The notes beneath the pieces are model-generated. The model made no database searches, had not been told where the DNA came from, and worked only from the letters and a program-made list of their open reading frames with translations. The translations under genes and the position numbers were made by a program. DNA of 53,483 bases from a bacterium (GTDB lineage: Bacteria; Patescibacteriota; Minisyncoccia; UBA6257; GWB1-50-10): assembly GCA_002686365.1 (NCBI GenBank), contig NZBZ01000020.1, positions 1 through 53,483 on the forward strand. The letters are read 5' to 3'. Below are positions 1-53,483 of this stretch, one piece after another (the stretch's first letter is position 1; each line of letters begins with the position of its first letter).

Positions 1-62
1 CCCCCACACCTAATTAGGTATAGTAAATAAAGGGTTTTTGAGAAATATATTAGGTGTGGGGG
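1..62. repeat. Inverted repeat CCCCCACACCTAAT...ATTAGGTGTGGGGG (CCC/GGG-terminated palindromic element, possibly cut by the window edge)
   Basis: 14-bp perfect arms at 1-14 and 49-62; resembles the CCCTCACATAA family at 35-53 kb. Confidence 0.7.
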
Positions 63-208
63 TAAATATCCTAGATATTTGCTATAATGTTGACATAAAA
101 ATAACAGAAAAGGTCGATATATCTTGAATAAGCACAAATTGGATCACAAATTTCACAGATATTTATTTCAAGAGATTGGTGATTAAATTAGTGTAAATTG
201 TAAATATT

Positions 209-490
209 ATGAAGAAAGATGGACTTATAGAAGCAGTATTAGGAGCTGCAGGGCTCGACTCTAAAAAGCAGGCTCAGGACGCAGTAGAAGCAGTATTTAG
301 CACAATAACAGACACGCTGAGCAAAGGAGAAGAGGTTGCAGTAACAGGATTTGGCACATTCCGAACAACAAAGAGAGCAGCTCGCATGGGAGTAAACCCA
401 AAGACTGGAGAGAGAATCCAGATTGCTGCCTCAATTGCGGCAAAGTTTAAAGCAGGAAAGCTTTTAAAGGATGCTGTAAATAATAGGTAG
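209..490 (+). CDS. hup: HU family histone-like DNA-binding protein
   Basis: 93 aa; GFGTF..KRAARMGVNPKTGERIQI is the HU/IHF signature. Confidence 0.95.
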   Translation: MKKDGLIEAVLGAAGLDSKKQAQDAVEAVFSTITDTLSKGEEVAVTGFGTFRTTKRAARMGVNPKTGERIQIAASIAAKFKAGKLLKDAVNNR

Positions 491-503
491 AAACTTAAGT
501 AAT

Positions 504-541
504 AAACTAAAAACCCCCGCCATGGCGGGGGTTTTTAGTTT
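504..541. terminator. Bidirectional intrinsic terminator
   Basis: Perfect 38-bp palindrome AAACTAAAAACCCCCGCCATGGCGGGGGTTTTTAGTTT between convergent genes. Confidence 0.9.
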
Positions 542-587
542 GGTGTTCCTTGCCGCAGTGGCCACAAAACACGGCAAGAAACACACG

Positions 588-1709
588 CTAGAGCAGCTTC
601 CTCACAAAACCGCTCATTTCAATAAAGATTCGGTACGCACCCTTCACATCCTGGAAGGAGGCTGTTACTAAATCTTTTATTGACAATTTTTGATCCTCAA
701 TATCCGCCTCTAAAGGAGGCAGTGTTGAGGTGCTGGAAGAAAGAACATCTGAGGAAGTTGCAGTAGAAGTTGCTATCCCATCTGCAAGAGGCAAAGTAGT
801 TATCTTTTGAAGGACAGTGCTTGTTGCAGTTCCTTCCTCATCTGATGGAATAGAAGAGGTGGATTCAATGGAAACCTCTTCTGAGGAGGTAGTCTGAGGA
901 AGAAGAGAGTCGGACAAGAGGGAAGAAGTAGAAATAGCTTTAGTAGAAGTGGAAGAAGAGAGAGTAGAGGTAGATAGTGATTCAGTTGAGGTCGAGACCG
1001 CCTCTTTCGAGGTTGATGTAAGAAGTTGAGAAACGTACTGCTTCAAAAAGAGTTCTTCCGCAAGTCCATTCCCTGCAACGCCCTTCCTGATAAATCCCTC
1101 CGCCTCTTCAAGAAGCTCTCGAAGAGAGGCAGACCCTTCTACCCCAATACGCTCAAGCTTCAAAAGATCCTTATGAATCTTAGATGCCCGAGACTCTGCA
1201 ATCTCTATTATCTTCTGCCCCTTACGAATAATGGAAAAGTTATTAATCTGCGCAACAAGAGACATGTAGTTCTCTTCCCGCCACTCCTTGAACTCCTCTG
1301 CCAAGACCTTTATCGCGTCTACATCATCAATTTCAGAAAAGCCAACTTCTTTCTGAGCTTCAAAATATTCAAGAGCCTGATCAAGTCCTTCAAGCACAGA
1401 GTCTTTCCAAAGCATAATATCCTCCTCCTCATCTTCAACCAAAAGGATTTTTACCTTTAGGTCTTGTGCTTCAGAAAGAGAAAGTTCTAAGACTTTACGA
1501 AAAGCATCAATGCGAAGCGCAAGATCATCCGAAATATCTTCGTCTCGCGCTGTAACAAGATCATCAACGCTTTCCTGTACCTCCTCTGCCGCTTTTTTCA
1601 CAGCATCAGATTGAGCAATTCGTATTTCTGCGAGCGCAAACTGGGCTGTGAGAAAAAAAACAAAAAAGGCTAAAAGCCCACCAAAAAATTTACTACCAAA
1701 ATAGTACAT
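588..1709 (-). CDS. Exported helical protein with Ser/Thr-rich low-complexity linker, function unknown
   Basis: N-terminal signal peptide (AQFALA/E), acidic helical body, long STST tract; third gene of the ECF operon. Confidence 0.75.
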   Translation of the reverse strand: MYYFGSKFFGGLLAFFVFFLTAQFALAEIRIAQSDAVKKAAEEVQESVDDLVTARDEDISDDLALRIDAFRKVLELSLSEAQDLKVKILLVEDEEEDIMLWKDSVLEGLDQALEYFEAQKEVGFSEIDDVDAIKVLAEEFKEWREENYMSLVAQINNFSIIRKGQKIIEIAESRASKIHKDLLKLERIGVEGSASLRELLEEAEGFIRKGVAGNGLAEELFLKQYVSQLLTSTSKEAVSTSTESLSTSTLSSSTSTKAISTSSLLSDSLLPQTTSSEEVSIESTSSIPSDEEGTATSTVLQKITTLPLADGIATSTATSSDVLSSSTSTLPPLEADIEDQKLSIKDLVTASFQDVKGAYRIFIEMSGFVRKLL

Positions 1710-1732
1710 AATTAACCGCTTTAAGCATAAGT

Positions 1733-2194
1733 TTAAAATAGCACCGTATTCAGAAGTTCGTCAATCTCAGGATTCCCTTCTTCCTCAAAGAGAAACTTTT
1801 CCTGCTCTGTTAGAAGAAGCTCAGTATTTAGGTGACGAAGGCTGTCATTGCTAATTTCCTGAAGAGCAACTGCAACCGCCTCATTCAAAGATTCACTATA
1901 GGCAATTTCCTCAAGTTCAATACTAATCGTAAGCTCTTCGAGTTCATCTTTGATATCTCCCATGTCTAACGAGGCGTACGCAGAAGATCCTCCTCCTGAA
2001 ATAAGAATAATCGAGAGCCCGATAACAAGCGCGAGCGCTGCAAAAGAGCCCATATACAGAGGACGCCAGAGACTAAGGAGAGAAAAGCTTTGCGAACTAG
2101 CTAAAATAGACCGCTTTGAGGAATCTTGAAACTCCCAATGCGGCTCTATGCTTTTAAGCTTCTCGAGTTGTTGTATGATTTCCTTCTTCTCCAT
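1733..2194 (-). CDS. Single-pass membrane protein, putative anti-sigma factor
   Basis: Directly downstream of and overlapping the ECF sigma; short cytoplasmic N-terminus, one TM helix, acidic C-terminus. Confidence 0.6.
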   Translation of the reverse strand: MEKKEIIQQLEKLKSIEPHWEFQDSSKRSILASSQSFSLLSLWRPLYMGSFAALALVIGLSIILISGGGSSAYASLDMGDIKDELEELTISIELEEIAYSESLNEAVAVALQEISNDSLRHLNTELLLTEQEKFLFEEEGNPEIDELLNTVLF

Positions 2195-2756
2195 GGTTTT
2201 CTAATAAGTCTCGAACTTGTTTTAGCGCTCTATGCTGGATCACCCGAATAGCACCCTCGCTCTTCTCAAGCGTTACGGAAATTTCCTTGTTTGAGAGATG
2301 ATCCACGAACTTCATAAGAAGAACACTCTGGCTTGTCTCATCAAGCTGACGGATAACGGAATGGATACGCTCGACCTCTATAGACTGATCTACGCGATCC
2401 TCAATGTTAGGATTTTCAGAAAGAACCTGCTCAGGAAGAGTTTCAATATCTTGATGACTTCTTGAGGTCCGGTAAAAATCAACAACAGTGTTTTGCGCAA
2501 TACGATAGAGCCAGCTTGAAAAGGGATGACCCTTTTCTTTGTATCTCTTCAGACTCTTCCAAGCTTTTAAAAATACTTGGTGCGTGAGGTCTTCAGCATC
2601 CGTTTTGCTGCTCACCCTAAAATAGATGAACCTGTAGATTTGAGACACGTACTGATCATAGAGTCTTCCAAATGCCTCAGAATCTCCCCTTTTTGCACTT
2701 TTAATGATCTCAGACTCTTTCATATATAGAACGAGGCATAAGAGGACTTGTTTCAA
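2154..2756 (-). CDS. ECF (sigma-70 group 4) RNA polymerase sigma factor; true start may be the ATG at 2720 (MKESEII)
   Basis: Region 2 (AFGRLYDQY..AEDLTHQVFLKAW..FSSWLYRIAQN) and region 4 (LSNKEISVTLEKSEGAIRVIQHRA). Confidence 0.93.
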   Translation of the reverse strand: MKQVLLCLVLYMKESEIIKSAKRGDSEAFGRLYDQYVSQIYRFIYFRVSSKTDAEDLTHQVFLKAWKSLKRYKEKGHPFSSWLYRIAQNTVVDFYRTSRSHQDIETLPEQVLSENPNIEDRVDQSIEVERIHSVIRQLDETSQSVLLMKFVDHLSNKEISVTLEKSEGAIRVIQHRALKQVRDLLENHGEEGNHTTTREA

Positions 2757-2928
2757 ATGATGAAGAAATGAGGGCTAAAAGCATGTAACGTTACAAGAAA
2801 CGGGAGCGTAACACTCCCTTTCCCTTGAGATTACCAGAAAAAAGCATGGTGGACAATATAAAAAAATAAGCCCCAGAGTGTCAACGCATGAGTGTGTGAC
2901 AGCTCTGAGGCCGATGATATGAGGGGGG

Positions 2929-3816
2929 CTAGCGCTCCCCGAGGTGATAGTCGGCGTAGAGGAGGACCCCATGCTCACCCGCACGGGCGAGAAGTACGTC
3001 CTGCCCGTCGCGGGCGCGTAGCACGGACGCACGATGCGGAGAAGGCACCTCAACGAGATCTCCTTCTCGGGTGTTCTGCACGGCCAACCGACTGTCGTCT
3101 GGGACGAAGAACTCCGCCAGTCGTTGGTCTGTTTCATCTTCCCCGACGGAAACACGGAAGCCATCGTGGCGCACTTCTTCCACATGGAGGGCCCCTGTGA
3201 CAGCGAACCTGCTGGAAGAAGTGAAAAGGAAGAGGGCTCTTTTCATCCCATGGTCGGAGGGAACGTCAGCCGAGCAAACCAGGAGGTGCCCCGAGAGAGC
3301 GCCAAGGACTGCATGCTTCTCGACGGAGAGCCCATCGAGATAGACTAATGAGAAGTCCAGCGCAGCCAAGGGCACGATGTGCTCAAGCCAGTCTTTCTGC
3401 ACCCTTCGATATCCAACGTGTAGCTCCGAGCCCACAAGAGAGAAACGAAACTCCCCTTGAAGCGCGCCGGAGCCGTACAGTACGTCATCCAGTACATAGA
3501 AGCCGGAACTCTGTATTGCAGCGTCACTGTCGACATACGAGTTCAGCAGACGCTGGGCCCTAGCCAGGGCTGATTGGACCCTCCTGACCTCAGCGAGGGT
3601 CTGTTGTCGTAGCTCGTCTGCAGACTCGGCGATCTCCGAGGGTGCGACCGTGGGATCCTCGATAGGATCATCACGGACAAATACCCCGGAAGCGACGAGA
3701 CTGAATGCCACGACCATGAGCACCACCAGGATGGAAGCAGTAATAATGATGGTGGTGCGGTAGCGACTGAAGAAGGCGGAGATCTTGGAGCTGACCCAGC
3801 CAAGAAGGAGACGCAT
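2929..3816 (-). CDS. Hypothetical membrane-anchored protein, GC-rich relative to neighbours
   Basis: 295-aa ORF with N-terminal TM helix, AAAGGA SD, upstream TTGACA-17-TATTTT promoter, downstream hairpin plus T-run. Confidence 0.7.
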   Translation of the reverse strand: MRLLLGWVSSKISAFFSRYRTTIIITASILVVLMVVAFSLVASGVFVRDDPIEDPTVAPSEIAESADELRQQTLAEVRRVQSALARAQRLLNSYVDSDAAIQSSGFYVLDDVLYGSGALQGEFRFSLVGSELHVGYRRVQKDWLEHIVPLAALDFSLVYLDGLSVEKHAVLGALSGHLLVCSADVPSDHGMKRALFLFTSSSRFAVTGALHVEEVRHDGFRVSVGEDETDQRLAEFFVPDDSRLAVQNTREGDLVEVPSPHRASVLRARDGQDVLLARAGEHGVLLYADYHLGER

Positions 3817-3989
3817 GAGGCGTCCTTTCAGTGAGCAGGCCGAAACTTAAGCAACGAAGTTGGAAACCACCCCATGTGGCTCCCAGCATACGTTGCTCAA
3901 GCAAGGTTTTAAAAGAGCAGGATTGCGCCCATAAAATAGCATATTTATTAGAAAGTGTCAATTAGAAGAGACAAAAAGATTTGCTCTCG

Positions 3990-4027
3990 CCCAATGTATC
4001 AGTGTACTAGTACACTGATACATTGGG
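3990..4027. repeat. 38-bp perfect palindrome CCCAATGTATCAGTGTACTAGTACACTGATACATTGGG
   Basis: The 36-bp core recurs exactly at 18074-18109. Confidence 0.95.
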
Positions 4028-4431
4028 AGTGGTTCGATTCTCGCAGACTGTAGATACACAAAAAGAGCATGCAAGCATACTCCTTTTGTGTTTACACTGA
4101 GCGAGCCTTCGACTTGGCTCAGGCCAAGGCGAAGCGAGTCGAAGTGTGCGGGATACGAGAATCGCCTACAAGTCGCTCGGTCTTCCGACCTCGCGCTCGC
4201 AGGCCGCCTGCCCTGGGCTTCGCTACGCCTTCGGCGTATAGCGTCGCCCGTCTTCACTGCTCGAACACAAGCAGTTGTGTTCTCGCTACGCTCCGACCCC
4301 GCGGTGCTCCTCGCCAATCGCTCGTCGCACATCGCTGCGGTCTTCGATCCCCCACGCACGCAAATTTATTTGCGTGCTCCACCAAAATACATGAAGCTGG
4401 AACTATAAAAGCTCCAGCTTCATGTGTTCAG
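4028..4431 (-). repeat. tRNA-Gly 3'-tail module (hairpins, antisense T-arm copies, degenerate 3'-end duplicate)
   Basis: Hairpin 4389-4424; TTCGATCCCCCACGCACGCA 4343-4362; degenerate 3'-end copy 4146-4164; second antisense copy 4033-4045. Confidence 0.75.
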
Positions 4432-4502
4432 TGCGGGTGGGGGGAATCGAACCCCCGTCTACTCCTTGGAAGAGAGTCATCCTACCACTGAACGACACCC
4501 GC
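4432..4502 (-). tRNA. tRNA-Gly(TCC)
   Basis: Cloverleaf GCGGGTG/CACCCGC, anticodon loop CT-TCC-AA, GGTTCGATT T-loop. Confidence 0.95.
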
Positions 4503-4506
4503 GTTT

Positions 4507-5181
4507 TTAAACATCCGGCAATGCACCTTCAATCCAACCCATGATTTTTCGGTGAAGCCGGACACCAAACTCTGGTTTTCCTTTGCTCACAATTGTAATG
4601 CGAGCAGTCCCATAAGGCAACTTCCGACGCTTTATCCGTAATTTATTCGTCCTAGCATCAATAATAGGATTCTGAAAATTACTTGCAGGCAAGTTTGTAA
4701 CTTTTATCCAGTAACGTATACATTCTTCAGTTTTATTGTCTGGATATAGATACAAAAGCACTTTAATATGAGACAAAGGAACGCCGCAAGCATCTTGAAA
4801 CCATCGAATTGCCAACTTAATGATTCGAGGATCAGAATTTATTACTTGGGCGAATTCATAAGATTTTGACCCTTCACCAATATAAATACCCAACCCCAAC
4901 AGAAATAAGTCCCGCCGAGTAAGATTTCCTACCTCTCTCTTACCTTCTTGTTTTAATTGGCTCGTCTCCTCCATCCTCCGATTATGCCGAACAGCTCCAC
5001 CACGGGCAGGAGCATAACGAATTCTTCCTAAAACCCTTTTATTAGGAGCGAATGGTCGGTCTTTAAACCAGTTACTCAAAGTGCTTTTCGTGATGTCTAA
5101 TTTCTCACTAATCAAGTTGTAGGAATACCCAGCATCACGCATTTTAGTGGCCTTTTCTTTTTGTGGGTTATAACGAGGCAT
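4507..5181 (-). CDS. HTH plus LAGLIDADG-like hypothetical protein (ORF track starts at 5205; ATG 5181 preferred)
   Basis: N-terminal HTH (GYSYNLISEKLDITKSTLSNW); LGLGIYIGEGSK motif followed by INSDP; TG-n-TATAAT 6 nt before ATG 5181. Confidence 0.65.
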   Translation of the reverse strand: MPRYNPQKEKATKMRDAGYSYNLISEKLDITKSTLSNWFKDRPFAPNKRVLGRIRYAPARGGAVRHNRRMEETSQLKQEGKREVGNLTRRDLFLLGLGIYIGEGSKSYEFAQVINSDPRIIKLAIRWFQDACGVPLSHIKVLLYLYPDNKTEECIRYWIKVTNLPASNFQNPIIDARTNKLRIKRRKLPYGTARITIVSKGKPEFGVRLHRKIMGWIEGALPDV

Positions 5182-5250
5182 ATGTTTATTATACCATACA
5201 CCCAAACAACATACCCGGGTTCGGAAAAAGGGAAAAATAAAAAACGGAAA

Positions 5251-5895
5251 CTATCCCTCCGTTTCATTTTGATGTCCATTCTTGAGCCACCATGCGCCAA
5301 GGTAGACCAATGGAGAACTTATTGAACCAAATAAAACCTTAAAGATAAAGTAGGGGATTGCAATTCCCATGACAAATGCAAATGTGAATTTCGGCGTGAG
5401 CTGGTAGAAGGCAATCATCATAAATAGGAAGGTATCGATTGCCTGCGAGAAGACTGTGGATACATTTGTTCGAAGCCACAAAAATCGTCCAGAGGTTTTC
5501 TTTTTCAAAAGCCCAAATGACCACACATCATGAAACTGTGAAATGAGAAAAGCAATAATACTTGCAGTCATAATTCGAAGCGAGCTTTTGAAAACAGTAA
5601 CATAAGCGTCATTCATGGTATACCGCTCATGCGCCGGCAATGAAACAAAGATTGCAACGTAGGCCATAACAATAAGAATCGCAATCATGCCCGCGAGAAT
5701 AAACTGGCGGGCAAGCTTTTTTCCAAATACCTCTTCAACAACATCTGTTGCGAGAAATGCGAGAGGTACCATAAAAATGCCAACTGATGCAGAAAAGGGC
5801 CCAAAAAGAGAAATAATCTTTGAACCAAAAAGATTCATGCCAATAAGAAGGGCGATAAAGATTGCAAAAAGCACTTGAAGTCGAAATGAAAACAT
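5251..5895 (-). CDS. VUT family (YhhQ-like) queuosine precursor transporter
   Basis: Multi-TM; SK..; PLAFLATDVVEEVFG; R..TASIIAFLISQFHD; WLRTNVSTVFSQAIDT. Confidence 0.9.
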   Translation of the reverse strand: MFSFRLQVLFAIFIALLIGMNLFGSKIISLFGPFSASVGIFMVPLAFLATDVVEEVFGKKLARQFILAGMIAILIVMAYVAIFVSLPAHERYTMNDAYVTVFKSSLRIMTASIIAFLISQFHDVWSFGLLKKKTSGRFLWLRTNVSTVFSQAIDTFLFMMIAFYQLTPKFTFAFVMGIAIPYFIFKVLFGSISSPLVYLGAWWLKNGHQNETEG

Positions 5896-5921
5896 GAAGT
5901 CTATACTACCAATCTAAAAGC

Positions 5922-5953
5922 AAAAAAGAAAGGCGATCCGGAAGGGGACCGCC
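5922..5953 (-). terminator. Intrinsic terminator upstream of the VUT gene
   Basis: GGCGGTC/GATCGCC stem followed by TTTCTTTTTT on the minus strand. Confidence 0.7.
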
Positions 5954-6222
5954 AACGATGATGTAAACCAGTTTTGCGACGAGATGTTATAGATGAAGAA
6001 AGAAGGCCAGCTAGACACTTGGGCGAACTAGCCAGCCCAACAGGAATCATCGCGTGTGGTTACATATGTATTAATAACACATCCACAAAAACTAGGCAAG
6101 ATATTTTTCAGAGTTTTATGCGAGATATTGTCAAAAGTAAAATAAAGTTGTATAAAAATAGATAGATGGCACGCTCGACTACAGCAGTAGACACTAGGTC
6201 CTAGCCGTAGAAGGAGAATGTC

Positions 6223-6792
6223 ATGCCAGATGAACAACAGCTGCGCATTGATCTGCCTAAGGGTGTTACTGTATCTACTTCTGCCATCCAAGCTGCCTCG
6301 AGTGTCCCAGACAAAGAGGTGATTCCAAATCCAGAAGGACCGTGGATATTTAGTGGAGGAAGGACCCCGGGAAAATCAGTGGAACAGCTGATGTTCCTGA
6401 AGTACAAAAGGGTTCTGTGGTTTGCTACAAGTAATGAGATGCGGGACGAAAGACTGAAGCAGCATGCTAAGTGGCTGATACAGCAGGGAGAGAATCGAGT
6501 AGTGCGAGAATCCTGCGCCTTCTGCGAAAAGCCCGCCCAGGTCTTTTATGCAGAAGGGGGCAGTTCAGGATATGCGATAGTGCCAAAGCAAGTTGCCTGT
6601 GAGGCCTGTTTGCGGGCAAAACAGTTTTGGGAAGCAGAGTCAGGGGATCTCAAGTTTCCTGTTCTGCTAGATAACCGCTTCAGTAGCGAGGAATGTCGAA
6701 GGGGAATAGTTGAGGTGTTCAAAAGCGTTTTTGAGATACGCGGGAACATCACAATAAAAGCCGCTTTTGACTTCTTCTGTCGCGAAGACTAA
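6223..6792 (+). CDS. Hypothetical protein with CxxC...CxxC putative zinc site
   Basis: 189-aa ORF, AAGGAG SD, CAFC and CEAC motifs, terminator 6793-6827. Confidence 0.7.
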   Translation: MPDEQQLRIDLPKGVTVSTSAIQAASSVPDKEVIPNPEGPWIFSGGRTPGKSVEQLMFLKYKRVLWFATSNEMRDERLKQHAKWLIQQGENRVVRESCAFCEKPAQVFYAEGGSSGYAIVPKQVACEACLRAKQFWEAESGDLKFPVLLDNRFSSEECRRGIVEVFKSVFEIRGNITIKAAFDFFCRED

Positions 6793-6863
6793 CAGGCCGC
6801 CCACACAAAGGACGGCCTGATTTTTTTAATAAGATTATTGCAAATGCGAAAATATAAGGTAGA

Positions 6864-7427
6864 GTGATAATAATGAAAGCAATACGAATCATTGATCCAA
6901 TATACTGGCTTCTCCGCCTGATTCTGCGAAACTTTATAAACGCCGAGTTAACAAAGGTAGAAAAAAGATTTGTACAAAATAATATTGACAAGCATAGAGG
7001 GGTAATATGGGTAAATATTATCGTTAGCGTATTTGTCTTTCTCGGCCTGAGTAATACGCCAGAGGATACTATCAGCCTCGTAATAACTTCACTCATAGCC
7101 CCTGTTATGGTTATGGGCGCAGCATGGTTTGCCATTTCTTTTGGCGGCATTCCACAAAAGCTTATCAATATAGCTATGTCTGTAACGTTCTGGATGTTCA
7201 CCGCTTTCGTTGTATCACTATCAGCAATGTTCATTGCAGTTGGTTTTGTAACAAACCCATACTTATGGCCCGCCCTTATCATAATTTATCTGGGCGCTCT
7301 ATTTAGCTGTATTATGTATGACACATCAGACGGATTAAAGGCAGGACTAGACGAGACTCAGCTCAAGCACTCCCGAGCCGCACTGGCCTACTACGAAAAA
7401 GAAGGAATACGACCTGAAGACGAATAG
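6864..7427 (+). CDS. Hypothetical integral membrane protein (~4 TM); likely ATG at 6873
   Basis: Four hydrophobic segments. Confidence 0.75.
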   Translation: MIIMKAIRIIDPIYWLLRLILRNFINAELTKVEKRFVQNNIDKHRGVIWVNIIVSVFVFLGLSNTPEDTISLVITSLIAPVMVMGAAWFAISFGGIPQKLINIAMSVTFWMFTAFVVSLSAMFIAVGFVTNPYLWPALIIIYLGALFSCIMYDTSDGLKAGLDETQLKHSRAALAYYEKEGIRPEDE

Positions 7428-7443
7428 ACCGCCACTCAACTTC

Positions 7444-7477
7444 AATCAAAAAACCGCACACTCGTGCGATTTTTTAA
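7444..7477. terminator. Bidirectional terminator AAAAAACCGCACACTCGTGCGATTTTTT
   Basis: Near-identical copy at 11788-11820 and half copy at 10918-10932. Confidence 0.8.
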
Positions 7478-7614
7478 TCAACTATCATAAAATGCTTGCC
7501 CCAGAAATTTGTCTGAAAGCAGGTACGCTTCCCGCACTGCTCAAATAAGGGAAGAAAGCTCAACGCGATAAGCACAATAAGAAGAATTAGTAAGAATAGA
7601 AGAATCTTTTTCAT
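7474..7614 (-). CDS. Small (46 aa) membrane-anchored/exported protein not in the ORF track: MKKILLFLLILLIVLIALSFLPLFEQCGKRTCFQTNFWGKHFMIVD
   Basis: Hand-translated; its ATG overlaps the TGA of the upstream GrpB gene (ATGA); classic MKK plus hydrophobic stretch. Confidence 0.65.
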   Translation of the reverse strand: MKKILLFLLILLIVLIALSFLPLFEQCGKRTCFQTNFWGKHFMIVD

Positions 7615-8153
7615 TGACTCCTTTTCCATTCGACAACTTTTTCTCTTAATTCGGTATTAAGATATTTGTCTTTTCCTTTGCGATACGAAATGTAATCATT
7701 GGGGAATTGTTTTATAAGCATAGACTTTATCCGTTCGTACCGCTTTATTTCTTGTGGGTGTGTTTTCAGATAATCCCTTTTATCTATGAATTCATCTATT
7801 TTAGAGTGACCAACAGGAAAAACATGGATATTTTCTAGTCGTTTCCCATTTTTTTCTCTGCAAAAAAACATTGATTCTTCTGCTATATAATTCTCTTTGT
7901 ACGAATATCCTAATTTTTCCATCTCAATACGTTCGTTTTTAATATCGTGCATGTTATGAACAATAACCAAAACGTCAATGATAGGCTTTGCTTTCATTCC
8001 CTTAATAGAAGTGCTCCCAACATGCTGGACTGATAGCAATTTATCGCCAAACACGTTCTGAATTGCCTTCTTAATTTGTAAAAATTTATTATTCCACGAT
8101 GGATTATAATCTTCTAGTTCGTATTCTTTATTTATGGTTCGGTAAGTAGCCAT
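7611..8153 (-). CDS. GrpB/UPF0157 family nucleotidyltransferase-fold protein
   Basis: HVGSTSIKGMKAKPIIDV, NIHVF, RDYLKTHP..Y..K..L..Y..GK. Confidence 0.9.
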   Translation of the reverse strand: MATYRTINKEYELEDYNPSWNNKFLQIKKAIQNVFGDKLLSVQHVGSTSIKGMKAKPIIDVLVIVHNMHDIKNERIEMEKLGYSYKENYIAEESMFFCREKNGKRLENIHVFPVGHSKIDEFIDKRDYLKTHPQEIKRYERIKSMLIKQFPNDYISYRKGKDKYLNTELREKVVEWKRSQ

Positions 8154-8223
8154 ATGTATTGAATTTATTATCCCATAATAACTATAGAAACAAAAAATTT
8201 CTTGTAAAACGAAGCGTGTAATT

Positions 8224-8276
8224 GTGTCAGGAGACTGCCTGTCCGCCTTGGGCGGAGACGCTATTAGAACCTGTTT
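8224..8276 (+). repeat. Array junction motif GTCAGG(A)GACTG-[CCTGTCCGCCTTGGGCGGA]-GACGCTATTAGAACCTGTTT
   Basis: 8257-8276 is identical to 10087-10106 (20 bp); related copy ends at 11242; partial copy near 8800. Confidence 0.8.
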
Positions 8277-8297
8277 GGTGAGTTAAATTTTAATATG

Positions 8298-8792
8298 TTA
8301 TCGGAAGTATTTTTCTAACACTTTAAAATAATCACTCCCATTATCAACTTCCTTGTAATTATTTTTATCTACCCACATGAATTTATCATGCTCATCACTT
8401 AATTTCAGTTCACCTGAAATATACCTACACTTAAATGCTACATAATACACCACCTTTCCATAATTCTCGTTGGTTTTAGGAACTTTGAAAAATTCGTGAT
8501 ACCACGAAGCAAATGGATCGCCAACCTCTATTTCAAGATTCGTCTCCTCCTTAACTTCTCTTTGTAACGAACGGATTAAGCTGGACGCGTCTCCATCTTT
8601 AGCTTCATCTTCCTGAATTTTTCCTCCAGGAAAGTCCAAGCCCTCAAAAGGGTCATTGAGAACCAAAATCTTTCCATCTTTTTCAATAAGAGCTTTTTGC
8701 CCAACACAAAGTAATGCATCATCTTTCATAGAGATAAAAATAACAGACTTTAGTCTGTTTCTCCACTTATAAAAAACCTCAACTCTAATCAC
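8298..8792 (-). CDS. NUDIX hydrolase
   Basis: FPGGKIQEDE(insert)...SLQREVKEETNL Nudix box; LSDEHD..W. Confidence 0.9.
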   Translation of the reverse strand: MIRVEVFYKWRNRLKSVIFISMKDDALLCVGQKALIEKDGKILVLNDPFEGLDFPGGKIQEDEAKDGDASSLIRSLQREVKEETNLEIEVGDPFASWYHEFFKVPKTNENYGKVVYYVAFKCRYISGELKLSDEHDKFMWVDKNNYKEVDNGSDYFKVLEKYFR

Positions 8793-8828
8793 AGATAGGC
8801 CTGTTTGGTGAATGTTTGATAGTGCAAT

Positions 8829-9695
8829 TTAAAGTCTCTGCACCTGCTCGCGTAGATCAAATCTAAGACGACATATGCCTTCTGCAGACGGATATGTTGT
8901 TTCATCAATACGATCACACAATGAAGGGTTGTTTAACTTCCAAGCCATGTCAGCTATGCATAAATCGTGTCGCGCTCCTCGCATTCGTTGACAATATGAT
9001 GCGCCCCCTAGACCTCCTCCAGTTATTTCCTGTGCCACATTCTTTGAAGATTGAGATATGCATTCATCAATCTTTCTCTCGTTTGTTGATAGTCCATCGA
9101 GTTCAAGTCTGCAGATACTAGAATCTTCTGTTATGCTTGCTGCCGCAGAAAGACAGGCAAAACTTAAGCCAGAATAACATTCTGAAAATGGTTCAGACGC
9201 GCAAGCACAAACATCAAGATCCCCTGTTTTTGCGGCCACCATCCCCCTGCACACAAAAGGAGTGATTGCTCCATAATGAGAAGCAACAAGACCAGGAATC
9301 TGGTCACAGGCGCCAACATTATTCTGCGCAAGAGCCTGCTGTACCGTCATTAACATCTCATCAAAAAGCATTATATGCTGTTCATCTGCTTTCTCTGATG
9401 AAGTATCTCTCATAATCCCTGAGGGAACCAAAATGAGAGCAGCTCCTAAAATAAAGGTGAGTGACACGTGAATAACTTTTTTGCTTTGGAAACGCCGCAA
9501 CGCAATAACCCCGACTACAATGAATAATACTATGACAAAAATAGGAAGTATAAAAAAGAAAAGAAGTCTTCCAGAATCTAAGAATCCAATACCACCTAGG
9601 TCACGCGTTGCCCTTTCCAATAAGAAAGAAAAAATAAAGTACGAGACAGAAATAACAACTGCAAACAGGAGAACCTTTTTCCATTCAAAAGACAT
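8829..9695 (-). CDS. Membrane-anchored protein with Cys-rich extracellular repeats (ORF track starts at 9716)
   Basis: 3 TM helices, then repeated C..i....C...A.....lC motifs; TG-c-TACAAT 6 nt before ATG 9695. Confidence 0.75.
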   Translation of the reverse strand: MSFEWKKVLLFAVVISVSYFIFSFLLERATRDLGGIGFLDSGRLLFFFILPIFVIVLFIVVGVIALRRFQSKKVIHVSLTFILGAALILVPSGIMRDTSSEKADEQHIMLFDEMLMTVQQALAQNNVGACDQIPGLVASHYGAITPFVCRGMVAAKTGDLDVCACASEPFSECYSGLSFACLSAAASITEDSSICRLELDGLSTNERKIDECISQSSKNVAQEITGGGLGGASYCQRMRGARHDLCIADMAWKLNNPSLCDRIDETTYPSAEGICRLRFDLREQVQRL

Positions 9696-9731
9696 ATTTC
9701 TATTGTAGCACATCAATTAAAAATCCCTCAA

Positions 9732-10105
9732 TTAATGTAGCCCCTCGTCGCCGCGGCTCCTCGGGATACTCGATTTTGAAACCAAAAACCTGCTCTCAAA
9801 AAAGCAGGTTTATTGGACAAAATCGGTGGGTGCCTGACGGGGATCCTTCTCCCCCGCCCCGATGATAAATGTCGGGGCTCCCCCGAAGCCACGGACTCGC
9901 ACCCCATCAAACAATGTAGCCCCTCGTCGTCCCGCTTTGGCGGGACTCGCTCGGGATACTCTTGTTTCTTACGAAATCAAAGATTTCGAGAAACAAGGTT
10001 CGCCAGAATTCCGTTCGATCCCCATACATCATAAACAAAAATAATCCCACAAATGCGGGACTATTTTTGCTTTGGGTCAGGGACTGGACGCTATTAGAAC
10101 CTGTT
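9732..10105. repeat. Structured spacer unit A of the tRNA-His-anchored array
   Basis: Ordered motifs shared with 10933-11242. Confidence 0.85.
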
Positions 10106-10204
10106 TACTAGCAATATATTGACATAATACAGAATATATGCTTTAATAGAGGAGGTTAGAAAAGGCATCGTACATACCAGTATCCAAGCGAGGAGGGCCA
10201 AAAC

Positions 10205-10858
10205 ATGGCCTCAGTAGACAGAGACGCGCTTCGTTCGTTCCTGCTCGGGAATGATGCTTCAGAAACCCTCGTCGCAGAGGCGATGGAGCATCTTGAGCAC
10301 TTCTTCGTGGCGGCAGAGGATGGAAAGTATCCGCTGAAGCCCGTTGGAGAAATTGATCTCGAGGTAGTGAAAGCTGCTATATCGAGATCGACGGGACAAG
10401 AAGTCGAAAAGGTTGTTCCGATCTCTCAAGCTCAACCGTTCCCCAGGCCGGAATGGATGAGCGAGGGGGTTCATGGCGCTATCCTCGATGATAGACTTGA
10501 AGACAGCCTCGGAGACAGCATCGAAAGAGACAGCCTCGAGGAAGGCTTCGAGAGCAGCTTTGGGGACGGTCTTAGGGACAAACTTGAGAGTGGCCTTAGA
10601 GACAGACTCGGGGACATCATCTGGCCCAGCATCGAGGACGGTGTCAGGGAGAGTCTCAAGAACATTCTCTGGACCGGTCTCGAGGGCCATTTCGGTGGCA
10701 GCTTCTGGGCCAATCTAGTTTATGCTTTAGAACTCGTTCTAGCTGGCGAAGAAGAGCAGGCGCAAACACTCTTCTCCCTCCTCGACGCCTGGGACGGAAT
10801 TCTCATCCTCGGCGAGAAGGAAGACGAATCAGGAGTCTGGATCATCCTCGTCGCCTGA
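10205..10858 (+). CDS. Hypothetical acidic protein with tetrapeptide-periodic repeat, GC-rich
   Basis: LEDS-LGDS..FESS-FGDG-LRDK-LESG-LRDR-LGDI periodicity; own TTGACA-17-TTTAAT promoter, GAGGAGG SD and terminator 10890-10916. Confidence 0.75.
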   Translation: MASVDRDALRSFLLGNDASETLVAEAMEHLEHFFVAAEDGKYPLKPVGEIDLEVVKAAISRSTGQEVEKVVPISQAQPFPRPEWMSEGVHGAILDDRLEDSLGDSIERDSLEEGFESSFGDGLRDKLESGLRDRLGDIIWPSIEDGVRESLKNILWTGLEGHFGGSFWANLVYALELVLAGEEEQAQTLFSLLDAWDGILILGEKEDESGVWIILVA

Positions 10859-10932
10859 CACAACGTCACAACATACGTCACGCATCACAGGCTCACCTCG
10901 GGTGGGCCGTTTTATTTCAAAAAATCGCACAC

Positions 10933-11242
10933 TTAATGTAGCCCCTCGTCGCCCCGCCTTGGCGGGGCTCGCTCGGGACACTCAACTTTGTAACCAAAAA
11001 ACAGCTAATCCACGTTAGCTGTTTTTTGGACAAAGTTGGTGGGTGCCTGACGGGGATCCTTCTCCTCCAAAATTTCAAGGGACTGAAATTTCTCCTCCGA
11101 AGCCACTGACTCGCGCTTTCTCCCCGCTAAGCGGGGCGCGCGAGTTCAGTTCGATCCCCATACATCTTAAACAAAAACAGCAGGACACAAGGCCCAGCTG
11201 TTTTTGCTTTGGGTCAGGGACTGGACGACGTTAGAACCTGTT
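10933..11242. repeat. Structured spacer unit B of the tRNA-His-anchored array
   Basis: Same motif order as unit A with sequence-variable hairpins. Confidence 0.85.
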
Positions 11243-11259
11243 GTGTATAATGAATTCAT

Positions 11260-11766
11260 ATGAAAAATCAAAAAGGTTCAGTGGGGATAGTCGTTTTAAT
11301 CGTAATCGCAGTAGTTGTTGTGTCTGGCGGGTATATGCTGTACCAGAGGAATGGGGACGATACTGGCACGAAAGAGGAAAGCACATCTGTAGAAGGAGTA
11401 GGGGGAACCGAATCTTCAAGTATCTCTAGATTAGATTCTCTAGCGGGGGTGCCGTTCGAAGAAGCTTTGCAAAAAGCAAAGGAGATTTCTTTGCTTATTG
11501 TGAAAGAAGAATCGCTTGGTCAAGTTGACTGCCCAGAGGTGTCGACTGATATCTTTACGTCTCAAAATGATGGTGCAAATAAAGCATGGGCTGTATATGT
11601 TATTTCTGAAAATTGTAGGGATGATTCCATTGGAGCAATTCGGGAAGAACGACTTATGATGTTTGATGAAGAATCAGGATGGGCATTACGTGATGCACAC
11701 GCAAGCAAGCAGAGATGTCATGTGGGAAGAGGGCACCAAGACTTTTCCAACGAACTATGTAACTAG
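11260..11766 (+). CDS. Exported protein with prepilin-like N-terminus (QKG/S + hydrophobic helix) and C-terminal C..GRGHQDFS.E.C motif
   Basis: Sequence motifs; lacks the canonical E+5 of type IV pilins. Confidence 0.7.
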   Translation: MKNQKGSVGIVVLIVIAVVVVSGGYMLYQRNGDDTGTKEESTSVEGVGGTESSSISRLDSLAGVPFEEALQKAKEISLLIVKEESLGQVDCPEVSTDIFTSQNDGANKAWAVYVISENCRDDSIGAIREERLMMFDEESGWALRDAHASKQRCHVGRGHQDFSNELCN

Positions 11767-11787
11767 ACGAAAAAAAGAAAAAGACTC

Positions 11788-12021
11788 AATCAAAAAATCG
11801 CACACCTGTGCGATTTTTTAGCCAGGGTGCCTGACGGGAATCTCACGTCATCCCTCACAAAGTTCGGGACTCCCTAAAACCCCTCGGTTTTAGTCCGCTC
11901 GCCTTCGGCGAGCTTTTCCGCCACGGGGAAACCCAGGTTTCCCCGACCCCTTTCCCGTTCGAGCCCCGTCACAGTAGCATAAATGAAAAATGCCAGCACA
12001 TAAGTGCTGACAATTTTCATT
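11788..12021 (-). repeat. tRNA-His 3'-tail module plus terminator
   Basis: Hairpin, antisense T-arm 11957-11970, core 11870-11913 shared with the Arg module, His-type 3'-end copy at ~11824-11842. Confidence 0.8.
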
Positions 12022-12023
12022 TG

Positions 12024-12096
12024 GGCGATCGACGGGACTCGAACCCGCAACACCGAGCACCACAAGCTCGTGCTCTACCATTGAGCTACGACCGCC
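12024..12096 (-). tRNA. tRNA-His(GTG) with encoded G-1
   Basis: Acceptor GCGGTCG/CGATCGC, G-1:C73, anticodon loop TT-GTG-GT. Confidence 0.95.
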
Positions 12097-12161
12097 ATAC
12101 ATTGTCCTCAGACAAACTCACAATACGCAATTAAAGCGTTTAGGTCAATTAGGAGCCCTTA

Positions 12162-12584
12162 CTACGCATTTCCCTGCGGGATATGTCCCTCCCGCCTTTG
12201 CTTCTTTTTATCTCCAATAATCTTCTTTTCTCGTATCCTGTCATCTTCAGCGCTCAAAGGCGGCTCATTTGGAATTCGCACAGGAGGTTCTTTAATTGCC
12301 TCATTTATCATAGATGCGAGACGCTCCAAGGCCTTCTCTCTGTTCTCCTCCTGGTACCGTGTCTCCTGATCCTCCACCCAGAGCTCATCTTCCTTATTTA
12401 CATGATGAGCAAGTTTCTCCCGAAGCCGCCGTTTCTCTAGAGGCTCCAAAGGCAGATCATCAACGCTCACCCACATATGCACCTTTGTGGAACGATGATC
12501 CTTGTTCTGACCCCCAGGCCCATGCGAACGAGAAGCCTTAAACTCAACCTTCTCTCCTAGTGTGTGTATATCTATATGAGTCAT
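12162..12584 (-). CDS. arfB: Alternative ribosome-rescue peptidyl-tRNA hydrolase ArfB (YaeJ)
   Basis: SRSHGPGGQN (GGQ) motif, QETRYQEEN, basic C-terminal tail. Confidence 0.9.
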   Translation of the reverse strand: MTHIDIHTLGEKVEFKASRSHGPGGQNKDHRSTKVHMWVSVDDLPLEPLEKRRLREKLAHHVNKEDELWVEDQETRYQEENREKALERLASMINEAIKEPPVRIPNEPPLSAEDDRIREKKIIGDKKKQRREGHIPQGNA

Positions 12585-12611
12585 GCAAATATTCTAAGGT
12601 ATAATGTTTGA

Positions 12612-13220
12612 ATGGGCAATCTGGTAGCCATGATAACCGGATGGATGACAGCTTATCCGGCTTTCAAGATCGGCATGGTTGGCATTCTCACCGTCATACA
12701 GGGAGAAAGCGGTGTTATCTTAGGAACCCTTCTCATTCGCTCGGAAAAATTGGGATGGGGAACATTCTTCCTCGTTACAGGAGTCGCACTCCTTCTCTAT
12801 GAATCGAGCGTATATGGCCTAGGGCGACTCCTACGAAACATACCCCTTGGGCAAAAAATTGAAAAGAGAATTAAGCGCCACAAAAAAATTGAAAAAGCCC
12901 TCCATGAAAACTCGGGGAGGCTGCTCATAGTATCACGATTCATTATATACTTCGGTCTTGCGGTCGTATTTTTGAGTGGATGGACCAGAATGCCCTACAA
13001 GCAGTTTATTAAGATGCGCGCCATAGGGGTGGCGCTCTGGCTTATCATATGGACATTCGTCTTCCATTCACTCGCCGTAGCCCTTGGAATGGATGAAAAG
13101 GTACTAGCAGAAGATATCGTCATCGGAATAGTTATAATCATCATCATGATGGTCGGAATGCGAAAAGTAGTTGGTAAGGCGGTTGTGAAGCTGCTCTTCG
13201 GCAACGGCAATGGGAAGTAA
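12612..13220 (+). CDS. DedA/VTT family membrane protein
   Basis: YGLGR..; LLIVSRFIIYFG; SGWTRMPYKQF..IGVALW. Confidence 0.75.
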   Translation: MGNLVAMITGWMTAYPAFKIGMVGILTVIQGESGVILGTLLIRSEKLGWGTFFLVTGVALLLYESSVYGLGRLLRNIPLGQKIEKRIKRHKKIEKALHENSGRLLIVSRFIIYFGLAVVFLSGWTRMPYKQFIKMRAIGVALWLIIWTFVFHSLAVALGMDEKVLAEDIVIGIVIIIIMMVGMRKVVGKAVVKLLFGNGNGK

Positions 13221-13224
13221 TCTC

Positions 13225-14046
13225 TTATTCTAATTTTAAAAGGAGTCCTCGTTTCTTCGCGCGGGAGAACATCATGTAGAAGAACCAAAGCGCAAACACA
13301 AGATAAATTGCGTTAGTTAAAAACGCATACCCTAAAGTTGTAAAAGGAAAATCTCCCTGAAGTACAGCGCGCATACCCTCAAAAACATGGGCCGAAGGGA
13401 GTGCTAAGGCGATAGATTGAAGAAAAGAGGGAAGAGCGGAAACTGGATAGAAAACAGCAGAGAGAGGCTGAAACAGCACAATAAGCCCAAAGGCAAGAAT
13501 CTGCGCTTGCGTTCCATACCGCAAGAGAATTCCAATAATAAGGACTCCAATAGTCCAGCCAAAAATAAGGAGATTAATAACAAAAGGAATAATCAGGATG
13601 CCAAATTGAAACACATCAAAGCTATAAAGAAGCGCGGCAAGAGCTCCCATTACAATTGCAACAAGCAGGATTCGCACAGCTCCCAAAATCGCAGTGGATG
13701 TTAAAAACTCGCTAGGTTTCAGTGGTGTAACAAACACATTCAAAAGATTTCGTTCCCATACGTCTTCCAGAAAAGCAACTGATACTGACTTCTGCGACTG
13801 AGTAAGGAAGTTCCAAAAGATTAGAGCGCCTAAAAGGACGCTTACCATATTAAACTCTCCAACAAAATCCGTATTCTGAAGCCACACAGAGAGAAATCCC
13901 CAAACCAAAAGCTCCATCACAGGCCAGTAAAAGATATCCATGACGCGCGGCAAACTACGCCTGTAAAGATACAGATGCCGGATAAGTAACGCGTTTATTC
14001 TATGAAACTTCATATTATGAGCGGGCAATATGGAGGAATACCTCAT
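13225..14046 (-). CDS. ABC-2 type transporter permease
   Basis: 6-TM pattern, PLSAVFYPVSALP; coupled to the ATPase gene. Confidence 0.9.
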   Translation of the reverse strand: MRYSSILPAHNMKFHRINALLIRHLYLYRRSLPRVMDIFYWPVMELLVWGFLSVWLQNTDFVGEFNMVSVLLGALIFWNFLTQSQKSVSVAFLEDVWERNLLNVFVTPLKPSEFLTSTAILGAVRILLVAIVMGALAALLYSFDVFQFGILIIPFVINLLIFGWTIGVLIIGILLRYGTQAQILAFGLIVLFQPLSAVFYPVSALPSFLQSIALALPSAHVFEGMRAVLQGDFPFTTLGYAFLTNAIYLVFALWFFYMMFSRAKKRGLLLKLE

Positions 14047-14749
14047 TCAAATCTTTTCGACCATATTTTTCTATAATCTGCTTTGGCGTTCCATCATCAA
14101 CAATCCTGCCTTTTTGCAAAAAGATAATCCTGTCACAAAGCTCCTCAATCTCTGCCATGTTGTGTGAGGTATAAAGAATAGTAATACCGCGCTCCTTCTG
14201 AATCTTTTTCAAAAGCTTACGTGTTTTATCAGCAATATCAGGATCAAGCGAGGAGGTCGGCTCATCTAAAAGGAGAAGCTTAGGGTCATTCAAAAGAGAC
14301 TTTACCATACTAAGCCGTGTCATCTGCCCAGTAGAAAGCGCTGATGTCTTCTTAGGCAAAAGGTCTTCTATTTCAAACTGACGGGCAAGCCCGGAAATCT
14401 TGCCGCGAAGATCAGAAACTCCATAGAGTCGCGCAAACGTGGCCAAGTTCTCCCAGACTGTAAGGTTATATGGCATAGACACGTATGGAGAAGAGAAGTT
14501 TACCTTACCAAGAATCTCCTCACGATTCTTGCGCATATTCTTCCCAAATATCCGAATCTCCCCGCTTGTGGGGGTAATAATATCAAGCATCATCTGAATC
14601 GTAGTTGTCTTCCCAGCTCCATTTGGTCCGAGCAGACCTGTAATACTTCCCCTTTCAATTCCAAAAGAAATTCCATCTACTGCTATGGCATCTTTGCCTT
14701 TGGCAGGAAACTCCTTTCGCAAATTTTTAACTTCAATAATCTGGCGCAT
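14015..14749 (-). CDS. ABC transporter ATP-binding protein (ORF track starts at 14773)
   Basis: Walker A GPNGAGKTT, signature LSTGQ, Walker B LLLLDEP, H-loop TSH. Confidence 0.95.
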   Translation of the reverse strand: MRQIIEVKNLRKEFPAKGKDAIAVDGISFGIERGSITGLLGPNGAGKTTTIQMMLDIITPTSGEIRIFGKNMRKNREEILGKVNFSSPYVSMPYNLTVWENLATFARLYGVSDLRGKISGLARQFEIEDLLPKKTSALSTGQMTRLSMVKSLLNDPKLLLLDEPTSSLDPDIADKTRKLLKKIQKERGITILYTSHNMAEIEELCDRIIFLQKGRIVDDGTPKQIIEKYGRKDLNEVFLHIARS

Positions 14750-14764
14750 TTCTTGAGTGTACTT

Positions 14765-14804
14765 AAAGAACAAGGTTTATGCAAAAAGAACAAGGTTTAT
14801 GCAA
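14765..14804. repeat. 20-bp perfect tandem duplication AAAGAACAAGGTTTATGCAA x2
   Basis: Read directly; lies in the ABC operon promoter region. Confidence 0.9.
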
Positions 14805-15027
14805 AGCAAAAACAAGTTACTTAGTTTACATAACGGCCGTCTAATAAACTAAGTAAACGAAACTAACGAAACTGAAATTAATATCCGGCCGGATATTAAC
14901 TTGAGGTTGAAGAAGTAGTAAGCTTAAAAAACAAAAAAGAGCCCGTGTATGGGCTCAAGAATGAAAAGAGGCGGGCCGCATGGGTCCGCCTCGAAAGTTG
15001 AATCGATATGCCTCAGGAACCGTCGGT

Positions 15028-15843
15028 CTAGGCCCCGAGATACTTCTCCTTTGTTGACTCGAATGGCTCGGGAGCAAGCTCACTGGCCTCGCGAGCGTAG
15101 AGGTAGAGTACGACAGCAGTGTACTGGCGTCCATCGGGAGCAACGATGGAAATAGGACCCAGTATCTTCATCTCCTTGACTTCTCCCGGGGGGCGAAGGT
15201 TGATGAAGGTATTTTGGGTGTTAACTCTGACGTTTTGGAATGCTTCGGACTGCGCCTCTTTGTCGTGCCCCAGAGCGAAACCAACACCCATAACGAGTGG
15301 CTGGGCAAAGATGCCCAAATCCTCAATCTCGGGACACGCCAAGAGGCGCGACGCTTCCTCCATCGAGGACCCCACCACCTCGAATGAAAGATGGGGGAAC
15401 CTGCCGAAGGCACGCATCGCAGTCCAGAGATGGCTCGATGAGATGGGGTGATCTCCACGAAGTCGTGCGATAAGCCCCGCAATTTTTACTCGGGGCTGCG
15501 ACGCTCTAAAGAGATCAAACACGCTGGAGGACGAAAGCCCGATCTCGATAGGGTCAATGCCAGTGAGGAGAGCGTCCTCAACTAGGTTAAGGGAGAAACC
15601 GTAGATGTAGGTCATGGATTCACCGAGGCCCGCCGGCTCCTTGCCGCAGAGAACGGCATTGCGAATGAGTCGCAAGTCATCTACCGCCTGAGAAGCATTT
15701 AGGCAGAGGAACTCGCGCGCCTCCTCAGCGTTCGCAGGGTTGGAGTGGAGAAATCGAGGGGTGTACTCGGCGTTCGCACCGGCGGCGACTGTTGCAAAGA
15801 AGAGAGTGATCAGAGTCGCAACAATACCATGTTTACACATCAT
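15028..15843 (-). CDS. Hypothetical secreted protein, GC-rich
   Basis: Signal peptide (AGANA/E), TAGGAG SD, TTGACT promoter, double hairpin 14934-14994 downstream. Confidence 0.75.
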   Translation of the reverse strand: MMCKHGIVATLITLFFATVAAGANAEYTPRFLHSNPANAEEAREFLCLNASQAVDDLRLIRNAVLCGKEPAGLGESMTYIYGFSLNLVEDALLTGIDPIEIGLSSSSVFDLFRASQPRVKIAGLIARLRGDHPISSSHLWTAMRAFGRFPHLSFEVVGSSMEEASRLLACPEIEDLGIFAQPLVMGVGFALGHDKEAQSEAFQNVRVNTQNTFINLRPPGEVKEMKILGPISIVAPDGRQYTAVVLYLYAREASELAPEPFESTKEKYLGA

Positions 15844-16126
15844 TGGACGCTCCTATGCCCTAGTTTACGCAACGACAGCACTAGGTAGTTTCTTTACTGA
15901 CTAGAATACTGTCGTTTTCTGTGCATATTTATATAATAAAAACAAGAAAAAGTCAACGTAAGAGCGCCAAAAAATAGGAAAGAACTTTAACATATTAACC
16001 TAAGTAAGGGAGGACAAAAAAGAGCCCATGTATGGGCTCAAAAAAGAAATGAGGCGAGATACTCTTGGATGAGTCTCGCCTCGTACGTTCGAACGTTCTG
16101 ATTGCGAAAGCGCTTAGGGTGGCGCC

Positions 16127-17056
16127 TTATTCGGCCGGGAGTTGGACTTCCTCCGCGCAGTCCCTCAACCCTCTCTCGTGGTCGTCGCAGGGGTATGCGT
16201 CGATATCGTCCGCTCCGAAGTGCTGATCCGCCTCGACGATCTTGCGCGATGTCCTCGCCAGGACGAAGACGGTTATTTCATCTCCGACCAGATCGAAGAA
16301 TCGGTCAGCCTCGTATGCCGGAGGCTCAACGTCCATTGCGAAGTACTCGCACAACTGTATCATGGCCCGCACCCAGGACAGGTGCGCAACCTTGTTGTAC
16401 TCGGTTACAGGTCCTGATGCAGAGCAGATGGCATATACCTCACCGTCGATCTCCTCAACCGTGATGCCACGCTCGAGCATAGAGTTGACGACTTCGGCGT
16501 TCTCAGCCGAAGGCCTAGTCTTCATCTCGATCATCATATCGACGTCTCCGAAGGTCGCGTCGGCACTCTCCTCACCGCGGTACGAATAGGCGATGAAGGA
16601 GACGCCGAATCTGACGTCGTGCGGGACGAAGAGGCCCTGAACCATGCTTACGAAGGCCGTATCCTTGTCCGCTTCAGGAGTAGACACGGCGATGAGTACC
16701 ATGCGGGCAGCCGTACCACTGTGAATCAGCGGCACCGGCCACGAGTTCGGGAGAGCGTATCCCTCTGACACCGAGATGACGTCGCCGTATCCAACTTCGA
16801 ACACGGTCACGGCGAAGTCGGCTGGAAGACGTTCGTCGTGGATGTCGACCCTCCTGCTCCCGTCCTCGGTCCGCTTGAGAACGAGATCCACCTCGAGCGC
16901 CGGATCCCCGTACTCGTTCTGTGTGAGAGCGATCTGGCGGATGAGGTCCTGGTACTCCATATGGCGGAGTCCCAGATCGACCTCCGACGCGCTCGCGACG
17001 GTCGCTACTGCGACGGAGAGACAAGCGACCAGGGCCAAAACATTATTTGTCCTCAT
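16127..17056 (-). CDS. Hypothetical secreted protein, GC-rich (ORF track starts at 17092; ATG 17056 has a GGAGG SD)
   Basis: Signal peptide (VASA/SE); TTGACT-17-TATAAT promoter at 17195-17223; double hairpin 16016-16083. Confidence 0.75.
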   Translation of the reverse strand: MRTNNVLALVACLSVAVATVASASEVDLGLRHMEYQDLIRQIALTQNEYGDPALEVDLVLKRTEDGSRRVDIHDERLPADFAVTVFEVGYGDVISVSEGYALPNSWPVPLIHSGTAARMVLIAVSTPEADKDTAFVSMVQGLFVPHDVRFGVSFIAYSYRGEESADATFGDVDMMIEMKTRPSAENAEVVNSMLERGITVEEIDGEVYAICSASGPVTEYNKVAHLSWVRAMIQLCEYFAMDVEPPAYEADRFFDLVGDEITVFVLARTSRKIVEADQHFGADDIDAYPCDDHERGLRDCAEEVQLPAE

Positions 17057-17448
17057 TGCACAATCCTCCAACCAACAGACCCCTGCTGGCACGGCCTCCC
17101 ATGTTTAAGTTGTAGGAAGGAATCTACCCTTCGACAAGCTCAGGGCAAATTCCTTCCCACAACAGTTTTCAAAGACCTATCAGCCTATCTATTAATTATA
17201 GCATAAAAACATGGAAAAGTCAATCCCACACATAGCATAGCTATATATGAAGGACAAGTTATAAAAACCCAATAAATAAGGCGTTTTACCACGACAACAC
17301 CATAATCGTGGGAGTAAAAAAGACGAGCCGCATGGACTCGTCTGTGATTTCCTAATGTTCTGTTGACTGTTCTAGTCAGGGCTGTGCCGGTGTATCCAGC
17401 TAAACTGTTCGGGCCGAGCTTTGTTGGGGATCGCCCGTTCCTCGTCCT

Positions 17449-17697
17449 CTACCTCCTCTTCATCCACTTCGATCTCTTGAGCGCCATCGATTTCCGTCGC
17501 GTCTTTCTCTTCGGCCGCAGCAGCCGCGGCTGCCTCCCTTTCTGCCGGTGTTTCGGAGTACTCGTATAGGGCATTTCGAAGGTCATCGATAGAAGGAGCA
17601 GAAACAGTAGCGCAGCACATCCTATTGAGGAAAGCGCCACGATGATGATGGTGATAAGGATGCCCAAACGCAACATAGCTTGTTGCCAAGTAATCAC
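17449..17697 (-). CDS. Small membrane protein with basic tail (alternative overlapping frame 17372-17704)
   Basis: Long hydrophobic helix plus K/R-rich tail; SD-like AGGTGG upstream. Confidence 0.45.
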   Translation of the reverse strand: MITWQQAMLRLGILITIIIVALSSIGCAALLFLLLLSMTFEMPYTSTPKHRQKGRQPRLLRPKRKTRRKSMALKRSKWMKRR

Positions 17698-17821
17698 GGA
17701 CCACCTACTTCAGTCCGACGACCTAGTTGAGAATGCCCCCGTACCTATACTATTTATACCTCAAAATCCCATATACGGGCAAACGTTGCATAAATAGAAA
17801 ATTGTATTAAAGTATGTATAC

Positions 17822-17896
17822 GCCGCGGTAGCTCAGTGGTAGAGCAGTAGCTTGAAGAGCTTCGTGTCGGGGGTTCGATTCCCTCCCGCGGCACCA
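17822..17896 (+). tRNA. tRNA-Phe(GAA), CCA encoded
   Basis: GCCGCGG/CCGCGGC acceptor, loop TT-GAA-GA, one mismatch in the anticodon stem. Confidence 0.92.
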
Positions 17897-18125
17897 TTAG
17901 TACACAAAGGAGGCGTAATGCGCCTCCTTTGTGTATATATTATGAGAGGGAATCGAAGGGAACCCCGCCGCTCGCATTGCGAGGAGGAGGCGGGGTCCCA
18001 GGCCGCGGAGGAAAGATTTGCTTTAGCAAATCTTGTGGGAGCGGGATTCCCTCCCGCGGCACAAATAAAATTTCCAATGTATCAGTGTACTAGTACACTG
18101 ATACATTGGGATGAGGGGAGGGAGT
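17897..18125 (+). repeat. tRNA-Phe 3'-tail module
   Basis: 15-bp hairpin 17901-17935; antisense T-arm 17944-17957; exact 18-bp 3'-end duplicate 18045-18062; palindrome 18074-18109; second antisense 18116-18125. Confidence 0.85.
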
Positions 18126-18164
18126 AAAAAAATAGAGCGTCCTTTGGGAGGGAACGCTCTTTCG

Positions 18165-18512
18165 AAATGGGTGTGCGATGAGGAGGAGTAGCACCTCCCC
18201 GCAAACCGCCTAGGATGATTTACGTACCCTATTGGTAGATGTCTGGTTAACAGCCAGCTCTGCCAAAAGGATATCCTCAACGCACAAGCTTATGTCAGCG
18301 AACCATGCCAGAGGCGTTCCAGTAACAAGCGCGTGGGGATGCTCTTGTCGGGGAAGCATAAGGTTGGAATTCGCTGACACAAGTAAGATAGGCGAGAAAA
18401 AATCTGCATAGGCGTGCGCTTTTTTTGGTACGGTCTCATCCTGCGCTTATCAATGCCCATATCCGCAGGGTCGAACCCTAACGGAAACACAGACAATTCT
18501 CGCCACAAGCTA
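18165..18512 (-). ncRNA. Candidate ~340-nt structured non-coding RNA, unclassified
   Basis: Lies between the tRNA-Thr 3' end and a minus-strand terminator (18123-18161); several long-range helices; no convincing ORF. Confidence 0.4.
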
Positions 18513-18516
18513 GGAG

Positions 18517-18588
18517 TGCGCCCTACCGGGATTGAACCGGTGACCCACCGATTACGAGTCAGTTGCTCTACCTCTGAGCTAAGGACGC
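18517..18588 (-). tRNA. tRNA-Thr(CGT)
   Basis: GCGTCCT/AGGGCGC acceptor, loop CT-CGT-AA. Confidence 0.93.
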
Positions 18589-18597
18589 AAAAAAATA

Positions 18598-18674
18598 TGG
18601 AGGAGGGGGAGGGCCTCGAACCCCCGACCTCAGGACTGTCAGTCCCGCGCTCTATCCAACTGAGCTACCCCACC
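18598..18674 (-). tRNA. tRNA with GAC anticodon (nominally Val), atypical identity elements
   Basis: Full cloverleaf, loop CT-GAC-AG, CCA encoded; U3:U70 mismatch, U73, A20. Confidence 0.8.
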
Positions 18675-18743
18675 ATCATTTGTCGACGAACGAAACGTAA
18701 TAGTACCAAGCTGATTATATATGTCAAGAAAAGAAAAAAAATA

Positions 18744-18937
18744 GCATCCCCGGCAGGAATCAAACGTCGCTCATATTCATTCGCTCCCTCAAAACCCTCG
18801 GTTTTGAGTCCGCTCGCTTCGCTCGCTCATTCCAACACGGAGGGGGCCCGGCAGCTCCCCCTCCGACCCACCCCCTCGTTCGAGTCCTGGCGGGAAAAAC
18901 AATACAGCCAAGATAAAACTCGGCTGTATTGTTTCAG
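18744..18937 (-). repeat. tRNA-Arg 3'-tail module
   Basis: Hairpin 18895-18936; antisense T-arm 18878-18894; core 18784-18826 shared with the His module; 15-bp exact 3'-end duplicate 18744-18758. Confidence 0.85.
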
Positions 18938-19011
18938 CATCCCCGGCAGGACTCGAACCTGCAACCTACTCCTTAGAAGGGAGTCGCTCTATCCAGTTGA
19001 GCTACGGGGAC
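18938..19011 (-). tRNA. tRNA-Arg(TCT)
   Basis: GTCCCCG/CGGGGAT acceptor, A20, loop CT-TCT-AA. Confidence 0.95.
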
Positions 19012-19075
19012 TTAACTTTAACGTACCAATTTTATAGGAGACTTACAATAAACCTTCTAGCTTATACCTAATAGC

Positions 19076-19732
19076 TTATAAGCTTTGGTCAAATTGCCGC
19101 ATCCGCACAAGAAACTCTTCGTTTAGCTGATTAATAGTCTGAGTATTCTGATTTACCTCATCGAGTGTGCTTCCAATTATGTCTTGCTCTTCAAATGTTG
19201 AACGAAGCGCAATGGATCGCTCCAGGCTATCAAGAAATTCATTAAGATTTTTCGTGTACTGGATAAACTCACTCACAAGAGAAAGTTCTACAGCAATCGC
19301 CTCATAAGCAACACGCTGTGAGGAGACAGGGGAAACACGAATAAGAGATTCAGCAAGTCTTTGGAGATGCTCAGAAAGCTCAAAGGCATTTGAGAGCGCC
19401 TCTGCGTTATCATCTTTTGCTTCACGTACAAGATTGATAGCTTTTTCTATGCGCTCACCTCCTCCCTGAATATCTAAAAGGTTTACCTTTCGAATTTTTT
19501 CATTAGTGGAGCTGGTAAGCGTAACAATCTCTCGGCCAACAGCCGCAGCATCCTCACGGGCAAGCATGAACTCATCCGGAATAAAAACAGATCCCTGCTG
19601 TCCTGCAAAAAAATTTGAGGTAAAGATAACAAGCAGAGAAAACATAATAGCTAGGAAAACATAAAAAGGAGCTCCTTTGGGACGAAGGTTTTTTTTCAGA
19701 AGCGTAAATATAGTTTTAAGTCGTTGAGTCAT
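19076..19732 (-). CDS. Membrane-anchored coiled-coil hypothetical protein
   Basis: One N-terminal TM helix, helical/heptad-like body. Confidence 0.75.
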   Translation of the reverse strand: MTQRLKTIFTLLKKNLRPKGAPFYVFLAIMFSLLVIFTSNFFAGQQGSVFIPDEFMLAREDAAAVGREIVTLTSSTNEKIRKVNLLDIQGGGERIEKAINLVREAKDDNAEALSNAFELSEHLQRLAESLIRVSPVSSQRVAYEAIAVELSLVSEFIQYTKNLNEFLDSLERSIALRSTFEEQDIIGSTLDEVNQNTQTINQLNEEFLVRMRQFDQSL

Positions 19733-19855
19733 AAAAAGATTTTAAAAATATAATACATAAGAAAAGCAACAGATACAACTAAGGAAAGAGATTGTCATGA
19801 GAAATTCACAAAATCAATCGTCAATATATAAGGACAAGTGTATAATAATATCTAC

Positions 19856-20344
19856 ATGCTTACATTAGATGACATGGTTATACGACTGGCTGTTGCCATA
19901 ATTCTTGGCGCAATCGTAGGAGTCGAACGCGAAATGGTTGGAAAGGAGGCGGGAGTGCGCACCGATATAGTGGTTGCAGCAGGCGCAGCAATTTTTACAA
20001 TGATAGGCCTTTCACTTCCATACACTCTAAGCCTTTCTCCGGGCTTGGCTGAACGAGTAGTAGTAGAAAATAGCGGTTATCTAAGGATAATTGCAAATAT
20101 AGTAGTTGGTATTGGTTTCCTGGGGGCAGGCATTATTATTCATCAGGGGCCTCGTGTGCGGGGGCTTACAACGGCTGCTTCCGTGTGGTTTGTAGCAGCA
20201 ATTGGAGTCCTCGCAGGGATTGGCCTCATCGCATTTGCTGTAATAAGTACAATAGGAATGACTGCGCTTCTTATAATACTTCGCAAGATGGATTTATACA
20301 GCATAGTAGGGAGAAAGAAAAAGAAAAAAGGGAAAAAGAAATAA
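19856..20344 (+). CDS. MgtC/SapB family membrane protein (ORF track starts at 19838)
   Basis: GVERE...AGVRT, IANIVVGIGFLGAGII, GLTTAASVWFVAAIGVLAGIG. Confidence 0.92.
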   Translation: MLTLDDMVIRLAVAIILGAIVGVEREMVGKEAGVRTDIVVAAGAAIFTMIGLSLPYTLSLSPGLAERVVVENSGYLRIIANIVVGIGFLGAGIIIHQGPRVRGLTTAASVWFVAAIGVLAGIGLIAFAVISTIGMTALLIILRKMDLYSIVGRKKKKKGKKK

Positions 20345-20533
20345 AGCGCATTCGTTTGAACATATTTTCATGCTGCTATGCGTGGCATTTTTTATTTTCG
20401 CCTTCAACGCCCCCGCATTGAGCCGCGAGGTTACAAAAAGGAGGCGAAAATACCTCTTCGAGTCTGAAGACTTATCAGAGTCTGAACGACCTGAGCTTGT
20501 CGAAGGGTTACCATATACGATAAAGTAGATGTT

Positions 20534-21772
20534 ATGAAAAGAATTTACCTTGACTATTCTGCATCGTCTCCGGTAGACAAGCAGGTGCTAAAAGAAATGA
20601 CCCCGTACTTTACGGAGAAGTTTGGCAATGCCGGCTCGCTCCATAGCTTTGGGCAGGAAGCTGTACGAGCGCTTGATGTATCGCGGGAAGCATGCGCAAA
20701 AACAATCGGAGCAGACTTTAGGGAGGTTGTCTTTACAAGTTCAGCTACTGAAGCAAACAATCTTGCACTTCGCGGCACAGTGCAGGGAGTTAAAGATCCG
20801 CAAATTATTGTCTCAAGTATTGAACATGAGTCTGTGTTGGAGACTGCACGCGATCTTGAAGGCAATGGAGTGGAAGTTGTTTATCTGCCAGTAGACAAAA
20901 ACGGATTAGTAGATTTGAAAAAACTAAAAACATCTATAAATGAACGTACTGTCCTCGTCTCTATTATGTATGGAAACAATGTAATGGGAGCGATTCAGCC
21001 GATTCGCGAGATAGCAAACATAGTCCGAGAATTCCGGAAAGCTAATAAGCTAATGAAGCTTCCGCCAAAGGCGGATCAGCCTAAGGCTGAAAAAGCTAAA
21101 AGCTCACAAGTGGGGTATCCGCTCCTCCATACTGACGCTGTTCAATCTTTTCAGTATCTTGATTGTGATGTGGAGAGACTTGGTATTGACCTTATGTCAC
21201 TCTCTTCCCACAAAATCTACGGACCAAAAGGCGTTGGGCTTCTCTATGTCCGGGGCAACCGTGAGGCTAATGAAGCTAAAAGCTATAAGCTAAAAGCTAT
21301 TATTACAGGGGGAAAGCAGGAATTCGGATTCCGTTCAGGCACGCCTAATGTCGCAGGCATTGTTGGATTTACAAAAGCATTAGAAATAACAAAAGAAACA
21401 AGGAAAGAAGAAAATAGGAAAACAAAAGAACTAAAGGAATATCTTTGGAAAAAACTAAAAGAGAAAGTGTTGGATGTGGAAATAAATCCAGATACTGCAG
21501 CAAAAGGAAAAGACTCCTTCCTCCCCAGCATCATAAACATTCATTTTCCAAAAAGAGAATCCCAAGAAATTATTACACTTCTTGATGCAAGGGGAGTTGC
21601 TGTGTCTTCTGGGGCAGCCTGCTCAGTCCGCTCTGCAGGGCCTTCGTATGTTATAACCGCACTAGGTCTGTCCAAAGAGCGTCTCAATGGAAATATCCGC
21701 ATATCCTTGGGCAGACATACTACAAAGGAGGAAATTGACGAAGCAGTGAGGAGAATTACAATGGTAATATAA
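20534..21772 (+). CDS. iscS: IscS/NifS-type cysteine desulfurase (PLP, class V) with repeat-derived in-frame insertions
   Basis: YLDYSAS, FTSSATEANN, HTDAVQ, SSHKIYGPKGVG (PLP Lys), SSGAACS (catalytic Cys). Confidence 0.92.
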   Translation: MKRIYLDYSASSPVDKQVLKEMTPYFTEKFGNAGSLHSFGQEAVRALDVSREACAKTIGADFREVVFTSSATEANNLALRGTVQGVKDPQIIVSSIEHESVLETARDLEGNGVEVVYLPVDKNGLVDLKKLKTSINERTVLVSIMYGNNVMGAIQPIREIANIVREFRKANKLMKLPPKADQPKAEKAKSSQVGYPLLHTDAVQSFQYLDCDVERLGIDLMSLSSHKIYGPKGVGLLYVRGNREANEAKSYKLKAIITGGKQEFGFRSGTPNVAGIVGFTKALEITKETRKEENRKTKELKEYLWKKLKEKVLDVEINPDTAAKGKDSFLPSIINIHFPKRESQEIITLLDARGVAVSSGAACSVRSAGPSYVITALGLSKERLNGNIRISLGRHTTKEEIDEAVRRITMVI

Positions 21773-21919
21773 AGGTAGTGTTACTAAACCTTAAAAAAGT
21801 CGTAAGATAACATAAGGATAGGCCAATCCCAAAAAAGCACTAATAACACAAATGTACACTAATGACACCAATTCCAATTCGTGAAATTCGTGTCCATTAG
21901 CGCCATTAGTGAAATATAA

Positions 21920-22711
21920 ATGAAAGACTCAATAAAAAACTATCTGGGGATAGCCCTTATCGTCGCAGTCCTCGCAGTAGGATATGCGACCTTAAGCGGA
22001 GCAAACTCAATCTCAAAGTCGATAGATCCATCATCTCTACGGAGCTTTACAGTAAGCGCTGAAGGGGACACAGTAGCAGTCCCAGATGTAGCAGAGTTCT
22101 CTTTTAGTGTAATAACAGAAGGAGGAGAAGATTTGGGCGCGCTCCAAGGAGAAAATATAGAAAAGACAAATCAGGCAATTACATTCTTGAAAAAGAATGG
22201 AGTTGATGAGAAAGATATAAAAACATCTCAGTACTCCATAACCCCAAGGAGGAAGTACTATAACTGCTCAAGGGAGGTGATTGCAGGAGGAACGGTTGAT
22301 GAGTGTCCTCCGTCAGAAATCGTAGGATATACAATTACGCAGAGTGTATCTGTAAAAATCCGTGACTTCTCAAAAACAGGAAGTATTGTTGCAGGAGTAG
22401 TAGAAAATGGAGCAAATACAACAGGAGGATTAAGCTTTACAATTGACGATCCAACAAGTGTACAGAATGAAGCTCGAAAAGAGGCGATTGAAAAGGCCCA
22501 AGATAAGGCAAAAGCGATCGCGCGCGCTGCAGGATTTAGTCTCGGGCGTCTCATCTCAATAAATGAGGGAGGATACTACCCAGCGCCGAGAGCCTACGCA
22601 ATGCAGGTAGAAGCATTCGGCAAGGGAGGCGCAGAAGATGCTGTAGCAGCAATCGAACCAGGATCAGAAGAAATAACAGTAAGTGTCACCCTTACCTACG
22701 AGATAAAATAG
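21920..22711 (+). CDS. SIMPL (DUF541) domain exported protein
   Basis: VSAEG..VAVPDVA, DIKTSQYSI.P, GANTTGGLSFT, A..KA...A...G..LG. Confidence 0.9.
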   Translation: MKDSIKNYLGIALIVAVLAVGYATLSGANSISKSIDPSSLRSFTVSAEGDTVAVPDVAEFSFSVITEGGEDLGALQGENIEKTNQAITFLKKNGVDEKDIKTSQYSITPRRKYYNCSREVIAGGTVDECPPSEIVGYTITQSVSVKIRDFSKTGSIVAGVVENGANTTGGLSFTIDDPTSVQNEARKEAIEKAQDKAKAIARAAGFSLGRLISINEGGYYPAPRAYAMQVEAFGKGGAEDAVAAIEPGSEEITVSVTLTYEIK

Positions 22712-22852
22712 CAAGGGAGAAAGACGTATTATTAAGAACTTTGAGCAGCTTTGGGAGAAAAGCCAGAAGAGTTGTAAAAATCGAAAAAACGTGGCATAAT
22801 CTAGACAATGTTCCCCATAAGGGAGCATTGTCGTCTATAATATTTATATAAC

Positions 22853-25492
22853 ATGCCAAACTTTCACAGGTTTACAATAAAAGCCCAAGAGGCGCTTCAG
22901 AATGCGCAGGAAGTTGTTGCGCGCCACAATCATGGGGAGCTGGGAGCTCTTCATCTTTTGCACGCGCTTTTAAATGAGGAGCAGTCTCTCGTTCGTCCAA
23001 TGCTTGTGCGGGCAAATATAGACATCGCAGAAATAGAGATAGAAATCGAAAAAGAGCTGGAAAAAGTTCCAAAAGTAATCTCAGGAAAGGGGGCTGTTGG
23101 CCAGCTTTATCTTTCACAGGAACTCATGAAAATTTTAGATAAGGCAGCAGAGATTGCCATGAGGCAGAAAGATGATTTCATCTCATGTGAACATCTGATT
23201 CTTGCCCTCGTTGATATTCCCTCAAAAGCAGGGGAAGTTCTTGCGCGACACGGAGCGAGAAAAGACATCTTGACACGAACGCTCGCTGCTCTCCGTGGGT
23301 CTACGCGTGTTACAGATGAAATGCCTGAGTCAAAATTCCAAGTATTAGAGAAGTACGCCGTAAATATTACAGAGCAGGCAAAAGATGGAAAGCTTGATCC
23401 GGTAATTGGAAGAGAGGATGAGCTTCGGCGTCTCATGCAGATTCTTTCCCGCAGAACAAAAAACAATCCAGTGCTAATTGGTGAACCCGGAGTGGGGAAG
23501 ACTGCGGTTGTAGAAGGTCTTGCCCAAAGAATTGTTGCAGAGGAGGTGCCCGAATCTTTAAAAGACAAAGAGGTTGTAATGCTAGACATTGGCTCGCTTA
23601 TTGCAGGCACAAAGTTCCGTGGAGAGTTTGAAGATCGCTTCAAGGCATTCTTAAAAGAAGTTCAGAATTCCGCAGGCAAAATTATTCTTTTTATAGATGA
23701 GATACACATGATAGTTGGCGCAGGAGCAGCAGAGGGCGCAGTAGATGCCTCAAATATGTTAAAGCCAGCGCTTGCCAGAGGCGAGCTTCACGCAATAGGA
23801 GCAACAACGCTTAAGGAGTATCAGAAACATATTGAAAAAGATGCTGCCCTCGAAAGGCGCTTCCAGCCCATCTTTGTAGAAGAGCCGTCTATTGAAGACA
23901 GCCTTGCGATTCTTCGGGGTCTTAAGGAAAAGTATGAAATGCATCATGGCTTAAAGATAAGCGATGAAGCGCTTATTGCCGCAGTAAATCTTTCCGCAAG
24001 ATATATTTCAGATAGATTCCTTCCGGACAAGGCAGTAGATTTAATTGACGAGGCAGCAGCAGCGCGAGGACTTGAATCTGACAGCACCCCTGCTGAGATC
24101 GATAAGATGAGAAGAGAGATTACACGTCTTGAAATTGAAAAATCAGCGCTTAAAGGAGAGGACAAGGAGAAGGCAAAAACAAAAATAAAAGAAATCGAAA
24201 AAAAGCTAACAAAATTAAAAAAAGAAAATGACGAGCTCTCTGCAAAATGGCATGCGGAAAAACTCTCTGTAGAAAATCTCCACAGTCTTAGGAAAAATGT
24301 TGAGGATCTGAAGCGCGAGGCAGAAGTCGCAGAACGAGAGGGAAATTTGGAGCGGGTTGCTCAAGTTCTCTATGGAGAGCTTCCAAAAGCAGAAAAAGAA
24401 GTGCGCGCACTTGAGAAGAAGTATCTGGGAGCGAAAGGCAAGGACGCGTTCATAAAAGAATCTGTTGATGAAGAGGACATTGCGGGAGTGGTATCCAGAT
24501 GGACAGGAATTCCAATCTCAAGAATGCTCGAGTCAGAAACAAGAAAACTTTCTCGAATAAATAAAGAGATGGAAAAGGCAGTCGTAGGACAGAAAGAGGC
24601 AATAGATGCAGTCTCGAGAGCCCTAAAGCGTTCAAGAGCAGGCCTTGCAGACGAAGAAAGACCTTTAGCCTCATTTATGCTTTTAGGACCAACAGGAGTA
24701 GGAAAGACCTATCTTGCCCGAACTCTTGCAGAGTTCATGTTTAATGACGAGCGCGCCCTCATTCGTATTGATATGTCAGAATACATGGAGCGTCACGCTG
24801 TATCACGTCTTATAGGCTCGCCCCCAGGGTATGTTGGCCACGAAGAGGGAGGGCAGTTAACAGAAATCGTACGGCACAGACCTTATAGTCTTATTCTTTT
24901 TGATGAGATAGAAAAGGCTCACCCAGAAGCATTTAATATTCTTCTTCAAATTCTCGACAATGGACGTCTTACAGATGCAAAGGGGAAGACAGTAAACTTC
25001 AAAAACACTATTATCATCATGACCTCAAACGTAGGAGGTGAGTATTTCAAAGAAATCTCATCTTTGGGATTTGCAGCAAGCGAATCTGAGGAGGATGGCG
25101 CTAAGCAGAAAGAAGATGAGTTCCGAAATAAGGTAGGAGAGTCGCTTCGAGATACATTCAAGCCGGAATTTCTAAATCGACTTGATGAGACTATTATATT
25201 CAGACCGCTATCTCCGGCAAACATACGAAAGATTGTCTCAATACAGCTAAATGAGGTAAGAAAGAGACTCAAGAAAAAAGGAATTGAGCTGGGAGTTGAA
25301 AAAGATGTAGAAAAATACCTTGCAGTAGAAGGATTCGACCCAGAGTACGGCGCGCGCCCCATCAAGCGGCTTATAGAGAAGGTAATTGTCGACGCGCTGG
25401 CAGACAAACTTATTAAAGGAGATGTTAAAGAAGGTCAAAAAGTTAATATATCTCTGGACAGCAAAGCAAACAGAGTTGAGATTGGTATCTAA
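22853..25492 (+). CDS. clpB: ATP-dependent chaperone ClpB
   Basis: 879 aa; two AAA+ modules ([16 protein letters not shown]), KNNPVLIG, long coiled-coil M-domain, [11 protein letters not shown]. Confidence 0.93.
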
Positions 25493-26186
25493 GACCGCCC
25501 TCTTTCTCGTAAGCATTGTTCTTATTCACGCTTTAGGATTCCACTGGTGGACAGTGGGAATATTTCTTGTAAGCGCGCTATGGGCATATGCCTCAGCCTC
25601 AATAGAGAGAAAAGCATTCCAAGCTTCTTTCCTCATACTCCTTGTCACAAGCATACTGCTTATTCAAAGGCTGGATACATGGGATTTCACAGCATTCTGG
25701 GAAGCGCTCATAATAGTAGGGATAGGAATTCTCTATTTTCTTTTTATTGGGCTTCTTGATCTTTTATTCCAAAACAGAAGGTCTGTATATGAGGCAGGAA
25801 CAACAATACTTGTATTCTTTACAATTCTCTCAATAGCTCATCTCATATCCTCAGATACAATCTGGGCATTTACTTTAGTGCTTGTAGTATTTATAAGTCT
25901 TCTCATGAGAGAACATGTAAGAATAGAAGGCGCGTCAAAAAAGAAAAGTATTGCTATTGGTATAGCTTCAGCTCTTATTATTGGAGAGCTTGCCTGGATA
26001 GTAAGCTTTTTGCCTTTACACATACTAAGTTTTACTGCGTTTATTGTTCTTATCTACCTTATGCTAAAAACAGTATTAGGAGCGCATAGAGAGGGGAGAC
26101 TAGATGTGAAGAATTCTCTTACTCAGGCACTTATATTTGTATGTATAATCCTTATAATTCTAGGCACAGGAATGTGGAGTATATAA
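25386..26186 (+). CDS. Polytopic membrane protein, unknown function (true start probably near the clpB stop)
   Basis: ~8 hydrophobic segments. Confidence 0.7.
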
Positions 26187-26242
26187 ACGAAAAGAAAAGC
26201 GCAGAAAGCTGAAGAACCGCTTATATAAAAGGATAATAAGAC

Positions 26243-26411
26243 TTATCCACAGTGTAACGTATTAAGAAAACCAAGTAACGTTTGCAAGCGTTACTTCGTT
26301 ATATATAGTGAAAAACACAGATAAACAGTAACTTTTCCACACTACCCTGCTTGACTGCACGAAAGAGAATAAAGTAATGTAATAAAAAGCCTGTTCCACT
26401 CCTTGTCCACA
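26243..26411 (+). promoter_or_regulatory. Cluster of DnaA-box-like 9-mers
   Basis: TTATCCACA 26243-26251, TTTTCCACA 26333-26341, TTGTCCACA 26403-26411. Confidence 0.45.
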
Positions 26412-26780
26412 AGGAAAAAGAAACAGGCGGTCCGGAGTGAGGCTGGACCAAGGTTAGCTGATAGCTTATAGCTTTTAGCTTGTTAGGAAAAAAACAGGAC
26501 GTTGTTGTACGTTCGCATGTTCGTATCCTAATGAAGCTAATAGCTTCCGCCCAAGGCGGATCCGCCTCTGGCGGAAATGAAGCTAAAACTCTAACATCAG
26601 CCTCGCTCAAAGCGAGTTTTTTTATTCTTTTATCAATATAGTCATAAAAAACCTTTTTCACGGTATTTCAGTCGAAAACTGTGAAAAGGAACTGAAATAA
26701 ATAAAGGTCGAACTCGAACTGCAAAGTCGAGTAAAAAATACCAATTAATTATATATACAGCACGAATCAAAGAATACATT

Positions 26781-29700
26781 ATGTATTCTCAAGAAACGTG
26801 CATACTAAAAGTCAAACAAATGAGTAAAGTAGTAAAAAAAGCTGCAACAATAGGTCTCGCGCTTTCAACAGCGCTCTGGCTTTCTGGAGCAGCAGCAGTT
26901 ATCCCAGGAGCATCTGCCCAAACTACTGTGGCAGATCTTCAGGCACAAATTGCACAACTATTAGCACAAATTACAGCATTGCAGGCTCAGCTTGCAAATG
27001 TATCAGGAGGTTCAACTGGAGGAGTTTCCGTCTCATGCTCATTCACTCGTTCCCTCACAACGGGTGTATCAGGCAGTGACGTAAAATGTCTTCAGCAATA
27101 CCTGAACGCAGCAGGATATCCTGTTGCAGCAACAGGCGTTGGATCTCCGGGAAATGAGACAGAGTACTTTGGATCTTTGTCAAGATCAGCTACTGCCAAG
27201 TGGCAGGCAGCAAACAATGTCTCACCAGCAGTTGGATACTTTGGACCTATCTCAAGGGCAAAGTATGACACGCTGGCAGCAGTTGTTGTAACGCCTCCAT
27301 CGGGAGGAGTAACACCAGGAGAGACGCCAACACCACCACCAGCTGGGGTAGTTATCCCATCTGAAGGAATTGAAATTACACTTGCATCTGACAATCCTGG
27401 AGCACAAGCGCTTCCAAAAGGAGCAAGCGGTGTAGTATTTGTAAAGGTTAATGTCGCAGGAACAGGAGATCTTGACTCTCTAGTATTCAAGAGAGCTGGA
27501 ATCGGTGCGACAGGAGACTTTGCATCAGGGGGAGTATACCTATTTGATGGAGACACTCGTCTTACGTCAGGAAGGACAATTAACTCCACAACCCACGAAG
27601 TTCAGTTCCTTAATCTAGGAATTACTCTGGATAACAGTGTAAAAACTTTGACATTGGTGGCTGACGTAGCAGGTGCAGCAACTTCTGGAAACCGCAACTT
27701 GTTCGAGCTTGTTAGTTCAACAGGAGATCCAGAACCAACTGGAACACCTTCAGGCAATGAGATGGAGATTGCAGGACAGCGTGTTGGCGGACTTGATCCA
27801 ACATCAGGCGCTGGACCGGCAAATCCACGCATTGGACAAAAAGAAGCCCTTCTTCAGGAGGTTATTCTTACAGCATCCTCAACTGAAGATGTTGAGCTTC
27901 TTAAGATTGCATTGGTTGAGACAGGCACAATCCAGAACGATCATCTAACAAACTTCATCTTAAAGGTGAATGATGCGACGATCGCAACTGCGGATGCAAT
28001 TGGAGCAAAAGATCTTGTCACCTTCGTCCTTGATGAACCATATCTAGTTGAAAAGGGTCAGCAAAGAACTCTTAAGATATATGGTGATATTGGAGGAAAG
28101 GCACGATCATCTGACACAATTATCCTTCGCATGGATACTGCCACAGACATAAGTGCAATCGGAAAATTGTACGGATATCCAGTGCTCTCAACAATTCTTG
28201 CTGTTGATACCGACTCTGAGGTAGACACTCTCACTATAAGTGGTGGGCAGGTAACAATTACCTTTAATGGTCCAATAGCAGGAGACATTCCATTGCGAGC
28301 TCAAGATGTAACAATCTTTGACTTCACGCTTGCAACCCAGAACAATATCGAGATAAAGAACCTTCGTTTCTATGCCACCACAACTAACTACACCGCAAAC
28401 GAAGGATATCCTGATTACAAAGTCTGGGATGTAGAGCAGAATGCGGTCATAACGAGCGCGCAGGACATTGCCGCAACCTCAACAGCTATTACCTTCACCG
28501 ACACAATAGAGATGAGTGCCGGAGAATCACGAAGATACAAGGTAACGGTTGATGTTGATGCGGACAATGATACAGGTGACAGCATTATTACGTCACTTCT
28601 TGCCTTCCAGTCGGGAGACATTAAGAACTTGGACAATAACACCAATGTTGCATTGGCTGATATAGTTCCAAACTCAGCAGTAAATGGAAATACCCATACT
28701 ACTGAGGTGCCAACTCTGACGCTTCAACTCGCTGGAAGTCCATCGTCACAAACATACGTTCGTGGAACAACGAAGGTTCCATTCGTAGGGTTCTCCTTCC
28801 GGGCAACCGGAGCTGATGTAAAGCTAACCTCAGTAAAGGTAAGCTCAACAGCAACAACAGGTACCCTGACGCAGAACGAGATTCAGAACATTGGACTATA
28901 CGATGGCGAGACAAGGGTGTCAGATGAGAAATCCCTCGCAACTGATTCTTCCGTGACGTTCAATAACTTGAGCCTCACGATTAAGGACGGTGAGACTAAG
29001 ACCCTGACGGTAAAGGGTAATATCTCATCAAACGCGACCAACAATGATGTCTATGTGGTATCAATCTTGGGAGCGAACTCCACATACATTACTGCGACCG
29101 ACCCAGATGGAAACTCAGCAACTATTGCAGGAACAGCAGCAAACACTGGAAACACAGTAGCGGTTACCGCAGTAACTGTTGGAAACGTAAATGTTGCGTC
29201 TGATGAAACATCTTCAGATGCCGGAATCATTATCGCGGGTGCTGAATCTGTAATTGGTAAGTTCCGATTCACTGCAACGAACGAGGAGATAACCATAAAC
29301 AGGATGAACATCTTTGTTAACTCCTCTACAGATACGACTCCATCATCAAGCCCAATAACAAACAATTCGGTTGATGAAATTCCAACCATTAAGCTCTATG
29401 ATGGATCAACTCAGATCGGACACGCATCAGGATATCCAGTCGTAAACTCTGGAGCATCCTCTGGCGTAGCATTCGTTGACAGCTTGAACTGGACGATTCC
29501 AAAGGACGGAAACAAGACACTGACAGTAAAAGGTGTTGCAAACACTATTGCAGCAGGAGCTGACTCAGGAGCAAGCGTATACTCGCATATCTTGGCGCAG
29601 GGCTTTGAAGCCCAGGGTGCAACCGCAAAGGATACAACCATTGACGGAGCATCATCCCAAGAAAGGCTTCTCTATAAGACAAAGCCAACAATTACTGTCT

Positions 29701-30311
29701 CTACCGTACCAGGGGCCAAGCTAGGAAGCGGAGAGGTTAAGGTGCTTAGATTCAAGATTGCGGCTGACTCTGCGGAGAACATTTACTGGAAGAAAATTTC
29801 ACTAAAGGTCTCCATGACAGGAGCAACTATGTCTGCAGTTACTGCAGGCCCAAGTACAACTGGCAACATAAAGATCACGCCAATTGGAGAGAGCGCCTTG
29901 AATATTGTCTCTGCATATAGCTCGATTGGAACAGCGTCAAGTGTACAGGTTGCAGTAAAGGGAGGACAAACCGGATATGTATCAGCAATTCTAAACGCTG
30001 GAAGAAAGATTACTGCTGGAACTTCTGAAGAGTATGATCTAGCCGTGAACTTTGTTAACTTGTCAGGTACAGTAGGAGCCTCATATGGAACATTCCAACT
30101 GCACCTACAGGAGACAGACAATGTAGTGTCCTCAGGATGGCTCGGTGTGGAAACAGCAGCTGGTGGCACACTCATGGTAACCGCAGACAGTGAGCCGTCA
30201 TTTATCTGGTCAGATAATTCAGCAACGACTCACACAGATGTATCGCTTGACTGGAATAGTGGAAGGTATGTAAAGACCTTGCCATCTAATCAGACGACTG
30301 TGTCGAACTAG
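26781..30311 (+). CDS. Large S-layer-like surface protein with N-terminal peptidoglycan-binding-type domain; likely start ATG 26820
   Basis: Signal peptide, coiled coil, FTRSLTTGVSGSDVKCLQQYLN..YFG..T module, long T/S/G/A-rich beta-sandwich repeats. Confidence 0.8.
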   Translation: MYSQETCILKVKQMSKVVKKAATIGLALSTALWLSGAAAVIPGASAQTTVADLQAQIAQLLAQITALQAQLANVSGGSTGGVSVSCSFTRSLTTGVSGSDVKCLQQYLNAAGYPVAATGVGSPGNETEYFGSLSRSATAKWQAANNVSPAVGYFGPISRAKYDTLAAVVVTPPSGGVTPGETPTPPPAGVVIPSEGIEITLASDNPGAQALPKGASGVVFVKVNVAGTGDLDSLVFKRAGIGATGDFASGGVYLFDGDTRLTSGRTINSTTHEVQFLNLGITLDNSVKTLTLVADVAGAATSGNRNLFELVSSTGDPEPTGTPSGNEMEIAGQRVGGLDPTSGAGPANPRIGQKEALLQEVILTASSTEDVELLKIALVETGTIQNDHLTNFILKVNDATIATADAIGAKDLVTFVLDEPYLVEKGQQRTLKIYGDIGGKARSSDTIILRMDTATDISAIGKLYGYPVLSTILAVDTDSEVDTLTISGGQVTITFNGPIAGDIPLRAQDVTIFDFTLATQNNIEIKNLRFYATTTNYTANEGYPDYKVWDVEQNAVITSAQDIAATSTAITFTDTIEMSAGESRRYKVTVDVDADNDTGDSIITSLLAFQSGDIKNLDNNTNVALADIVPNSAVNGNTHTTEVPTLTLQLAGSPSSQTYVRGTTKVPFVGFSFRATGADVKLTSVKVSSTATTGTLTQNEIQNIGLYDGETRVSDEKSLATDSSVTFNNLSLTIKDGETKTLTVKGNISSNATNNDVYVVSILGANSTYITATDPDGNSATIAGTAANTGNTVAVTAVTVGNVNVASDETSSDAGIIIAGAESVIGKFRFTATNEEITINRMNIFVNSSTDTTPSSSPITNNSVDEIPTIKLYDGSTQIGHASGYPVVNSGASSGVAFVDSLNWTIPKDGNKTLTVKGVANTIAAGADSGASVYSHILAQGFEAQGATAKDTTIDGASSQERLLYKTKPTITVSTVPGAKLGSGEVKVLRFKIAADSAENIYWKKISLKVSMTGATMSAVTAGPSTTGNIKITPIGESALNIVSAYSSIGTASSVQVAVKGGQTGYVSAILNAGRKITAGTSEEYDLAVNFVNLSGTVGASYGTFQLHLQETDNVVSSGWLGVETAAGGTLMVTADSEPSFIWSDNSATTHTDVSLDWNSGRYVKTLPSNQTTVSN

Positions 30312-30338
30312 TTGATTTTGCTTGACATAGAGAATGTC

Positions 30339-30366
30339 CACGAGCCCCGCATTAGCGGGGCTCGTG
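30339..30366. terminator. Strong hairpin after the S-layer-like gene
   Basis: 12-bp stem CACGAGCCCCGC-ATTA-GCGGGGCTCGTG. Confidence 0.75.
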
Positions 30367-30401
30367 TTGTATTAAGAGAAAAGAGCTATATAATAAAATC
30401 C

Positions 30402-32759
30402 ATGCAAATCATTACTAGATATTTACTTTTTGGCATAGCTCTCATGCCTCTTATTACACTGAATCTGCCATTTGGAACTATTGTATGGAAGATTTTTTAT
30501 ATGCGAATTCTCATAGAACTCGCAATTATTCTCTTCTGCATACAAAAAATACGAGGAGCAAGAACTCCGCTTCCATGGCGCCATCCAATCGTACTCCTTT
30601 TAGGAGCTTATACAGTTTCTTTCATAATAAGCATGGTAGGAGCAGTATCGCCATATCGGGCTATATGGGGCAATCTTGAGCGGGGAGAGGGACTCATAAC
30701 TTGGTTTCACTATATTGCCTTCTTTCTTCTTATGCTTCTCATGTGGAAAAAAGATGACTGGATAAAGATGTTCCGACTCTCTCTTATTGTTGGGATTATT
30801 CTTATGTTGTACGGAGCGCTGCAGTACTTCCATGTATCATACTTCCCGCCATTTTATATAATGAGTGCTGAACGGCCAATGTCTCTTGTGGGCAATACAG
30901 CATTTTTCGCAACACATTTAATCTTTGTCATGATGATGGCATCCATCGTATACGTGCACGCAAAGAGAGTTGGAAGCCACGCATGGAAATACATAGCAGC
31001 ACTCGGAATGATAGCTGCAATACCAATGATTTTTACGACTGGCACACGAGGAACAATAATAGGCATAGTAGCGGGAGGAATGGTAGCTCTAGGGTACATA
31101 TGCATAAAAAACTTAATACAGCAGGATAAAGAAAGAAAAAAGAAGGGAATTATAGCATGCGCGGCGCTCATTGCGATTTCCGGCACTGCATTATTTTTTG
31201 TCATGACAAAAGATATATCTTTTTGGAAGGTTATTCCACAGAGTGAGCGGCTCATCTCACCTCTATCCCAGGGAATTAAGGGAACATCAGGAGAAAGCCG
31301 TCTGATTTTATGGCGTATGAGTTTTGAGGCATGGAAAGAACGGCCTATATTTGGATGGGGGCAGGAAAATTACCTTCCTGCATTCGAGAAGTATTTTGAT
31401 CCACAGCTTGATAAGACTGGAGAAACATGGTTTGACCGTTCTCACAACAACATTGTAGACATTACAGTAACGCAGGGAATCGTAGGTCTTGTAATATACA
31501 TAGCACTGATGGGCGCAATAGTCTGTGCAGTGATCAAAAAGAGAAAAAAAGGACTGATTGAGGGGGTGAGACCGTATCTTATGTGGGGACTTGTCGCATA
31601 TGTAGTTCAGAATCTTTTATTATTTGATCAGCCGCTTTCATATCTGCATCTTATGATGATTGCAGGGTTTTTAATTGCATGGAGAAAGGATGATGAAGAA
31701 GTATCTCTTATATGTGAAGAAGCGAAGCAGGCAGACCTGTCTCCTGCATGCGCAGGCATGGCGCAGGAGGAGGAAGAAAAAGAAATACCTCCAAGCAGTG
31801 CTCCAAAAGCATCAGCATGGGTATCAAAAGGCGCTTATGCTGTAATAGGAATAATTGCAGCCTATGCAATCTATGCATGGAATGTTACTCCATTTAAACA
31901 GATACAATATGTAGAGGCTGCTAAAAAAACACCTAATCAGGAAGAAATATTCGAGCTTCTTGAAAAGGGATTTTATCCATATAATTTTGCTCAACATGAT
32001 CTGCGAGCGCACATAGTAGATCATGAGTATAGTTTCCAGCCGGAGTTATTCATGACTCCTGGCTTTGAAGAGCTATCTTCATTTTTCCTAGAGAGTATTA
32101 GAGAGGCTCGTGAAAAGGACTCCGCAGATCCGAGAATGCTTATTCGGGAAATACAGGTACTAATACTTATGTCAACGCCAAAACCCGAACTCATACAGGA
32201 AGCAGAAAAATTAGCTCGAGAAGGAATAGAACAGGCTCCAGAGAAGACAGTGTTTTATCACAAGCTCGCTCTTATTCTTGCAAATCAGGGCAGGTATGAA
32301 GAGGCAAGAGATGCAGCAGAGGCTGCGATTGCCATATATCCGGAGGCGTCATTATCGCATTTTCAACTCGGCCTAGTGCTTGCCATGGGAGGAGATTCAT
32401 ATCACGAAGACGCAGTGAAAGCATTTGAGGAGTATGAAAGACTAGATCCTAATTCAGCGCTTGGAAGAGAAGCAAATAATTACGCGCTAGTATATACGAT
32501 CTGGGGAGACTATAAAAAAGTAGCTGAAATGGCGCTTCAGGTAGCAGAAAATAATGTAGAGAGAGTTTTATCCCTTGATCACTTTCAGACAGCGCTTGCC
32601 TATTACACTCAAGAGGAGCAGAAGCAGGAGTTTCTTGAAATTGCGCAATTTATGGAAAGCAGATTTCCAGATTTTGCAGAAAGTTTAGAAATATACATAG
32701 ATCTTGCAGAAAGAGAAAATTGGAGGCTCATAAGGGAGATATCACAAGGAGAGGAATAA
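30402..32759 (+). CDS. O-antigen ligase/O-oligosaccharyltransferase-like (Wzy_C) membrane protein with C-terminal TPR (ORF track starts at 30312)
   Basis: WGNLERGEG, SLVGN, TGTRG, SRLILW...KERPIFGWGQENY, DRSHN; TPR-like helices; TATAAT 7 nt before ATG. Confidence 0.85.
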   Translation: MQIITRYLLFGIALMPLITLNLPFGTIVWKIFYMRILIELAIILFCIQKIRGARTPLPWRHPIVLLLGAYTVSFIISMVGAVSPYRAIWGNLERGEGLITWFHYIAFFLLMLLMWKKDDWIKMFRLSLIVGIILMLYGALQYFHVSYFPPFYIMSAERPMSLVGNTAFFATHLIFVMMMASIVYVHAKRVGSHAWKYIAALGMIAAIPMIFTTGTRGTIIGIVAGGMVALGYICIKNLIQQDKERKKKGIIACAALIAISGTALFFVMTKDISFWKVIPQSERLISPLSQGIKGTSGESRLILWRMSFEAWKERPIFGWGQENYLPAFEKYFDPQLDKTGETWFDRSHNNIVDITVTQGIVGLVIYIALMGAIVCAVIKKRKKGLIEGVRPYLMWGLVAYVVQNLLLFDQPLSYLHLMMIAGFLIAWRKDDEEVSLICEEAKQADLSPACAGMAQEEEEKEIPPSSAPKASAWVSKGAYAVIGIIAAYAIYAWNVTPFKQIQYVEAAKKTPNQEEIFELLEKGFYPYNFAQHDLRAHIVDHEYSFQPELFMTPGFEELSSFFLESIREAREKDSADPRMLIREIQVLILMSTPKPELIQEAEKLAREGIEQAPEKTVFYHKLALILANQGRYEEARDAAEAAIAIYPEASLSHFQLGLVLAMGGDSYHEDAVKAFEEYERLDPNSALGREANNYALVYTIWGDYKKVAEMALQVAENNVERVLSLDHFQTALAYYTQEEQKQEFLEIAQFMESRFPDFAESLEIYIDLAERENWRLIREISQGEE

Positions 32760-32878
32760 AGGAACAGGCTCTAATATAAAAATAACAGGACTTGACTTCT
32801 AGATAAAAAAGTTGTAAAAGTAACTCGGCAACTGAAAGCGTTCTAGTGGTCGAAAACCGCATAAGGAAGGGGTATGCA

Positions 32879-34141
32879 GTGGACATTGAAGACATCACTG
32901 TTCTCGTCCCTGCTGGTCCGAGACTCGATAAGGACACGGGCATGCCTGAGGTTTCGGCTCGCCGCAGAACCCTCTTCAACTCTGCGCTGGCACGAAGAGC
33001 CAGGGACGCTGGCATCAAGCTTGGCGTTGAGCTAAAGGCGCCTGGCAAGTTCCCAGAGGACTTCAATCCGAACGAACTGGACATGCCATTCGCCGCACAT
33101 CTGGGAAACTGGGACCTCACGCGTCTGTTTCGGGCAGAGCGTGATGGTGATACCGAGACTCAGGATGAAATCCGGAAACTCATCAAGCGAATCGCTGAGT
33201 GGAATCCTCTCTACCTCCTCTGCCACGGCGCAGAGCTCGATGCATACAACCCGCTCGATGAGAGTCGGTTCGAATGCAGGGCCTCACCAGAGGACTGGCT
33301 CGAGCTCGCCCAGTGGCACATCCCAGTGATGGAGGAGATGGTGGGGAGGGACCTGAATGCCTGTCTCGAGACGCTCTACCTATCCCAGTACGTTGGCCCG
33401 TATGGTCCGTACAAAGAAGCAGGCATAGATGCCTGGCTTGCCATGACCACGATGATTCCCCGAGTCGGACATTGGCAAGACATTCTCTCTGTCATAGGAG
33501 AGGTGTTAGGCACAGGCATGGTGGTGGACCTCGAGCATCTCGCCGCAACAATCAGATTCCTGCAGGGGAACTCGCTCGAGCTTCGAGAGCTGGGGCTGAG
33601 CGAGGATGCCTTTGCAAGAAGAGAGGAGACGCCCAAGGCATTCCTGGACACCTTCGGCTTTGCTGCGGAGCTAGGACGTATCCCGCGCGCAGTCGAAGAC
33701 ATGGACATCTGGAGCTTCCTTAGGAAGGCGGCGCCCAAAGTCCGCGCCTGGCACGTTGACGCGATTGGCCTGCCAGAGGATGGAGAGCAGGTTCTACAGC
33801 TGAACGAAGACGAGCTCGGTCTTGCTCCTGCTCTTGCCTACTACGAGCACGTACGGGAGATCTTGGGGGACAACTCGTACGCCAGAGAACGGGCAGACAA
33901 GCAGCGACCCACCTCTCACGCTCCTGTGGAGGACACAAGGGAGCTGAGGGAGACTATCCGCTTCATACTTGCTCTGCATGAGGAGACAGGAAATCCTGTT
34001 GTCTTCGTCCTCGAGCCAATGGCACAGGGCGAGGCACCTCCAAAGCAGGACGTGAATCACTGGTCCAGACCAGACGCCATCGAGTACTCTCTGGAGAAAT
34101 TCCTCGCTGCACTTCTCGAGGTGCTCGAGGAAACACCATAA
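32879..34141 (+). CDS. GC-rich hypothetical protein, possible xylose-isomerase-like TIM barrel (ORF track starts at 32846)
   Basis: Ordered candidate metal ligands CLETL, VDLEH, WHVDA, VLEP; SD AAGGAAGGGG before GTG 32879; terminator 34187-34213. Confidence 0.6.
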   Translation: MDIEDITVLVPAGPRLDKDTGMPEVSARRRTLFNSALARRARDAGIKLGVELKAPGKFPEDFNPNELDMPFAAHLGNWDLTRLFRAERDGDTETQDEIRKLIKRIAEWNPLYLLCHGAELDAYNPLDESRFECRASPEDWLELAQWHIPVMEEMVGRDLNACLETLYLSQYVGPYGPYKEAGIDAWLAMTTMIPRVGHWQDILSVIGEVLGTGMVVDLEHLAATIRFLQGNSLELRELGLSEDAFARREETPKAFLDTFGFAAELGRIPRAVEDMDIWSFLRKAAPKVRAWHVDAIGLPEDGEQVLQLNEDELGLAPALAYYEHVREILGDNSYARERADKQRPTSHAPVEDTRELRETIRFILALHEETGNPVVFVLEPMAQGEAPPKQDVNHWSRPDAIEYSLEKFLAALLEVLEETP

Positions 34142-34262
34142 GACTGCTCTAGCGCCATGCGCATGAAAGAGCGTCACACACAAACACCCTCTCCAATGGA
34201 GAGGGATTTTTTTATAATTCTTTCTATTTGCTCCTTTCTCATCCTGTGCTATTCTTGAATCC

Positions 34263-35615
34263 ATGAGAGATCTTCCGTGGTTTAGCATATCGAGATTTTT
34301 TCTCTATATTACGCCGTTGGCGCTTGTTATTGTTACAGCATCAACGCTGTTTCCTTTTATTGTAGGAAAGTACGTTTGGTTTCGTACATCAGTTGCTTTA
34401 GCACTTATCTTTTTTTTGATTGGAGTCCTTTTTGAAAGTGAAGAGGGAGAGGAATATTTAAGGAAAATAGGCAGAATTTTAAAAACTCCCCTTGGAATTG
34501 CAGTAACTGCCTTTACCGCAATATTTATTATTGCGGGAATTTTCGGTCTCCGTCCAGGCTACTCCTTCTGGTCTAACTTTGAACGAGGCGAGGGAGGCCT
34601 CCAAATGCTGAATCTCTATATATTTTTCATTTTGCTTATTACGCTCTTAAGAAAAGAAAGCGAGTGGAGAAAGCTTTTTTGGGTAGTATTATGGACAGCG
34701 CTTCTTATGATACTGTATGGCTTAGGAGCCGGACTTGGATACAATGGATTTATCGGAGCAGAATTCGGTAAGGACTTTTCACGTTTTTATGGGTCTTTGG
34801 GGAACCCAGCCTACATGGCAGGATTCTTAATCTTCTCTTCGTTTTATGCAGTCTACATTCTTACAACGAGATATCGAAAACATCTCTTCTCTCATCCAGG
34901 AGCAGTATTTATCTGGCTGCTCCTTGGAATCTATGCAGTAATCTTTCTTTTGGCGGCAACACGAGGCGCCTTCCTTGGAATTATTGGGGGAGCATTTTTG
35001 GGACTCGGCTACGTTGGTTTTGTAAAAAGATCTTGGAGAAAGTGGGCAATCACAATCATAATATTTCTTGCAATCACAGCAGGAACACTTATAGCATTTA
35101 AAAATTCAGAGTTTGTAAAAAAGATTCCAGGCTCCCGTATTTTTGATATATCACTTTCAACAACCACATTTCAGCATAGAACAATTATGTGGAAGGTGGC
35201 ATTGGATTCTTGGAAAGAGCGGCCTATCCTTGGGTGGGGACCGGAAAGTTTCGGCGTCCTGTTTCAGAAAAATTTTAATCCAGACTATTTTGATCCAAAA
35301 GGAAGTTTTGGCGCGTGGTTCGACAGAGCGCACAACATCTTGTTCGACTACCTCGTATCAACCGGCATTCTCGGCACACTGGCATACATGGCAATCTTCG
35401 CAACTATATACTGGAAGATATTTCGAAGGAAGATAGAGGAGCAGACAGGCCTTTCTTCAGGAATTGCAGCCCTCGCTCTTGCTATGCCAACTGCCTACCT
35501 TGTTCAGGGTCTAGTGCTTTTTGACGTGCTTTCTATATATCTAAATCTCTTTATATTTTTTGCTTTTGCGTGGTTTTTATTTTATTTCAAAGATGAATAT
35601 GAATCCCTCACATAA
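34263..35615 (+). CDS. O-antigen ligase-like (Wzy_C) membrane protein, second paralog
   Basis: WSNFERGEGG, GSLGNP, AATRG, HRTIMW..KERPILGWGPESF, DRAHN. Confidence 0.88.
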   Translation: MRDLPWFSISRFFLYITPLALVIVTASTLFPFIVGKYVWFRTSVALALIFFLIGVLFESEEGEEYLRKIGRILKTPLGIAVTAFTAIFIIAGIFGLRPGYSFWSNFERGEGGLQMLNLYIFFILLITLLRKESEWRKLFWVVLWTALLMILYGLGAGLGYNGFIGAEFGKDFSRFYGSLGNPAYMAGFLIFSSFYAVYILTTRYRKHLFSHPGAVFIWLLLGIYAVIFLLAATRGAFLGIIGGAFLGLGYVGFVKRSWRKWAITIIIFLAITAGTLIAFKNSEFVKKIPGSRIFDISLSTTTFQHRTIMWKVALDSWKERPILGWGPESFGVLFQKNFNPDYFDPKGSFGAWFDRAHNILFDYLVSTGILGTLAYMAIFATIYWKIFRRKIEEQTGLSSGIAALALAMPTAYLVQGLVLFDVLSIYLNLFIFFAFAWFLFYFKDEYESLT

Positions 35616-35700
35616 CCCATGGAAACAACTACCATATCGTCGAAAACATGTTGGCTGTACACGTCCAAAAAATCTTGGAATGTGTACGTTATGTGAGGGA
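35604..35700. mobile_element. Start-codon palindromic element, family B (TCCCTCACATAAC...GTTATGTGAGGGA), flanked by TGAA
   Basis: 13-bp terminal IR; leader ORF 35599-35703. Confidence 0.75.
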
Positions 35701-36311
35701 TGAAAAAAGTTCTTAAAAACGCAATAATTCTTGCAGTAATCGTACTCGCCATTTTAGGAGTGTATTTTGGGTCTATAAGAGCTTTTATAAAAGGGAAAAG
35801 GTATATTGAGGCGTTAGGCAGAAGAGGGCAGATCGAGTCCACAGAGGAGTTTAGAGAGAATTGGAAATACGCACTCGACTATCGCGCCCCAATTTCAGAT
35901 GATGAGATAATTAAGTTTTTAAGTGGAGACATAGTAAACATGGCCTCAGCAGGAGAACAGCCTGAAGAGGTTATGATGAGTTTAATCTCATTTATTGAAG
36001 AGTACATAGATCAAAACGATGTTCTTCATATACTAAATATTGGAAGAACATATCATTTTATGTGGGTTAACTACGAACACAAAGAAGAATACTATATAAA
36101 AGCAGAGGAGTATTATGAAAAAGTTTTGGAAATAGGGCCAAAGCTTCCTCCAGCGCTTTATGGAATACTCGATCTTTATAGAGTAAAAGGCGATGCAAAG
36201 AATGCGAAAAAGTATGGAGAGATGGCATTTGAGCTATGGCCTCAGGATGAACGTCTAAAAGAAATACTTGAAAAAATAGAAGAGATAGAAGCATCAGCGC
36301 AGGCGCAGTAG
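35700..36311 (+). CDS. Membrane-anchored TPR protein
   Basis: N-terminal TM helix, TPR-like AEEYYEKVLEIGP; resembles the C-terminal half of 30402-32759. Confidence 0.8.
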   Translation: MKKVLKNAIILAVIVLAILGVYFGSIRAFIKGKRYIEALGRRGQIESTEEFRENWKYALDYRAPISDDEIIKFLSGDIVNMASAGEQPEEVMMSLISFIEEYIDQNDVLHILNIGRTYHFMWVNYEHKEEYYIKAEEYYEKVLEIGPKLPPALYGILDLYRVKGDAKNAKKYGEMAFELWPQDERLKEILEKIEEIEASAQAQ

Positions 36312-36415
36312 GTCTCTCGAATAAATAGCAAAAAAGTAATTACATATTGTCGAAAACATTTTATACAATACACGCGCAATTAGTTCTTGTGCTTGTAGTT
36401 TATAGAAGAGATGAA

Positions 36416-36510
36416 TCCCTCACATAACTTGGGATAGAAAACACATGCTTACAGTCGAAAACATTAATAGTACACACACAAGAAAACCTTGGAGTGTGTT
36501 ATGTGAGGGA
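36416..36510. mobile_element. Start-codon palindromic element, family B
   Basis: Same IR, TGAA flanks; leader ORF 36445-36513. Confidence 0.75.
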
Positions 36511-37307
36511 TGAAAAAAGAAAAAATCGGAATAATTGGACTAGGGTATGTTGGGTCTCCGGTGCAAAAGTGGTTTAGGGATAAGGGGCATGAGGTCTTTC
36601 AGTACGATAAGTTCAAAAATAAAGGATCTATAAAGGAGGTAAACAAAGCTGATATTATTTTTATTGCTGTACCAACTCCATTTAATGAAAAAGATAAGGG
36701 GCATGATATATCCGCAGTAGAGGAGTCAGTAAAAAACATAGAGGACAATAAAATAATAATTATAAAATCAACTATTGTCCCCGGCTCCACAAAAAAAATC
36801 CAAGAAACATATCCAAAGAAAACAATTCTTTACAATCCTGAATTTCTACGCGCAAAAACCGCAGAAAAAGACTATCTGAATCCAAAAATGCAGATATTAG
36901 GATATGCAAATAAAAAAGGAAAAGAAAAAGCGCCGAATATTCTTGAGATTCTTCCAAAAGCAGACTTTTCTAAAATTACAACCTCCACAGAAGCAGAAGT
37001 CATTAAGTACTTTATGAACTCTTTTCTGGCAACAAGAGTTATATTCGCAGAAGGGATACATGATCTATGTAAGGCTTTGGGAGATGCAGACTATGATGTG
37101 GTAAAAGGATGCGTTATAAAGGACAAGAGAATAGGACATAGCCACTTTGATATTCTAGCTGACGGCTATCGTGGATATGGCGGAGCCTGCCTGCCAAAAG
37201 ACACTAAGGCGCTTATAGAGCGTGCTGAGGAGCTTGGAGTAGACCTCGACCTCATAAAAAAAGTAGATGAAATAAACGAGAAACTTCAAAGAAAAAAACC
37301 TGAGTAG
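36510..37307 (+). CDS. UDP-glucose/GDP-mannose dehydrogenase family protein lacking the C-terminal domain
   Basis: GLGYVG, FIAVPTP, IKST, YNPEFL, KYFMNSF, GYGGACLPKD. Confidence 0.88.
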   Translation: MKKEKIGIIGLGYVGSPVQKWFRDKGHEVFQYDKFKNKGSIKEVNKADIIFIAVPTPFNEKDKGHDISAVEESVKNIEDNKIIIIKSTIVPGSTKKIQETYPKKTILYNPEFLRAKTAEKDYLNPKMQILGYANKKGKEKAPNILEILPKADFSKITTSTEAEVIKYFMNSFLATRVIFAEGIHDLCKALGDADYDVVKGCVIKDKRIGHSHFDILADGYRGYGGACLPKDTKALIERAEELGVDLDLIKKVDEINEKLQRKKPE

Positions 37308-37499
37308 AATATCATAGACTGAGTTGTTATGCAGTAAAAAGTCCTCAACAAAATCTGTTGAGGATTTTTGCGCACAAAAAGCCCTTAAAAATTGACTTTT
37401 TAGCTAAAATATCGTAAAAAGTAAACCGAGCCAAACACTGGTTCAGATCACAGTACGTTTACAGTACAGGAAACACCGAACAGAAAGAGGAGAGAGCAA

Positions 37500-38198
37500 G
37501 TGAATCTACAGGCAGACCCACAGAAGATCAGACGCTTCTTCAAGGCATTCGAGGGACGACGACATCCCATGGAGATGAAGCTTCTCGAGGCAGCGAAGCT
37601 CGTAGGAGACTTCGAAAACGTCCGTCTGCACTGCCGGATTGAGGGGGCAATCGGCGAGATGCTTGCCGAAGTGTTAGGGCTAGACCCATACGATGGCCTG
37701 AGTCTAGTGCAGGCGTTCCTCGGCCACGACTATGACAAGCACATGGAACTGCATCCTGAGCACTTCACCCCACAGGAGCTGGAAGAAATCAAACGCGCCC
37801 GCAGCACCCTGTGCCTGGATGAGGTTCTCTTGGCAGCAACCAAGCCGGAGTTCGCAGTACGCTGGATGCATGAGCACGATGATATCAGTCTCCTCGAGCA
37901 GCTCATGCACTACGTTGACTCCATCTGCAAAGACGACGACATCGTCCCGCTCATGGAACGAATCGCCGAGGTGGAGAGACGGAAGCCCCAGAGAACTGCA
38001 GAGTTCTGGGATGCCTTAGGTCAGAGAAGGTACTGGGATGTGGAGCGTGAGATGGGTCAGGAGGAGGAGCACAGAATTTGGGAGCTCCTCACTGCCGCAG
38101 GCTGCGAGATCGAGAGCCCAGAGCAGGTGCCCGCATGGATACGTTCGGAACTCGAGGCACGGATCGCAGCATATGTCCCTCCAGAGGACGCTCAGTAG
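37500..38198 (+). CDS. HD-domain-like protein, GC-rich
   Basis: LHC...A..LA..LGL....L..AFLGHDYDK and later HYVD; SD GAGGAG; GTG start; terminator 38248-38280. Confidence 0.65.
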   Translation: MNLQADPQKIRRFFKAFEGRRHPMEMKLLEAAKLVGDFENVRLHCRIEGAIGEMLAEVLGLDPYDGLSLVQAFLGHDYDKHMELHPEHFTPQELEEIKRARSTLCLDEVLLAATKPEFAVRWMHEHDDISLLEQLMHYVDSICKDDDIVPLMERIAEVERRKPQRTAEFWDALGQRRYWDVEREMGQEEEHRIWELLTAAGCEIESPEQVPAWIRSELEARIAAYVPPEDAQ

Positions 38199-38377
38199 GT
38201 TCTGCTGCGCGCAGCCCCACTAAGCTGCACAGAGTCGAAAACACAACACCCTACAGAGGAATCTGTAGGGTCTTTTCTTTATTAAGGGGGCACTAGGGGT
38301 TTTGTTTTGAAGTTTTTAGCATATGCCTGTAAAATTCAGCATATAGTAGATTATTAGGGTCAGAAGCCCTGTTTTTC

Positions 38378-39631
38378 ATGAAAAATCAGACTGTTTATTA
38401 CATTATTCTTGCTTTCGTATTCACTGCCATTACTGCTGTTATAAGTTTTCCTCTTATTTCAACCTACTTAGAAGACGCAGGTCATGATAGTAGATGGTAT
38501 GTTCTTCTTGCAGAGGGAAGAATAAACGAGGTAATAGAGCCATTTTCCAGCAGAATCCTGCATCCAGCTATTGCAGGATGGATAGATGCATTTTTACCGC
38601 TTAATATTGGCGAGTCTTTTTTTGTGCTGGGTATTATCTCTCTATTTTTATTCTTAATACTAAACTCTCTCATAATAAGAAAAATCACACCATCCCCGCT
38701 TCTTATTATCCCGCTCATCTTTATCCCATATCTGATTGAGGTGTCGCGAGAATTTTTCATACCAGACATTTTTTATATATTTTTAGTATCAATCTTCTTC
38801 TTTGCTCTCTATCACAAAAAGGAAGGCATAAGTCTCGGCATACTCTTTCTTTTATTTTTTGCGCGCGAATCAACCATTCTCCTAGGCCTTGTTATGCTTG
38901 CAATAAGCCTAATTCGCAAAAAAAAGAAGCTATTTATTGGAACCCTAATTGTGATAGCAGTATCTATGTTTATTTCCGCGCAGCTTGCTGCCCCGAGCCT
39001 GTCAAATATTCATAATGTGGGGGGGTCAGCATACACTGTATTAAAGTTGAGCTATAACTTTTTTAACAACTTTTTTGGAATAAAGCTTTGGGCAAGTACT
39101 CTTGCAGGAAACTGTGAGCCAGTTCTAAAAGTCGCGCTTCCAGAATGGTCTTTATTCGGGTCTATTCAAGAGGCAGGAGTATGCAAATGGAATCCTTCTG
39201 CTCCTTTGCACTCATTAGCAGCGCTCCTTACAGTTTTTGGCATAGCGCCCCTAGTATTTTTATATATTGGAGTTAAAAAGATAAAATTCATTCTCCATTC
39301 TGCTCCATTTTGGATTTCTTTAGCCTCCTTCTTTGGCCTCACATACTATATTGTAGGAGTTGCAGCAGGAACTGGTGTTGGAAGGATTATAGGTTATGGA
39401 TGGCCTGCATTCTTCCTTGCTGTTCCGTTTCTTGTAAATATATTTTTTAAAGTAGATAAAAAGTTTATCATAAAGCTTTCTTTAGCGCAGATCTCTGTCG
39501 CATGGCTCTCTTATCTTATAGGTGGCGTGATAGACAATCACATAATAGGCGCGATCATCTCTATTGTGATTGCTGTGCCAGCCTACATTTGGGTTCTTGG
39601 TCTGCTTAAAAAACAGCAAAAGAAGATATGA
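38378..39631 (+). CDS. Polytopic membrane protein, probable GT-C-fold glycosyltransferase/polymerase
   Basis: N-terminal DS..Y loop, PFSSRIL.P, RES motif, ~11 TM; glycan-cluster context. Confidence 0.6.
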   Translation: MKNQTVYYIILAFVFTAITAVISFPLISTYLEDAGHDSRWYVLLAEGRINEVIEPFSSRILHPAIAGWIDAFLPLNIGESFFVLGIISLFLFLILNSLIIRKITPSPLLIIPLIFIPYLIEVSREFFIPDIFYIFLVSIFFFALYHKKEGISLGILFLLFFARESTILLGLVMLAISLIRKKKKLFIGTLIVIAVSMFISAQLAAPSLSNIHNVGGSAYTVLKLSYNFFNNFFGIKLWASTLAGNCEPVLKVALPEWSLFGSIQEAGVCKWNPSAPLHSLAALLTVFGIAPLVFLYIGVKKIKFILHSAPFWISLASFFGLTYYIVGVAAGTGVGRIIGYGWPAFFLAVPFLVNIFFKVDKKFIIKLSLAQISVAWLSYLIGGVIDNHIIGAIISIVIAVPAYIWVLGLLKKQQKKI

Positions 39632-40845
39632 TAGAAATTTCAGGCAAAAAAATACTTCTTATAATAGGAATTATCGCAATAATTGTTTTTGCCCTCGCCA
39701 TTGTATGGAATGACTTAAACTTTTCTTTTTTTGTAAATCTGCTTTTTGTTGATGCTAAAGAGTTTGCAGAAGAGGGGAGTATTACAGCTGACTTTATGCC
39801 CATTGGGTACTCAAGCTTTTTGGGGTCGTGCATGAAAATAGGAGGAGCAGGAGGAATCCCAGCATGCCAGTCTCTTGTGTATGCAGGAGTACTGCTCATG
39901 GCTTTTTGGTTTTTAAGGCCGCGTGAAGGGGGCTTCAGCATACTGCGAGCGCTCGGAATAGCTGCAGTAGCGCTTCACCCAATGCTCATTTTGAACATCT
40001 GGAGAGTTCATGATGGGAATCTAACCACTCTCCTGTTGATGGGACTCTTAGCCTCAGGAATCGCTTTTATACGTTTTAAAAGCATGCGATGGATTATACT
40101 GCTTGGCGTCTTCTCCGGGCTTCTCTTTACAGTACGTCCAAATACGATTTCTCTGGTTGTAATTACGCTTCTCCTGCTTCTTGCAGCAAAAGGAGCTGGA
40201 ACAAAGATAAAGCGCTTAGGAAGAATTGTTATTTTTGCCGCAATCGCTGTCTTTCTAGTAATGGGCGTAAATACTGTGGTAAAACAGGCCCCATCTTTCT
40301 TTGCAAGGCACGGCATGTACAACTTATTCGCAGGCACGAATGAGTATGCAGAACAGTATTTGCTTTCTGACTACAGTGGAGAAAATTCTTTAGAAGAGGC
40401 ATTAAAAGCAAGGGGATTTATAGAAGAAACATTTGAGGAACGGCTCGCATTTCCTTCAGAGACATACAGGGAGCTTGCATTAGATTATGTAAGGGCGCAT
40501 CCATTTGAATATGCAAAGCTAACTGCAATCAAGTTTATAACCATACTTCGGCCCGGATATCATGTGCCAGATAATTTCGCGTGGGGATCAATGGATGGCG
40601 TAAAAAGAATTGTAAAAATAGCGCTTGCGCTTCCGATTCTTATCTGGATATTCATTGTTTGGAAGACCAGAAAAAGTTTCTTTGATGAGGAGAATATATT
40701 TATATTTCTTATTGTTATCTTCTATCTTCTTCCGTTTCTACTTGCAAACGCAGACCCGCGTATGCGCTTCCCATTAGATATATTGCTAGTTGCTGATATA
40801 TTCCGCAGGCTTGCAGAGAGCAGGAGGGCACAAGCAAGGACTTGA
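39628..40845 (+). CDS. Polytopic membrane protein, probable GT-C-fold glycosyltransferase
   Basis: PIGYS.FL, VRPN, C-terminal DPRMRFP. Confidence 0.65.
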   Translation: MIEISGKKILLIIGIIAIIVFALAIVWNDLNFSFFVNLLFVDAKEFAEEGSITADFMPIGYSSFLGSCMKIGGAGGIPACQSLVYAGVLLMAFWFLRPREGGFSILRALGIAAVALHPMLILNIWRVHDGNLTTLLLMGLLASGIAFIRFKSMRWIILLGVFSGLLFTVRPNTISLVVITLLLLLAAKGAGTKIKRLGRIVIFAAIAVFLVMGVNTVVKQAPSFFARHGMYNLFAGTNEYAEQYLLSDYSGENSLEEALKARGFIEETFEERLAFPSETYRELALDYVRAHPFEYAKLTAIKFITILRPGYHVPDNFAWGSMDGVKRIVKIALALPILIWIFIVWKTRKSFFDEENIFIFLIVIFYLLPFLLANADPRMRFPLDILLVADIFRRLAESRRAQART

Positions 40846-40929
40846 TTTTTTGTAGCGATTGATGTATAACATACTGGCTCCAATAACAACCAGCCAAACG
40901 GTACACCCGTACGCCTTAAGGAGGCGACA

Positions 40930-41562
40930 GTGGCAGTAGTAGATCTCGCAGACGTCGAAACCCACGTGATTGCCAGAGTGCTCAACGAACGCCTAGACGG
41001 GGTGTCCTTCTTGCCGGATGGCGTCTATGAGCTCTTCGCTGAGCACAGCATCATGCCCTGCGTGGACGGATTCCCGGTCCAGATGGGGCCAGAAGTGCCG
41101 GAGATGTTGTTCATCCGACGGGAGACGGGAAAGTACACAGGATTCTGGTGGTGCGTTGGCGGTCTCGTCAAGGTCTTCGTCGAGGAGACCGGGGAAGGCG
41201 AGAGCTTGAGCACTGCCATGATACGTCACTTCCAGTCGACGCTGGGAGTGGGCATCGTCCTCCCACAGGGATGCGCCTGGAACAAACCCGTCATGGTCGC
41301 CCAGCATGCCCCCTACGAGCTCGATGTGGCAGAAGGTGAGTTCGCCGGAGACGAACCTTCCAAGCACTGTATCTCCCCAACCTTCCTTGTGAAGCTGCAG
41401 AGTCAGGACTTCGAATTCGGCACCGGAGCTGACGGCAGGAAGGAAGCAGGGGACTTCCGCTGGTTCCCCGTTGACGCACTACCGCCTGACGAGGAGATCG
41501 CCTACCGCGGGCAGAACACCGTCCGCGTGATGGCAGAGGCGTGCCGCACGCTCTTCTCGTAA
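40930..41562 (+). CDS. NUDIX-like hydrolase (degenerate Nudix box), GC-rich
   Basis: LFIRR...W..VGG.....GESLSTAMIRH; FRWFPVDALP; SD AAGGAGG. Confidence 0.6.
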   Translation: MAVVDLADVETHVIARVLNERLDGVSFLPDGVYELFAEHSIMPCVDGFPVQMGPEVPEMLFIRRETGKYTGFWWCVGGLVKVFVEETGEGESLSTAMIRHFQSTLGVGIVLPQGCAWNKPVMVAQHAPYELDVAEGEFAGDEPSKHCISPTFLVKLQSQDFEFGTGADGRKEAGDFRWFPVDALPPDEEIAYRGQNTVRVMAEACRTLFS

Positions 41563-41687
41563 GAGTCGCGCGATGCGCGATGAATTCGAATCAGGGCTTC
41601 CCACAGGGAAGTCCATTTTTTTATCCTCATAAACAAGCAGCATATTTTGACCTTTCCGTGTATTTCAGTTAAATTAAAACCTATGAA

Positions 41688-41808
41688 TCCCGTTAGAGAC
41701 AGCCAAATATTAGATATATTGCATACTGTAGTCACAAGACAGTCGTTATTGCACAGTCAACAAAAAACATCACAGACGTGTTTTAAACACGCTCTGTCTC
41801 TAACGGGA
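41688..41808. mobile_element. Start-codon palindromic element, family A (TCCCGTTAGAGACAG...CTGTCTCTAACGGGA)
   Basis: 15-bp IR, TGAA flanks; leader ORF 41683-41811. Confidence 0.75.
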
Positions 41809-42236
41809 TGAAAATAAAGAGACTACAACCAGAGTGCAACTTAGATACTATCCGAGATGGGCGGGGCGGTATTTTTACCTTTCATTCAGATAAGCCCATT
41901 GTTGAATTTAATTTCCAATTCATCAATAAGGGTAAGATACGGGGAAATCATTATCACCCGGAGTTTGATGAGTACTATCTCTTTACTGAAGGGAATGGTG
42001 TTATGGTGACGAAAAATGATAAGGGCGAGGAGGAGTTTCTCTATGTAGGAACCGGAGACTGTATATTTATTCCTCTGGGAGTTTCTCATGTAACCTATGC
42101 AATCACTGACATCAAGTATGTGACCTTTCTTACAAAAAAATGGGATGACTGCGAAAAACCGATTGTGCATGAGGACTTGGGAATGGGCAAGGGAAGCCAT
42201 GGGGAGCCGGACTATAAGGGTCCAAAACAGAAATGA
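41808..42236 (+). CDS. Cupin-fold NDP-sugar isomerase/epimerase (FdtA/WxcM-like)
   Basis: DGRG, RGNHYH, cupin second motif P.GVSH. Confidence 0.75.
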   Translation: MKIKRLQPECNLDTIRDGRGGIFTFHSDKPIVEFNFQFINKGKIRGNHYHPEFDEYYLFTEGNGVMVTKNDKGEEEFLYVGTGDCIFIPLGVSHVTYAITDIKYVTFLTKKWDDCEKPIVHEDLGMGKGSHGEPDYKGPKQK

Positions 42237-43243
42237 GTGACTCGAAAAAAATTAGATTTGGAATACTAGGCTGCTCCCGCGTAGCGCATAAGGGGGTATT
42301 GCCGGCAATTATAGGCGCAGAGTCAGCGGATCTTACAATGGTGGGGAGTAGGTCTTTGGATAAGGCAGAAGAGACTGCAAAAGAGTTTGATTGTGCTAAG
42401 TGGGGAACATACGAGGATGTTTTAAAAAATAAAGAAGTAGATGCCGTATATATCTCCATTCCTCCATCACTCCATGAAGAGTGGGCTGTAAAAGCTGCGC
42501 AAGAGGGCAAGCACGTCTATTGTGAAAAGCCTGCGACAGTTTCATATGATGAGGCAAAAAGAATGGTTGAGACAGCGCAAAAGAATAAGGTGCGGCTTAT
42601 TGAGGGCTTGATGTTTCGATATCATCCCCAAAATGAGAAGGTTCGAGAAATGATTGAAGGGGGAGAGTTAGGAGAGATACTGCGATTCAATGGATGCTTT
42701 AGCTATGACATGCCTGATCAGGAAAGCAATGCAATGAGTAAGGAGCTGGGGGGTGGTTCGCTATACAGCTGCGGGGTATATCCAATCTCTGCCAGCCGCA
42801 TGGTGTTTAATGAGGAGCCGATTAGTGTGTTTGCTAAGATGCGTATTGATTCAAAAAGTAAGGTTGATATAGAGACTCATGTAATGATGGAGTTTCCTAA
42901 TAATAAAATCGCATTTGTGTCCTCACTCTTTGGCGCATACTATCAGTCAATGTATGAAGTTTTGGGAGACAAGGCGCACGTAAGAATGAAGAGGGCATAT
43001 GCTGTGCCAAGAGATTGGGAAACCAAGATGTTTGTAGATAAAGACGATAAGGTAACTGAAGTAATAATCAAGCCCGCAGACCATTTCAAGCTGATGATTG
43101 AAGATTTCTGTGATGAGATTTCAAAGAAAGAGGCGAGCACAAAAGATTACGAGGCTGAACTCCTAGCGCAATCCAGAGTGCTTGAGGCAGTAAAAAGGTC
43201 AAGCAAAGAAAATAGAGTAGTAAATATAGAAGAAATAGTATGA
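42233..43243 (+). CDS. Gfo/Idh/MocA oxidoreductase, NDP-hexose ketoreductase-like
   Basis: GILGCSRVA, GKHVYCEKP, MFRYHPQ, GGGSLY..G.YPI. Confidence 0.88.
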   Translation: MSDSKKIRFGILGCSRVAHKGVLPAIIGAESADLTMVGSRSLDKAEETAKEFDCAKWGTYEDVLKNKEVDAVYISIPPSLHEEWAVKAAQEGKHVYCEKPATVSYDEAKRMVETAQKNKVRLIEGLMFRYHPQNEKVREMIEGGELGEILRFNGCFSYDMPDQESNAMSKELGGGSLYSCGVYPISASRMVFNEEPISVFAKMRIDSKSKVDIETHVMMEFPNNKIAFVSSLFGAYYQSMYEVLGDKAHVRMKRAYAVPRDWETKMFVDKDDKVTEVIIKPADHFKLMIEDFCDEISKKEASTKDYEAELLAQSRVLEAVKRSSKENRVVNIEEIV

Positions 43244-43992
43244 CAGAAAAAGAAGTAGAGCTGGACATTATAATGCCGGTGTACAATGAGGGGGAGAACA
43301 TACTCGATGCGCTCGAGGGCCTTAGGCATGGCGTAAAAACGAGCTTTAGAGTGTTTGTCTGCTATGACTTTGATGAAGATAATACTTTAAAAGCACTGGA
43401 AAAAGCAGATTGTGATTTTGACATAGTCTTAGTAAAAAATCGAAGCACAGGACCGCACGAAGCTGTGATGACAGGATTTGAAAGATCAAGTGCCGGAGCA
43501 GTTATTACCTATCCAGCTGATGAGGCATACAATGCGGAAATTATTGACAGAATGTATGCAAAGTTTAAAGAGGGCAATGATGTTGTTGTGGCAAGCAGAC
43601 TTACAAAAGGCGGAGAGATGAGCGGAGGACCTCGCTTCAAATCCTTTCTGGTAAGGTCAGGGTCATTTTTTCTTCATCACTTTGCAGCTCTCCCTGCGAC
43701 AGATGCAACATATGGATGGAGAATGTTTTCAAGACGAATTATTAATACAGTAGAAATAGAATCTACTGCAGGATTTACCTATGCAATAGAGCTTCTTGTA
43801 AAGTGTCACCGTCTAAAATGGAATATAGATGAGGTGCCGGCAAGATGGCTTATGCGGGAAAAGGGGGAGAGTCGTTTCAACTTAAGAAAGTGGTTTCCGC
43901 TTTATGCAAAATGGTTTTTTTACGCATTAGCAACAACCTATCTGCGAAGAGGACCAGATACCGTAAAGCTGAAACCTGGGGCAAAAATATAA
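43240..43992 (+). CDS. GT2 glycosyltransferase (polyprenol-P glycosyltransferase-like)
   Basis: IIMPVYNEGENI, YDFDED, PAD, DVVVASR, D.TYG.R. Confidence 0.88.
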   Translation: MTEKEVELDIIMPVYNEGENILDALEGLRHGVKTSFRVFVCYDFDEDNTLKALEKADCDFDIVLVKNRSTGPHEAVMTGFERSSAGAVITYPADEAYNAEIIDRMYAKFKEGNDVVVASRLTKGGEMSGGPRFKSFLVRSGSFFLHHFAALPATDATYGWRMFSRRIINTVEIESTAGFTYAIELLVKCHRLKWNIDEVPARWLMREKGESRFNLRKWFPLYAKWFFYALATTYLRRGPDTVKLKPGAKI

Positions 43993-43998
43993 AATGAG

Positions 43999-44124
43999 TC
44001 CCGTTAGAAGTAGCAAAGCAAACTAAATATGCTCAAACATAAATCCACAACAAAACAAAGTCGTACAAACCATAGTGTAAGCTACGGTTTTGTGTGTAGC
44101 GCACAAAAACTACTTCTAACGGGA
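43999..44124. mobile_element. Start-codon palindromic element, family A variant, flanked by TGAG on both sides
   Basis: TCCCGTTAGAAGTAG...CTACTTCTAACGGGA; leader ORF 44029-44127. Confidence 0.78.
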
Positions 44125-45365
44125 TGAGCAAGACAGAAAAAAGCAGAGCTGTTACGCACTGCCAAATATGCGATAAAACGCCTCTGGACTCGATCCTATT
44201 TTTAGGATATCTTCCGCCAGTAAATGATTTTCATCCAATCGGCGAAAGGCCAAAAGAGGAGCCTAGTTATCCGGCAGAAGTTCTCTACTGTGATAGATGC
44301 CATCTGGTTCAGTCCGGTCTTATTGTGGATCCAAAGGTTATCTTCCCCTCATCATATCCATACACATCAAGTACAACTAAGGCGCTTAGGGATAACTTTG
44401 CCGAGTTATATAAAGAATGCACCTCATTATATGAGGTGGGGGCTGATGATCTTGTAATTGATATTGGATCAAATGACGGAAATCTCTTAAGCAATTTCAA
44501 GGAAAAGCATAAGGTGCTGGGAGTAACTCCAGAGGATATTGGAAAAATTGCAGTTGAGAGAGGTATTCCAACAATCATAGATTACTTTACAAAAGAGCTG
44601 GCAGGAAAAATAAAAGAAGAACATGGAAAGGCAAAAATTGTTACTGCCACAAATACATTCGCGCACGTTGATGATGTAAATGATGTTGCGGAATCTGTTC
44701 TTGAGATACTGCAGGACGATGGAATCTTTATTACAGAATCTCACTACATCTTATCAATGATGGAGATGAATCAGTTTGACACCATCTACCACGAGCATCT
44801 ACGGCACTACTCGCTCCACAGTCTGCAGTATCTTTTTGAACTGCATGGGATGGAAATAATTCACGCAAAGAAAATTCCGTCTCATGCCGGATCAATACGA
44901 GTCTATGCTGCAAGAAAGGGGAAGCATCCAATACTTGATACAGTAGCCCCGCTTCTTGAGGCGGAAAAAAACACCATCTTAAAAAAAGAACATCTGCTTG
45001 AATTCCGCAAAAGAGTGATTCTGACAAAGCTTGAGCTCGCATCTCTTCTCTACAATATTAAAAAAGAGGGGAAGCGAATCTATGGCATTGGAGCGCCGTC
45101 AAGGGGTACCACGCTAATTCATTATGTTGGCATTGATGAGGGAATCATTGACTGCACGCTTGAGATAAAGGGCTCTCAAAAAATGGATAAGTTGGTTCCG
45201 GGAACACTAATGCCCGTCTTGGAAGAGTCAAAGCTTTTCACAGATCAGCCAGAGTATGCGTTTATATTCGCATGGAACATTGCTGATACTCTTGTAAGCA
45301 AGCTAAGAGAAAAGGGATTCAAGGGGAAGTTTATCGTGCCCTTGCCCACTCCAAGGATAATTTAG
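44124..45365 (+). CDS. NDP-hexose C-methyltransferase (zinc-binding N-terminus plus SAM domain)
   Basis: C..C...LG..P..N..., C..CHLVQ, YPYTS, IDIGSNDG, YHEHLRHYS, YGIGAPSRG, FAWN. Confidence 0.88.
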   Translation: MSKTEKSRAVTHCQICDKTPLDSILFLGYLPPVNDFHPIGERPKEEPSYPAEVLYCDRCHLVQSGLIVDPKVIFPSSYPYTSSTTKALRDNFAELYKECTSLYEVGADDLVIDIGSNDGNLLSNFKEKHKVLGVTPEDIGKIAVERGIPTIIDYFTKELAGKIKEEHGKAKIVTATNTFAHVDDVNDVAESVLEILQDDGIFITESHYILSMMEMNQFDTIYHEHLRHYSLHSLQYLFELHGMEIIHAKKIPSHAGSIRVYAARKGKHPILDTVAPLLEAEKNTILKKEHLLEFRKRVILTKLELASLLYNIKKEGKRIYGIGAPSRGTTLIHYVGIDEGIIDCTLEIKGSQKMDKLVPGTLMPVLEESKLFTDQPEYAFIFAWNIADTLVSKLREKGFKGKFIVPLPTPRII

Positions 45366-45431
45366 GGGCTTGCCCCTCACATAATGCATTGAGTAGGGGC
45401 TTGCCCCTCACATAATACGTTATGTGAGGGG
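45363..45431. repeat. Minimal family-B palindrome CCCCTCACATAA-TACG-TTATGTGAGGGG (45404-45431) with a 23-bp direct duplication
   Basis: TAGGGGCTTGCCCCTCACATAAT at 45363-45385 and 45394-45416. Confidence 0.85.
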
Positions 45432-45475
45432 TTTACAACTACCGTATAAATTAGTATACATAAGGGTACTTATAT

Positions 45476-46699
45476 ATGGATAGAAAGTATGACCTTTGCA
45501 TTATAGGAGGGGCTGGCCATGTTGGTCTTCCTGTAGGAGTAGCATTTGCAAATGGCGGAGTAAAGACCGCTCTTTTTGATATAAACAAGATATCGCTTCA
45601 GCAGATTCAGGGAGGAAAGTTTCCATTTAAAGAAATAGGCGGAGATGAGGCGCTTCAGAGTGCGCTAAAAAGCGGAAACTTGTCTACAGTAGACTCGCCC
45701 GAGGTAATAGCACAGTCAAAATTCGTTTTAGTTGTTCTTGGCACTCCAATTGATGAGAACCTAAGCCCTCAGTTTGACGGTATCCTGCGGGCAATTGACC
45801 GATATATTAACTACTTTCAGGATGATCATATTATTATTCTAAGAAGCACGGTCTATCCCGGAACAACGGAAAAAATCCAAAACTACTTTCGCGAAAAGGG
45901 CAAGAATGTGCAGGTAACATTCTGTCCGGAGCGTATTACGCAAGGCCATGCCATAGAAGAGATAAAGGTACTGCCTCAAATCGTTTCAGCATTTGATGAG
46001 GATGCGTTAAAAAAGGTTTCAGACTTATTTAGAAAAATTACTAAGGCAAATATTATTTCTGTAAAGCCAATTGAGGCAGAGCTCGCAAAGCTGTTCACAA
46101 ACGCGTGGCGGTATATAAAATTCTCTGTGGCAAATCAGTTTTTTATGATAGCCCAAGAGCATGACTTGGATTACGAGAGTATTGAGAGAGCAATGAAGGA
46201 GGATTATAAGAGAAATCAGGATTTGCCGTCTCCGGGGCTTACAGCAGGACCATGCCTTTTAAAGGATACGATGCAGCTTGCTGCTTTTACTAACAATAGT
46301 TTTATGCTGGGACATGCGGCAATGCTTGTGAACCAAGGATTTGTAAACGACATGATTCGTCTGTTGAAGCGTGAATACGCTAAAGAACTTAAGGAAAAAA
46401 CGCTGGGAATCTTAGGCATGGCATTTAAGGCAGATAGTGATGACCATAGAGACTCACTCTCATACAAGATACAAAAAATAGCACACGTAGAATGCAAAAA
46501 AGTATTATGCAGTGACCCATACATAAAAGATCCGGATTTTGTTTCCAAGGATCACGTTCTTGAGAACTCGGATATTGTAATTCTTGCTGCTCCTCACGAG
46601 GAGTATTCGCACATTAATCCAAAAGACCATCCGCGCATTAAGTTTGTAGACGTATGGAACTTCTGGAAAAAGCCGCGTGAGAATGCGCAAAGTTCGTAA
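45476..46699 (+). CDS. Nucleotide-sugar dehydrogenase (UDP-Glc/GDP-Man/UDP-ManNAc dehydrogenase family)
   Basis: GGAGHVGLP, RSTVYPG, FCPER, AGPCLLKD, GMAFK..SDD.R.S. Confidence 0.9.
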   Translation: MDRKYDLCIIGGAGHVGLPVGVAFANGGVKTALFDINKISLQQIQGGKFPFKEIGGDEALQSALKSGNLSTVDSPEVIAQSKFVLVVLGTPIDENLSPQFDGILRAIDRYINYFQDDHIIILRSTVYPGTTEKIQNYFREKGKNVQVTFCPERITQGHAIEEIKVLPQIVSAFDEDALKKVSDLFRKITKANIISVKPIEAELAKLFTNAWRYIKFSVANQFFMIAQEHDLDYESIERAMKEDYKRNQDLPSPGLTAGPCLLKDTMQLAAFTNNSFMLGHAAMLVNQGFVNDMIRLLKREYAKELKEKTLGILGMAFKADSDDHRDSLSYKIQKIAHVECKKVLCSDPYIKDPDFVSKDHVLENSDIVILAAPHEEYSHINPKDHPRIKFVDVWNFWKKPRENAQSS

Positions 46700-46723
46700 A
46701 TCATTTAAAATAATACATATGAA

Positions 46724-46844
46724 TCCCGTTAGAGACAGTCAAATATTAGATATATTGCATATTGCAGTCACCAGACAGTCGCTATGGTACAGTCAACAAA
46801 AAACATCACAGATGTGTTTTAAACACACTCTGTCTCTAACGGGA
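46724..46844. mobile_element. Start-codon palindromic element, family A
   Basis: Co-linear with 41688-41808 with scattered substitutions; leader ORF 46719-46847. Confidence 0.78.
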
Positions 46845-47827
46845 TGAAAATTTTAATAACAGGAGGCGTTGGATTTATCGGTCTTCATCTAACAAAGCAT
46901 CTTTTGCAGAATGAGGACAATGAAATCACGCTTGCAGACAACTTTTTTCGCGGAGAAAAAGATAAAGAACTGGAGGAGATTTTAAAGAATGACAGAGTAA
47001 CTCTAATCGAGCTTGACCTTACAAATAAGGATGAGTATGAAAAGCTTGGAAATGGATATGATTATATCTATCATTTAGCGGCAGTAAACGGAACCAAGTA
47101 CTTCTATGAAATGCCTGAGGAGGTACTTCGAATAAACATTCTCTCTCTCATCTACATACTTGAATGGATGAGGAGCGAAAACAAAGAGGGGAAGCTTCTA
47201 TTTACCTCATCAAATGAGGCCTATGCAGGAGCAATTGAAGCATTTGGGAAGCTGCCAATTCCAACTCCGGAAAATGTACCGCTTGTTATATCAGATGTTT
47301 ACAATCCTCGCTGGTCCTACGCAGGCACAAAGCTCATTGGCGAGCAGTTTGTTATTCACTACGCAGAAAAATATAAACTAAAAGCAGTAATTGTACGCCC
47401 GCACAACTTTTTTGGTCAAAGAGCGGGCTTCTCACACGTTATTCCGGAGTTTGCCTTGAGAATCGCAGATAAAAAAGACCCGTTTGAAATCTTTGGTACT
47501 GAAGAAACAAGAACATTCTGCTATATAGAAGATGCAGTAGAAGCAATGAAGCTCTTGATGGAAAGTAAAAATACAGATACGCATCCAATTGAGACAGTCC
47601 ACATTGGAGGAGAAGAAGAAATAACAATGGAAGGGCTTGCTGAAAAAATGTTTGAGAGCGCTGGATGGAGACCAAACAAAATTGAGAAAAAAGAAGCGCC
47701 AAAGGGAAGCGTGAAGCGAAGAAAGGCAGACATCACAAAAATTAAAAAACTTGTTGGATGGACACCTAAGACTGCTCTTAAGGAGGGGCTCAAAAAAACC
47801 TACGACTGGTATGCATTACGTTCCTAG
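46844..47827 (+). CDS. NAD-dependent epimerase/dehydratase (extended SDR)
   Basis: TGGVGFIG, HLAAVN, FTSS, YAGTK (YxxxK), RPHNFFG. Confidence 0.92.
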   Translation: MKILITGGVGFIGLHLTKHLLQNEDNEITLADNFFRGEKDKELEEILKNDRVTLIELDLTNKDEYEKLGNGYDYIYHLAAVNGTKYFYEMPEEVLRINILSLIYILEWMRSENKEGKLLFTSSNEAYAGAIEAFGKLPIPTPENVPLVISDVYNPRWSYAGTKLIGEQFVIHYAEKYKLKAVIVRPHNFFGQRAGFSHVIPEFALRIADKKDPFEIFGTEETRTFCYIEDAVEAMKLLMESKNTDTHPIETVHIGGEEEITMEGLAEKMFESAGWRPNKIEKKEAPKGSVKRRKADITKIKKLVGWTPKTALKEGLKKTYDWYALRS

Positions 47828-49410
47828 TTCGCCTTGCCACGCCGAAGCTTTGTTTTGAGGTACTGAATTGATTTAGAGAGAAGCGTCTGCATAAGGCGCT
47901 TTTCTTTTTCATCAAACCATAAAAAGTAGGTGTAGAGCATGCCGAGTATGGTAACTGTAATTCCGAGTCCTATAATCATAAACCAGAGATTAGTTATTGC
48001 GGAAGATAGGATCCAGCCCGCAAGAAGCTGAAGCAGAAAGAGCGGCGCTCCTTTTACAACAAGAAAAACAAAATCTCTCTTTCTTGCCCGTATAACGCGG
48101 AGCGTATTAAGGGGAACAAACCAGAAGTTTATTCCAACCTCCCCAATTAAAAAGCCTAAGGCAACTCCGGCAAGCCCCATGGGCTTAATGAGAACAAGCG
48201 CCAGCAGAAGGCCAATGACAATAGAGGTGATTCGAGAAGCCGCGTACTTGTTGTACTTATTAATAGCAACCTGAAATACAGCATTCGACTCCCATATAGC
48301 GGTTATGGGAATAAGGATAAGAAGAAAGATCCAAAGAGACGGATCAAGGGCAACCTTCCCTCTGGTCCAAAACCGGAGAATATCTTCTCCGCCAAAGAAT
48401 AAAAAGATAGTCGCGGTTATCGAGACAAACAGAATAAACTTCATGAAAAGACTATGAATTCTCCGAAGTTTTTGGTACTCTCCGCGAATTTCTCCGGCAG
48501 TAAGTTCGGGAAGAATAGCGGGAGTTATAACGCTTACAAAGCGTTTTGCTATGTGAGAGAGGGTGCGATGGACACTAAAAACCACAACTTTTGAGGCGCC
48601 AAACACAGCACCGATTAGTATTACGCTTCCCTGCACGTATATCATTCGAGAAAAAGGAATAAGAAGGAAGACGAACCCCGGCTTCAAAAAACTTTTTGCA
48701 AGGCGCCAATCAATACTCACCATTCCGAGGCTCTTTCTGATTTCCGGATGGCGTCTTTGTATATCAAGGCCCGCAAACAATGTAATCCCAATTAGGGTAA
48801 GGAGATAGACGAGCGCAACACTTATAAACTCTCCTCCAAGCACTAAGACAATAACAACAAATAACATCAGAATCAGTTCACGAATGTTGCGAATTGCCGC
48901 CTGCCGAGGATACTCTCCAATTGTGGTATATAAACTGCCCACAAGTCCGCTTAAAACTCCTAAAAGAATATACAGCCCCAAGATAAAAACAGTGATCCGA
49001 ACAGATATTTCTCCGGCAGTATGGATATCAAACAGTTCAAAGAAGGGGAAGAAAATAGCGAGAGCAATGAGAATAATAAAAAAAACAGCGAATATAGAAC
49101 TAAATATTCCAAAAGCGCTTTTTAGTATACGGGCATATTCTTTATGGGCGCCTTTGGCATAGGCCTGAGTAAGACGATTTCTTATATAAGTTCCCATGCC
49201 AAAGTGCGAGGTAGAGAGGTATGCAAGAAGAGAAGAGAGGATAAGCCATTCTCCATATAGCGCCTTGTCCCACGCCCAGAGGAAGATTGGGATAAATACT
49301 ATCTGCTGAAAAACCGTAACTAAATATCCGAGGATATTCATAAAACTGCCAAGCGCAGTTCTCTTGGTTGTTCCGCCTACTGGATAAAGTTTTGCTGAAG
49401 AAGACTTCAT
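47824..49410 (-). CDS. Wzx/MOP-superfamily oligosaccharide flippase
   Basis: ~12-14 TM; YGEWLIL..LL.YL....FG; G...VVVFS... Confidence 0.8.
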   Translation of the reverse strand: MKSSSAKLYPVGGTTKRTALGSFMNILGYLVTVFQQIVFIPIFLWAWDKALYGEWLILSSLLAYLSTSHFGMGTYIRNRLTQAYAKGAHKEYARILKSAFGIFSSIFAVFFIILIALAIFFPFFELFDIHTAGEISVRITVFILGLYILLGVLSGLVGSLYTTIGEYPRQAAIRNIRELILMLFVVIVLVLGGEFISVALVYLLTLIGITLFAGLDIQRRHPEIRKSLGMVSIDWRLAKSFLKPGFVFLLIPFSRMIYVQGSVILIGAVFGASKVVVFSVHRTLSHIAKRFVSVITPAILPELTAGEIRGEYQKLRRIHSLFMKFILFVSITATIFLFFGGEDILRFWTRGKVALDPSLWIFLLILIPITAIWESNAVFQVAINKYNKYAASRITSIVIGLLLALVLIKPMGLAGVALGFLIGEVGINFWFVPLNTLRVIRARKRDFVFLVVKGAPLFLLQLLAGWILSSAITNLWFMIIGLGITVTILGMLYTYFLWFDEKEKRLMQTLLSKSIQYLKTKLRRGKAN

Positions 49411-50177
49411 AGGTTGTTCTGCAGGAACTGAAAAATAATATTCGCATTCTCCTCCCTAGGCTTCCTAGTGTCTATATTAATAAAGGGAGTTGTATTTGTT
49501 TTTTCCAAAATACCAACAATTTTTTTCTTGTTCTCAATATAGTTTTTAAGCATATCACGGTATATATTTCTTGCCTCCTCGCTTTGTCTCAGGCCTTCAC
49601 GGGATTCCTCTGAACCATTCGCTGTTTTTCCAGCAGAAATAAGTCGATTGATAGCTATATCTGCCGGCGCACCAGCAAAGATAAAAATTGTAGTAAGGTC
49701 TTTCCATAAAATTATATTCACCATATCTTTCAGCACAGGATCAAGTTTATGAGAATCAATACGGGAAAAAACAGAATTCCATACAGACTCATCAAAAAGG
49801 TATATATCTGCCTTATTACGCCGTATGAGAAAATTTTGAATAACATAGATGCGGAGAGTATTAAGACACAGCACCAAATCAGTACGACTAAGACGCCACG
49901 GACCAAGTTTGAGAAGAATCAGAAGAATCAATTTGAGAAGAATCAGAAGGACTTTTAATGATGATAAACTCTTAACAGCATAGAGGAGTGGAAGTGTATG
50001 CCTCTTTAGCTTACTGTGGCTTAAAAAGTCCGACTTCTGCATCCAAGCCCAGGATACAAAATTAGAGCCTCGATCATTCATTACGCGCCCTACTTCATGC
50101 GCAACCGCAGTCTTCCCAACGCCAGACATCCCCACAAACACCACGCACAGCTTCTTTCTTTTTGGCAAGTTATCCAT
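49407..50177 (-). CDS. P-loop NTPase, nucleotide-kinase-like
   Basis: GMSGVGKT Walker A; LFDES; AINRL lid-like segment. Confidence 0.7.
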   Translation of the reverse strand: MDNLPKRKKLCVVFVGMSGVGKTAVAHEVGRVMNDRGSNFVSWAWMQKSDFLSHSKLKRHTLPLLYAVKSLSSLKVLLILLKLILLILLKLGPWRLSRTDLVLCLNTLRIYVIQNFLIRRNKADIYLFDESVWNSVFSRIDSHKLDPVLKDMVNIILWKDLTTIFIFAGAPADIAINRLISAGKTANGSEESREGLRQSEEARNIYRDMLKNYIENKKKIVGILEKTNTTPFINIDTRKPREENANIIFQFLQNNL

Positions 50178-50178
50178 C

Positions 50179-51828
50179 TTATTTTATTAAACGTCTGATA
50201 ATAAGCTCCTTTATCTTAGAGGTAAACATAATCCTATTATATGTTGTAGATTTCAGGAACAAGCTGATCTTTTGAAAAAATGAAGGAGTAAATTTTTTGT
50301 GTAAATCATCTACAGTTTTTCTAATCGATTCCATTTCTTTGGGGAAACAGACACGAGCATACTCCCATGCTTCATTTGTATTATCCGTAGAATGGATAAA
50401 GCTGCCGAATTTCTCATCATCAAACTTGCTTCGCATCCTCTTTTTCAGAAGGCTGATTCCATGATATGTTCCTGATCCCATATGTTTTGATTTCATATAC
50501 AAAAAATGCAAATCTAAAACAATAATTGCTGCGCGAGGGAAAAAAAGCGTTTCCTTTCCAGGGCCTCCTCCATCATACCAGTTTCCTCCTCGTAGAGAAT
50601 CAGCAACAACCTTGCGTTCCTTATCACTAAGACGCTTATGACGAACAATATGAAACCTTTCTTTTTTTATGGCATCGAGTATTGGGTGGAATAGTCCCTG
50701 CTGAAATGCCTTTTCTTTTACTATAAAGACACCCAAGCCCATCTCTTTAACATTAGCTCGAGAGAAAAATCTTTGCTTTACCCACTTATTCCAGCCGGCA
50801 ATTCGCGCTAAGGAATCAATGCGCGGACGCCAGCCCTCATTATCTAAATATTCATCAAGCGCCTCCATATTTATATCAACATCTATATTTGCGTCCTTAG
50901 CCATTTTCTGGAGAATACCAGCATAATCACTTTTAGAATTATGAGAAGCAGTTACATTGGGCGTAGTGCTTGGTACGCCAGCCTCTGCGCCCTTGTGATA
51001 CAAAACATGGTAGGTGAAGCTTAAAAACAACTCCTTTGGAGCAGGTATTCGGGATCCAGCCGGACCCTGACGAGCGCTATCCAGAATTTTTCGCGCTATG
51101 GGCGGGGGATAGTATGGCGCATCACTATGCTGTAGACCGGAGACAGACCACATATCTATCTTAATAGAGCCTCGTCGCCGTTCAAGAAAGTCTGTCACCC
51201 TAGGAAGATCCTTATCAGAGACCAGCATGTCTAAATCTCCATCCTTACGATGCAGACGCGGCAGCTTCTCAAAAAACCGCAAAATAACATAGTCAATATT
51301 CTCCTCGCGCAGATAATCCAAAAATCCCTGGACGCCAACCTTTTCTGACAGAGTAAAGCTCGCCCGAAGTTTAGAATTTGAAATTTTCAGCACGAGCCAT
51401 TTTCTGGACTTTCCACGTGCTGGAATTTTGCGTACTCCCTCAATTTTCACCTGCCCTCTTACGATACGTCTTAAGAGGCCGGGAATTCCCAGAATCCAAG
51501 ACGCGCGAGGACGAAGACGCACAAGTATATATTTTGGGCGAGTGGGGAGCCGAATAAACAAAGCTCGAACTGATTTCTTATCCAAAAAACACACCTCATC
51601 ATCACTATGATGTATGTCCGCAATATTCTTATATATATGAAAAGAAAAGTTGTCTGGAGACGCAGTTTCTTTTTTTAATTTGCGCGAAAATATTCGGATT
51701 TGACCAAACTTTTTTCGCATCAGTATTGCAGGAAAATCCTTTTCTAAACAGTCATATAGACCAATATCCCCATGTTCTATGAGGTAATTAAGCAGGTCGT
51801 TATTATCACGATTAGTCAAGTTGTGCAT
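50179..51828 (-). CDS. Multidomain protein: nucleotidyltransferase-like middle plus NDP-kinase-like C-terminus (ORF track starts at 51873)
   Basis: GDLDMLV; GVFIVKE.A...GL...I...I....F.IV; IHSTDNTNEA; TATAAT 6 nt before ATG 51828. Confidence 0.55.
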   Translation of the reverse strand: MHNLTNRDNNDLLNYLIEHGDIGLYDCLEKDFPAILMRKKFGQIRIFSRKLKKETASPDNFSFHIYKNIADIHHSDDEVCFLDKKSVRALFIRLPTRPKYILVRLRPRASWILGIPGLLRRIVRGQVKIEGVRKIPARGKSRKWLVLKISNSKLRASFTLSEKVGVQGFLDYLREENIDYVILRFFEKLPRLHRKDGDLDMLVSDKDLPRVTDFLERRRGSIKIDMWSVSGLQHSDAPYYPPPIARKILDSARQGPAGSRIPAPKELFLSFTYHVLYHKGAEAGVPSTTPNVTASHNSKSDYAGILQKMAKDANIDVDINMEALDEYLDNEGWRPRIDSLARIAGWNKWVKQRFFSRANVKEMGLGVFIVKEKAFQQGLFHPILDAIKKERFHIVRHKRLSDKERKVVADSLRGGNWYDGGGPGKETLFFPRAAIIVLDLHFLYMKSKHMGSGTYHGISLLKKRMRSKFDDEKFGSFIHSTDNTNEAWEYARVCFPKEMESIRKTVDDLHKKFTPSFFQKISLFLKSTTYNRIMFTSKIKELIIRRLIK

Positions 51829-51910
51829 AGTGTGATTATAGGGATAGAAAGAGGCGAAATCAACCGATTTCATAGTTGTAAGTTATTAAAAGCTTTTGTA
51901 TAATCTGGCT

Positions 51911-53290
51911 GTGAAGGAGACTAAAGGAAAAATAAAAAGTTCATTCAGGGATCCTAGCGGATATCTTTTTGAAAAAAACGGAATATTATACCGTGGAATT
52001 GCAGAAAGCTATAAAGAACACTACGAATACGCGAAAAAATGCGGATTTTTTGAGGAGTTGATAAAGGATGGACACCTCATATCGCATAAGGAGGTGGACT
52101 CTAATATTGCAGACAGAGACGTATACAAAGTTATTGAGCCAAAAAGAATACCATTTATCTCCTATCCTTATGAGTGGTGTTTTAGCGAACTTAAAGACGC
52201 AGCCCTTTTAACACTGAAAATTCAAAAAAAGGCGCTCCAATCAGGAATGACTTTAAAAGACGCAAGCGCCTACAACATACAATTTCTGGACGGCAAGCCA
52301 ATACTAATAGACACGCTCTCGTTTGAAAAATATGAGGAGGGCGCGCCATGGATAGGGTATCGGCAGTTCTGTGAGCACTTTTTAGCGCCGCTTGTTCTCA
52401 TGTCTTATAAAGATGTACGGCTGAATACACTAATGCGTATTTTTATTGACGGCATACCGCTTAAACTTGCAAGCGAACTTTTGCCTCGACGAACACTGTT
52501 AAAGCCGTCAACTGCCTTTCATATACATCTTCATGCAAAAAGTCAGGAAAAATTTTCAAAAAAAGAACAAAAGACAACATGGCGAATTTCGAAACACAAG
52601 CTTACAGCTCTCTTAGATAGCTTGGAAAAGGCAGTACAAAAAACAAAGATAAAGAAACAAAGTACAGAATGGGCGGATTATTATGAAGATACAAACTATT
52701 CTTCCGACTCCTTCAAAGAAAAGGAAAGTATTATATCTGACTTTATAAAAAAAACATCTTCAAAAACCGCTTGGGATCTTGGGGCAAACACCGGAGAATT
52801 TAGCAGATTAGCGAGTGAAAAAGAAATCAAAACCGTCTCCTTTGATATTGATCCTATAGCTGTTGAAAAAAACTATCTTACAGTAAAGCGAAAGAAAGAA
52901 AAAAATCTGCTTCCTCTCGTGCTTGACCTTACAAATCCAAGTCCTGATATTGGCTGGAATAATGAAGAACGAATGTCGTTTAGTAGGCGGGGTCCTGTTG
53001 ACCTTGTTTTGGCGCTTGCATTAATCCATCACATTGCCATCTCAAACAACACGCCTCTTAGCATGGTGGCAGAAAGTTTGAGCAAATTATGTACACATCT
53101 GATAATTGAGTTTATTCCAAAGTCAGACTCTCAGGTAAAGAGGCTGTTAAAGACTAGAGAAGATATATTTTTGAATTATAATGAGAAGGCCTTTGAAAAA
53201 GAATTCAGCAGATACTTTACGATAAGCGTAAAGAAAGGCATAAGCGGCTCAGAAAGGTCTTTGTACTTAATGATTAAAAAGAAATCATAA
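51911..53290 (+). CDS. NoeA-like protein: kinase-like N-terminus plus class I SAM methyltransferase (ORF track starts at 51896)
   Basis: SFRDPSG, LKDASAYNIQF, IDTLSF; WDLGANTGEFS; ALALIHH. Confidence 0.75.
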   Translation: MKETKGKIKSSFRDPSGYLFEKNGILYRGIAESYKEHYEYAKKCGFFEELIKDGHLISHKEVDSNIADRDVYKVIEPKRIPFISYPYEWCFSELKDAALLTLKIQKKALQSGMTLKDASAYNIQFLDGKPILIDTLSFEKYEEGAPWIGYRQFCEHFLAPLVLMSYKDVRLNTLMRIFIDGIPLKLASELLPRRTLLKPSTAFHIHLHAKSQEKFSKKEQKTTWRISKHKLTALLDSLEKAVQKTKIKKQSTEWADYYEDTNYSSDSFKEKESIISDFIKKTSSKTAWDLGANTGEFSRLASEKEIKTVSFDIDPIAVEKNYLTVKRKKEKNLLPLVLDLTNPSPDIGWNNEERMSFSRRGPVDLVLALALIHHIAISNNTPLSMVAESLSKLCTHLIIEFIPKSDSQVKRLLKTREDIFLNYNEKAFEKEFSRYFTISVKKGISGSERSLYLMIKKKS

Positions 53291-53297
53291 ACATGAA

Positions 53298-53394
53298 TCC
53301 CTCACATAACCCATGGAGACAACCACCATATCGTCGAAAACATGTTAGCTGTACACGTCCAAGAAATCTTGGAATGTGTACGTTATGTGAGGGA
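53298..53394. mobile_element. Start-codon palindromic element, family B
   Basis: Co-linear with 35604-35700 with few substitutions; leader ORF 53293-53397. Confidence 0.78.
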
Positions 53395-53483
53395 TGAAGA
53401 ATTGGATTACAAAACTGTTGTATTTACTGCAGGCTATTCTGCAAAAGAGGGATAAGGCCTGCCCATACTGCCTTTATTCTCCG
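53394..53483 (+). CDS. Partial CDS running off the window (MKNWITKLLYLLQAILQKRDKACPYCLYSP)
   Basis: Open frame from the element-regenerated ATG to the window end; CxxC present. Confidence 0.55.
   Translation, partial: MKNWITKLLYLLQAILQKRDKACPYCLYSP

Follow-up and report, generated by a model that had tools for sequence, protein, structure and literature searches.

Four tRNA genes in the window (the whole 53,483-nt stretch analysed here) are each followed by a strong hairpin, a piece antisense to the 3' part of the tRNA and a direct copy of the tRNA 3' end, which raises the question of what these tails are. The initial annotation described this arrangement behind tRNA-Gly, -His, -Phe and -Arg; we recovered every part of it at the positions given there, and found the pattern to be wider than reported. 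Our analysis gives good support to the conclusion that each tail is one copy of a small mobile element that carries no gene; the elements form a family, here called gene-end cassettes. The family is widespread and belongs to the ultra-small CPR bacteria (Paceibacterota/Parcubacteria), and it is apparently new to description. Its layout has a constant order: the intact gene end (X_new), a terminator or loop, an inverted copy of the target (X'), a core (S) and a displaced, decaying duplicate of the gene end (X_old). The target gene is never broken, the working copy being kept upstream of the cassette, so that an insertion would cost the host little. We found no gene inside or beside the module and no conserved neighbour gene. 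The cores are folded, G-rich, roughly 90-175 nt long and of at least three sequence classes, with the Arg and His tails in class A, Gly in class B and Phe in class C. They are bounded on either side by inverted repeats of ~10 nt that have the sequence of the tRNA T-loop region (GGAATCGAAC ... GTTCGATTCC), and the landing site in tRNAs is position 53/54.

Both class-A tails of the window lie on the minus strand. The intact tRNA-Arg(tct) gene (18937..19011; ARAGORN, Rfam tRNA 68.7 bits), whose positions 54-73 form the functional gene end, is followed immediately by a terminator-type hairpin with a T-run (18895..18934) and then by the antisense piece CCCGCCAGGACTCGAAC (18878..18894), the reverse complement of tRNA-Arg positions ~52-70. 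The core (18765..18877), identified by covariation and by covariance model R1 at 117 bits, consists of a P1 hairpin (GGGTCGG..CCGTG), a GCGAAGC mini-hairpin, a P3 hairpin (CTCAAAACC-GAG-GGTTTTGAG) and the 3' end GAGCGACG; beyond it lies the displaced duplicate TTTGATTCCTGCCGGGGATGC (18744..18764), which lacks CCA. The intact tRNA-His(gtg) gene (12023..12095; ARAGORN, Rfam) is followed in the same order by a terminator hairpin (11981..12022), the antisense piece GTGACGGGGCTCGAACGG (11955..11972), a core (11845..11954) that scores 68.4 bits with R1 and is placed by alignment A1/A2, and a decayed 3'-end duplicate (11825..11843), with an older terminator beyond it (11792-11819).

The Phe tail is on the plus strand: intact tRNA-Phe(gaa) (17822..17896; ARAGORN, Rfam), a terminator-type hairpin (17901..17935), the antisense piece GAGAGGGAATCGAAG (17944..17958), the class-C core (17959..18044) and the 3'-end duplicate GATTCCCTCCCGCGGCAC without CCA (18045..18062). 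This core comprises a GGAACCCCG..CGGGGT hairpin, a second hairpin and the end GGGAGCGG, and it shares its start with the tail of a tRNA-Pro gene on contig C4. On the minus strand, intact tRNA-Gly(tcc) (4431..4502; ARAGORN, Rfam) precedes a terminator hairpin (4389..4425), a class-B leading hairpin (4356-4378) and, directly after it, the antisense piece GTGGGGGATCGAAG (4342-4355). The class-B core (4167..4341) is 92% identical over 65 nt to the tail of tRNA-Arg(tcg) on that contig, and the class is present in 16 of 96 related genomes. A degenerate 3'-end duplicate, X_old1 (GGCGATTCTCGTATCCCGCAC, 4146..4166), follows, and then the remnant of an older stacked unit that has lost its core (4031..4091), recognised from its sequence and from stacked units in relatives. 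The remnant retains a terminator (4056-4091) and a second antisense piece, X'2 (CTGCGAGAATCGAACC, 4031-4046), which is complementary to X_old1, as the initial annotation had noticed.

The downstream antisense pattern exceeds chance. Eight of the 41 tRNAs of the source genome have an ungapped match scoring at least 10 downstream, seven of them at +42 to +61, against one of 41 in the upstream control flanks; about 12 of the 41 tRNA genes carry the module. For 60 copies next to tRNAs, drawn from many genomes, the score of the antisense piece was 12.4 against its own tRNA compared with 8.0 for other tRNAs, a difference not reached in 10,000 permutations, with the match being largely generic T-loop and its tRNA-specific part averaging only about 4-5 nt (mostly T-stem, sometimes reaching into the acceptor stem). 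The direct copy fitted its own tRNA best in 48 of the 60, and the four window tails folded far better than shuffled sequences (z -4.2 to -8.9).

The initial annotation named absence of this architecture from other tRNAs and from relatives as its refutation, but both have it. The class-A core, ~100 nt long and G-rich with two covarying hairpins, is conserved across genera with compensatory base changes. Of 96 genomes of the same family, 67 have it at 1-20 copies each (0-20 overall, variable within genera); elsewhere in the phylum it is sporadic (16 of 300 genomes), and it turns up in MAGs bearing the labels of many Parcubacteria lineages. Sixty-six of 102 copies lie 3' of a same-strand tRNA, covering 16 amino-acid types. 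Non-tRNA sites with the same core and layout are the 3' ends of three protein genes (rpsI, rplK, rpmG) and the 5' end of a GTPase gene; at these protein-gene targets the replacement gene end has diverged, and the empty rplK, rpsI and rpmG sites of the source genome have no X'. Of the earlier proposal of a tRNA-adapted non-autonomous element, the non-autonomous and target-adapted character is supported, but the restriction to tRNAs is not.

None of the six protein families searched tracks the element, although an unrecognised enzyme may take part. We found no integrase in the source genome (91.5% complete), and a single tyrosine recombinase of ~300 amino acids occurred in 92 of 96 relatives, equally with and without cores, and so does not track the element. 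Nor do reverse transcriptase (absent from the highest-copy genomes), TnpB (5/96 genomes), IS110 (1/96) or Y1 HUH proteins; the suggested co-occurrence with an integrase or HUH gene was not borne out.

The fold of the core bears on whether it acts as DNA or RNA. Pairing in the two core helices reaches 98.3%, with 106 double-change cells, and among 576 helix cells only four hold a G-U pair; most loops are triloops with a C-G closing pair. The few G-U pairs and the bias towards triloops point to DNA rather than RNA without proving it. Pointing the same way, the DNA mini-hairpin GCGAAGC is found 17 times on the sense strand and never on the antisense strand, and the composition is strand-asymmetric (38% G, 20% C).

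We infer the mode of movement from its end products, among them junctions and young copies. X_old begins at positions 52-59 and runs to 73, its end falling precisely on the discriminator in 57 of 64 copies, and X' reverse-complements the tRNA from position 52 on. Junctions fall most often at G|TT in the T-loop, with positions ranging from 49 to 59 among lineages. Where near-identical cores occur at different tRNAs, the common block is exactly T-loop complement, core and T-loop, the flanks being tRNA-specific. Young copies show perfect 40-60-nt duplications or tandem arrays, with duplicated whole units of end, hairpin and antisense piece, and with stacked units; in one, gene end and terminator are duplicated perfectly over 58 nt. 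In perfect tandem arrays the last core is truncated, and where the hairpin is absent there is no antisense piece. In some cases the new terminator is the old one copied in inverted orientation. X' tracks X_new at 42 sites and X_old at four, no compensatory co-evolution of the antisense piece with the distal copy was found, and one lineage lacks the antisense piece entirely.

The reading that we prefer, to which we give a little less than an even chance, is that of gene-less mobile cassettes moving as folded single-stranded DNA that is copied into conserved gene ends. The element would act as folded ssDNA of the gene-sense strand and reach new sites by being copied rather than cut, through template switching or strand invasion. 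A strand growing beyond the gene end would reverse at the terminator palindrome and copy the gene end backwards, giving the antisense piece; it would then jump into a donor core at the common T-loop sequence, and return at the T-loop of the target to copy gene end and terminator again. Between genomes, the whole cassette may travel by recombination within the conserved gene. An antisense piece that arises by backward copying would be a by-product of insertion rather than a guide or a selected pairing partner. Fold-back and template-switch events (quasipalindrome correction, MMBIR/FoSTeS) likewise leave inverted and direct duplications at microhomologies or palindromes with no dedicated enzyme, but those are sporadic mutations, whereas the cassettes form a conserved, recurrent, phylum-wide family. 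The copying route also has weak points: identity blocks ending at the T-loop fit gene conversion between existing copies equally well, and the inverted piece at the GTPase target lies far from its complement, a poor fit to simple fold-back. Moreover, passive template switching leaves unexplained how compensatory changes have kept the hairpins across the classes of the phylum; the core must serve some role, either its own or the host's.

An unlikely but still live alternative is an ssDNA-hairpin attachment site like that of integron attC or CTX-phage attP. An excised cassette would fold, its antisense piece would pair with the gene end and mimic a double-stranded target, a host Xer-type tyrosine recombinase would exchange one strand at G53|T54, and replication would resolve the product. 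The layout maps one-to-one onto attI/attC cassette geometry: as in integrons, imperfect inverted repeats surround a variable folded centre, the core looks like an ssDNA structure specific to one strand and having imperfect stems, G|TT is the most frequent junction, and the newest unit always adjoins the fixed gene, units stacking into arrays. The gene end to which X' corresponds is the proximal one borne by the cassette, the loops of some terminators are flipped, and the ~300-aa recombinase of the relatives is a candidate enzyme. CTX phage and IMEX, whose folded ssDNA attP enters dif through host XerCD, share the hairpin mimic of a double-stranded target, the reliance on a host enzyme with none element-encoded, and, at one end, an inverted target copy followed by a direct one. 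Unlike integron cassettes, however, the element has no IntI, attI, Pc or ORFs, its "cargo" is only the target-gene end and terminator, and its inverted repeats are target copies rather than a fixed R''/R' consensus, with junction and target varying; unlike CTX phage and IMEX, it targets not dif but many sites, each with its own mimic, and is ~100-250 nt with no genome behind it. The recombinase, indifferent to the presence of cores, was not found in the source genome, the junction shifts among lineages, and the non-tRNA targets share no common core sequence. Left junctions are variable and one array ends within a core. A move to a different tRNA would give a chimeric tRNA, so that retargeting is unexplained, and a circle of ~170-250 nt is presupposed.

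We consider it distinctly improbable that the tail is a putative RNA device, in which a long tRNA or mRNA trailer would fold like a tRNA (X' and X_old as an acceptor/T-stem mimic closing the core), be cut out by RNase P/Z and act as a small RNA in tRNA processing, in 3'-end stabilisation or selfishly, the DNA duplications reflecting only its arrival. The sense strand always coincides with that of the gene, and in 43 of 45 copies its fold is better than that of the antisense strand by 4.3 kcal/mol; predicted folds have the core closed by X' and X_old, X_old stops at the discriminator, and a class-B hairpin occupies the would-be D-arm position. One copy between two tRNA-Thr genes, with neither terminator nor duplication, must be transcribed. 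Most copies, however, lie behind a strong hairpin and T-run terminator, and at the GTPase target the core is oriented away from the gene. G-U pairs hardly occur and GNRA loops are rare, the X':X_old stem shows no compensatory change and is missing its X' strand in one lineage, and no Rfam family matches the module. The presence of the same core at protein-gene ends argues against the tRNA-processing device suggested initially.

Homing guided by RNA or DNA is very improbable. The antisense piece would serve as guide, as in IscB/TnpB omega-RNA, IS110 bridge RNA or an intron guide sequence, and steer a nuclease or recombinase to empty sites. The arrangement of guide plus scaffold, the complementarity of X' across the insertion point at tRNA and non-tRNA targets, and targets as highly conserved as those of homing elements would suit this reading; but TnpB, IS110 and reverse transcriptase are distributed as described above, X' contains indels and mismatches and is mostly generic T-loop, an active-looking lineage does without it, and the occupied allele, which retains an intact target, would also be cut.

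A directly repeated tRNA 3' end is the textbook mark of integration into tRNA genes, but ordinary tyrosine-integrase att scars combined with chance or T-arm-symmetry antisense matches are refuted by gene-less inserts of 100-250 nt, a covarying core recurring in hundreds of copies, the cognate-specific antisense piece, a genome without integrase and the same module at protein-gene ends. The initial annotation was thus right that plain att scars do not suffice, and a tyrosine-integrase crossover is unnecessary to account for the duplication.

Several known elements share parts of this design. Islands and phages at gene 3' ends (tRNA attB; phage 21/e14 in icd) also bring a replacement end, supplying the functional end proximally while the original is displaced distally and decays; the cassettes differ in having no integrase, no cargo and an extra inverted target copy, and in their young copies the duplicated sequence is a perfect copy of the recipient's own. 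MITEs, REP/REPIN, Correia and ERIC elements are likewise small, multi-copy, non-autonomous and hairpin-forming, with short terminal inverted repeats, and lie just after genes, but they have a fixed 2-10-bp target-site duplication in place of variable duplications of 20-60+ nt. The inverted repeats of the cassettes are, by contrast, the target T-loop and extend into target-specific sequence, and no parent IS or RAYT tracks them. The GC-rich hairpins of fungal mitochondria belong to another domain of life and have no sequence relation to the cassettes. Yeast GC clusters, Allomyces double-hairpin elements and fungal mitochondrial endonuclease ORFs nevertheless bring replacement gene termini, and the hairpins are tiny structured inserts in an AT-richer genome, placed at conserved gene ends with the terminus duplicated or replaced.

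ARAGORN found six tRNA genes in the window, and four of them are followed by a common series of parts: tRNA-Gly (4431-4502, minus strand), tRNA-His (12023-12095, minus strand), tRNA-Phe (17822-17896, plus strand), and tRNA-Arg (18937-19011, minus strand). Each of these cassettes consists of a strong hairpin with a T-run, a piece antisense to the T-loop and T-stem, a GC-rich folded stretch (the core), and a second, directly repeated tRNA 3' end, which extends from the T-loop to the discriminator and lacks CCA. We call the gene end beside the gene body the working end, and its decaying distal duplicate the displaced end. The coordinates that the initial annotation had assigned to the four tails were all correct on re-inspection, and we confirmed its degenerate second Gly copy (4146-4166) with an antisense partner of its own (4031-4046); the core of the older Gly unit is gone. 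The predicted DNA folds of the four tails, in which the antisense piece pairs with the displaced end and closes a multi-hairpin core, gave z values of -4.2 to -8.9 relative to shuffled sequences.

The genome containing the window (888 kb in 21 contigs, 91.5% complete) has 41 tRNA genes. An antisense match of at least 10 lies downstream of eight of them, seven times at +42 to +61, compared with 1 of 41 upstream flanks, and such matches are thus more frequent than expected by chance. When the tails were read individually, the module was present at about 12 tRNA genes, the further ones being Ala(tgc), Cys, Met, Arg(tcg), Ser(gga), and Pro, with a partial module at Leu(tag) and Leu(gag). By sequence, the cores behind Arg(tct), His, Met, and Ala belong to class A, those behind Gly and Arg(tcg) to class B, and those behind Phe and Pro to class C; Ser and Cys have other types. 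Of the two tRNA-Arg(tct) genes in this genome, the copy in the window has a cassette and the other (C13:5393-5469) has none. On contig C2 (3146-3330), tRNA-Leu(tag) is followed at +65, behind a short palindrome, by a perfect 27-nt copy of its own 3' end; this tail has no recognisable core and may be a core-less cassette remnant or a different element.

Class-A cores share the invariant blocks GGGTCGG, CCGTG, GGA, and AAACCGAGGG in an alignment of 13 copies, in which two hairpins show compensatory changes. Across 39 distinct sequences the helices are 98.3% paired with 106 double-change cells, a level of covariation reached by no shuffle. With a covariance model, the class-A core was detected in 67 of the 96 genomes examined from the same family (29 of 43 genera; 0-20 copies per genome, with a wide spread inside genera) and in 16 of 300 genomes sampled phylum-wide outside the family. 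An exact-pattern scan of public genomes matched more than 119 stretches, all but one of them (in a Singulisphaera genome) in metagenome-assembled genomes of uncultured bacteria, most of which were labeled Paceibacterota, Parcubacteria, Nealson-, Wolfe-, Yanofsky-, Staskawicz-, Jorgensen-, or Liptonbacteria, Minisyncoccia, and similar. Class B was present in 16 of the 96 family genomes and stood right behind a tRNA gene at eight of the nine relatives' loci that we fetched. The architecture therefore recurs both at other tRNA genes and in relatives. An Rfam search of window positions 3500-19500 (E ≤ 1) matched the tRNAs and none of the cores, which in this respect differ from known structured RNAs (ribozymes, introns, and tRNA-like RNAs).

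A tRNA gene on the same strand lies within 120 nt upstream of 66 of the 102 class-A copies, representing 16 amino-acid types. In 64 tRNA-linked copies the displaced end starts at tRNA position 54 (range 52-59), and in 57 of these it ends at the discriminator (position 73), so that a direct repeat of the tRNA 3' end flanks the insert as in integrase att scars. The antisense piece is the reverse complement of the tRNA from position 52 to positions 61-73 and ends 2-3 nt short of the core. Scored over tRNA positions 52-73 (positions 60-73 alone were too insensitive), it matched its own tRNA with 12.4 and other tRNAs with 8.0, and none of 10,000 permutations gave as large a difference. The cognate match proposed initially is therefore real, but generic T-loop makes up most of it; what is tRNA-specific is usually just the 5-nt T-stem. 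Where the working and displaced ends differ, the antisense piece agrees with the working end at 42 sites and with the displaced end at 4, and hence the antisense piece and the displaced end are independent decaying copies. Judging from sequence, the closing stem between them is not upheld by selection; compensatory changes are absent, and we rejected on this ground both a selected stem and a quasi-palindrome 'correction' that copies the displaced end into the antisense piece.

Near-identical cores are found behind different tRNA genes inside single genomes of relatives (G014, G066, and G023). In every case the block of identity starts at the T-loop complement GGAATCGAAC, takes in the core, and reaches as far as the T-loop GTTCGATTCC, and the flanks beyond it are tRNA-specific; the core therefore carries terminal inverted repeats of about 10 nt that equal the target. 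Copies that are still young preserve the initial arrangement. At the tRNA-His of G064, a perfect 58-nt direct repeat of gene end plus terminator lies on either side of antisense piece and core, and at rpsI and rplK the entire unit of end, hairpin, and antisense piece is doubled, once on each side of the core. G014 has two different cores stacked, each behind an identical series of end, loop, and antisense piece. Some copies have a new terminator that repeats the old one in inverted orientation, and decay is exemplified by a copy truncated past the first hairpin. A genome of another family, G314, has one core at His, Arg(cct), Glu, and Arg(tct), with perfect tandem arrays whose unit is the gene end, 8-60 nt of native trailer, and the core; these arrays have no hairpin, and no antisense piece beyond a constant GAACCCCACAGA. 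Those behind tRNA-Arg(cct) and tRNA-Glu (L145, G314:C2:25300-27200, and L146) contain 2.5 units of 163 nt. The Arg(cct) array ends 7 nt into the core at GGGGGTC|, within the invariant GGGTCGG motif, and this end could mark a nick or switch point.

The same core and layout occur at the 3' ends of rplK (L11), rpmG (L33), and rpsI (S9) and also, in the opposite orientation, near the P-loop at the 5' end of a gene for a translational GTPase. At all of these targets alike the working end adjoins the gene body. This end is often recoded in protein genes when compared with the displaced copy, which would be expected of an end derived from another lineage. In the genome containing the window the four genes are unoccupied and no inverted copy was found after them; the antisense piece therefore comes in with the element, and pre-existing palindromes were rejected as the target because such empty sites lack it. 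On this comparative evidence, the element is not a tRNA-specific device.

No tyrosine integrase or Y1 HUH gene tracks the cores. The integrase search, which covered the tyrosine type (PF00589), gave no match in the genome containing the window, not even Xer, and 92 of the 96 family genomes (this one is among the 96) have one or a few Xer-like genes, whether cores are present or not and not adjacent to them. A tyrosine integrase was rejected as the mover on these grounds. The missing tyrosine recombinase in this 91.5%-complete genome reflects either an assembly gap or a real loss. The Y1 HUH domain (PF01797) was found in 46 of 96 genomes and was absent from G066, G065, G021, G114, and the genome containing the window, which hold 4-19 cores; the elements thus differ from IS200/IS605 derivatives (PATE) or REP/RAYT, which would need this transposase wherever they are active. 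Proteins of about 230-260 amino acids with a partial PF01797 match (positions about 37-120) are encoded in many family genomes (for example, G014:C3:28794-29051 and G018:C3:12877-13119) and may be RAYT-like. Reverse transcriptase (PF00078) occurred in 45 of 96 family genomes and was absent from those with the highest copy numbers, and a retroelement (retron, group II intron, or DGR), which would need the enzyme wherever it is active, was rejected because the enzyme does not track the cores. ORF clustering around 38, and then 80, loci returned housekeeping genes and spurious frames with no recurrent neighbor, and no insertion sequence with matching ends and a transposase, as would be expected of the parent of MITEs, was found beside any of roughly 180 loci.

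We propose that cores spread along a copying path of three steps. A nascent DNA strand that has copied the gene end and its terminator would turn back at the terminator palindrome and copy the gene end in reverse, producing the antisense piece. At the T-loop complement it would switch to a donor core, whose left repeat is identical, and copy this core, and at the donor's right repeat it would switch back to the recipient T-loop and copy the gene end, terminator, and downstream DNA again. Such a path would account for the order of the parts, the recipient-specific antisense piece and displaced end, and the perfect duplication of end and terminator in young copies, as well as for identity blocks ending in the T-loop, antisense pieces that are missing along with the hairpin, variable left junctions, stacking beside the gene, and the absence of any enzyme. 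The instability of long perfect palindromes would explain early internal deletions in the antisense piece. Between genomes, a cassette could enter by recombination in the conserved gene with the displaced end as short right-hand homology, which agrees with the divergence of replacement ends at protein genes. Terminator fold-back alone is insufficient, leaving the GTPase target and the lineage without antisense pieces unaccounted for. The three-step path itself leaves the conservation of the core fold unexplained; either the fold promotes switching or the core has another function. A tentative wider reading, possible rather than probable, is that the cores represent a novel class of mobile DNA that requires no enzyme of its own, namely folded single-stranded DNA that retargets itself by copying landing-site sequence into its own flanks, driven by fold-provoked template switching during replication or by a housekeeping enzyme (a lone Xer recombinase, primase, or resolvase) acting on the target-mimicking hairpin.

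The initial annotation had suggested a single-stranded DNA hairpin att site or an RNA device. The former, as an attC/CTX-like folded attachment site used by a lone Xer-type recombinase, is the strongest rival to the copying path: its geometry is close, including the G|TT junction and the stacking of cassettes, but it has difficulty with variable junctions, unrelated non-tRNA targets, the array ending inside a core, and retargeting. The cassettes resemble integron attC sites in having imperfect inverted repeats that can fold as a single-stranded hairpin round a variable center, with the antisense piece pairing with the displaced end (z -4 to -9). They differ in that the core sites RYYYAAC / GTTRRRY are not present at every cassette, the tRNA junctions being GTTCRA and those at non-tRNA targets unrelated in sequence, and in that no adjacent intI with attI and promoter was found.

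The RNA device is possible, and three features speak for RNA: core polarity is always that of the target strand, the displaced end stops at the discriminator, and one copy, in G021 (see below), must be transcribed. Targets other than tRNA genes, the terminators, and the statistics of base pairing sit poorly with such a device. Class-A helices contain 4 G-U pairs in 576 cells, and the loops are mostly C-closed triloops (C-GAG-G, C-GTG-G, and C-GAA-G), GNRA being rare. In 102 cores, the sense strand has 17 copies of the heptamer GCGAAGC (for example, at 18811-18817, minus strand, in the window) and the antisense strand has none; this heptamer forms a DNA mini-hairpin of exceptional stability. 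The cores are asymmetric (38% G versus 20% C), the sense strand folds better than the antisense strand in 43 of 45 copies, and a good terminator lies upstream of most copies. Scarce G-U pairs, triloops, GCGAAGC, strand asymmetry, and upstream terminators together suggest single-stranded DNA. In G021, tRNA-Thr(tgt) and tRNA-Thr(ggt) are separated by a class-A core (L022, contig C1, 1501-1609) that has neither antisense piece nor duplicate; with no terminator present, this core must be transcribed. In the genome containing the window the same two genes are 3 nt apart.

Guide-RNA homing lacks an effector: the TnpB nuclease (PF07282) of omega-RNA systems was found in only 5 of 96 family genomes and the DEDD recombinase (PF01548) of IS110/IS1111 bridge (seek) RNA systems in only 1 of 96, and neither tracked the cores. 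Like MITEs, the elements are small and non-coding with short terminal inverted repeats (GGAATCGAAC ... GTTCGATTCC), but their duplications vary from 20 to more than 60 nt, in contrast to the fixed short target-site duplication of MITEs. They differ from integrase islands in that no tyrosine integrase gene was found in or beside the insert. Plain att scars, which the initial annotation already considered inadequate, are excluded. The elements thus share traits with MITEs, attC sites, and gene-end-replacing integrative elements but fail a defining test of each. We regard them as non-autonomous mobile DNA whose mechanism has a real chance of being new in kind; full-text literature searches returned no description of such an element.

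CPR/Patescibacteria genomes are tiny and thought to be poor in mobile elements. Here, most members of one family carry a gene-less element at the ends of tRNA and ribosomal-protein genes, with up to 20 copies per genome of about 0.7 Mb. Enzyme-free spread, if true, would offer a concrete system in which the movement and target choice of small non-coding elements can be studied, and would bear on the origin of attC-like hairpin sites, an open question for integrons. If the self-retargeting reading holds, CPR bacteria would harbor an insertion system that is simple, sequence-programmable, and "self-healing" and that targets the ends of universally conserved genes. The cores are also a sensitive marker for recent DNA exchange among CPR lineages.

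Displaced tRNA 3' ends and long structured trailers will mislead the annotation of tRNAs, terminators, and genomic islands in these genomes. Right after the displaced Arg end, the window has a near-consensus extended -10 promoter (18700-18727, minus strand; TTGACA-16-TG-TACTAT), positioned to drive the tRNA-Val/tRNA-Thr pair at 18516-18674. Just past the Gly and Phe cassettes, at 3991-4026 and 18074-18109, lies the perfect 36-bp palindrome CCAATGTATCAGTGTACTAGTACACTGATACATTGG. It belongs to a repeat family separate from the cassettes, possibly an operator or another hairpin element, with about nine copies in the genome, several of them about 50-110 nt upstream of tRNA genes.

Follow-up and report, generated by a model that had tools for sequence, protein, structure and literature searches.

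Probable tandem accretion of small gene cassettes at a tRNA-His gene in a marine candidate-phyla-radiation bacterium

Introduction

The tRNA-His gene of a tiny marine bacterium of the candidate phyla radiation (CPR) is followed by a row of accessory genes alternating with structured spacers. How was such an island assembled? We analysed a stretch of DNA of 53,483 nucleotides (the window) that holds it. The initial annotation had proposed an integron-like or tandem-accretion array growing from the 3' end of tRNA-His, with structured spacers of 310-375 nt as junctions and a recombinase encoded elsewhere.

Results

The anchor, the boundaries and the cargo

The informative strand of the region is the minus strand, i.e. 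that of the tRNA. The anchor, the bracketing terminators and the cargo are:

12023..12095, minus strand: tRNA-His(GUG), island anchor (ARAGORN and Rfam tRNA, 64.4 bits)
11981..12022, minus strand: terminator-like hairpin immediately 3' of tRNA-His (inverted repeat with 19-nt arms, 89% complementary; terminator scan)
11825..11975, minus strand: class II tRNA-tail module (antisense T-arm at ~11958-11975, structured core, 3'-end copy X1)
11786..11820, no strand assigned: bidirectional terminator T2, direct repeat of T1
11260..11766, plus strand: 168-aa protein with an N-terminal hydrophobic segment, no Pfam family
10205..10858, plus strand: 217-aa acidic protein with internal 12-nt-periodic repeats, no Pfam family
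8829..9716, minus strand: 295-aa membrane protein with a Cys-rich C-terminal part, no significant Pfam family
8298..8792, minus strand: NUDIX hydrolase (PF00293, E 3.7e-10)
7474..8153, minus strand: GrpB (7611-8153; PF04229, E 1.9e-41) and a 51-aa hydrophobic ORF (7474-7629)
7442..7476, no strand assigned: terminator T1, the island's far boundary, direct repeat of T2 (terminator scan)

The order VTT-domain gene, ArfB-like gene, tRNA-His is kept in three other genomes (G038, G049 and G057). The terminators bracketing the island had been described as near-identical, and they form a 35-nt direct repeat with 91% identity. Next to T2, the 3'-end copy X1 (11825-11842, CCCGTCAGGCACCC) has the His acceptor end typical of the family rather than the resident one, and the antisense arm differs from the resident tRNA-His T-arm by 1 nt. 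The class II core (GAAAGGGGTCGGGGAAAC...GAGCGACGTGAGATTCC) also lies behind tRNA-Ala, tRNA-Met and tRNA-Arg(tct) in the same genome. The Pfam matches confirmed the GrpB and NUDIX genes recognized earlier, GrpB being limited to 15 of the 96 family genomes. The label 'pilin-like' of the initial annotation is not supported: the 168-aa protein has only an N-terminal hydrophobic segment and matches no family.

A junction site that copies the end of the anchor tRNA

We show that every junction of the island carries a ~35-nt site, M3, which reads AAACAGGTTCTAAC-N-TCGTCCA on the tRNA strand, followed by ~10 nt copying the acceptor end of tRNA-His. The left ~22 nt (AAACAGGTTCTAAC-N-TCGTCC) are kept across genomes and look like a degenerate T-arm. 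The right ~10 nt are a copy of the acceptor 3' end of the array's anchor tRNA, here of His type (...GACCCA). The link to the 3' end of tRNA-His is borne out: the junction site is anchored there and copies its acceptor end. The sequence GACGNNNTTAGAACCTGTT occurs three times in the window, at 8257, 10087 and 11224, always on the plus strand, and shuffled windows gave 0.00 matches. The copies of M3 and a related repeat are:

11210..11242, minus strand: M3 copy B (AACAGGTTCTAACGTCGTCCAGTCCCTGACCCA on the minus strand; nhmmer 32 bits)
10073..10105, minus strand: M3 copy A (nhmmer 32.6 bits)
8800..8811, minus strand: 12-nt direct repeat TCACCAAACAGG (minus strand; read from the sequence), partner of 8270-8281
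8226..8281, minus strand: M3 copy G with a 19-nt hairpin inserted, containing the 12-nt repeat 8270-8281

Similarity had been said to stop sharply after ...TTAGAACCTGTT. This holds in the two long units, but at 8275 the shared sequence continues to ...TGGTGA (8281). The 12-mer with this ending is found again at 8800-8811, which places the NUDIX gene between two direct copies of 12 nt. On sequence grounds, we take the copy at 8800..8811 to mark the outer limit of a degenerate M3 that lies upstream of NUDIX. That this upstream site has just 12 nt in common with M3 counts against a cassette model. We found neither dyad symmetry nor a conserved fold in M3, which is atypical among known recombinase core sites.

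The site is not peculiar to this island. A 17-base M3 pattern (at most 2 mismatches) was present in 18 of the 96 family genomes and 17 of the 43 genera, with ~0 matches for a reversed control. More than 119 M3 stretches were found among species representatives, mostly Patescibacteria, and nhmmer confirmed 74 of 80. The tRNAs upstream of M3 were tRNA-Asn (7), tRNA-Gln (6) and tRNA-His (4), co-oriented with it in 16 of 17 cases, and the right end of M3 matched the acceptor end of the anchor (GGAGC for Asn, CGCAGC for Gln, GACCC or CACCT for His). Co-oriented M3 arrays with a one-gene spacing of 500-900 nt occur in G013, G003 and G033. Those of G013, which also include a NUDIX gene, have no tRNA within 10-16 kb, which argues against tRNA anchoring in every case. 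A pair of loci differs by exactly one cassette: L137 has the order A-M3-B-M3-C and L145 the order A-M3-C.

Probable displaced tRNA trailers in the long spacers

The remainder of the two long spacers consists of the following segments:

11050..11206, minus strand: trailer B, terminator hairpin (11172-11206) and class I tail module (11050-11161)
10933..11035, minus strand: post-X hairpin (10994-11029, 15-nt perfect arms) and motif 2 (~10933-10984)
9826..10069, minus strand: trailer A, hairpin (10035-10069), degenerate class I module and X3 (9828-9845)
9732..9825, minus strand: post-X hairpin (9786-9811) and a motif-2 copy (~9732-9775; repeat and terminator scans)

Units 9732-10105 and 10933-11242 share the motifs described earlier in identical order, with 83-100% identity per block in a repeat search. 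Their hairpins diverge in sequence and keep their pairing, as the initial annotation had noted, in 10035-10069 vs 11172-11206, in 9786-9811 vs 10994-11029 and in helix P2 of the tail module; the differences are compensatory changes. Each spacer combines elements that also recur on their own: M3, a terminator hairpin, a class I tail module and a small hairpin motif (motif 2). The latter also occurs in G001, G080 and G081, and the segment 10933..11035 ends in the 3' half of a terminator (10920-10933). The idea of the spacers as junctions stands for the ~35-nt M3 end, the only recurrent cassette junction, and fails for the whole spacer as a recombination site. The rest is a tRNA-tail RNA module plus hairpins, which are also found cargo-free behind many tRNAs in 36 of 96 related genomes.

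Such tails are a trait of the family. Behind many of its tRNAs lie a terminator hairpin and a structured module of ~110-150 nt. An antisense T-arm copy closes this module, at whose end the 3' end of the tRNA is repeated. We found no publication on these tRNA-tail modules of Patescibacteria. The class I module (~110 nt; 35 base pairs, 31 of them covarying) ends in a His-type 3'-end copy in units A and B, and is spread over 20 of the 43 genera. Trailer B, which ends in X2 (11041-11058), matches covariance model R1 with 109.3 bits (E 4e-30). Its core shares 82-83% identity with modules of genus g2 (G001) vs 42-51% with the class I modules of its own genome, and is by this comparison of foreign type. 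The R1 match in trailer A is restricted to 9837-9907 (38 bits vs 109 in unit B) and lacks helix P1, and the trailer holds an extra, nested motif-2 copy (~9911-9965); unit A is a degenerate copy.

The comparison of tRNA-His loci revealed both empty and occupied sites in related genera. In G057 the site is empty, with tRNA-His followed by the hairpin and a class I tail. In G065 it is occupied, in the order tRNA-His, 569-aa gene, M3 ending in GGCACCCA, hairpin and class I tail, and the antisense arm and 3'-end copy of this displaced tail match the tRNA-His of the same genome. G049 has a similar layout with a cognate class II tail, and G038 has tRNA-His, a 218-aa gene and M3. From these sites we infer a displaced-trailer origin of the spacers: a cassette entering between tRNA-His and its trailer would leave the trailer at the far junction, directly behind M3. 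Units A and B would be old tRNA-His trailers pushed outward by cassette insertion, each later invaded by the small hairpin motif. Like other class I members, their modules combine a four-helix core with an antisense T-arm and a duplicated tRNA 3' end; unlike them, they are preceded by an M3 junction and not by a tRNA, and their arms are of a non-resident tRNA-His type. Simple serial insertion at one tRNA would yield fewer trailers than the two seen here (A and B), and the model requires junctions imported from elsewhere, or duplication. Displacement together with import would account for modules behind M3 and for the non-resident arms.

Cargo turnover in the marine population

Cargo swaps exactly at these junctions in natural populations, as seen in marine metagenome contigs. 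Three of them (L096, L097 and L098) match the window with 100% identity between positions 8281 and 7302 and carry unrelated sequence past 8281. At this M3 a different gene, of 183 aa, replaces the Cys-rich and NUDIX genes, and the GrpB cassette is 100% identical. The 5' region of the 168-aa gene resembles that of this 183-aa gene. L100 is a complete alternative array, in which the adjoining DNA is just 91-95% identical and the 217-aa gene has 91% identity. It matches the segment 9732..9825 with 95% identity and diverges past its outer end, where the swap of cargo begins. Its M3 copy A is joined straight to the CCGATTTTG... segment, and the tail module is missing. L075 and L077 are without trailer B and diverge immediately past the inner end of M3 copy B. 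Tail modules are thus separable from M3, and are present or absent among strains independently of cargo. Strain breakpoints fall at both edges of M3, which we count against the model.

The recombinase

The initial annotation was right that no recombinase is encoded locally. A search for tyrosine or serine recombinases in this genome (91.5% complete) found none. Within ~8 kb of ~95 M3 loci we found no recombinase or other recurrent protein family, except at L154 and L170, where large serine recombinases lie near M3. Both results weigh against the model. An enzyme would need to act in trans, and a large serine recombinase would be the best candidate. Since the genome has no serine recombinase at this completeness, the array may be frozen now or served by an incoming element.

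Alternative explanations

The conserved spacers could be mere repeats through which strains swap cassettes by homologous recombination, with neither a dedicated recombinase nor an att site, as has reportedly been proposed for the promoter/stem-loop cassettes of T4-type phages. A recombinase is missing from the genome and from the array neighbourhoods, the swap edges coincide with the outer limits of the full conserved unit (the end of motif 2 and, opposite, M3), the unit-B variant has a diverged segment in its place and is no clean indel, and a 35-nt terminator repeat brackets the island. We nonetheless consider this explanation unlikely. In trailer-free arrays (G013 and L176) M3 alone joins the cassettes, and ~35 nt is very short for homologous recombination. 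The left arm of M3 is kept across classes, even phyla, amid unrelated flanks, its right arm follows the anchor tRNA, the arrays are strictly co-oriented and tRNA-anchored, and the L137/L145 indel is edged by M3 only.

That the structured units are working tRNA-linked non-coding RNAs, duplicated in place and regulating or co-transcribed with their neighbours, seems improbable. Gene content would then be essentially chromosomal and its variation ordinary indels, whereas cargo varies between strains and genera, and elsewhere the same modules lie behind tRNAs and not beside cargo. The strong covariation of class I does speak for a function, as do the conservation of the modules across genera and the terminators flanking the units; on the tRNA strand G-U pairs outnumber A-C ~3-fold, in favour of an RNA transcribed from this strand. 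However, P1 is destroyed in the degenerate unit A, which also has a motif nested in it, module arms match a non-resident tRNA-His type, and co-occurring strains dispense with the modules. Far less plausible still is a classical integron remnant, a CALIN (attC cluster without integron integrase) with divergent attC sites. The array resembles integrons and CALINs in its co-oriented one-gene cassettes with accessory cargo and a repeated site between them, in gain and loss across strains and, for CALINs, in the missing local integrase, and GTTAGAA within M3 recalls the GTTRRRY core. Yet there is no IntI, and no tyrosine recombinase in the genome or beside the ~95 M3 loci. In place of a folded attC, M3 is a sequence-defined, non-palindromic ~35-mer without inverse-core partner, conserved hairpin or consensus fold, and its sequence, unlike that of attC, is kept across phyla. 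It copies a tRNA end, the anchor is a tRNA end and not attI, and the cassettes carry their own promoters and terminators, with genes mostly downstream of the site. The integron part of the original proposal is therefore set aside, and accretion at tRNA-His is retained.

Discussion

Several known systems resemble this array in part. The Dehalococcoides ssrA-specific islands arise by integrase-mediated tandem accretion at tRNA/tmRNA genes (PMC3146451). As in such islands, a tRNA-type gene receives the insertions at its 3' end, the gene end is repeated at every junction, insertions stack while older junctions move outward, and the cargo is accessory and strain-variable. Here, in contrast, the units are single-gene, of 0.5-1.2 kb and without their own integrase; the junction joins a conserved arm of 22 nt to ~10 nt from the tRNA end; one arm serves tRNA-Asn, -Gln and -His; and displaced structured trailers mark the junctions.

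In staphylococci, the large serine recombinases Ccr build the SCC composite islands, for which the 3' end of rlmH is the target. These islands share serial insertion at one chromosomal site, short target-end direct repeats between stacked elements, and elements without recombinase genes that depend on others, but in our array the target is a tRNA end and not a protein gene, the elements are much smaller, and a serine recombinase is only a lead. PeSL cassettes of T4-type phages are shuffled by homologous recombination between promoter-terminator repeats, and Acinetobacter pdif modules have paired, inverted Xer sites. Both are small gene modules that are exchanged among genomes and edged by short repeats with a regulatory or recombination role, as in our array. 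M3 differs in being single, co-oriented and tRNA-derived. Nor does it resemble canonical bacterial dif, and this genome yielded no dif candidate similar to it.

We conclude, with a probability of about 0.6, that the region is a strain-variable accessory-gene island in which small, recombinase-less cassettes inserted site-specifically and repeatedly at the 3' end of tRNA-His. Cassettes would insert serially there, stacking one-gene units joined by M3. GrpB lies beyond the last M3 and the far end is marked only by the 35-nt terminator repeat, an end that cassette insertion leaves unexplained. On this reading the array is a tandem accretion of cassettes at tRNA-His, integron-like in its outcome, yet not an integron. 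As the module of unit B is of foreign type, part of the array, at least, would have come by horizontal transfer along with its junction.

Organization of the tRNA-His island

The window covers the first 53.5 kb of a 120-kb contig, in a genome (G000) of 888 kb that comprises 21 contigs and is 91.5% complete. Marine metagenomes, Tara Oceans among them, contain identical or near-identical contigs. The bacterium belongs to the Patescibacteria, or candidate phyla radiation (CPR). The island reads more naturally on the strand of its tRNA-His, and its main features are the following.

Features of the island (window positions)
12023-12095, minus strand: tRNA-His, the anchor of the island
11210-11242, minus strand: junction site M3, copy B
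10933-11242: unit B, structured spacer
10073-10105, minus strand: junction site M3, copy A
9732-10105: unit A, structured spacer
8226-8281, minus strand: junction site M3, copy G
9732-9775, 9911-9965 and 10933-10984: motif 2, a small hairpin also found in loci L020, L037, L039 and L041

On the tRNA strand, each unit starts with the ~35-nt site M3 and continues with a terminator hairpin, a ~110-nt structured module that closes with a copy of a tRNA-His 3' end (CCCCGTCAGGCACCCA), and a second hairpin followed by motif 2. The initial annotation had described these units as repeats with a common motif order, and this description was borne out: the blocks shared by units A and B are 83-100% identical, and their hairpins differ in sequence while pairing is kept. 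Unit A is a decayed copy. The junction motif GACGNNNTTAGAACCTGTT occurs in three copies on one strand, against 0.00 expected by chance, and the near-identical terminators said to bracket the region correspond to a 35-nt repeat (D13) that flanks it. The sequence common to the junctions at 8275 extends to 8281, and a 12-mer (TCACCAAACAGG, minus strand) lies on both sides of the NUDIX gene (8270-8281 and 8800-8811). Among the proposed cargo, GrpB and NUDIX were confirmed, and the other three proteins have no Pfam family. Within the gene for one of these, of 217 aa, repeats with a period of 12 nt (D1 and D3, 10470-10640) encode tetrads of the type L(G/R/E)D, and a number of metagenome contigs break off where this gene begins or within the repeated units that flank it. 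An exact-match look-up of the protein of the left flank gene returned no record.

A widespread junction site that copies tRNA ends

The consensus of M3 is AAACAGGTTCTAAC-a-TCgTCCA, followed by 6-7 variable nt and by GGAGC or GACCC. The pattern was found in 18 of the 96 family genomes, with a reversed control near zero, and forms co-oriented arrays with one-gene spacing in G013 (4 and 8 copies), G003 (3) and G033 (2). Among species representatives M3 occurs chiefly in Patescibacteria, and a profile search confirmed 74 of 80 loci. It was also found in a 1.3-Mb Omnitrophota contig, a Zixibacteria chromosome, an Acidobacteria single-cell genome and others; single matches call for caution, since about 100 chance matches are expected from a 19-mer scan over 596 Gb. 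The M3-like records from outside the CPR are L154, L140, L161 and L157; they include the Omnitrophota contig, which has three copies, and a Laspinema isolate. In the Acidobacteria single-cell genome, the M3-like site lies ~150 nt from a large serine recombinase gene. The site family is widespread, and literature searches by topic and by the M3 sequence returned no description of the site or of its arrays.

The tRNAs most common within 8 kb of M3 are Asn (7), Gln (6) and His (4), with 16 of the 17 placed upstream of the site and in its orientation. The window has the same arrangement, its array lying directly downstream of tRNA-His in the same orientation. The exception is G013, where no tRNA lies within 10-16 kb of the M3 arrays. 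In arrays anchored by tRNA-His, -Gln or -Asn, the acceptor 3' strand of the anchor recurs as the right ~10 nt of M3. Behind tRNA-Asn the right end is ...GGGGAGC, behind tRNA-Gln it is ...GACCCGCAGC, and behind tRNA-His it is ...CCGACCC, or ...GACCACCT where an unusual tRNA-His ends in CACCT. The M3 copies of the window end in ...CCCTGACCCA, which is of the His type, and three further His-type end copies (X1-X3) were found. In several loci the terminator of the anchor tRNA is closely followed by an inverted copy of the M3 core (GTTAGAACyT); the longer form GGACGTTAGAACyTnT occupies this position in L044, L104, L240 (genome G038), L239 (genome G065) and L030. Hence, the first cassette is bracketed by inverted copies of GTTAGAACCTGTTT / AAACAGGTTCTAAC, and the inverted core may represent the other half of a docking site. 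No such copy was seen behind the tRNA-His of the window.

When 32 M3 copies were aligned, a sequence consensus of 32 nt emerged, but neither strand had a consensus structure. There is no dyad symmetry within the site and no inverse-core partner within 130 nt. Several known elements were considered and rejected. M3 is not a tRNA fragment, only a mimic, as T-stem and anticodon-stem pairing is not kept. It is not an attC site, lacking both the partner core and the fold. It is unlike the canonical bacterial dif consensus and has no Xer gene near its arrays; the dif-like palindromes that a scan of the genome returned were all weak candidates and unlike M3. The likeness to a phage T7/T3-type promoter (CCACTAGGGGAG) is confined to the G013 copies and is not conserved, and a reading as a sigma-70 -35 element (TGGACG-18-TATAAT) fits the 168-aa gene only. 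No protein family recurs beside M3 in more than six of ~95 loci. The N-terminal sequences of neighbours or cargo elsewhere would fit a reverse-transcriptase-like protein (L113, 2131-3282), an apparent GIY-YIG nuclease (L173, 4562-4909) and a possible NYN/PIN-like nuclease (L171, 7184-7846). In a Colwellbacteria array (L143), M3 copies are paired 54 nt apart (5307/5361, 6266/6319 and 7156/7209).

The structured modules as probable displaced tRNA tails

The module within each unit has counterparts behind tRNA genes. In G000, tails with three unrelated core classes follow about a dozen tRNAs, and each is made of a hairpin, an antisense T-arm, the core and a duplicated 3' end. The tail of the resident tRNA-His is of class II.

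Tail modules of G000
Class I: behind tRNA-Cys, -Phe and -Ser; short form behind tRNA-Pro
Class II: behind tRNA-Ala, -Met, -His and -Arg-tct
Class III: behind tRNA-Arg-tcg and -Gly
Examples: window 3990-4430, 17897-18060 and 18750-18936; C1:90046-90260; C2:2491-2680; C4:3900-4119

In relatives, the class I core follows tRNA-Leu, -Gly, -Ser, -His, -Asp, -Glu, -Gln, -Trp, -Val, -Pro, -Arg and -Met, always with the antisense T-loop/T-stem of that tRNA before it and a copy of its 3' end after it. An alignment of 18 class I modules has 35 base pairs, of which 31 show compensatory changes, arranged in a closing helix (antisense arm and end copy), P1/P1a, P2 and a long-range CUUC/GAAG pairing. A covariance model (R1) detected members of class I in 36 of the 96 family genomes, spread over 20 of 43 genera. 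Its scores in the window are 109.3 bits for unit B (full model), 105 for the tail of tRNA-Phe and 38 for unit A, in which helix P1 is destroyed and contains a nested motif 2, one of three copies in the island. Rfam returned only tRNAs at the gathering threshold and nothing credible between 7300 and 12300 at E values up to 10. The units were also considered as a tmRNA or permuted tRNA, and ARAGORN found none there. In G001, at least three class I modules lie in tandem behind tRNA-Met with a period of 163 nt (L038/L040, C10:6300-6600).

Unlike ordinary class I tails, units A and B adjoin M3 and not a tRNA. Their antisense arm (GGGGATCGAAC) fits the tRNA-His T-arm of the type found in genome G057, not the resident one (GTTCGAGTCCC). 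More generally, their arms fit a tRNA-His with T-arm GTTCGATCCCC and acceptor end CAGGCACCC, an end that is common in the family and differs from that of the resident gene. The core of unit B is 82-83% identical to modules of G001, against 42-51% to the class I modules of G000 itself. From the arms of the units and the core of unit B it follows that some of the array at least was imported together with its junction. The resident tRNA-His has the acceptor stem GCGGTCG/CGATCGC, and the type GTGCCT(G/A)/(C/T)AGGCAC is that of the end copies at 9828-9845, 11041-11058 and 11825-11842 and of the tRNA-His of G038, G049 and G065. Since the tails formed, the resident gene has apparently been replaced, or else its two strands have co-evolved.

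Motif 2 folds into a small hairpin (CCCGAGCGAG-[GC hairpin]-CGACGAGGGG on the minus strand) whose internal loop is symmetric and rich in purines, with possible tandem G-A pairs. It also lies near tRNAs in G001, G080 and G081. Its behaviour is that of a small insertion element in its own right or of a protein-binding RNA motif.

Empty and occupied tRNA-His sites

A VTT-domain gene, an ArfB-like gene and tRNA-His follow each other in the same order in four genera. Comparison of this locus across relatives, the check proposed by the initial annotation, revealed both empty (G057) and occupied (G065, G049 and G038) sites, the comparison being between genera and not isogenic.

The tRNA-His site in four genomes
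G057: tRNA-His, hairpin and class I tail; no insertion (empty site)
G065: tRNA-His, 569-aa gene, M3 ending in GGCACCCA, hairpin, class I tail
G049: tRNA-His, 277-aa gene, M3, hairpin, cognate class II tail
G038: tRNA-His, 218-aa gene, M3

In G065, both the antisense arm of the tail (GGGGGTCGAAC) and its end copy (GACCCCCGTCAGGCACCCA) fit the tRNA-His of that same genome. On the simplest reading, a cassette would enter between the 3' end of the tRNA and its trailer, and the trailer would come to lie just past the distal junction. The layout of units A and B is exactly that of a displaced trailer. Displacement together with import would explain why they stand away from their tRNA and why their arms are not those of the resident gene. 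The position of GrpB beyond the last M3 and the presence of two trailers fall outside what this accretion model explains.

Cargo turnover in marine populations

Population data revealed alternative contents at the same junctions. Three contigs from three samples (L096, L097 and L098) match the window at 100% identity between 8281 and 7302, a stretch that comprises M3, GrpB, T1 (a terminator) and the beginning of the flank. Past 8281 their gene content differs, with a gene for a 183-aa protein. The rest of this alternative array, seen in L100, keeps the 217-aa gene at only 91% identity. There, M3-A directly abuts the CCGATTTTG... hairpin and motif 2 (95% identity), with no tail module between; the 183-aa gene comes next, followed by TCACCAAACA... 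These layouts make the Cys-rich and NUDIX genes, on the one hand, and the 183-aa gene, on the other, alternative contents between the same conserved ends, and both array types are present in one sample (ERZ11848503). The step in identity from 91-95% to 100% across M3 marks a recombination breakpoint. The complete identity of the GrpB cassette, T1 and flank (7302-8281) between strains whose adjoining island DNA is only 91-95% identical points to a recent exchange of this segment. GrpB homologues in 14 other family genomes have no M3 within 1.5 kb, hence no cassette-level conservation at that distance.

Independently of this swap, the tail part of unit B (10861-11201) is missing from L075 and L077, which have a simple terminator instead, the break falling exactly at the inner end of M3. 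At other loci, L137 has the order A-M3-B-M3-C where L145 has A-M3-C. Some pairs share one side of M3 only, upstream in L136/L170 and downstream in L103/L172, as predicted for a pivot site. Breaks occur at both edges of M3, and the L137/L145, L136/L170 and L103/L172 comparisons place the crossover ambiguously. The main rival explanation is that cassettes are shuffled by homologous recombination between the repeated spacers, and such recombination may well contribute to the observed mosaic.

Search for a recombinase

The initial annotation had placed the recombinase outside the array. There is indeed none in the window, and none was detected elsewhere in G000 either. The tyrosine recombinase family PF00589 has no match in the whole 888-kb genome, tblastn revealed no Xer- or IntI-like gene in ~95 M3 loci or in G000, and no serine recombinase was detectable in G000. 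Large serine recombinases are encoded by G013 (6-7), G001 (4), G031 (2) and G003 (1), and none was found in the M3-bearing genomes G000, G033, G073 and G049. In the tblastn scan of the M3 loci, one lies nearby in L154 (~150 nt) and L170 (~1.3 kb) only, and in L235 (G031:C1) ~12 kb separate M3 from a serine recombinase gene adjacent to tRNA-Met. These enzymes act on sites of ~40-50 bp with inverted half-sites around a central dinucleotide. They are only a lead, because other M3-bearing genomes have none. Within L235 (G031:C1:1-18000), a stretch of ~12.4 kb extends from tRNA-Met to the M3 copy at its far end. The 3' end of its large serine recombinase gene (542 aa) overlaps an antisense tRNA-Met, and a three-gene cluster between recombinase and M3 may, by the sizes of its products (821, 379 and 489 aa), be a type I restriction-modification system.

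Relation to known systems

Integrons encode IntI, a tyrosine recombinase with a specific extra domain, at the head of the array. Their attC sites are imperfect palindromes with an inverse core (RYYYAAC) and a core (GTTRRRY), conserved in fold rather than in sequence. Arrays of the type seen in the window resemble integrons in their co-oriented cassettes, gained and lost at sites, but M3 arrays lack both defining features, IntI and an attC-type site. Of the original interpretation, tandem accretion at tRNA-His with true cargo turnover is supported, and the notions of integron-like sites and of spacers as recombination sites are not.

Integrative islands are known to accrete in tandem at tRNA and tmRNA genes (PMC3146451). 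As in these islands, the junctions repeat the tRNA 3' end, the array is downstream of the tRNA and co-oriented, and there are empty and occupied sites; the difference is that neither the window nor the genome has an element-encoded integrase. The island is closest to this kind of accretion and to stacked SCC elements. What sets it apart from both is that M3 units contain one gene and no recombinase, the site has two parts and a tRNA-matching end that varies with the anchor, and the junctions carry structured tRNA trailers.

Implications for gene gain in small genomes

Ultra-small CPR bacteria have genomes of ~0.5-1 Mb with few recognisable mobile elements, and for these reasons their gain of accessory genes is poorly understood. 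A joint reading, to which we give a probability of roughly one in three (about 0.35), is that a platform for gene capture other than the integron is common to Patescibacteria and certain other lineages of small cells. One-gene cassettes without a recombinase would dock at the 3' ends of tRNA-Asn, -Gln and -His. Their two-part site would combine a universal 22-nt T-arm-like arm with ~10 nt rewritten to the local tRNA end, and the enzyme would act in trans, possibly a large serine recombinase carried by occasional larger elements. The tRNA-tail modules would form a second undescribed class of elements that travels with the junctions and may itself be addressed by T-loop base pairing. Together, platform and tails would be the main route of gene gain in minimal genomes.

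The signature AAACAGGTTCTAAC-N-TCGTCC plus a copy of the tRNA end offers a way to locate flexible genes in metagenome-assembled genomes and a handle for finding the recombinase involved. If found, an enzyme whose site can be partly rewritten to a tRNA end would be of practical interest. Tail RNAs far from tRNAs would be displaced trailers, which is relevant to their annotation or use as markers. Together with the population data, the locus shows a compact swapping of single genes at a ~35-nt site tied to tRNA ends.

What the first reader, a model, noticed from the sequence alone, without database searches (positions are those of the whole stretch)
35599..53397. Start-codon-targeting palindromic elements that rebuild the ATG and carry a translationally coupled leader ORF
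Seen: six 95-126 bp elements (35604, 36416, 41688, 43999, 46724, 53298) in two sequence families share one design, A-TGAR-[TCCC...GGGA]-TGAR. The element's last A regenerates the ATG of the downstream gene. The flank is TGAA/TGAA at five sites and TGAG/TGAG at 43994/44124, which is what a target-site duplication predicts. In all six, a short ORF (22-42 codons, hand-translated) ends ...GGA TGA, overlapping the regenerated ATG (ATGA). Four start at the original ATG (e.g. MNPVRDSQ...SLTG*, MNPSHNPW...LCEG*). In the two copies where that frame hits an early stop, an internal ATG (36445, 44029) lies in the coupling frame. Inference: a MITE-like or recombination element that inserts at start codons without silencing genes in a largely SD-less genome, by translational re-initiation. 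It may tune expression or mark module boundaries in the glycan locus. I do not know of a description of this, but cannot verify novelty.
Basis: partly seen in the sequence, partly recalled or inferred. Interest (0 to 1): 0.9.

Follow-up and report, generated by a model that had tools for sequence, protein, structure and literature searches.

The report
Nuclease-derived mini-transposons sitting on start codons
The six short palindromic inserts are real: they are gene-less, cut-down copies of a roughly 280-bp mobile element whose only gene is a tiny GIY-YIG nuclease, and the whole family lands exactly on gene start codons and rebuilds them, a type of bacterial mobile DNA I could not find described in the literature.

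Summary
Observation confirmed. All six elements (97, 95, 121, 126, 121 and 97 nt) sit at the stated coordinates as A|TGAR-[TCCC…GGGA]-TGAR. The element's last A rebuilds the host ATG.

The genome (888 kb, a CPR/Paceibacteria-type MAG) holds 28 such copies in three inverted-repeat families. All lie at start codons, in one orientation, and their 4-bp flanks co-vary (TGAA, TGAG, TGAT, TGGA).

New here: two 277–287-nt copies with the same ends encode a 94–95-aa GIY-YIG nuclease. Its ORF borrows the host ATG. The short copies are internal-deletion derivatives of these long copies.

Empty sites exist. dnaA in 28 relatives, and orthologues of two window genes, lack the element. One relative carries an independent insertion at the dnaA start.

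The same 277-nt element occurs in dozens of CPR, Omnitrophota and other MAGs.

The coupling frame is little more open than other frames (14/25 against 10, 10, 10). It is open in about a third of relatives' copies. It is largely a relic of the nuclease ORF.

Published precedents are MIRUs (start-codon insertion with a coupled ORF) and Ssn nucleases with flanking hairpins. Neither describes this family.

The parts
35604..35700 (+). Family-A short element (97 nt). Old ATG 35599-35601, TSD TGAA at 35600-35603 and 35701-35704, rebuilt ATG 35700-35702 of a 203-aa gene. The upstream Wzy_C-like ORF now ends at TAA 35613-35615, inside the left IR.
36416..36510 (+). Family-A short element (95 nt). Old ATG 36411-36413, TSD TGAA, rebuilt ATG 36510-36512 of a UDP-glucose dehydrogenase-like gene. 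The leader from the old ATG stops after 8 codons; the internal ATG at 36445 gives a 22-codon ORF ending ATGA.
41688..41808 (+). Family-B short element (121 nt). Old ATG 41683-41685, TSD TGAA, rebuilt ATG 41808-41810 of a 142-aa gene. 42-codon leader ORF ending ATGA.
43999..44124 (+). Family-B short element (126 nt, variant IR TCCCGTTAGAAGTAG). Old ATG 43994-43996, TSD TGAG at 43995-43998 and 44125-44128, rebuilt ATG 44124-44126 of a C-methyltransferase gene. Orthologues in five relatives have no element at this junction.
46724..46844 (+). Family-B short element (121 nt). Old ATG 46719-46721, TSD TGAA, rebuilt ATG 46844-46846 of an NAD-dependent epimerase gene (Rossmann motif at residues 7-13). 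Orthologues in five relatives have no element.
53298..53394 (+). Family-A short element (97 nt, 94% identical to the copy at 35604). Old ATG 53293-53295, TSD TGAA, rebuilt ATG 53394-53396 of a 277-aa gene that runs past the window end.
45373..45431 (.). Related short hairpin of IR-A sequence (CCCCTCACATAAT-AC-GTTATGTGAGGGG), preceded by a half copy. It lies just after the methyltransferase stop codon and has no TSD. It is one of about 8 such REP/NTS-like hairpins in the genome.

Best explanation
The six elements are non-autonomous, MITE-like internal-deletion derivatives of a roughly 277-287-bp mobile element whose only gene is a 94-95-aa single-domain GIY-YIG nuclease.

Shown:
- Long and short forms share 13-16-bp terminal inverted repeats (TCCC…GGGA).
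- Both forms lie in one orientation at 5'-N|TG-R-N start codons with a 4-bp duplication (TGAA, TGAG, TGAT or TGGA).
- The element's terminal A plus the duplicated TG recreates the host start codon.
- The nuclease ORF has no start codon of its own. It begins at the host's old ATG and reads through the left IR (MNPVRD / MNPSHN). In family B it ends at the TGA of the duplicated target, overlapping the rebuilt ATG.
- The short copies keep the two IRs, a GTCGA box (the former S-R-E codons of the nuclease) and a truncated inner hairpin next to the right IR.
- Empty orthologous sites exist, and so does an independent insertion at the same start codon in another genus.

Inferred:
- The nuclease, which resembles the published ssDNA-hairpin nucleases (Ssn), mobilises both forms in a strand-specific way, acting on the hairpin formed by the IRs.
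- The host gene stays expressed because ribosomes that start at the old ATG translate into the left arm of the stem. This frees the rebuilt AUG, whose A and U are paired at the stem base. This is the RNA-unfolding type of translational coupling.
- Termination-reinitiation at ATGA works only in the copies whose relic ORF is still open. A full-length leader ORF is therefore helpful but not required.
For: Census:
- 24 strict copies plus 4 family-C copies. All have ATG upstream, and all are followed by an ORF that starts at the rebuilt ATG.
- 24/25 short copies carry the GTCG box on the sense strand.

Long copies:
- The long copies at C18:16759-17045 and C20:73980-74256 encode GIY-YIG proteins (PF01541, E about 1e-16). 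The closest solved structure is UPF0213 BH0048, PDB 1ZG2.
- Short family-A copies align to the 3' third of the long A copy.
- Long B copies in four genera are all 277 nt. Their amino acids are conserved while third codon positions vary, so the protein is under selection.
- IR positions 5-13 co-vary: 9.8 Watson-Crick pairs with an element's own partner against 5.3 with shuffled partners.

Insertion events:
- dnaA starts ATGAA/ATGGA with no element in 28 relatives. G014 carries a different IR family at its dnaA start, with TSD TGGA.
- Orthologues of the window genes at 44124 and 46844 are empty.

Targeting:
- After in-silico excision, ATGRN sites number 426 at gene starts, 1005 intergenic and 8368 in coding sequence. 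Even so, 28/28 copies are at starts.

Spread:
- The pattern is present in 26/61 relatives, with 0 control hits.
- The nuclease has 377 relatives at 63-84% identity across Paceibacterota, Saccharibacteria, Omnitrophota, Elusimicrobiota and others. 45 of 74 complete loci show the same NTG|TGAR-TCCCGTTAGAG…CTCTAACGGGA-TGAR layout, and 34 have an intact ORF ending ATGA.

Expression logic:
- The stem includes the A and U of the rebuilt AUG.
- The genome is SD-poor, with a peak of -10-like boxes 6-9 nt before start codons.
- Essential genes (dnaA, eno, rplI, rpmC, yidC, ftsI) tolerate the insertion.
- The RNA-unfolding model of coupling is reviewed in PMC12548453.
Against: - No transposition or nuclease activity has been observed. 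GIY-YIG enzymes are hydrolytic and no known DNA transposase uses this fold, so how strands are rejoined and how a 4-bp duplication arises is unexplained.
- Only two intact nuclease genes with these IRs are present, for 26 short copies. Family C has no autonomous partner in this 91%-complete assembly.
- The published Ssn-related hairpin motif (SRM) does not match these elements.
- There are no expression data.
- 11 of 28 copies have an early stop in the leader. In relatives about two thirds do. If ribosomes must reach the new ATG, those copies should silence their genes, yet they sit on intact genes.
- The 4-bp versus 5-bp duplication cannot be settled, because the IR always begins with T and ends with A. 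GTGAA/TTGAA left flanks in relatives fit 4 bp but could be post-insertion decay.
Confidence: 0.8

Rival explanations
1. The element is designed around a leader ORF that runs from the old ATG to a TGA overlapping the rebuilt ATG. Termination-reinitiation through this full ORF is what keeps the host gene expressed and is maintained by selection.
For: 17 of 24 strict copies here have an ORF from the old ATG that ends at ATGA (12 copies) or at a TGA 6 nt before the ATG (5 copies). The right IR of family A carries stops in two frames next to the ATG. Frame 0 is the most open frame (14/25, against 3.5 +/- 1.6 in shuffles). MIRUs are described as working this way.
Against: Other frames are almost as open (10, 10 and 10 of 25). 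All five family-C copies and 7 of the 24 strict copies stop early. Only about 9-11 of 33 short copies in relatives are open. The peptides are relics of the nuclease ORF, so their openness can be inherited rather than selected.
Confidence: 0.3
2. The GIY-YIG gene spreads as a homing-type or template-copying element, and the nuclease does not itself excise and insert DNA. The nuclease only breaks or nicks empty ATGRN targets. Host repair or replication template-switching then copies the element in, and the short copies hitch-hike because they keep the recognition hairpin.
For: GIY-YIG enzymes are known as homing endonucleases and are hydrolytic (established knowledge). 63-84% identity across phyla fits horizontal spread. 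All copies lie in one orientation.
Against: Homing needs long flanking homology, but here there are at least 28 unrelated target genes. All four variant flanks are duplicated on both sides, as a staggered cut with fill-in predicts and microhomology copying does not. The 95-aa protein has no DNA-binding domain of the homing-endonuclease type.
Confidence: 0.2
3. The nuclease is a domesticated host protein, like Neisseria SsnA, that acts on hairpin repeats to modulate recombination or transformation. The palindromic elements are its genomic binding sites, spread by another or extinct mechanism, and are not its mobile derivatives.
For: Ssn nucleases are 94-aa GIY-YIG proteins flanked by, and specific for, hairpin repeats present in hundreds of copies (PMC11893778). 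This genome also has about 8 short IR-A hairpins without a TSD.
Against: The IRs bracket the ORF exactly, and the ORF lacks its own start and stop. The short copies are deletion derivatives of the gene itself. The identical 277-nt unit recurs at different start codons in many phyla. The SRM motif is not met.
Confidence: 0.1
4. These are cis-regulatory RNA leaders (riboswitch, thermosensor or attenuator) or integron-like cassette recombination sites that evolved in place in the glycan locus.
For: They form stable hairpins directly in front of genes. Six of them cluster in 18 kb of a glycan locus (P = 0.005). The IRs contain GTTA/TAAC cores that faintly recall attC sites (from the sequence).
Against: There is no Rfam match. 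The same elements sit on dnaA, eno and ribosomal protein genes. Flank duplications and empty orthologous sites show that they are insertions. The interior is a decayed protein gene.
Confidence: 0.03

Closest known systems
Ssn site-specific ssDNA nucleases with flanking NTS/SRM hairpin repeats (Chenal et al. 2025, Nat Commun, PMC11893778)
   Same: A single-domain GIY-YIG protein of about 94 aa. The gene is bracketed by hairpin-forming repeats whose stems start at TCCC…GGGA (dRS3/NTS is ATTCCC-N8-GGGAAT). Many gene-less copies of the hairpin are spread through the genome. Action is strand-specific. The authors themselves note that the NTS-ssnA-NTS layout looks like an insertion sequence.
   Different: Their SRM consensus does not match these elements. 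NTS repeats are 20-30-bp hairpins around genes, not 95-287-bp units with a TSD. No start-codon targeting, borrowed start codon or deletion-derived mini-copies are described. The closest solved relative here is UPF0213 (1ZG2), and membership of the CDD family cd10448 could not be tested.
Mycobacterial interspersed repetitive units, MIRUs (Supply et al. 1997, as summarised in PMC12548453)
   Same: Short repeated elements described as inserting at start codons, so that an ORF inside the element is coupled to the host gene with a -4 (ATGA) overlap. This is thought to minimise the effect on host expression.
   Different: From my own knowledge, MIRUs are direct repeats that often form tandem arrays. 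They have no terminal inverted repeats, no 4-bp TSD and no known autonomous, nuclease-encoding parent. They are found in Actinobacteria, not CPR.
Bacterial MITEs and their parent insertion sequences (e.g. Neisseria Correia elements; IS5/IS630-derived MITEs)
   Same: Terminal inverted repeats, short target duplication, multiple gene-less copies that share their ends with a coding partner, and presence/absence polymorphism.
   Different: The partner encodes a GIY-YIG nuclease, not a DDE, HUH, serine or tyrosine transposase. The autonomous unit is only about 277 bp, with no promoter, start codon or stop codon of its own. Insertion is restricted to start codons and to one orientation.
IS200/IS605 elements, their PATE derivatives and the REP/RAYT system
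   Same: Hairpin-based, strand-specific behaviour next to a short specific target sequence. Very small elements. Abundant gene-less palindromic derivatives.
   Different: There is no Y1 HUH transposase in the genome. IS200/IS605 elements make no target duplication and have subterminal hairpins rather than terminal IRs. Here the flanks are duplicated and co-vary.
Free-standing and intron-borne GIY-YIG homing endonucleases (I-TevI, Seg proteins), and GIY-YIG ORFs in non-intron insertions of CPR rRNA genes (PMC11270868)
   Same: The GIY-YIG catalytic domain in a selfish element, and insertion that spares host gene function.
   Different: Homing endonucleases carry a separate DNA-binding domain and home to one cognate gene by homologous repair. 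Here the protein is 95 aa, the targets are many unrelated genes, and there are a TSD and IRs.

Membership tests
MITE (non-autonomous inverted-repeat transposable element) | Terminal inverted repeats | tested here: met
   13-16-bp perfect or near-perfect IRs in all six. Co-variation is seen across 61 copies.
MITE (non-autonomous inverted-repeat transposable element) | Target-site duplication that varies with the target | tested here: met
   TGAA x24, TGAG x2, TGAT x1, TGGA x1, always identical left and right. TGGA is also seen at the G014 dnaA insertion.
MITE (non-autonomous inverted-repeat transposable element) | Occupied and empty sites among related genomes | tested here: met
   dnaA, the C-methyltransferase gene and the epimerase gene are empty in relatives.
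MITE (non-autonomous inverted-repeat transposable element) | An autonomous partner with the same ends that encodes a transposase | tested here: inconclusive
   Partners with the same IRs exist (C18:16759, C20:73980). They encode a GIY-YIG nuclease, whose transposase activity is unproven.
Ssn nuclease / SRM hairpin system | Single-domain GIY-YIG protein of about 94 aa | tested here: met
   PF01541 covers residues 9-76 of the 94-95-aa proteins.
Ssn nuclease / SRM hairpin system | Membership of CDD family cd10448 | not testable with these tools
   CDD is not available. The nearest PDB relative is UPF0213 BH0048.
Ssn nuclease / SRM hairpin system | Flanking repeats match the SRM consensus HGTCWYN(0-2)YYVSBRHN(0-5)WNVSBRGN(0-2)RNCYNB | tested here: not met
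   Five scattered hits in the genome, none in or beside any element.
Ssn nuclease / SRM hairpin system | Sequence-specific cleavage of ssDNA only | not testable with these tools
   Needs biochemistry.
IS200/IS605 / PATE / REP-RAYT | Y1 HUH transposase | tested here: not met
   PF01797 is absent from the genome; the search's positive controls were detected.
IS200/IS605 / PATE / REP-RAYT | No target duplication; subterminal hairpins | tested here: not met
   A 4-bp duplication and terminal IRs are present.
MIRU-type start-codon repeat | Insertion at a start codon with an internal ORF overlapping the host ATG by 4 nt | tested here: met
   12 of 24 strict copies, including 4 of the 6 in the window; the other 2 do so via an internal ATG.
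MIRU-type start-codon repeat | Direct-repeat units, often in tandem, without inverted ends | tested here: not met
   All copies are single and IR-bounded. The MIRU features are recalled from my own knowledge plus PMC12548453.
GIY-YIG homing endonuclease gene | Nuclease domain plus a separate DNA-binding domain, and one cognate target gene | tested here: not met
   Only the catalytic domain is present. At least 28 unrelated target genes.
Described structured RNA family (Rfam) | Match to a covariance model | tested here: not met
   No hit at E <= 1 in 35000-53483.

The most novel reading that the evidence does not exclude
The 94-aa GIY-YIG protein is itself the mobilising enzyme. On this reading the family would be a new mechanistic class of prokaryotic DNA transposon. 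It would be driven by a hydrolytic, hairpin-recognising and probably ssDNA- and strand-specific nuclease, not by a DDE, HUH, serine, tyrosine or Cas1 enzyme. At about 277 bp it would be the smallest autonomous mobile element known. It would have no promoter, start codon or stop codon of its own, because it parasitises functional start codons. The six window elements would be its MITEs, expressed through and tolerated by translational coupling.
Probability: 0.4. Interest if true: 0.92.

Novelty: new variant of a known kind. Interest (0 to 1): 0.78.

Why it matters
- If the nuclease moves these units, GIY-YIG joins the short list of enzyme folds that drive DNA transposition, and the lower size limit for an autonomous element drops to under 300 bp.
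- The family shows how a selfish element can invade essential genes (dnaA, eno, ribosomal proteins) in tiny, gene-dense, SD-poor genomes without killing them. It does this by borrowing and rebuilding the start codon.
- It is also practical. Gene callers will mis-place start codons and annotate spurious 'GIY-YIG family proteins' or short ORFs at these sites across CPR genomes.
- A start-codon-specific, hairpin-guided nuclease would be a useful tool enzyme, as the Ssn work suggests.
- For translation biology, the elements are natural experiments. A 13-16-bp stem is placed directly on a start codon in dozens of genes.

Tried and rejected
- Rfam scan of 35000-53483 at E <= 1: nothing, so no known RNA family.
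- The published SRM regex of the Ssn paper: no hit on the elements.
- Y1/HUH transposase search in the genome: absent.
I could not look for excision or empty alleles in reads, or for transcripts.
- A global MAFFT alignment of short against long family-B copies was uninformative, and a low-gap-cost pairwise alignment over-fragmented. Only the family-A alignment to the 3' third of the long copy was clear.
- I tested whether the base before TGAA is ever not A. Six real copies in relatives have G or T and none has C. This fits either GTG/TTG start codons with a 4-bp TSD or decay after insertion, so I left it undecided.
- A Shine-Dalgarno sequence inside the right IR (GAGGG, 1 nt from the ATG) was rejected because the spacing is too short. 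An internal promoter giving a leaderless mRNA at the rebuilt ATG was rejected because there is no -10-like hexamer at the right distance (sequence inspection).
- Intrinsic terminator function was rejected, because no T-run follows the stem on either strand.
- The integron attC reading was rejected because of the flank duplications and the housekeeping-gene targets.

Full report
**1. The observation**

Reading the sequence and an IR-based scan that ignores flanks confirm six elements: 35604-35700, 36416-36510, 41688-41808, 43999-44124, 46724-46844 and 53298-53394. They fall into two families by their terminal inverted repeats. Family A has TCCCTCACATAAC…GTTATGTGAGGGA. Family B has TCCCGTTAGAGACAG…CTGTCTCTAACGGGA, with a co-varying GAAGTAG/CTACTTC variant at 43999.

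Each element is flanked by A-TGAR on the left and TGAR on the right: TGAA five times, TGAG at 43999. The last A of the element plus the right-hand TG is the ATG of a long ORF.

The hand-translated leader ORFs are correct. Four ORFs of 34 or 42 codons run from the old ATG to a TGA overlapping the new ATG. Two stop early, but each has an internal ATG (36445, 44029) in the ATGA frame.

The terminal stems dominate the predicted folds (ΔG -28 to -43 kcal/mol, z -4.3 to -6.9). The A and U of the rebuilt AUG are the two pairs at the stem base. Rfam has no match.

**2. Genome-wide picture**

The window is C20:1-53483 of an 888-kb, 21-contig, 43% GC genome. A strict search finds 24 copies with ATG-RN|TCCC…GGGA|TG-RN. 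Four more belong to a third family, C (TCCCTMACYCTTGGCGCAT…ATGCGCCAAGAGTGAGGGA).

- Every copy has an ORF starting at the rebuilt ATG. The host genes include dnaA, eno, rplI, rpmC, yidC, ftsI and an RNase J-like gene.
- The flank is TGAA in 24 copies, TGAG in 2, TGAT in 1 and TGGA in 1, always the same on both sides. This is what a real target duplication predicts.
- All copies have the same internal orientation relative to the gene. GTCG is on the sense strand in 24/25 short copies and CGAC in 2. Because the ends are symmetric, either orientation would rebuild the ATG. The uniform orientation therefore points to a strand-specific process, or to selection on the interior.
- After in-silico excision I counted ATGA[AGT]/ATGGA sites: 426 at called gene starts, 1005 in intergenic DNA away from starts, and 8368 inside coding sequence. 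If insertion were random and only gene-disrupting copies were purged, about 30% should be at starts. The observed figure is 28/28.
- The six window copies are modestly clustered (six in 18 kb, P = 0.005 by permutation).

**3. The parent element**

Two copies are long. C18:16759-17045 is 287 nt with family-A ends and TSD TGGA. C20:73980-74256 is 277 nt with family-B ends, 20 kb beyond the window. From the host's old ATG each carries an ORF of 95 or 94 codons that is a GIY-YIG catalytic domain (PF01541, E 3e-16 and 6e-16). The two proteins are 43% identical. The nearest solved structure is UPF0213 BH0048, PDB 1ZG2.

The left IR encodes residues 2-7 and the right IR encodes the C-terminus. The family-B ORF stops at the TGA of the duplicated target (ATGA). 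The family-A ORF stops at the TGA inside the right IR, 6 nt before the ATG.

The short family-A copies align to the last third of the long A copy. The alignment runs through the …AYSREH… codons (the conserved GTCGARA box), then a shortened version of the hairpin that precedes the right IR, then the IR itself. The short elements are therefore internal-deletion derivatives. Their 'leader peptides' (…NAYSREHYNA…LCEG) are what is left of the nuclease.

I found the nuclease link before consulting the scan's earlier notes.

**4. Evidence that these are insertions and that the family is mobile**

- dnaA orthologues in 28 relatives begin ATGAA/ATGGA with ordinary upstream DNA. In this genome the family-B element lies between the old and the new ATG.
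- In G014 an element of a different IR family (TCCCGATAGTGTC) sits at the same codon with TSD TGGA, matching that genome's ATGGAC start.
- Orthologues of the window's C-methyltransferase and epimerase, in syntenic loci of five relatives, have no element.
- The pattern ATGAATCCC…GGGATGAA occurs in 26 of 61 genomes of the same family or order, and 0 times for the reversed control. It occurs in 8 of 150 genomes sampled across the phylum.
- A scan of species-representative genomes with the family-B nuclease found 377 relatives. The best 80 are 63-84% identical. They lie in Paceibacterota lineages (Jorgensen-, Lipton-, Kaiser-, Yanofsky- and Giovannonibacteria), Saccharibacteria, Microgenomates, Omnitrophota, Elusimicrobiota, a Planctomycetota MAG and a Woesearchaeota MAG.
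- In 45 of 74 complete loci I recovered NTG|TGAR-TCCCGTTAGAG…CTCTAACGGGA-TGAR, mostly exactly 277 nt. Thirty-four have an intact 93-95-codon ORF ending ATGA, usually followed by an ORF open to the end of the 600-nt flank.
- Four long B copies from different genera differ mostly at third codon positions while keeping the protein, so the nuclease is under purifying selection. Their IR arms change in step: GAGACAG/CTGTCTC, GAGGCA/TGCCTC, GAAAT/ATTTC.
- Over 61 copies, positions 1-4 of the stem are invariant. Positions 5-13 are 90-100% paired with 2-4 pair types each.

**5. How the host gene is expressed**

The genome is SD-poor. Only 17% of 618 crude gene starts have an SD-like 4-mer. There is a peak of -10-like hexamers ending 6-9 nt before the ATG, which suggests many leaderless or near-leaderless mRNAs.

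I tested this in three ways:

1. 17/24 strict copies have an ORF from the old ATG that ends at or 6 nt before the new ATG. None of the five family-C copies does.
2. In the interior (IRs excluded), frame 0 is open in 14/25. Frames +1, r0 and r1 are each open in 10/25, and the other two frames in 4/25. Shuffles give 3.5 ± 1.6. The sequences are stop-poor in general, and the coupling frame is only slightly better.
3. In short copies from relatives, only about 9-11 of 33 are open to the end. Two are fused in frame to the host protein.

Together with the descent from a coding sequence, this makes the full leader ORF a relic and not a conserved device.

What every copy does keep is the old start codon followed by at least six sense codons across the left IR. 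A ribosome starting there must melt the terminal stem and so exposes the rebuilt AUG. This is the RNA-unfolding form of coupling reviewed in PMC12548453. I consider it the most likely mechanism, with reinitiation as a bonus where the ORF survives. It is inference: no transcript or ribosome data could be obtained.

**6. Comparison with what is known**

- *Ssn.* The closest published system for the protein is the Ssn family. SsnA of N. meningitidis is a 94-aa GIY-YIG enzyme that cuts only ssDNA next to a hairpin repeat (NTS, core ATTCCC-N8-GGGAAT). Most homologues are flanked by such repeats, and the authors remark that NTS-ssnA-NTS looks like an IS (PMC11893778). Their degenerate SRM motif does not hit my elements, and I could not test CDD membership.
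- *MIRU.* The closest published parallel for the behaviour is the MIRU, described as inserting at start codons with an internal ORF coupled at -4 (PMC12548453, citing Supply 1997). MIRUs have no inverted ends, TSD or nuclease parent.
- *IS200/IS605 and REP-RAYT.* These resemble the hairpin and strand logic, but there is no Y1 transposase here, and those elements make no duplication.
- *Literature search.* Full-text searches for GIY-YIG with transposon, MITE, start codon, CPR or UPF0213 terms found no description of this family. GIY-YIG ORFs in non-intron rRNA insertions of CPR are noted in PMC11270868.
- *Earlier notes of this scan.* They report the same family in many other genomes. They are unpublished AI notes. 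I used them only as leads and re-derived the claims here.

**7. Verdict**

It is incomplete about the element's origin, which is a GIY-YIG mini-element, and overstated about the leader ORF.

I file the finding as a new variant of a known kind: an IR/TSD mobile element with MITEs, and MIRU-like start-codon behaviour. There is a substantial chance (about 0.4) that it represents a new mechanistic class of transposon.

Noticed in passing
window 45373-45431; also C4:56773, C4:190517, C10:9607, C15:24414, C16:10331, C1:76632: Short 27-34-nt hairpins made of the family-A inverted-repeat sequence alone. They are often extended to CTTG…CAAG, have no TGAA duplication and are not at start codons. The one in the window sits right after the methyltransferase stop codon, with an extra half copy. 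They look like REP/NTS-type solo hairpins that the family-A nuclease might bind.
   Followed up: partly
genome contig C4:177184-177430 (outside the window): A third GIY-YIG gene (about 40% identical) lies between 8-bp direct repeats CATGAATT. It starts at a host-type ATGAA and ends …ACATGA over the next gene's ATG, but it has no TCCC/GGGA inverted repeats. Same start-codon architecture, without the hairpin.
   Followed up: partly
genome contig C18:99170-99640 (outside the window): A fourth GIY-YIG gene sits beside a tRNA gene (anticodon loop reads as Lys-TTT). It is preceded by a duplicated 5' half of that tRNA and by a palindrome TCCGCCAGCTGGCGGA that recurs after the tRNA. Possibly a tRNA-targeting relative.
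   Followed up: no
window 34263-35615: The upstream Wzy_C-like gene originally overlapped the next gene's start codon. After the insertion it ends at a TAA inside the left IR, with its last three residues replaced but its length unchanged. The left IRs of families A and B carry stops in both non-zero frames (TGA in the TSD; TAA or TAG in the IR).
   Followed up: partly
L022 (G012:C13:7187-7266) and L030 (G023:C3:337961-338043): In relatives, very short 71-74-nt copies are in frame with the host gene and have no stop. The old ATG would therefore give the host protein (one looks like topoisomerase I) a 25-residue N-terminal extension.
   Followed up: no
L175, L179, L139, L167 (genome-contig loci): Sub-variants of the 277-nt element end CCCC…GGGG. 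Two rebuild a GTG start. Two, in Ratteibacteria and Omnitrophota MAGs, are flanked by TTTA instead of TGAA and are not on a start codon, which suggests that target specificity has shifted in some lineages.
   Followed up: no
window 3990-4028 and 18074-18111: Two identical copies of a 38-nt perfect palindrome, CCAATGTATCAGTGTACTAGTACACTGATACATTGG(GA), lie 14 kb apart. They are unrelated to the TCCC…GGGA elements.
   Followed up: no
window 9719-11243: A unit of about 1.1 kb is repeated two to three times at 83-92% identity (repeat families D4, D7, D10, D12, D16). It contains a GC-rich hairpin GCCCCGCCTTGGCGGGGC and a tRNA-like GTTCGATCCCC segment.
   Followed up: no
window 36510-37307: The UDP-glucose dehydrogenase-like gene behind the element at 36416 is only 265 aa and lacks the C-terminal UDP-binding domain that its paralogue at 45476-46699 has. 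It may be truncated or split.
   Followed up: no
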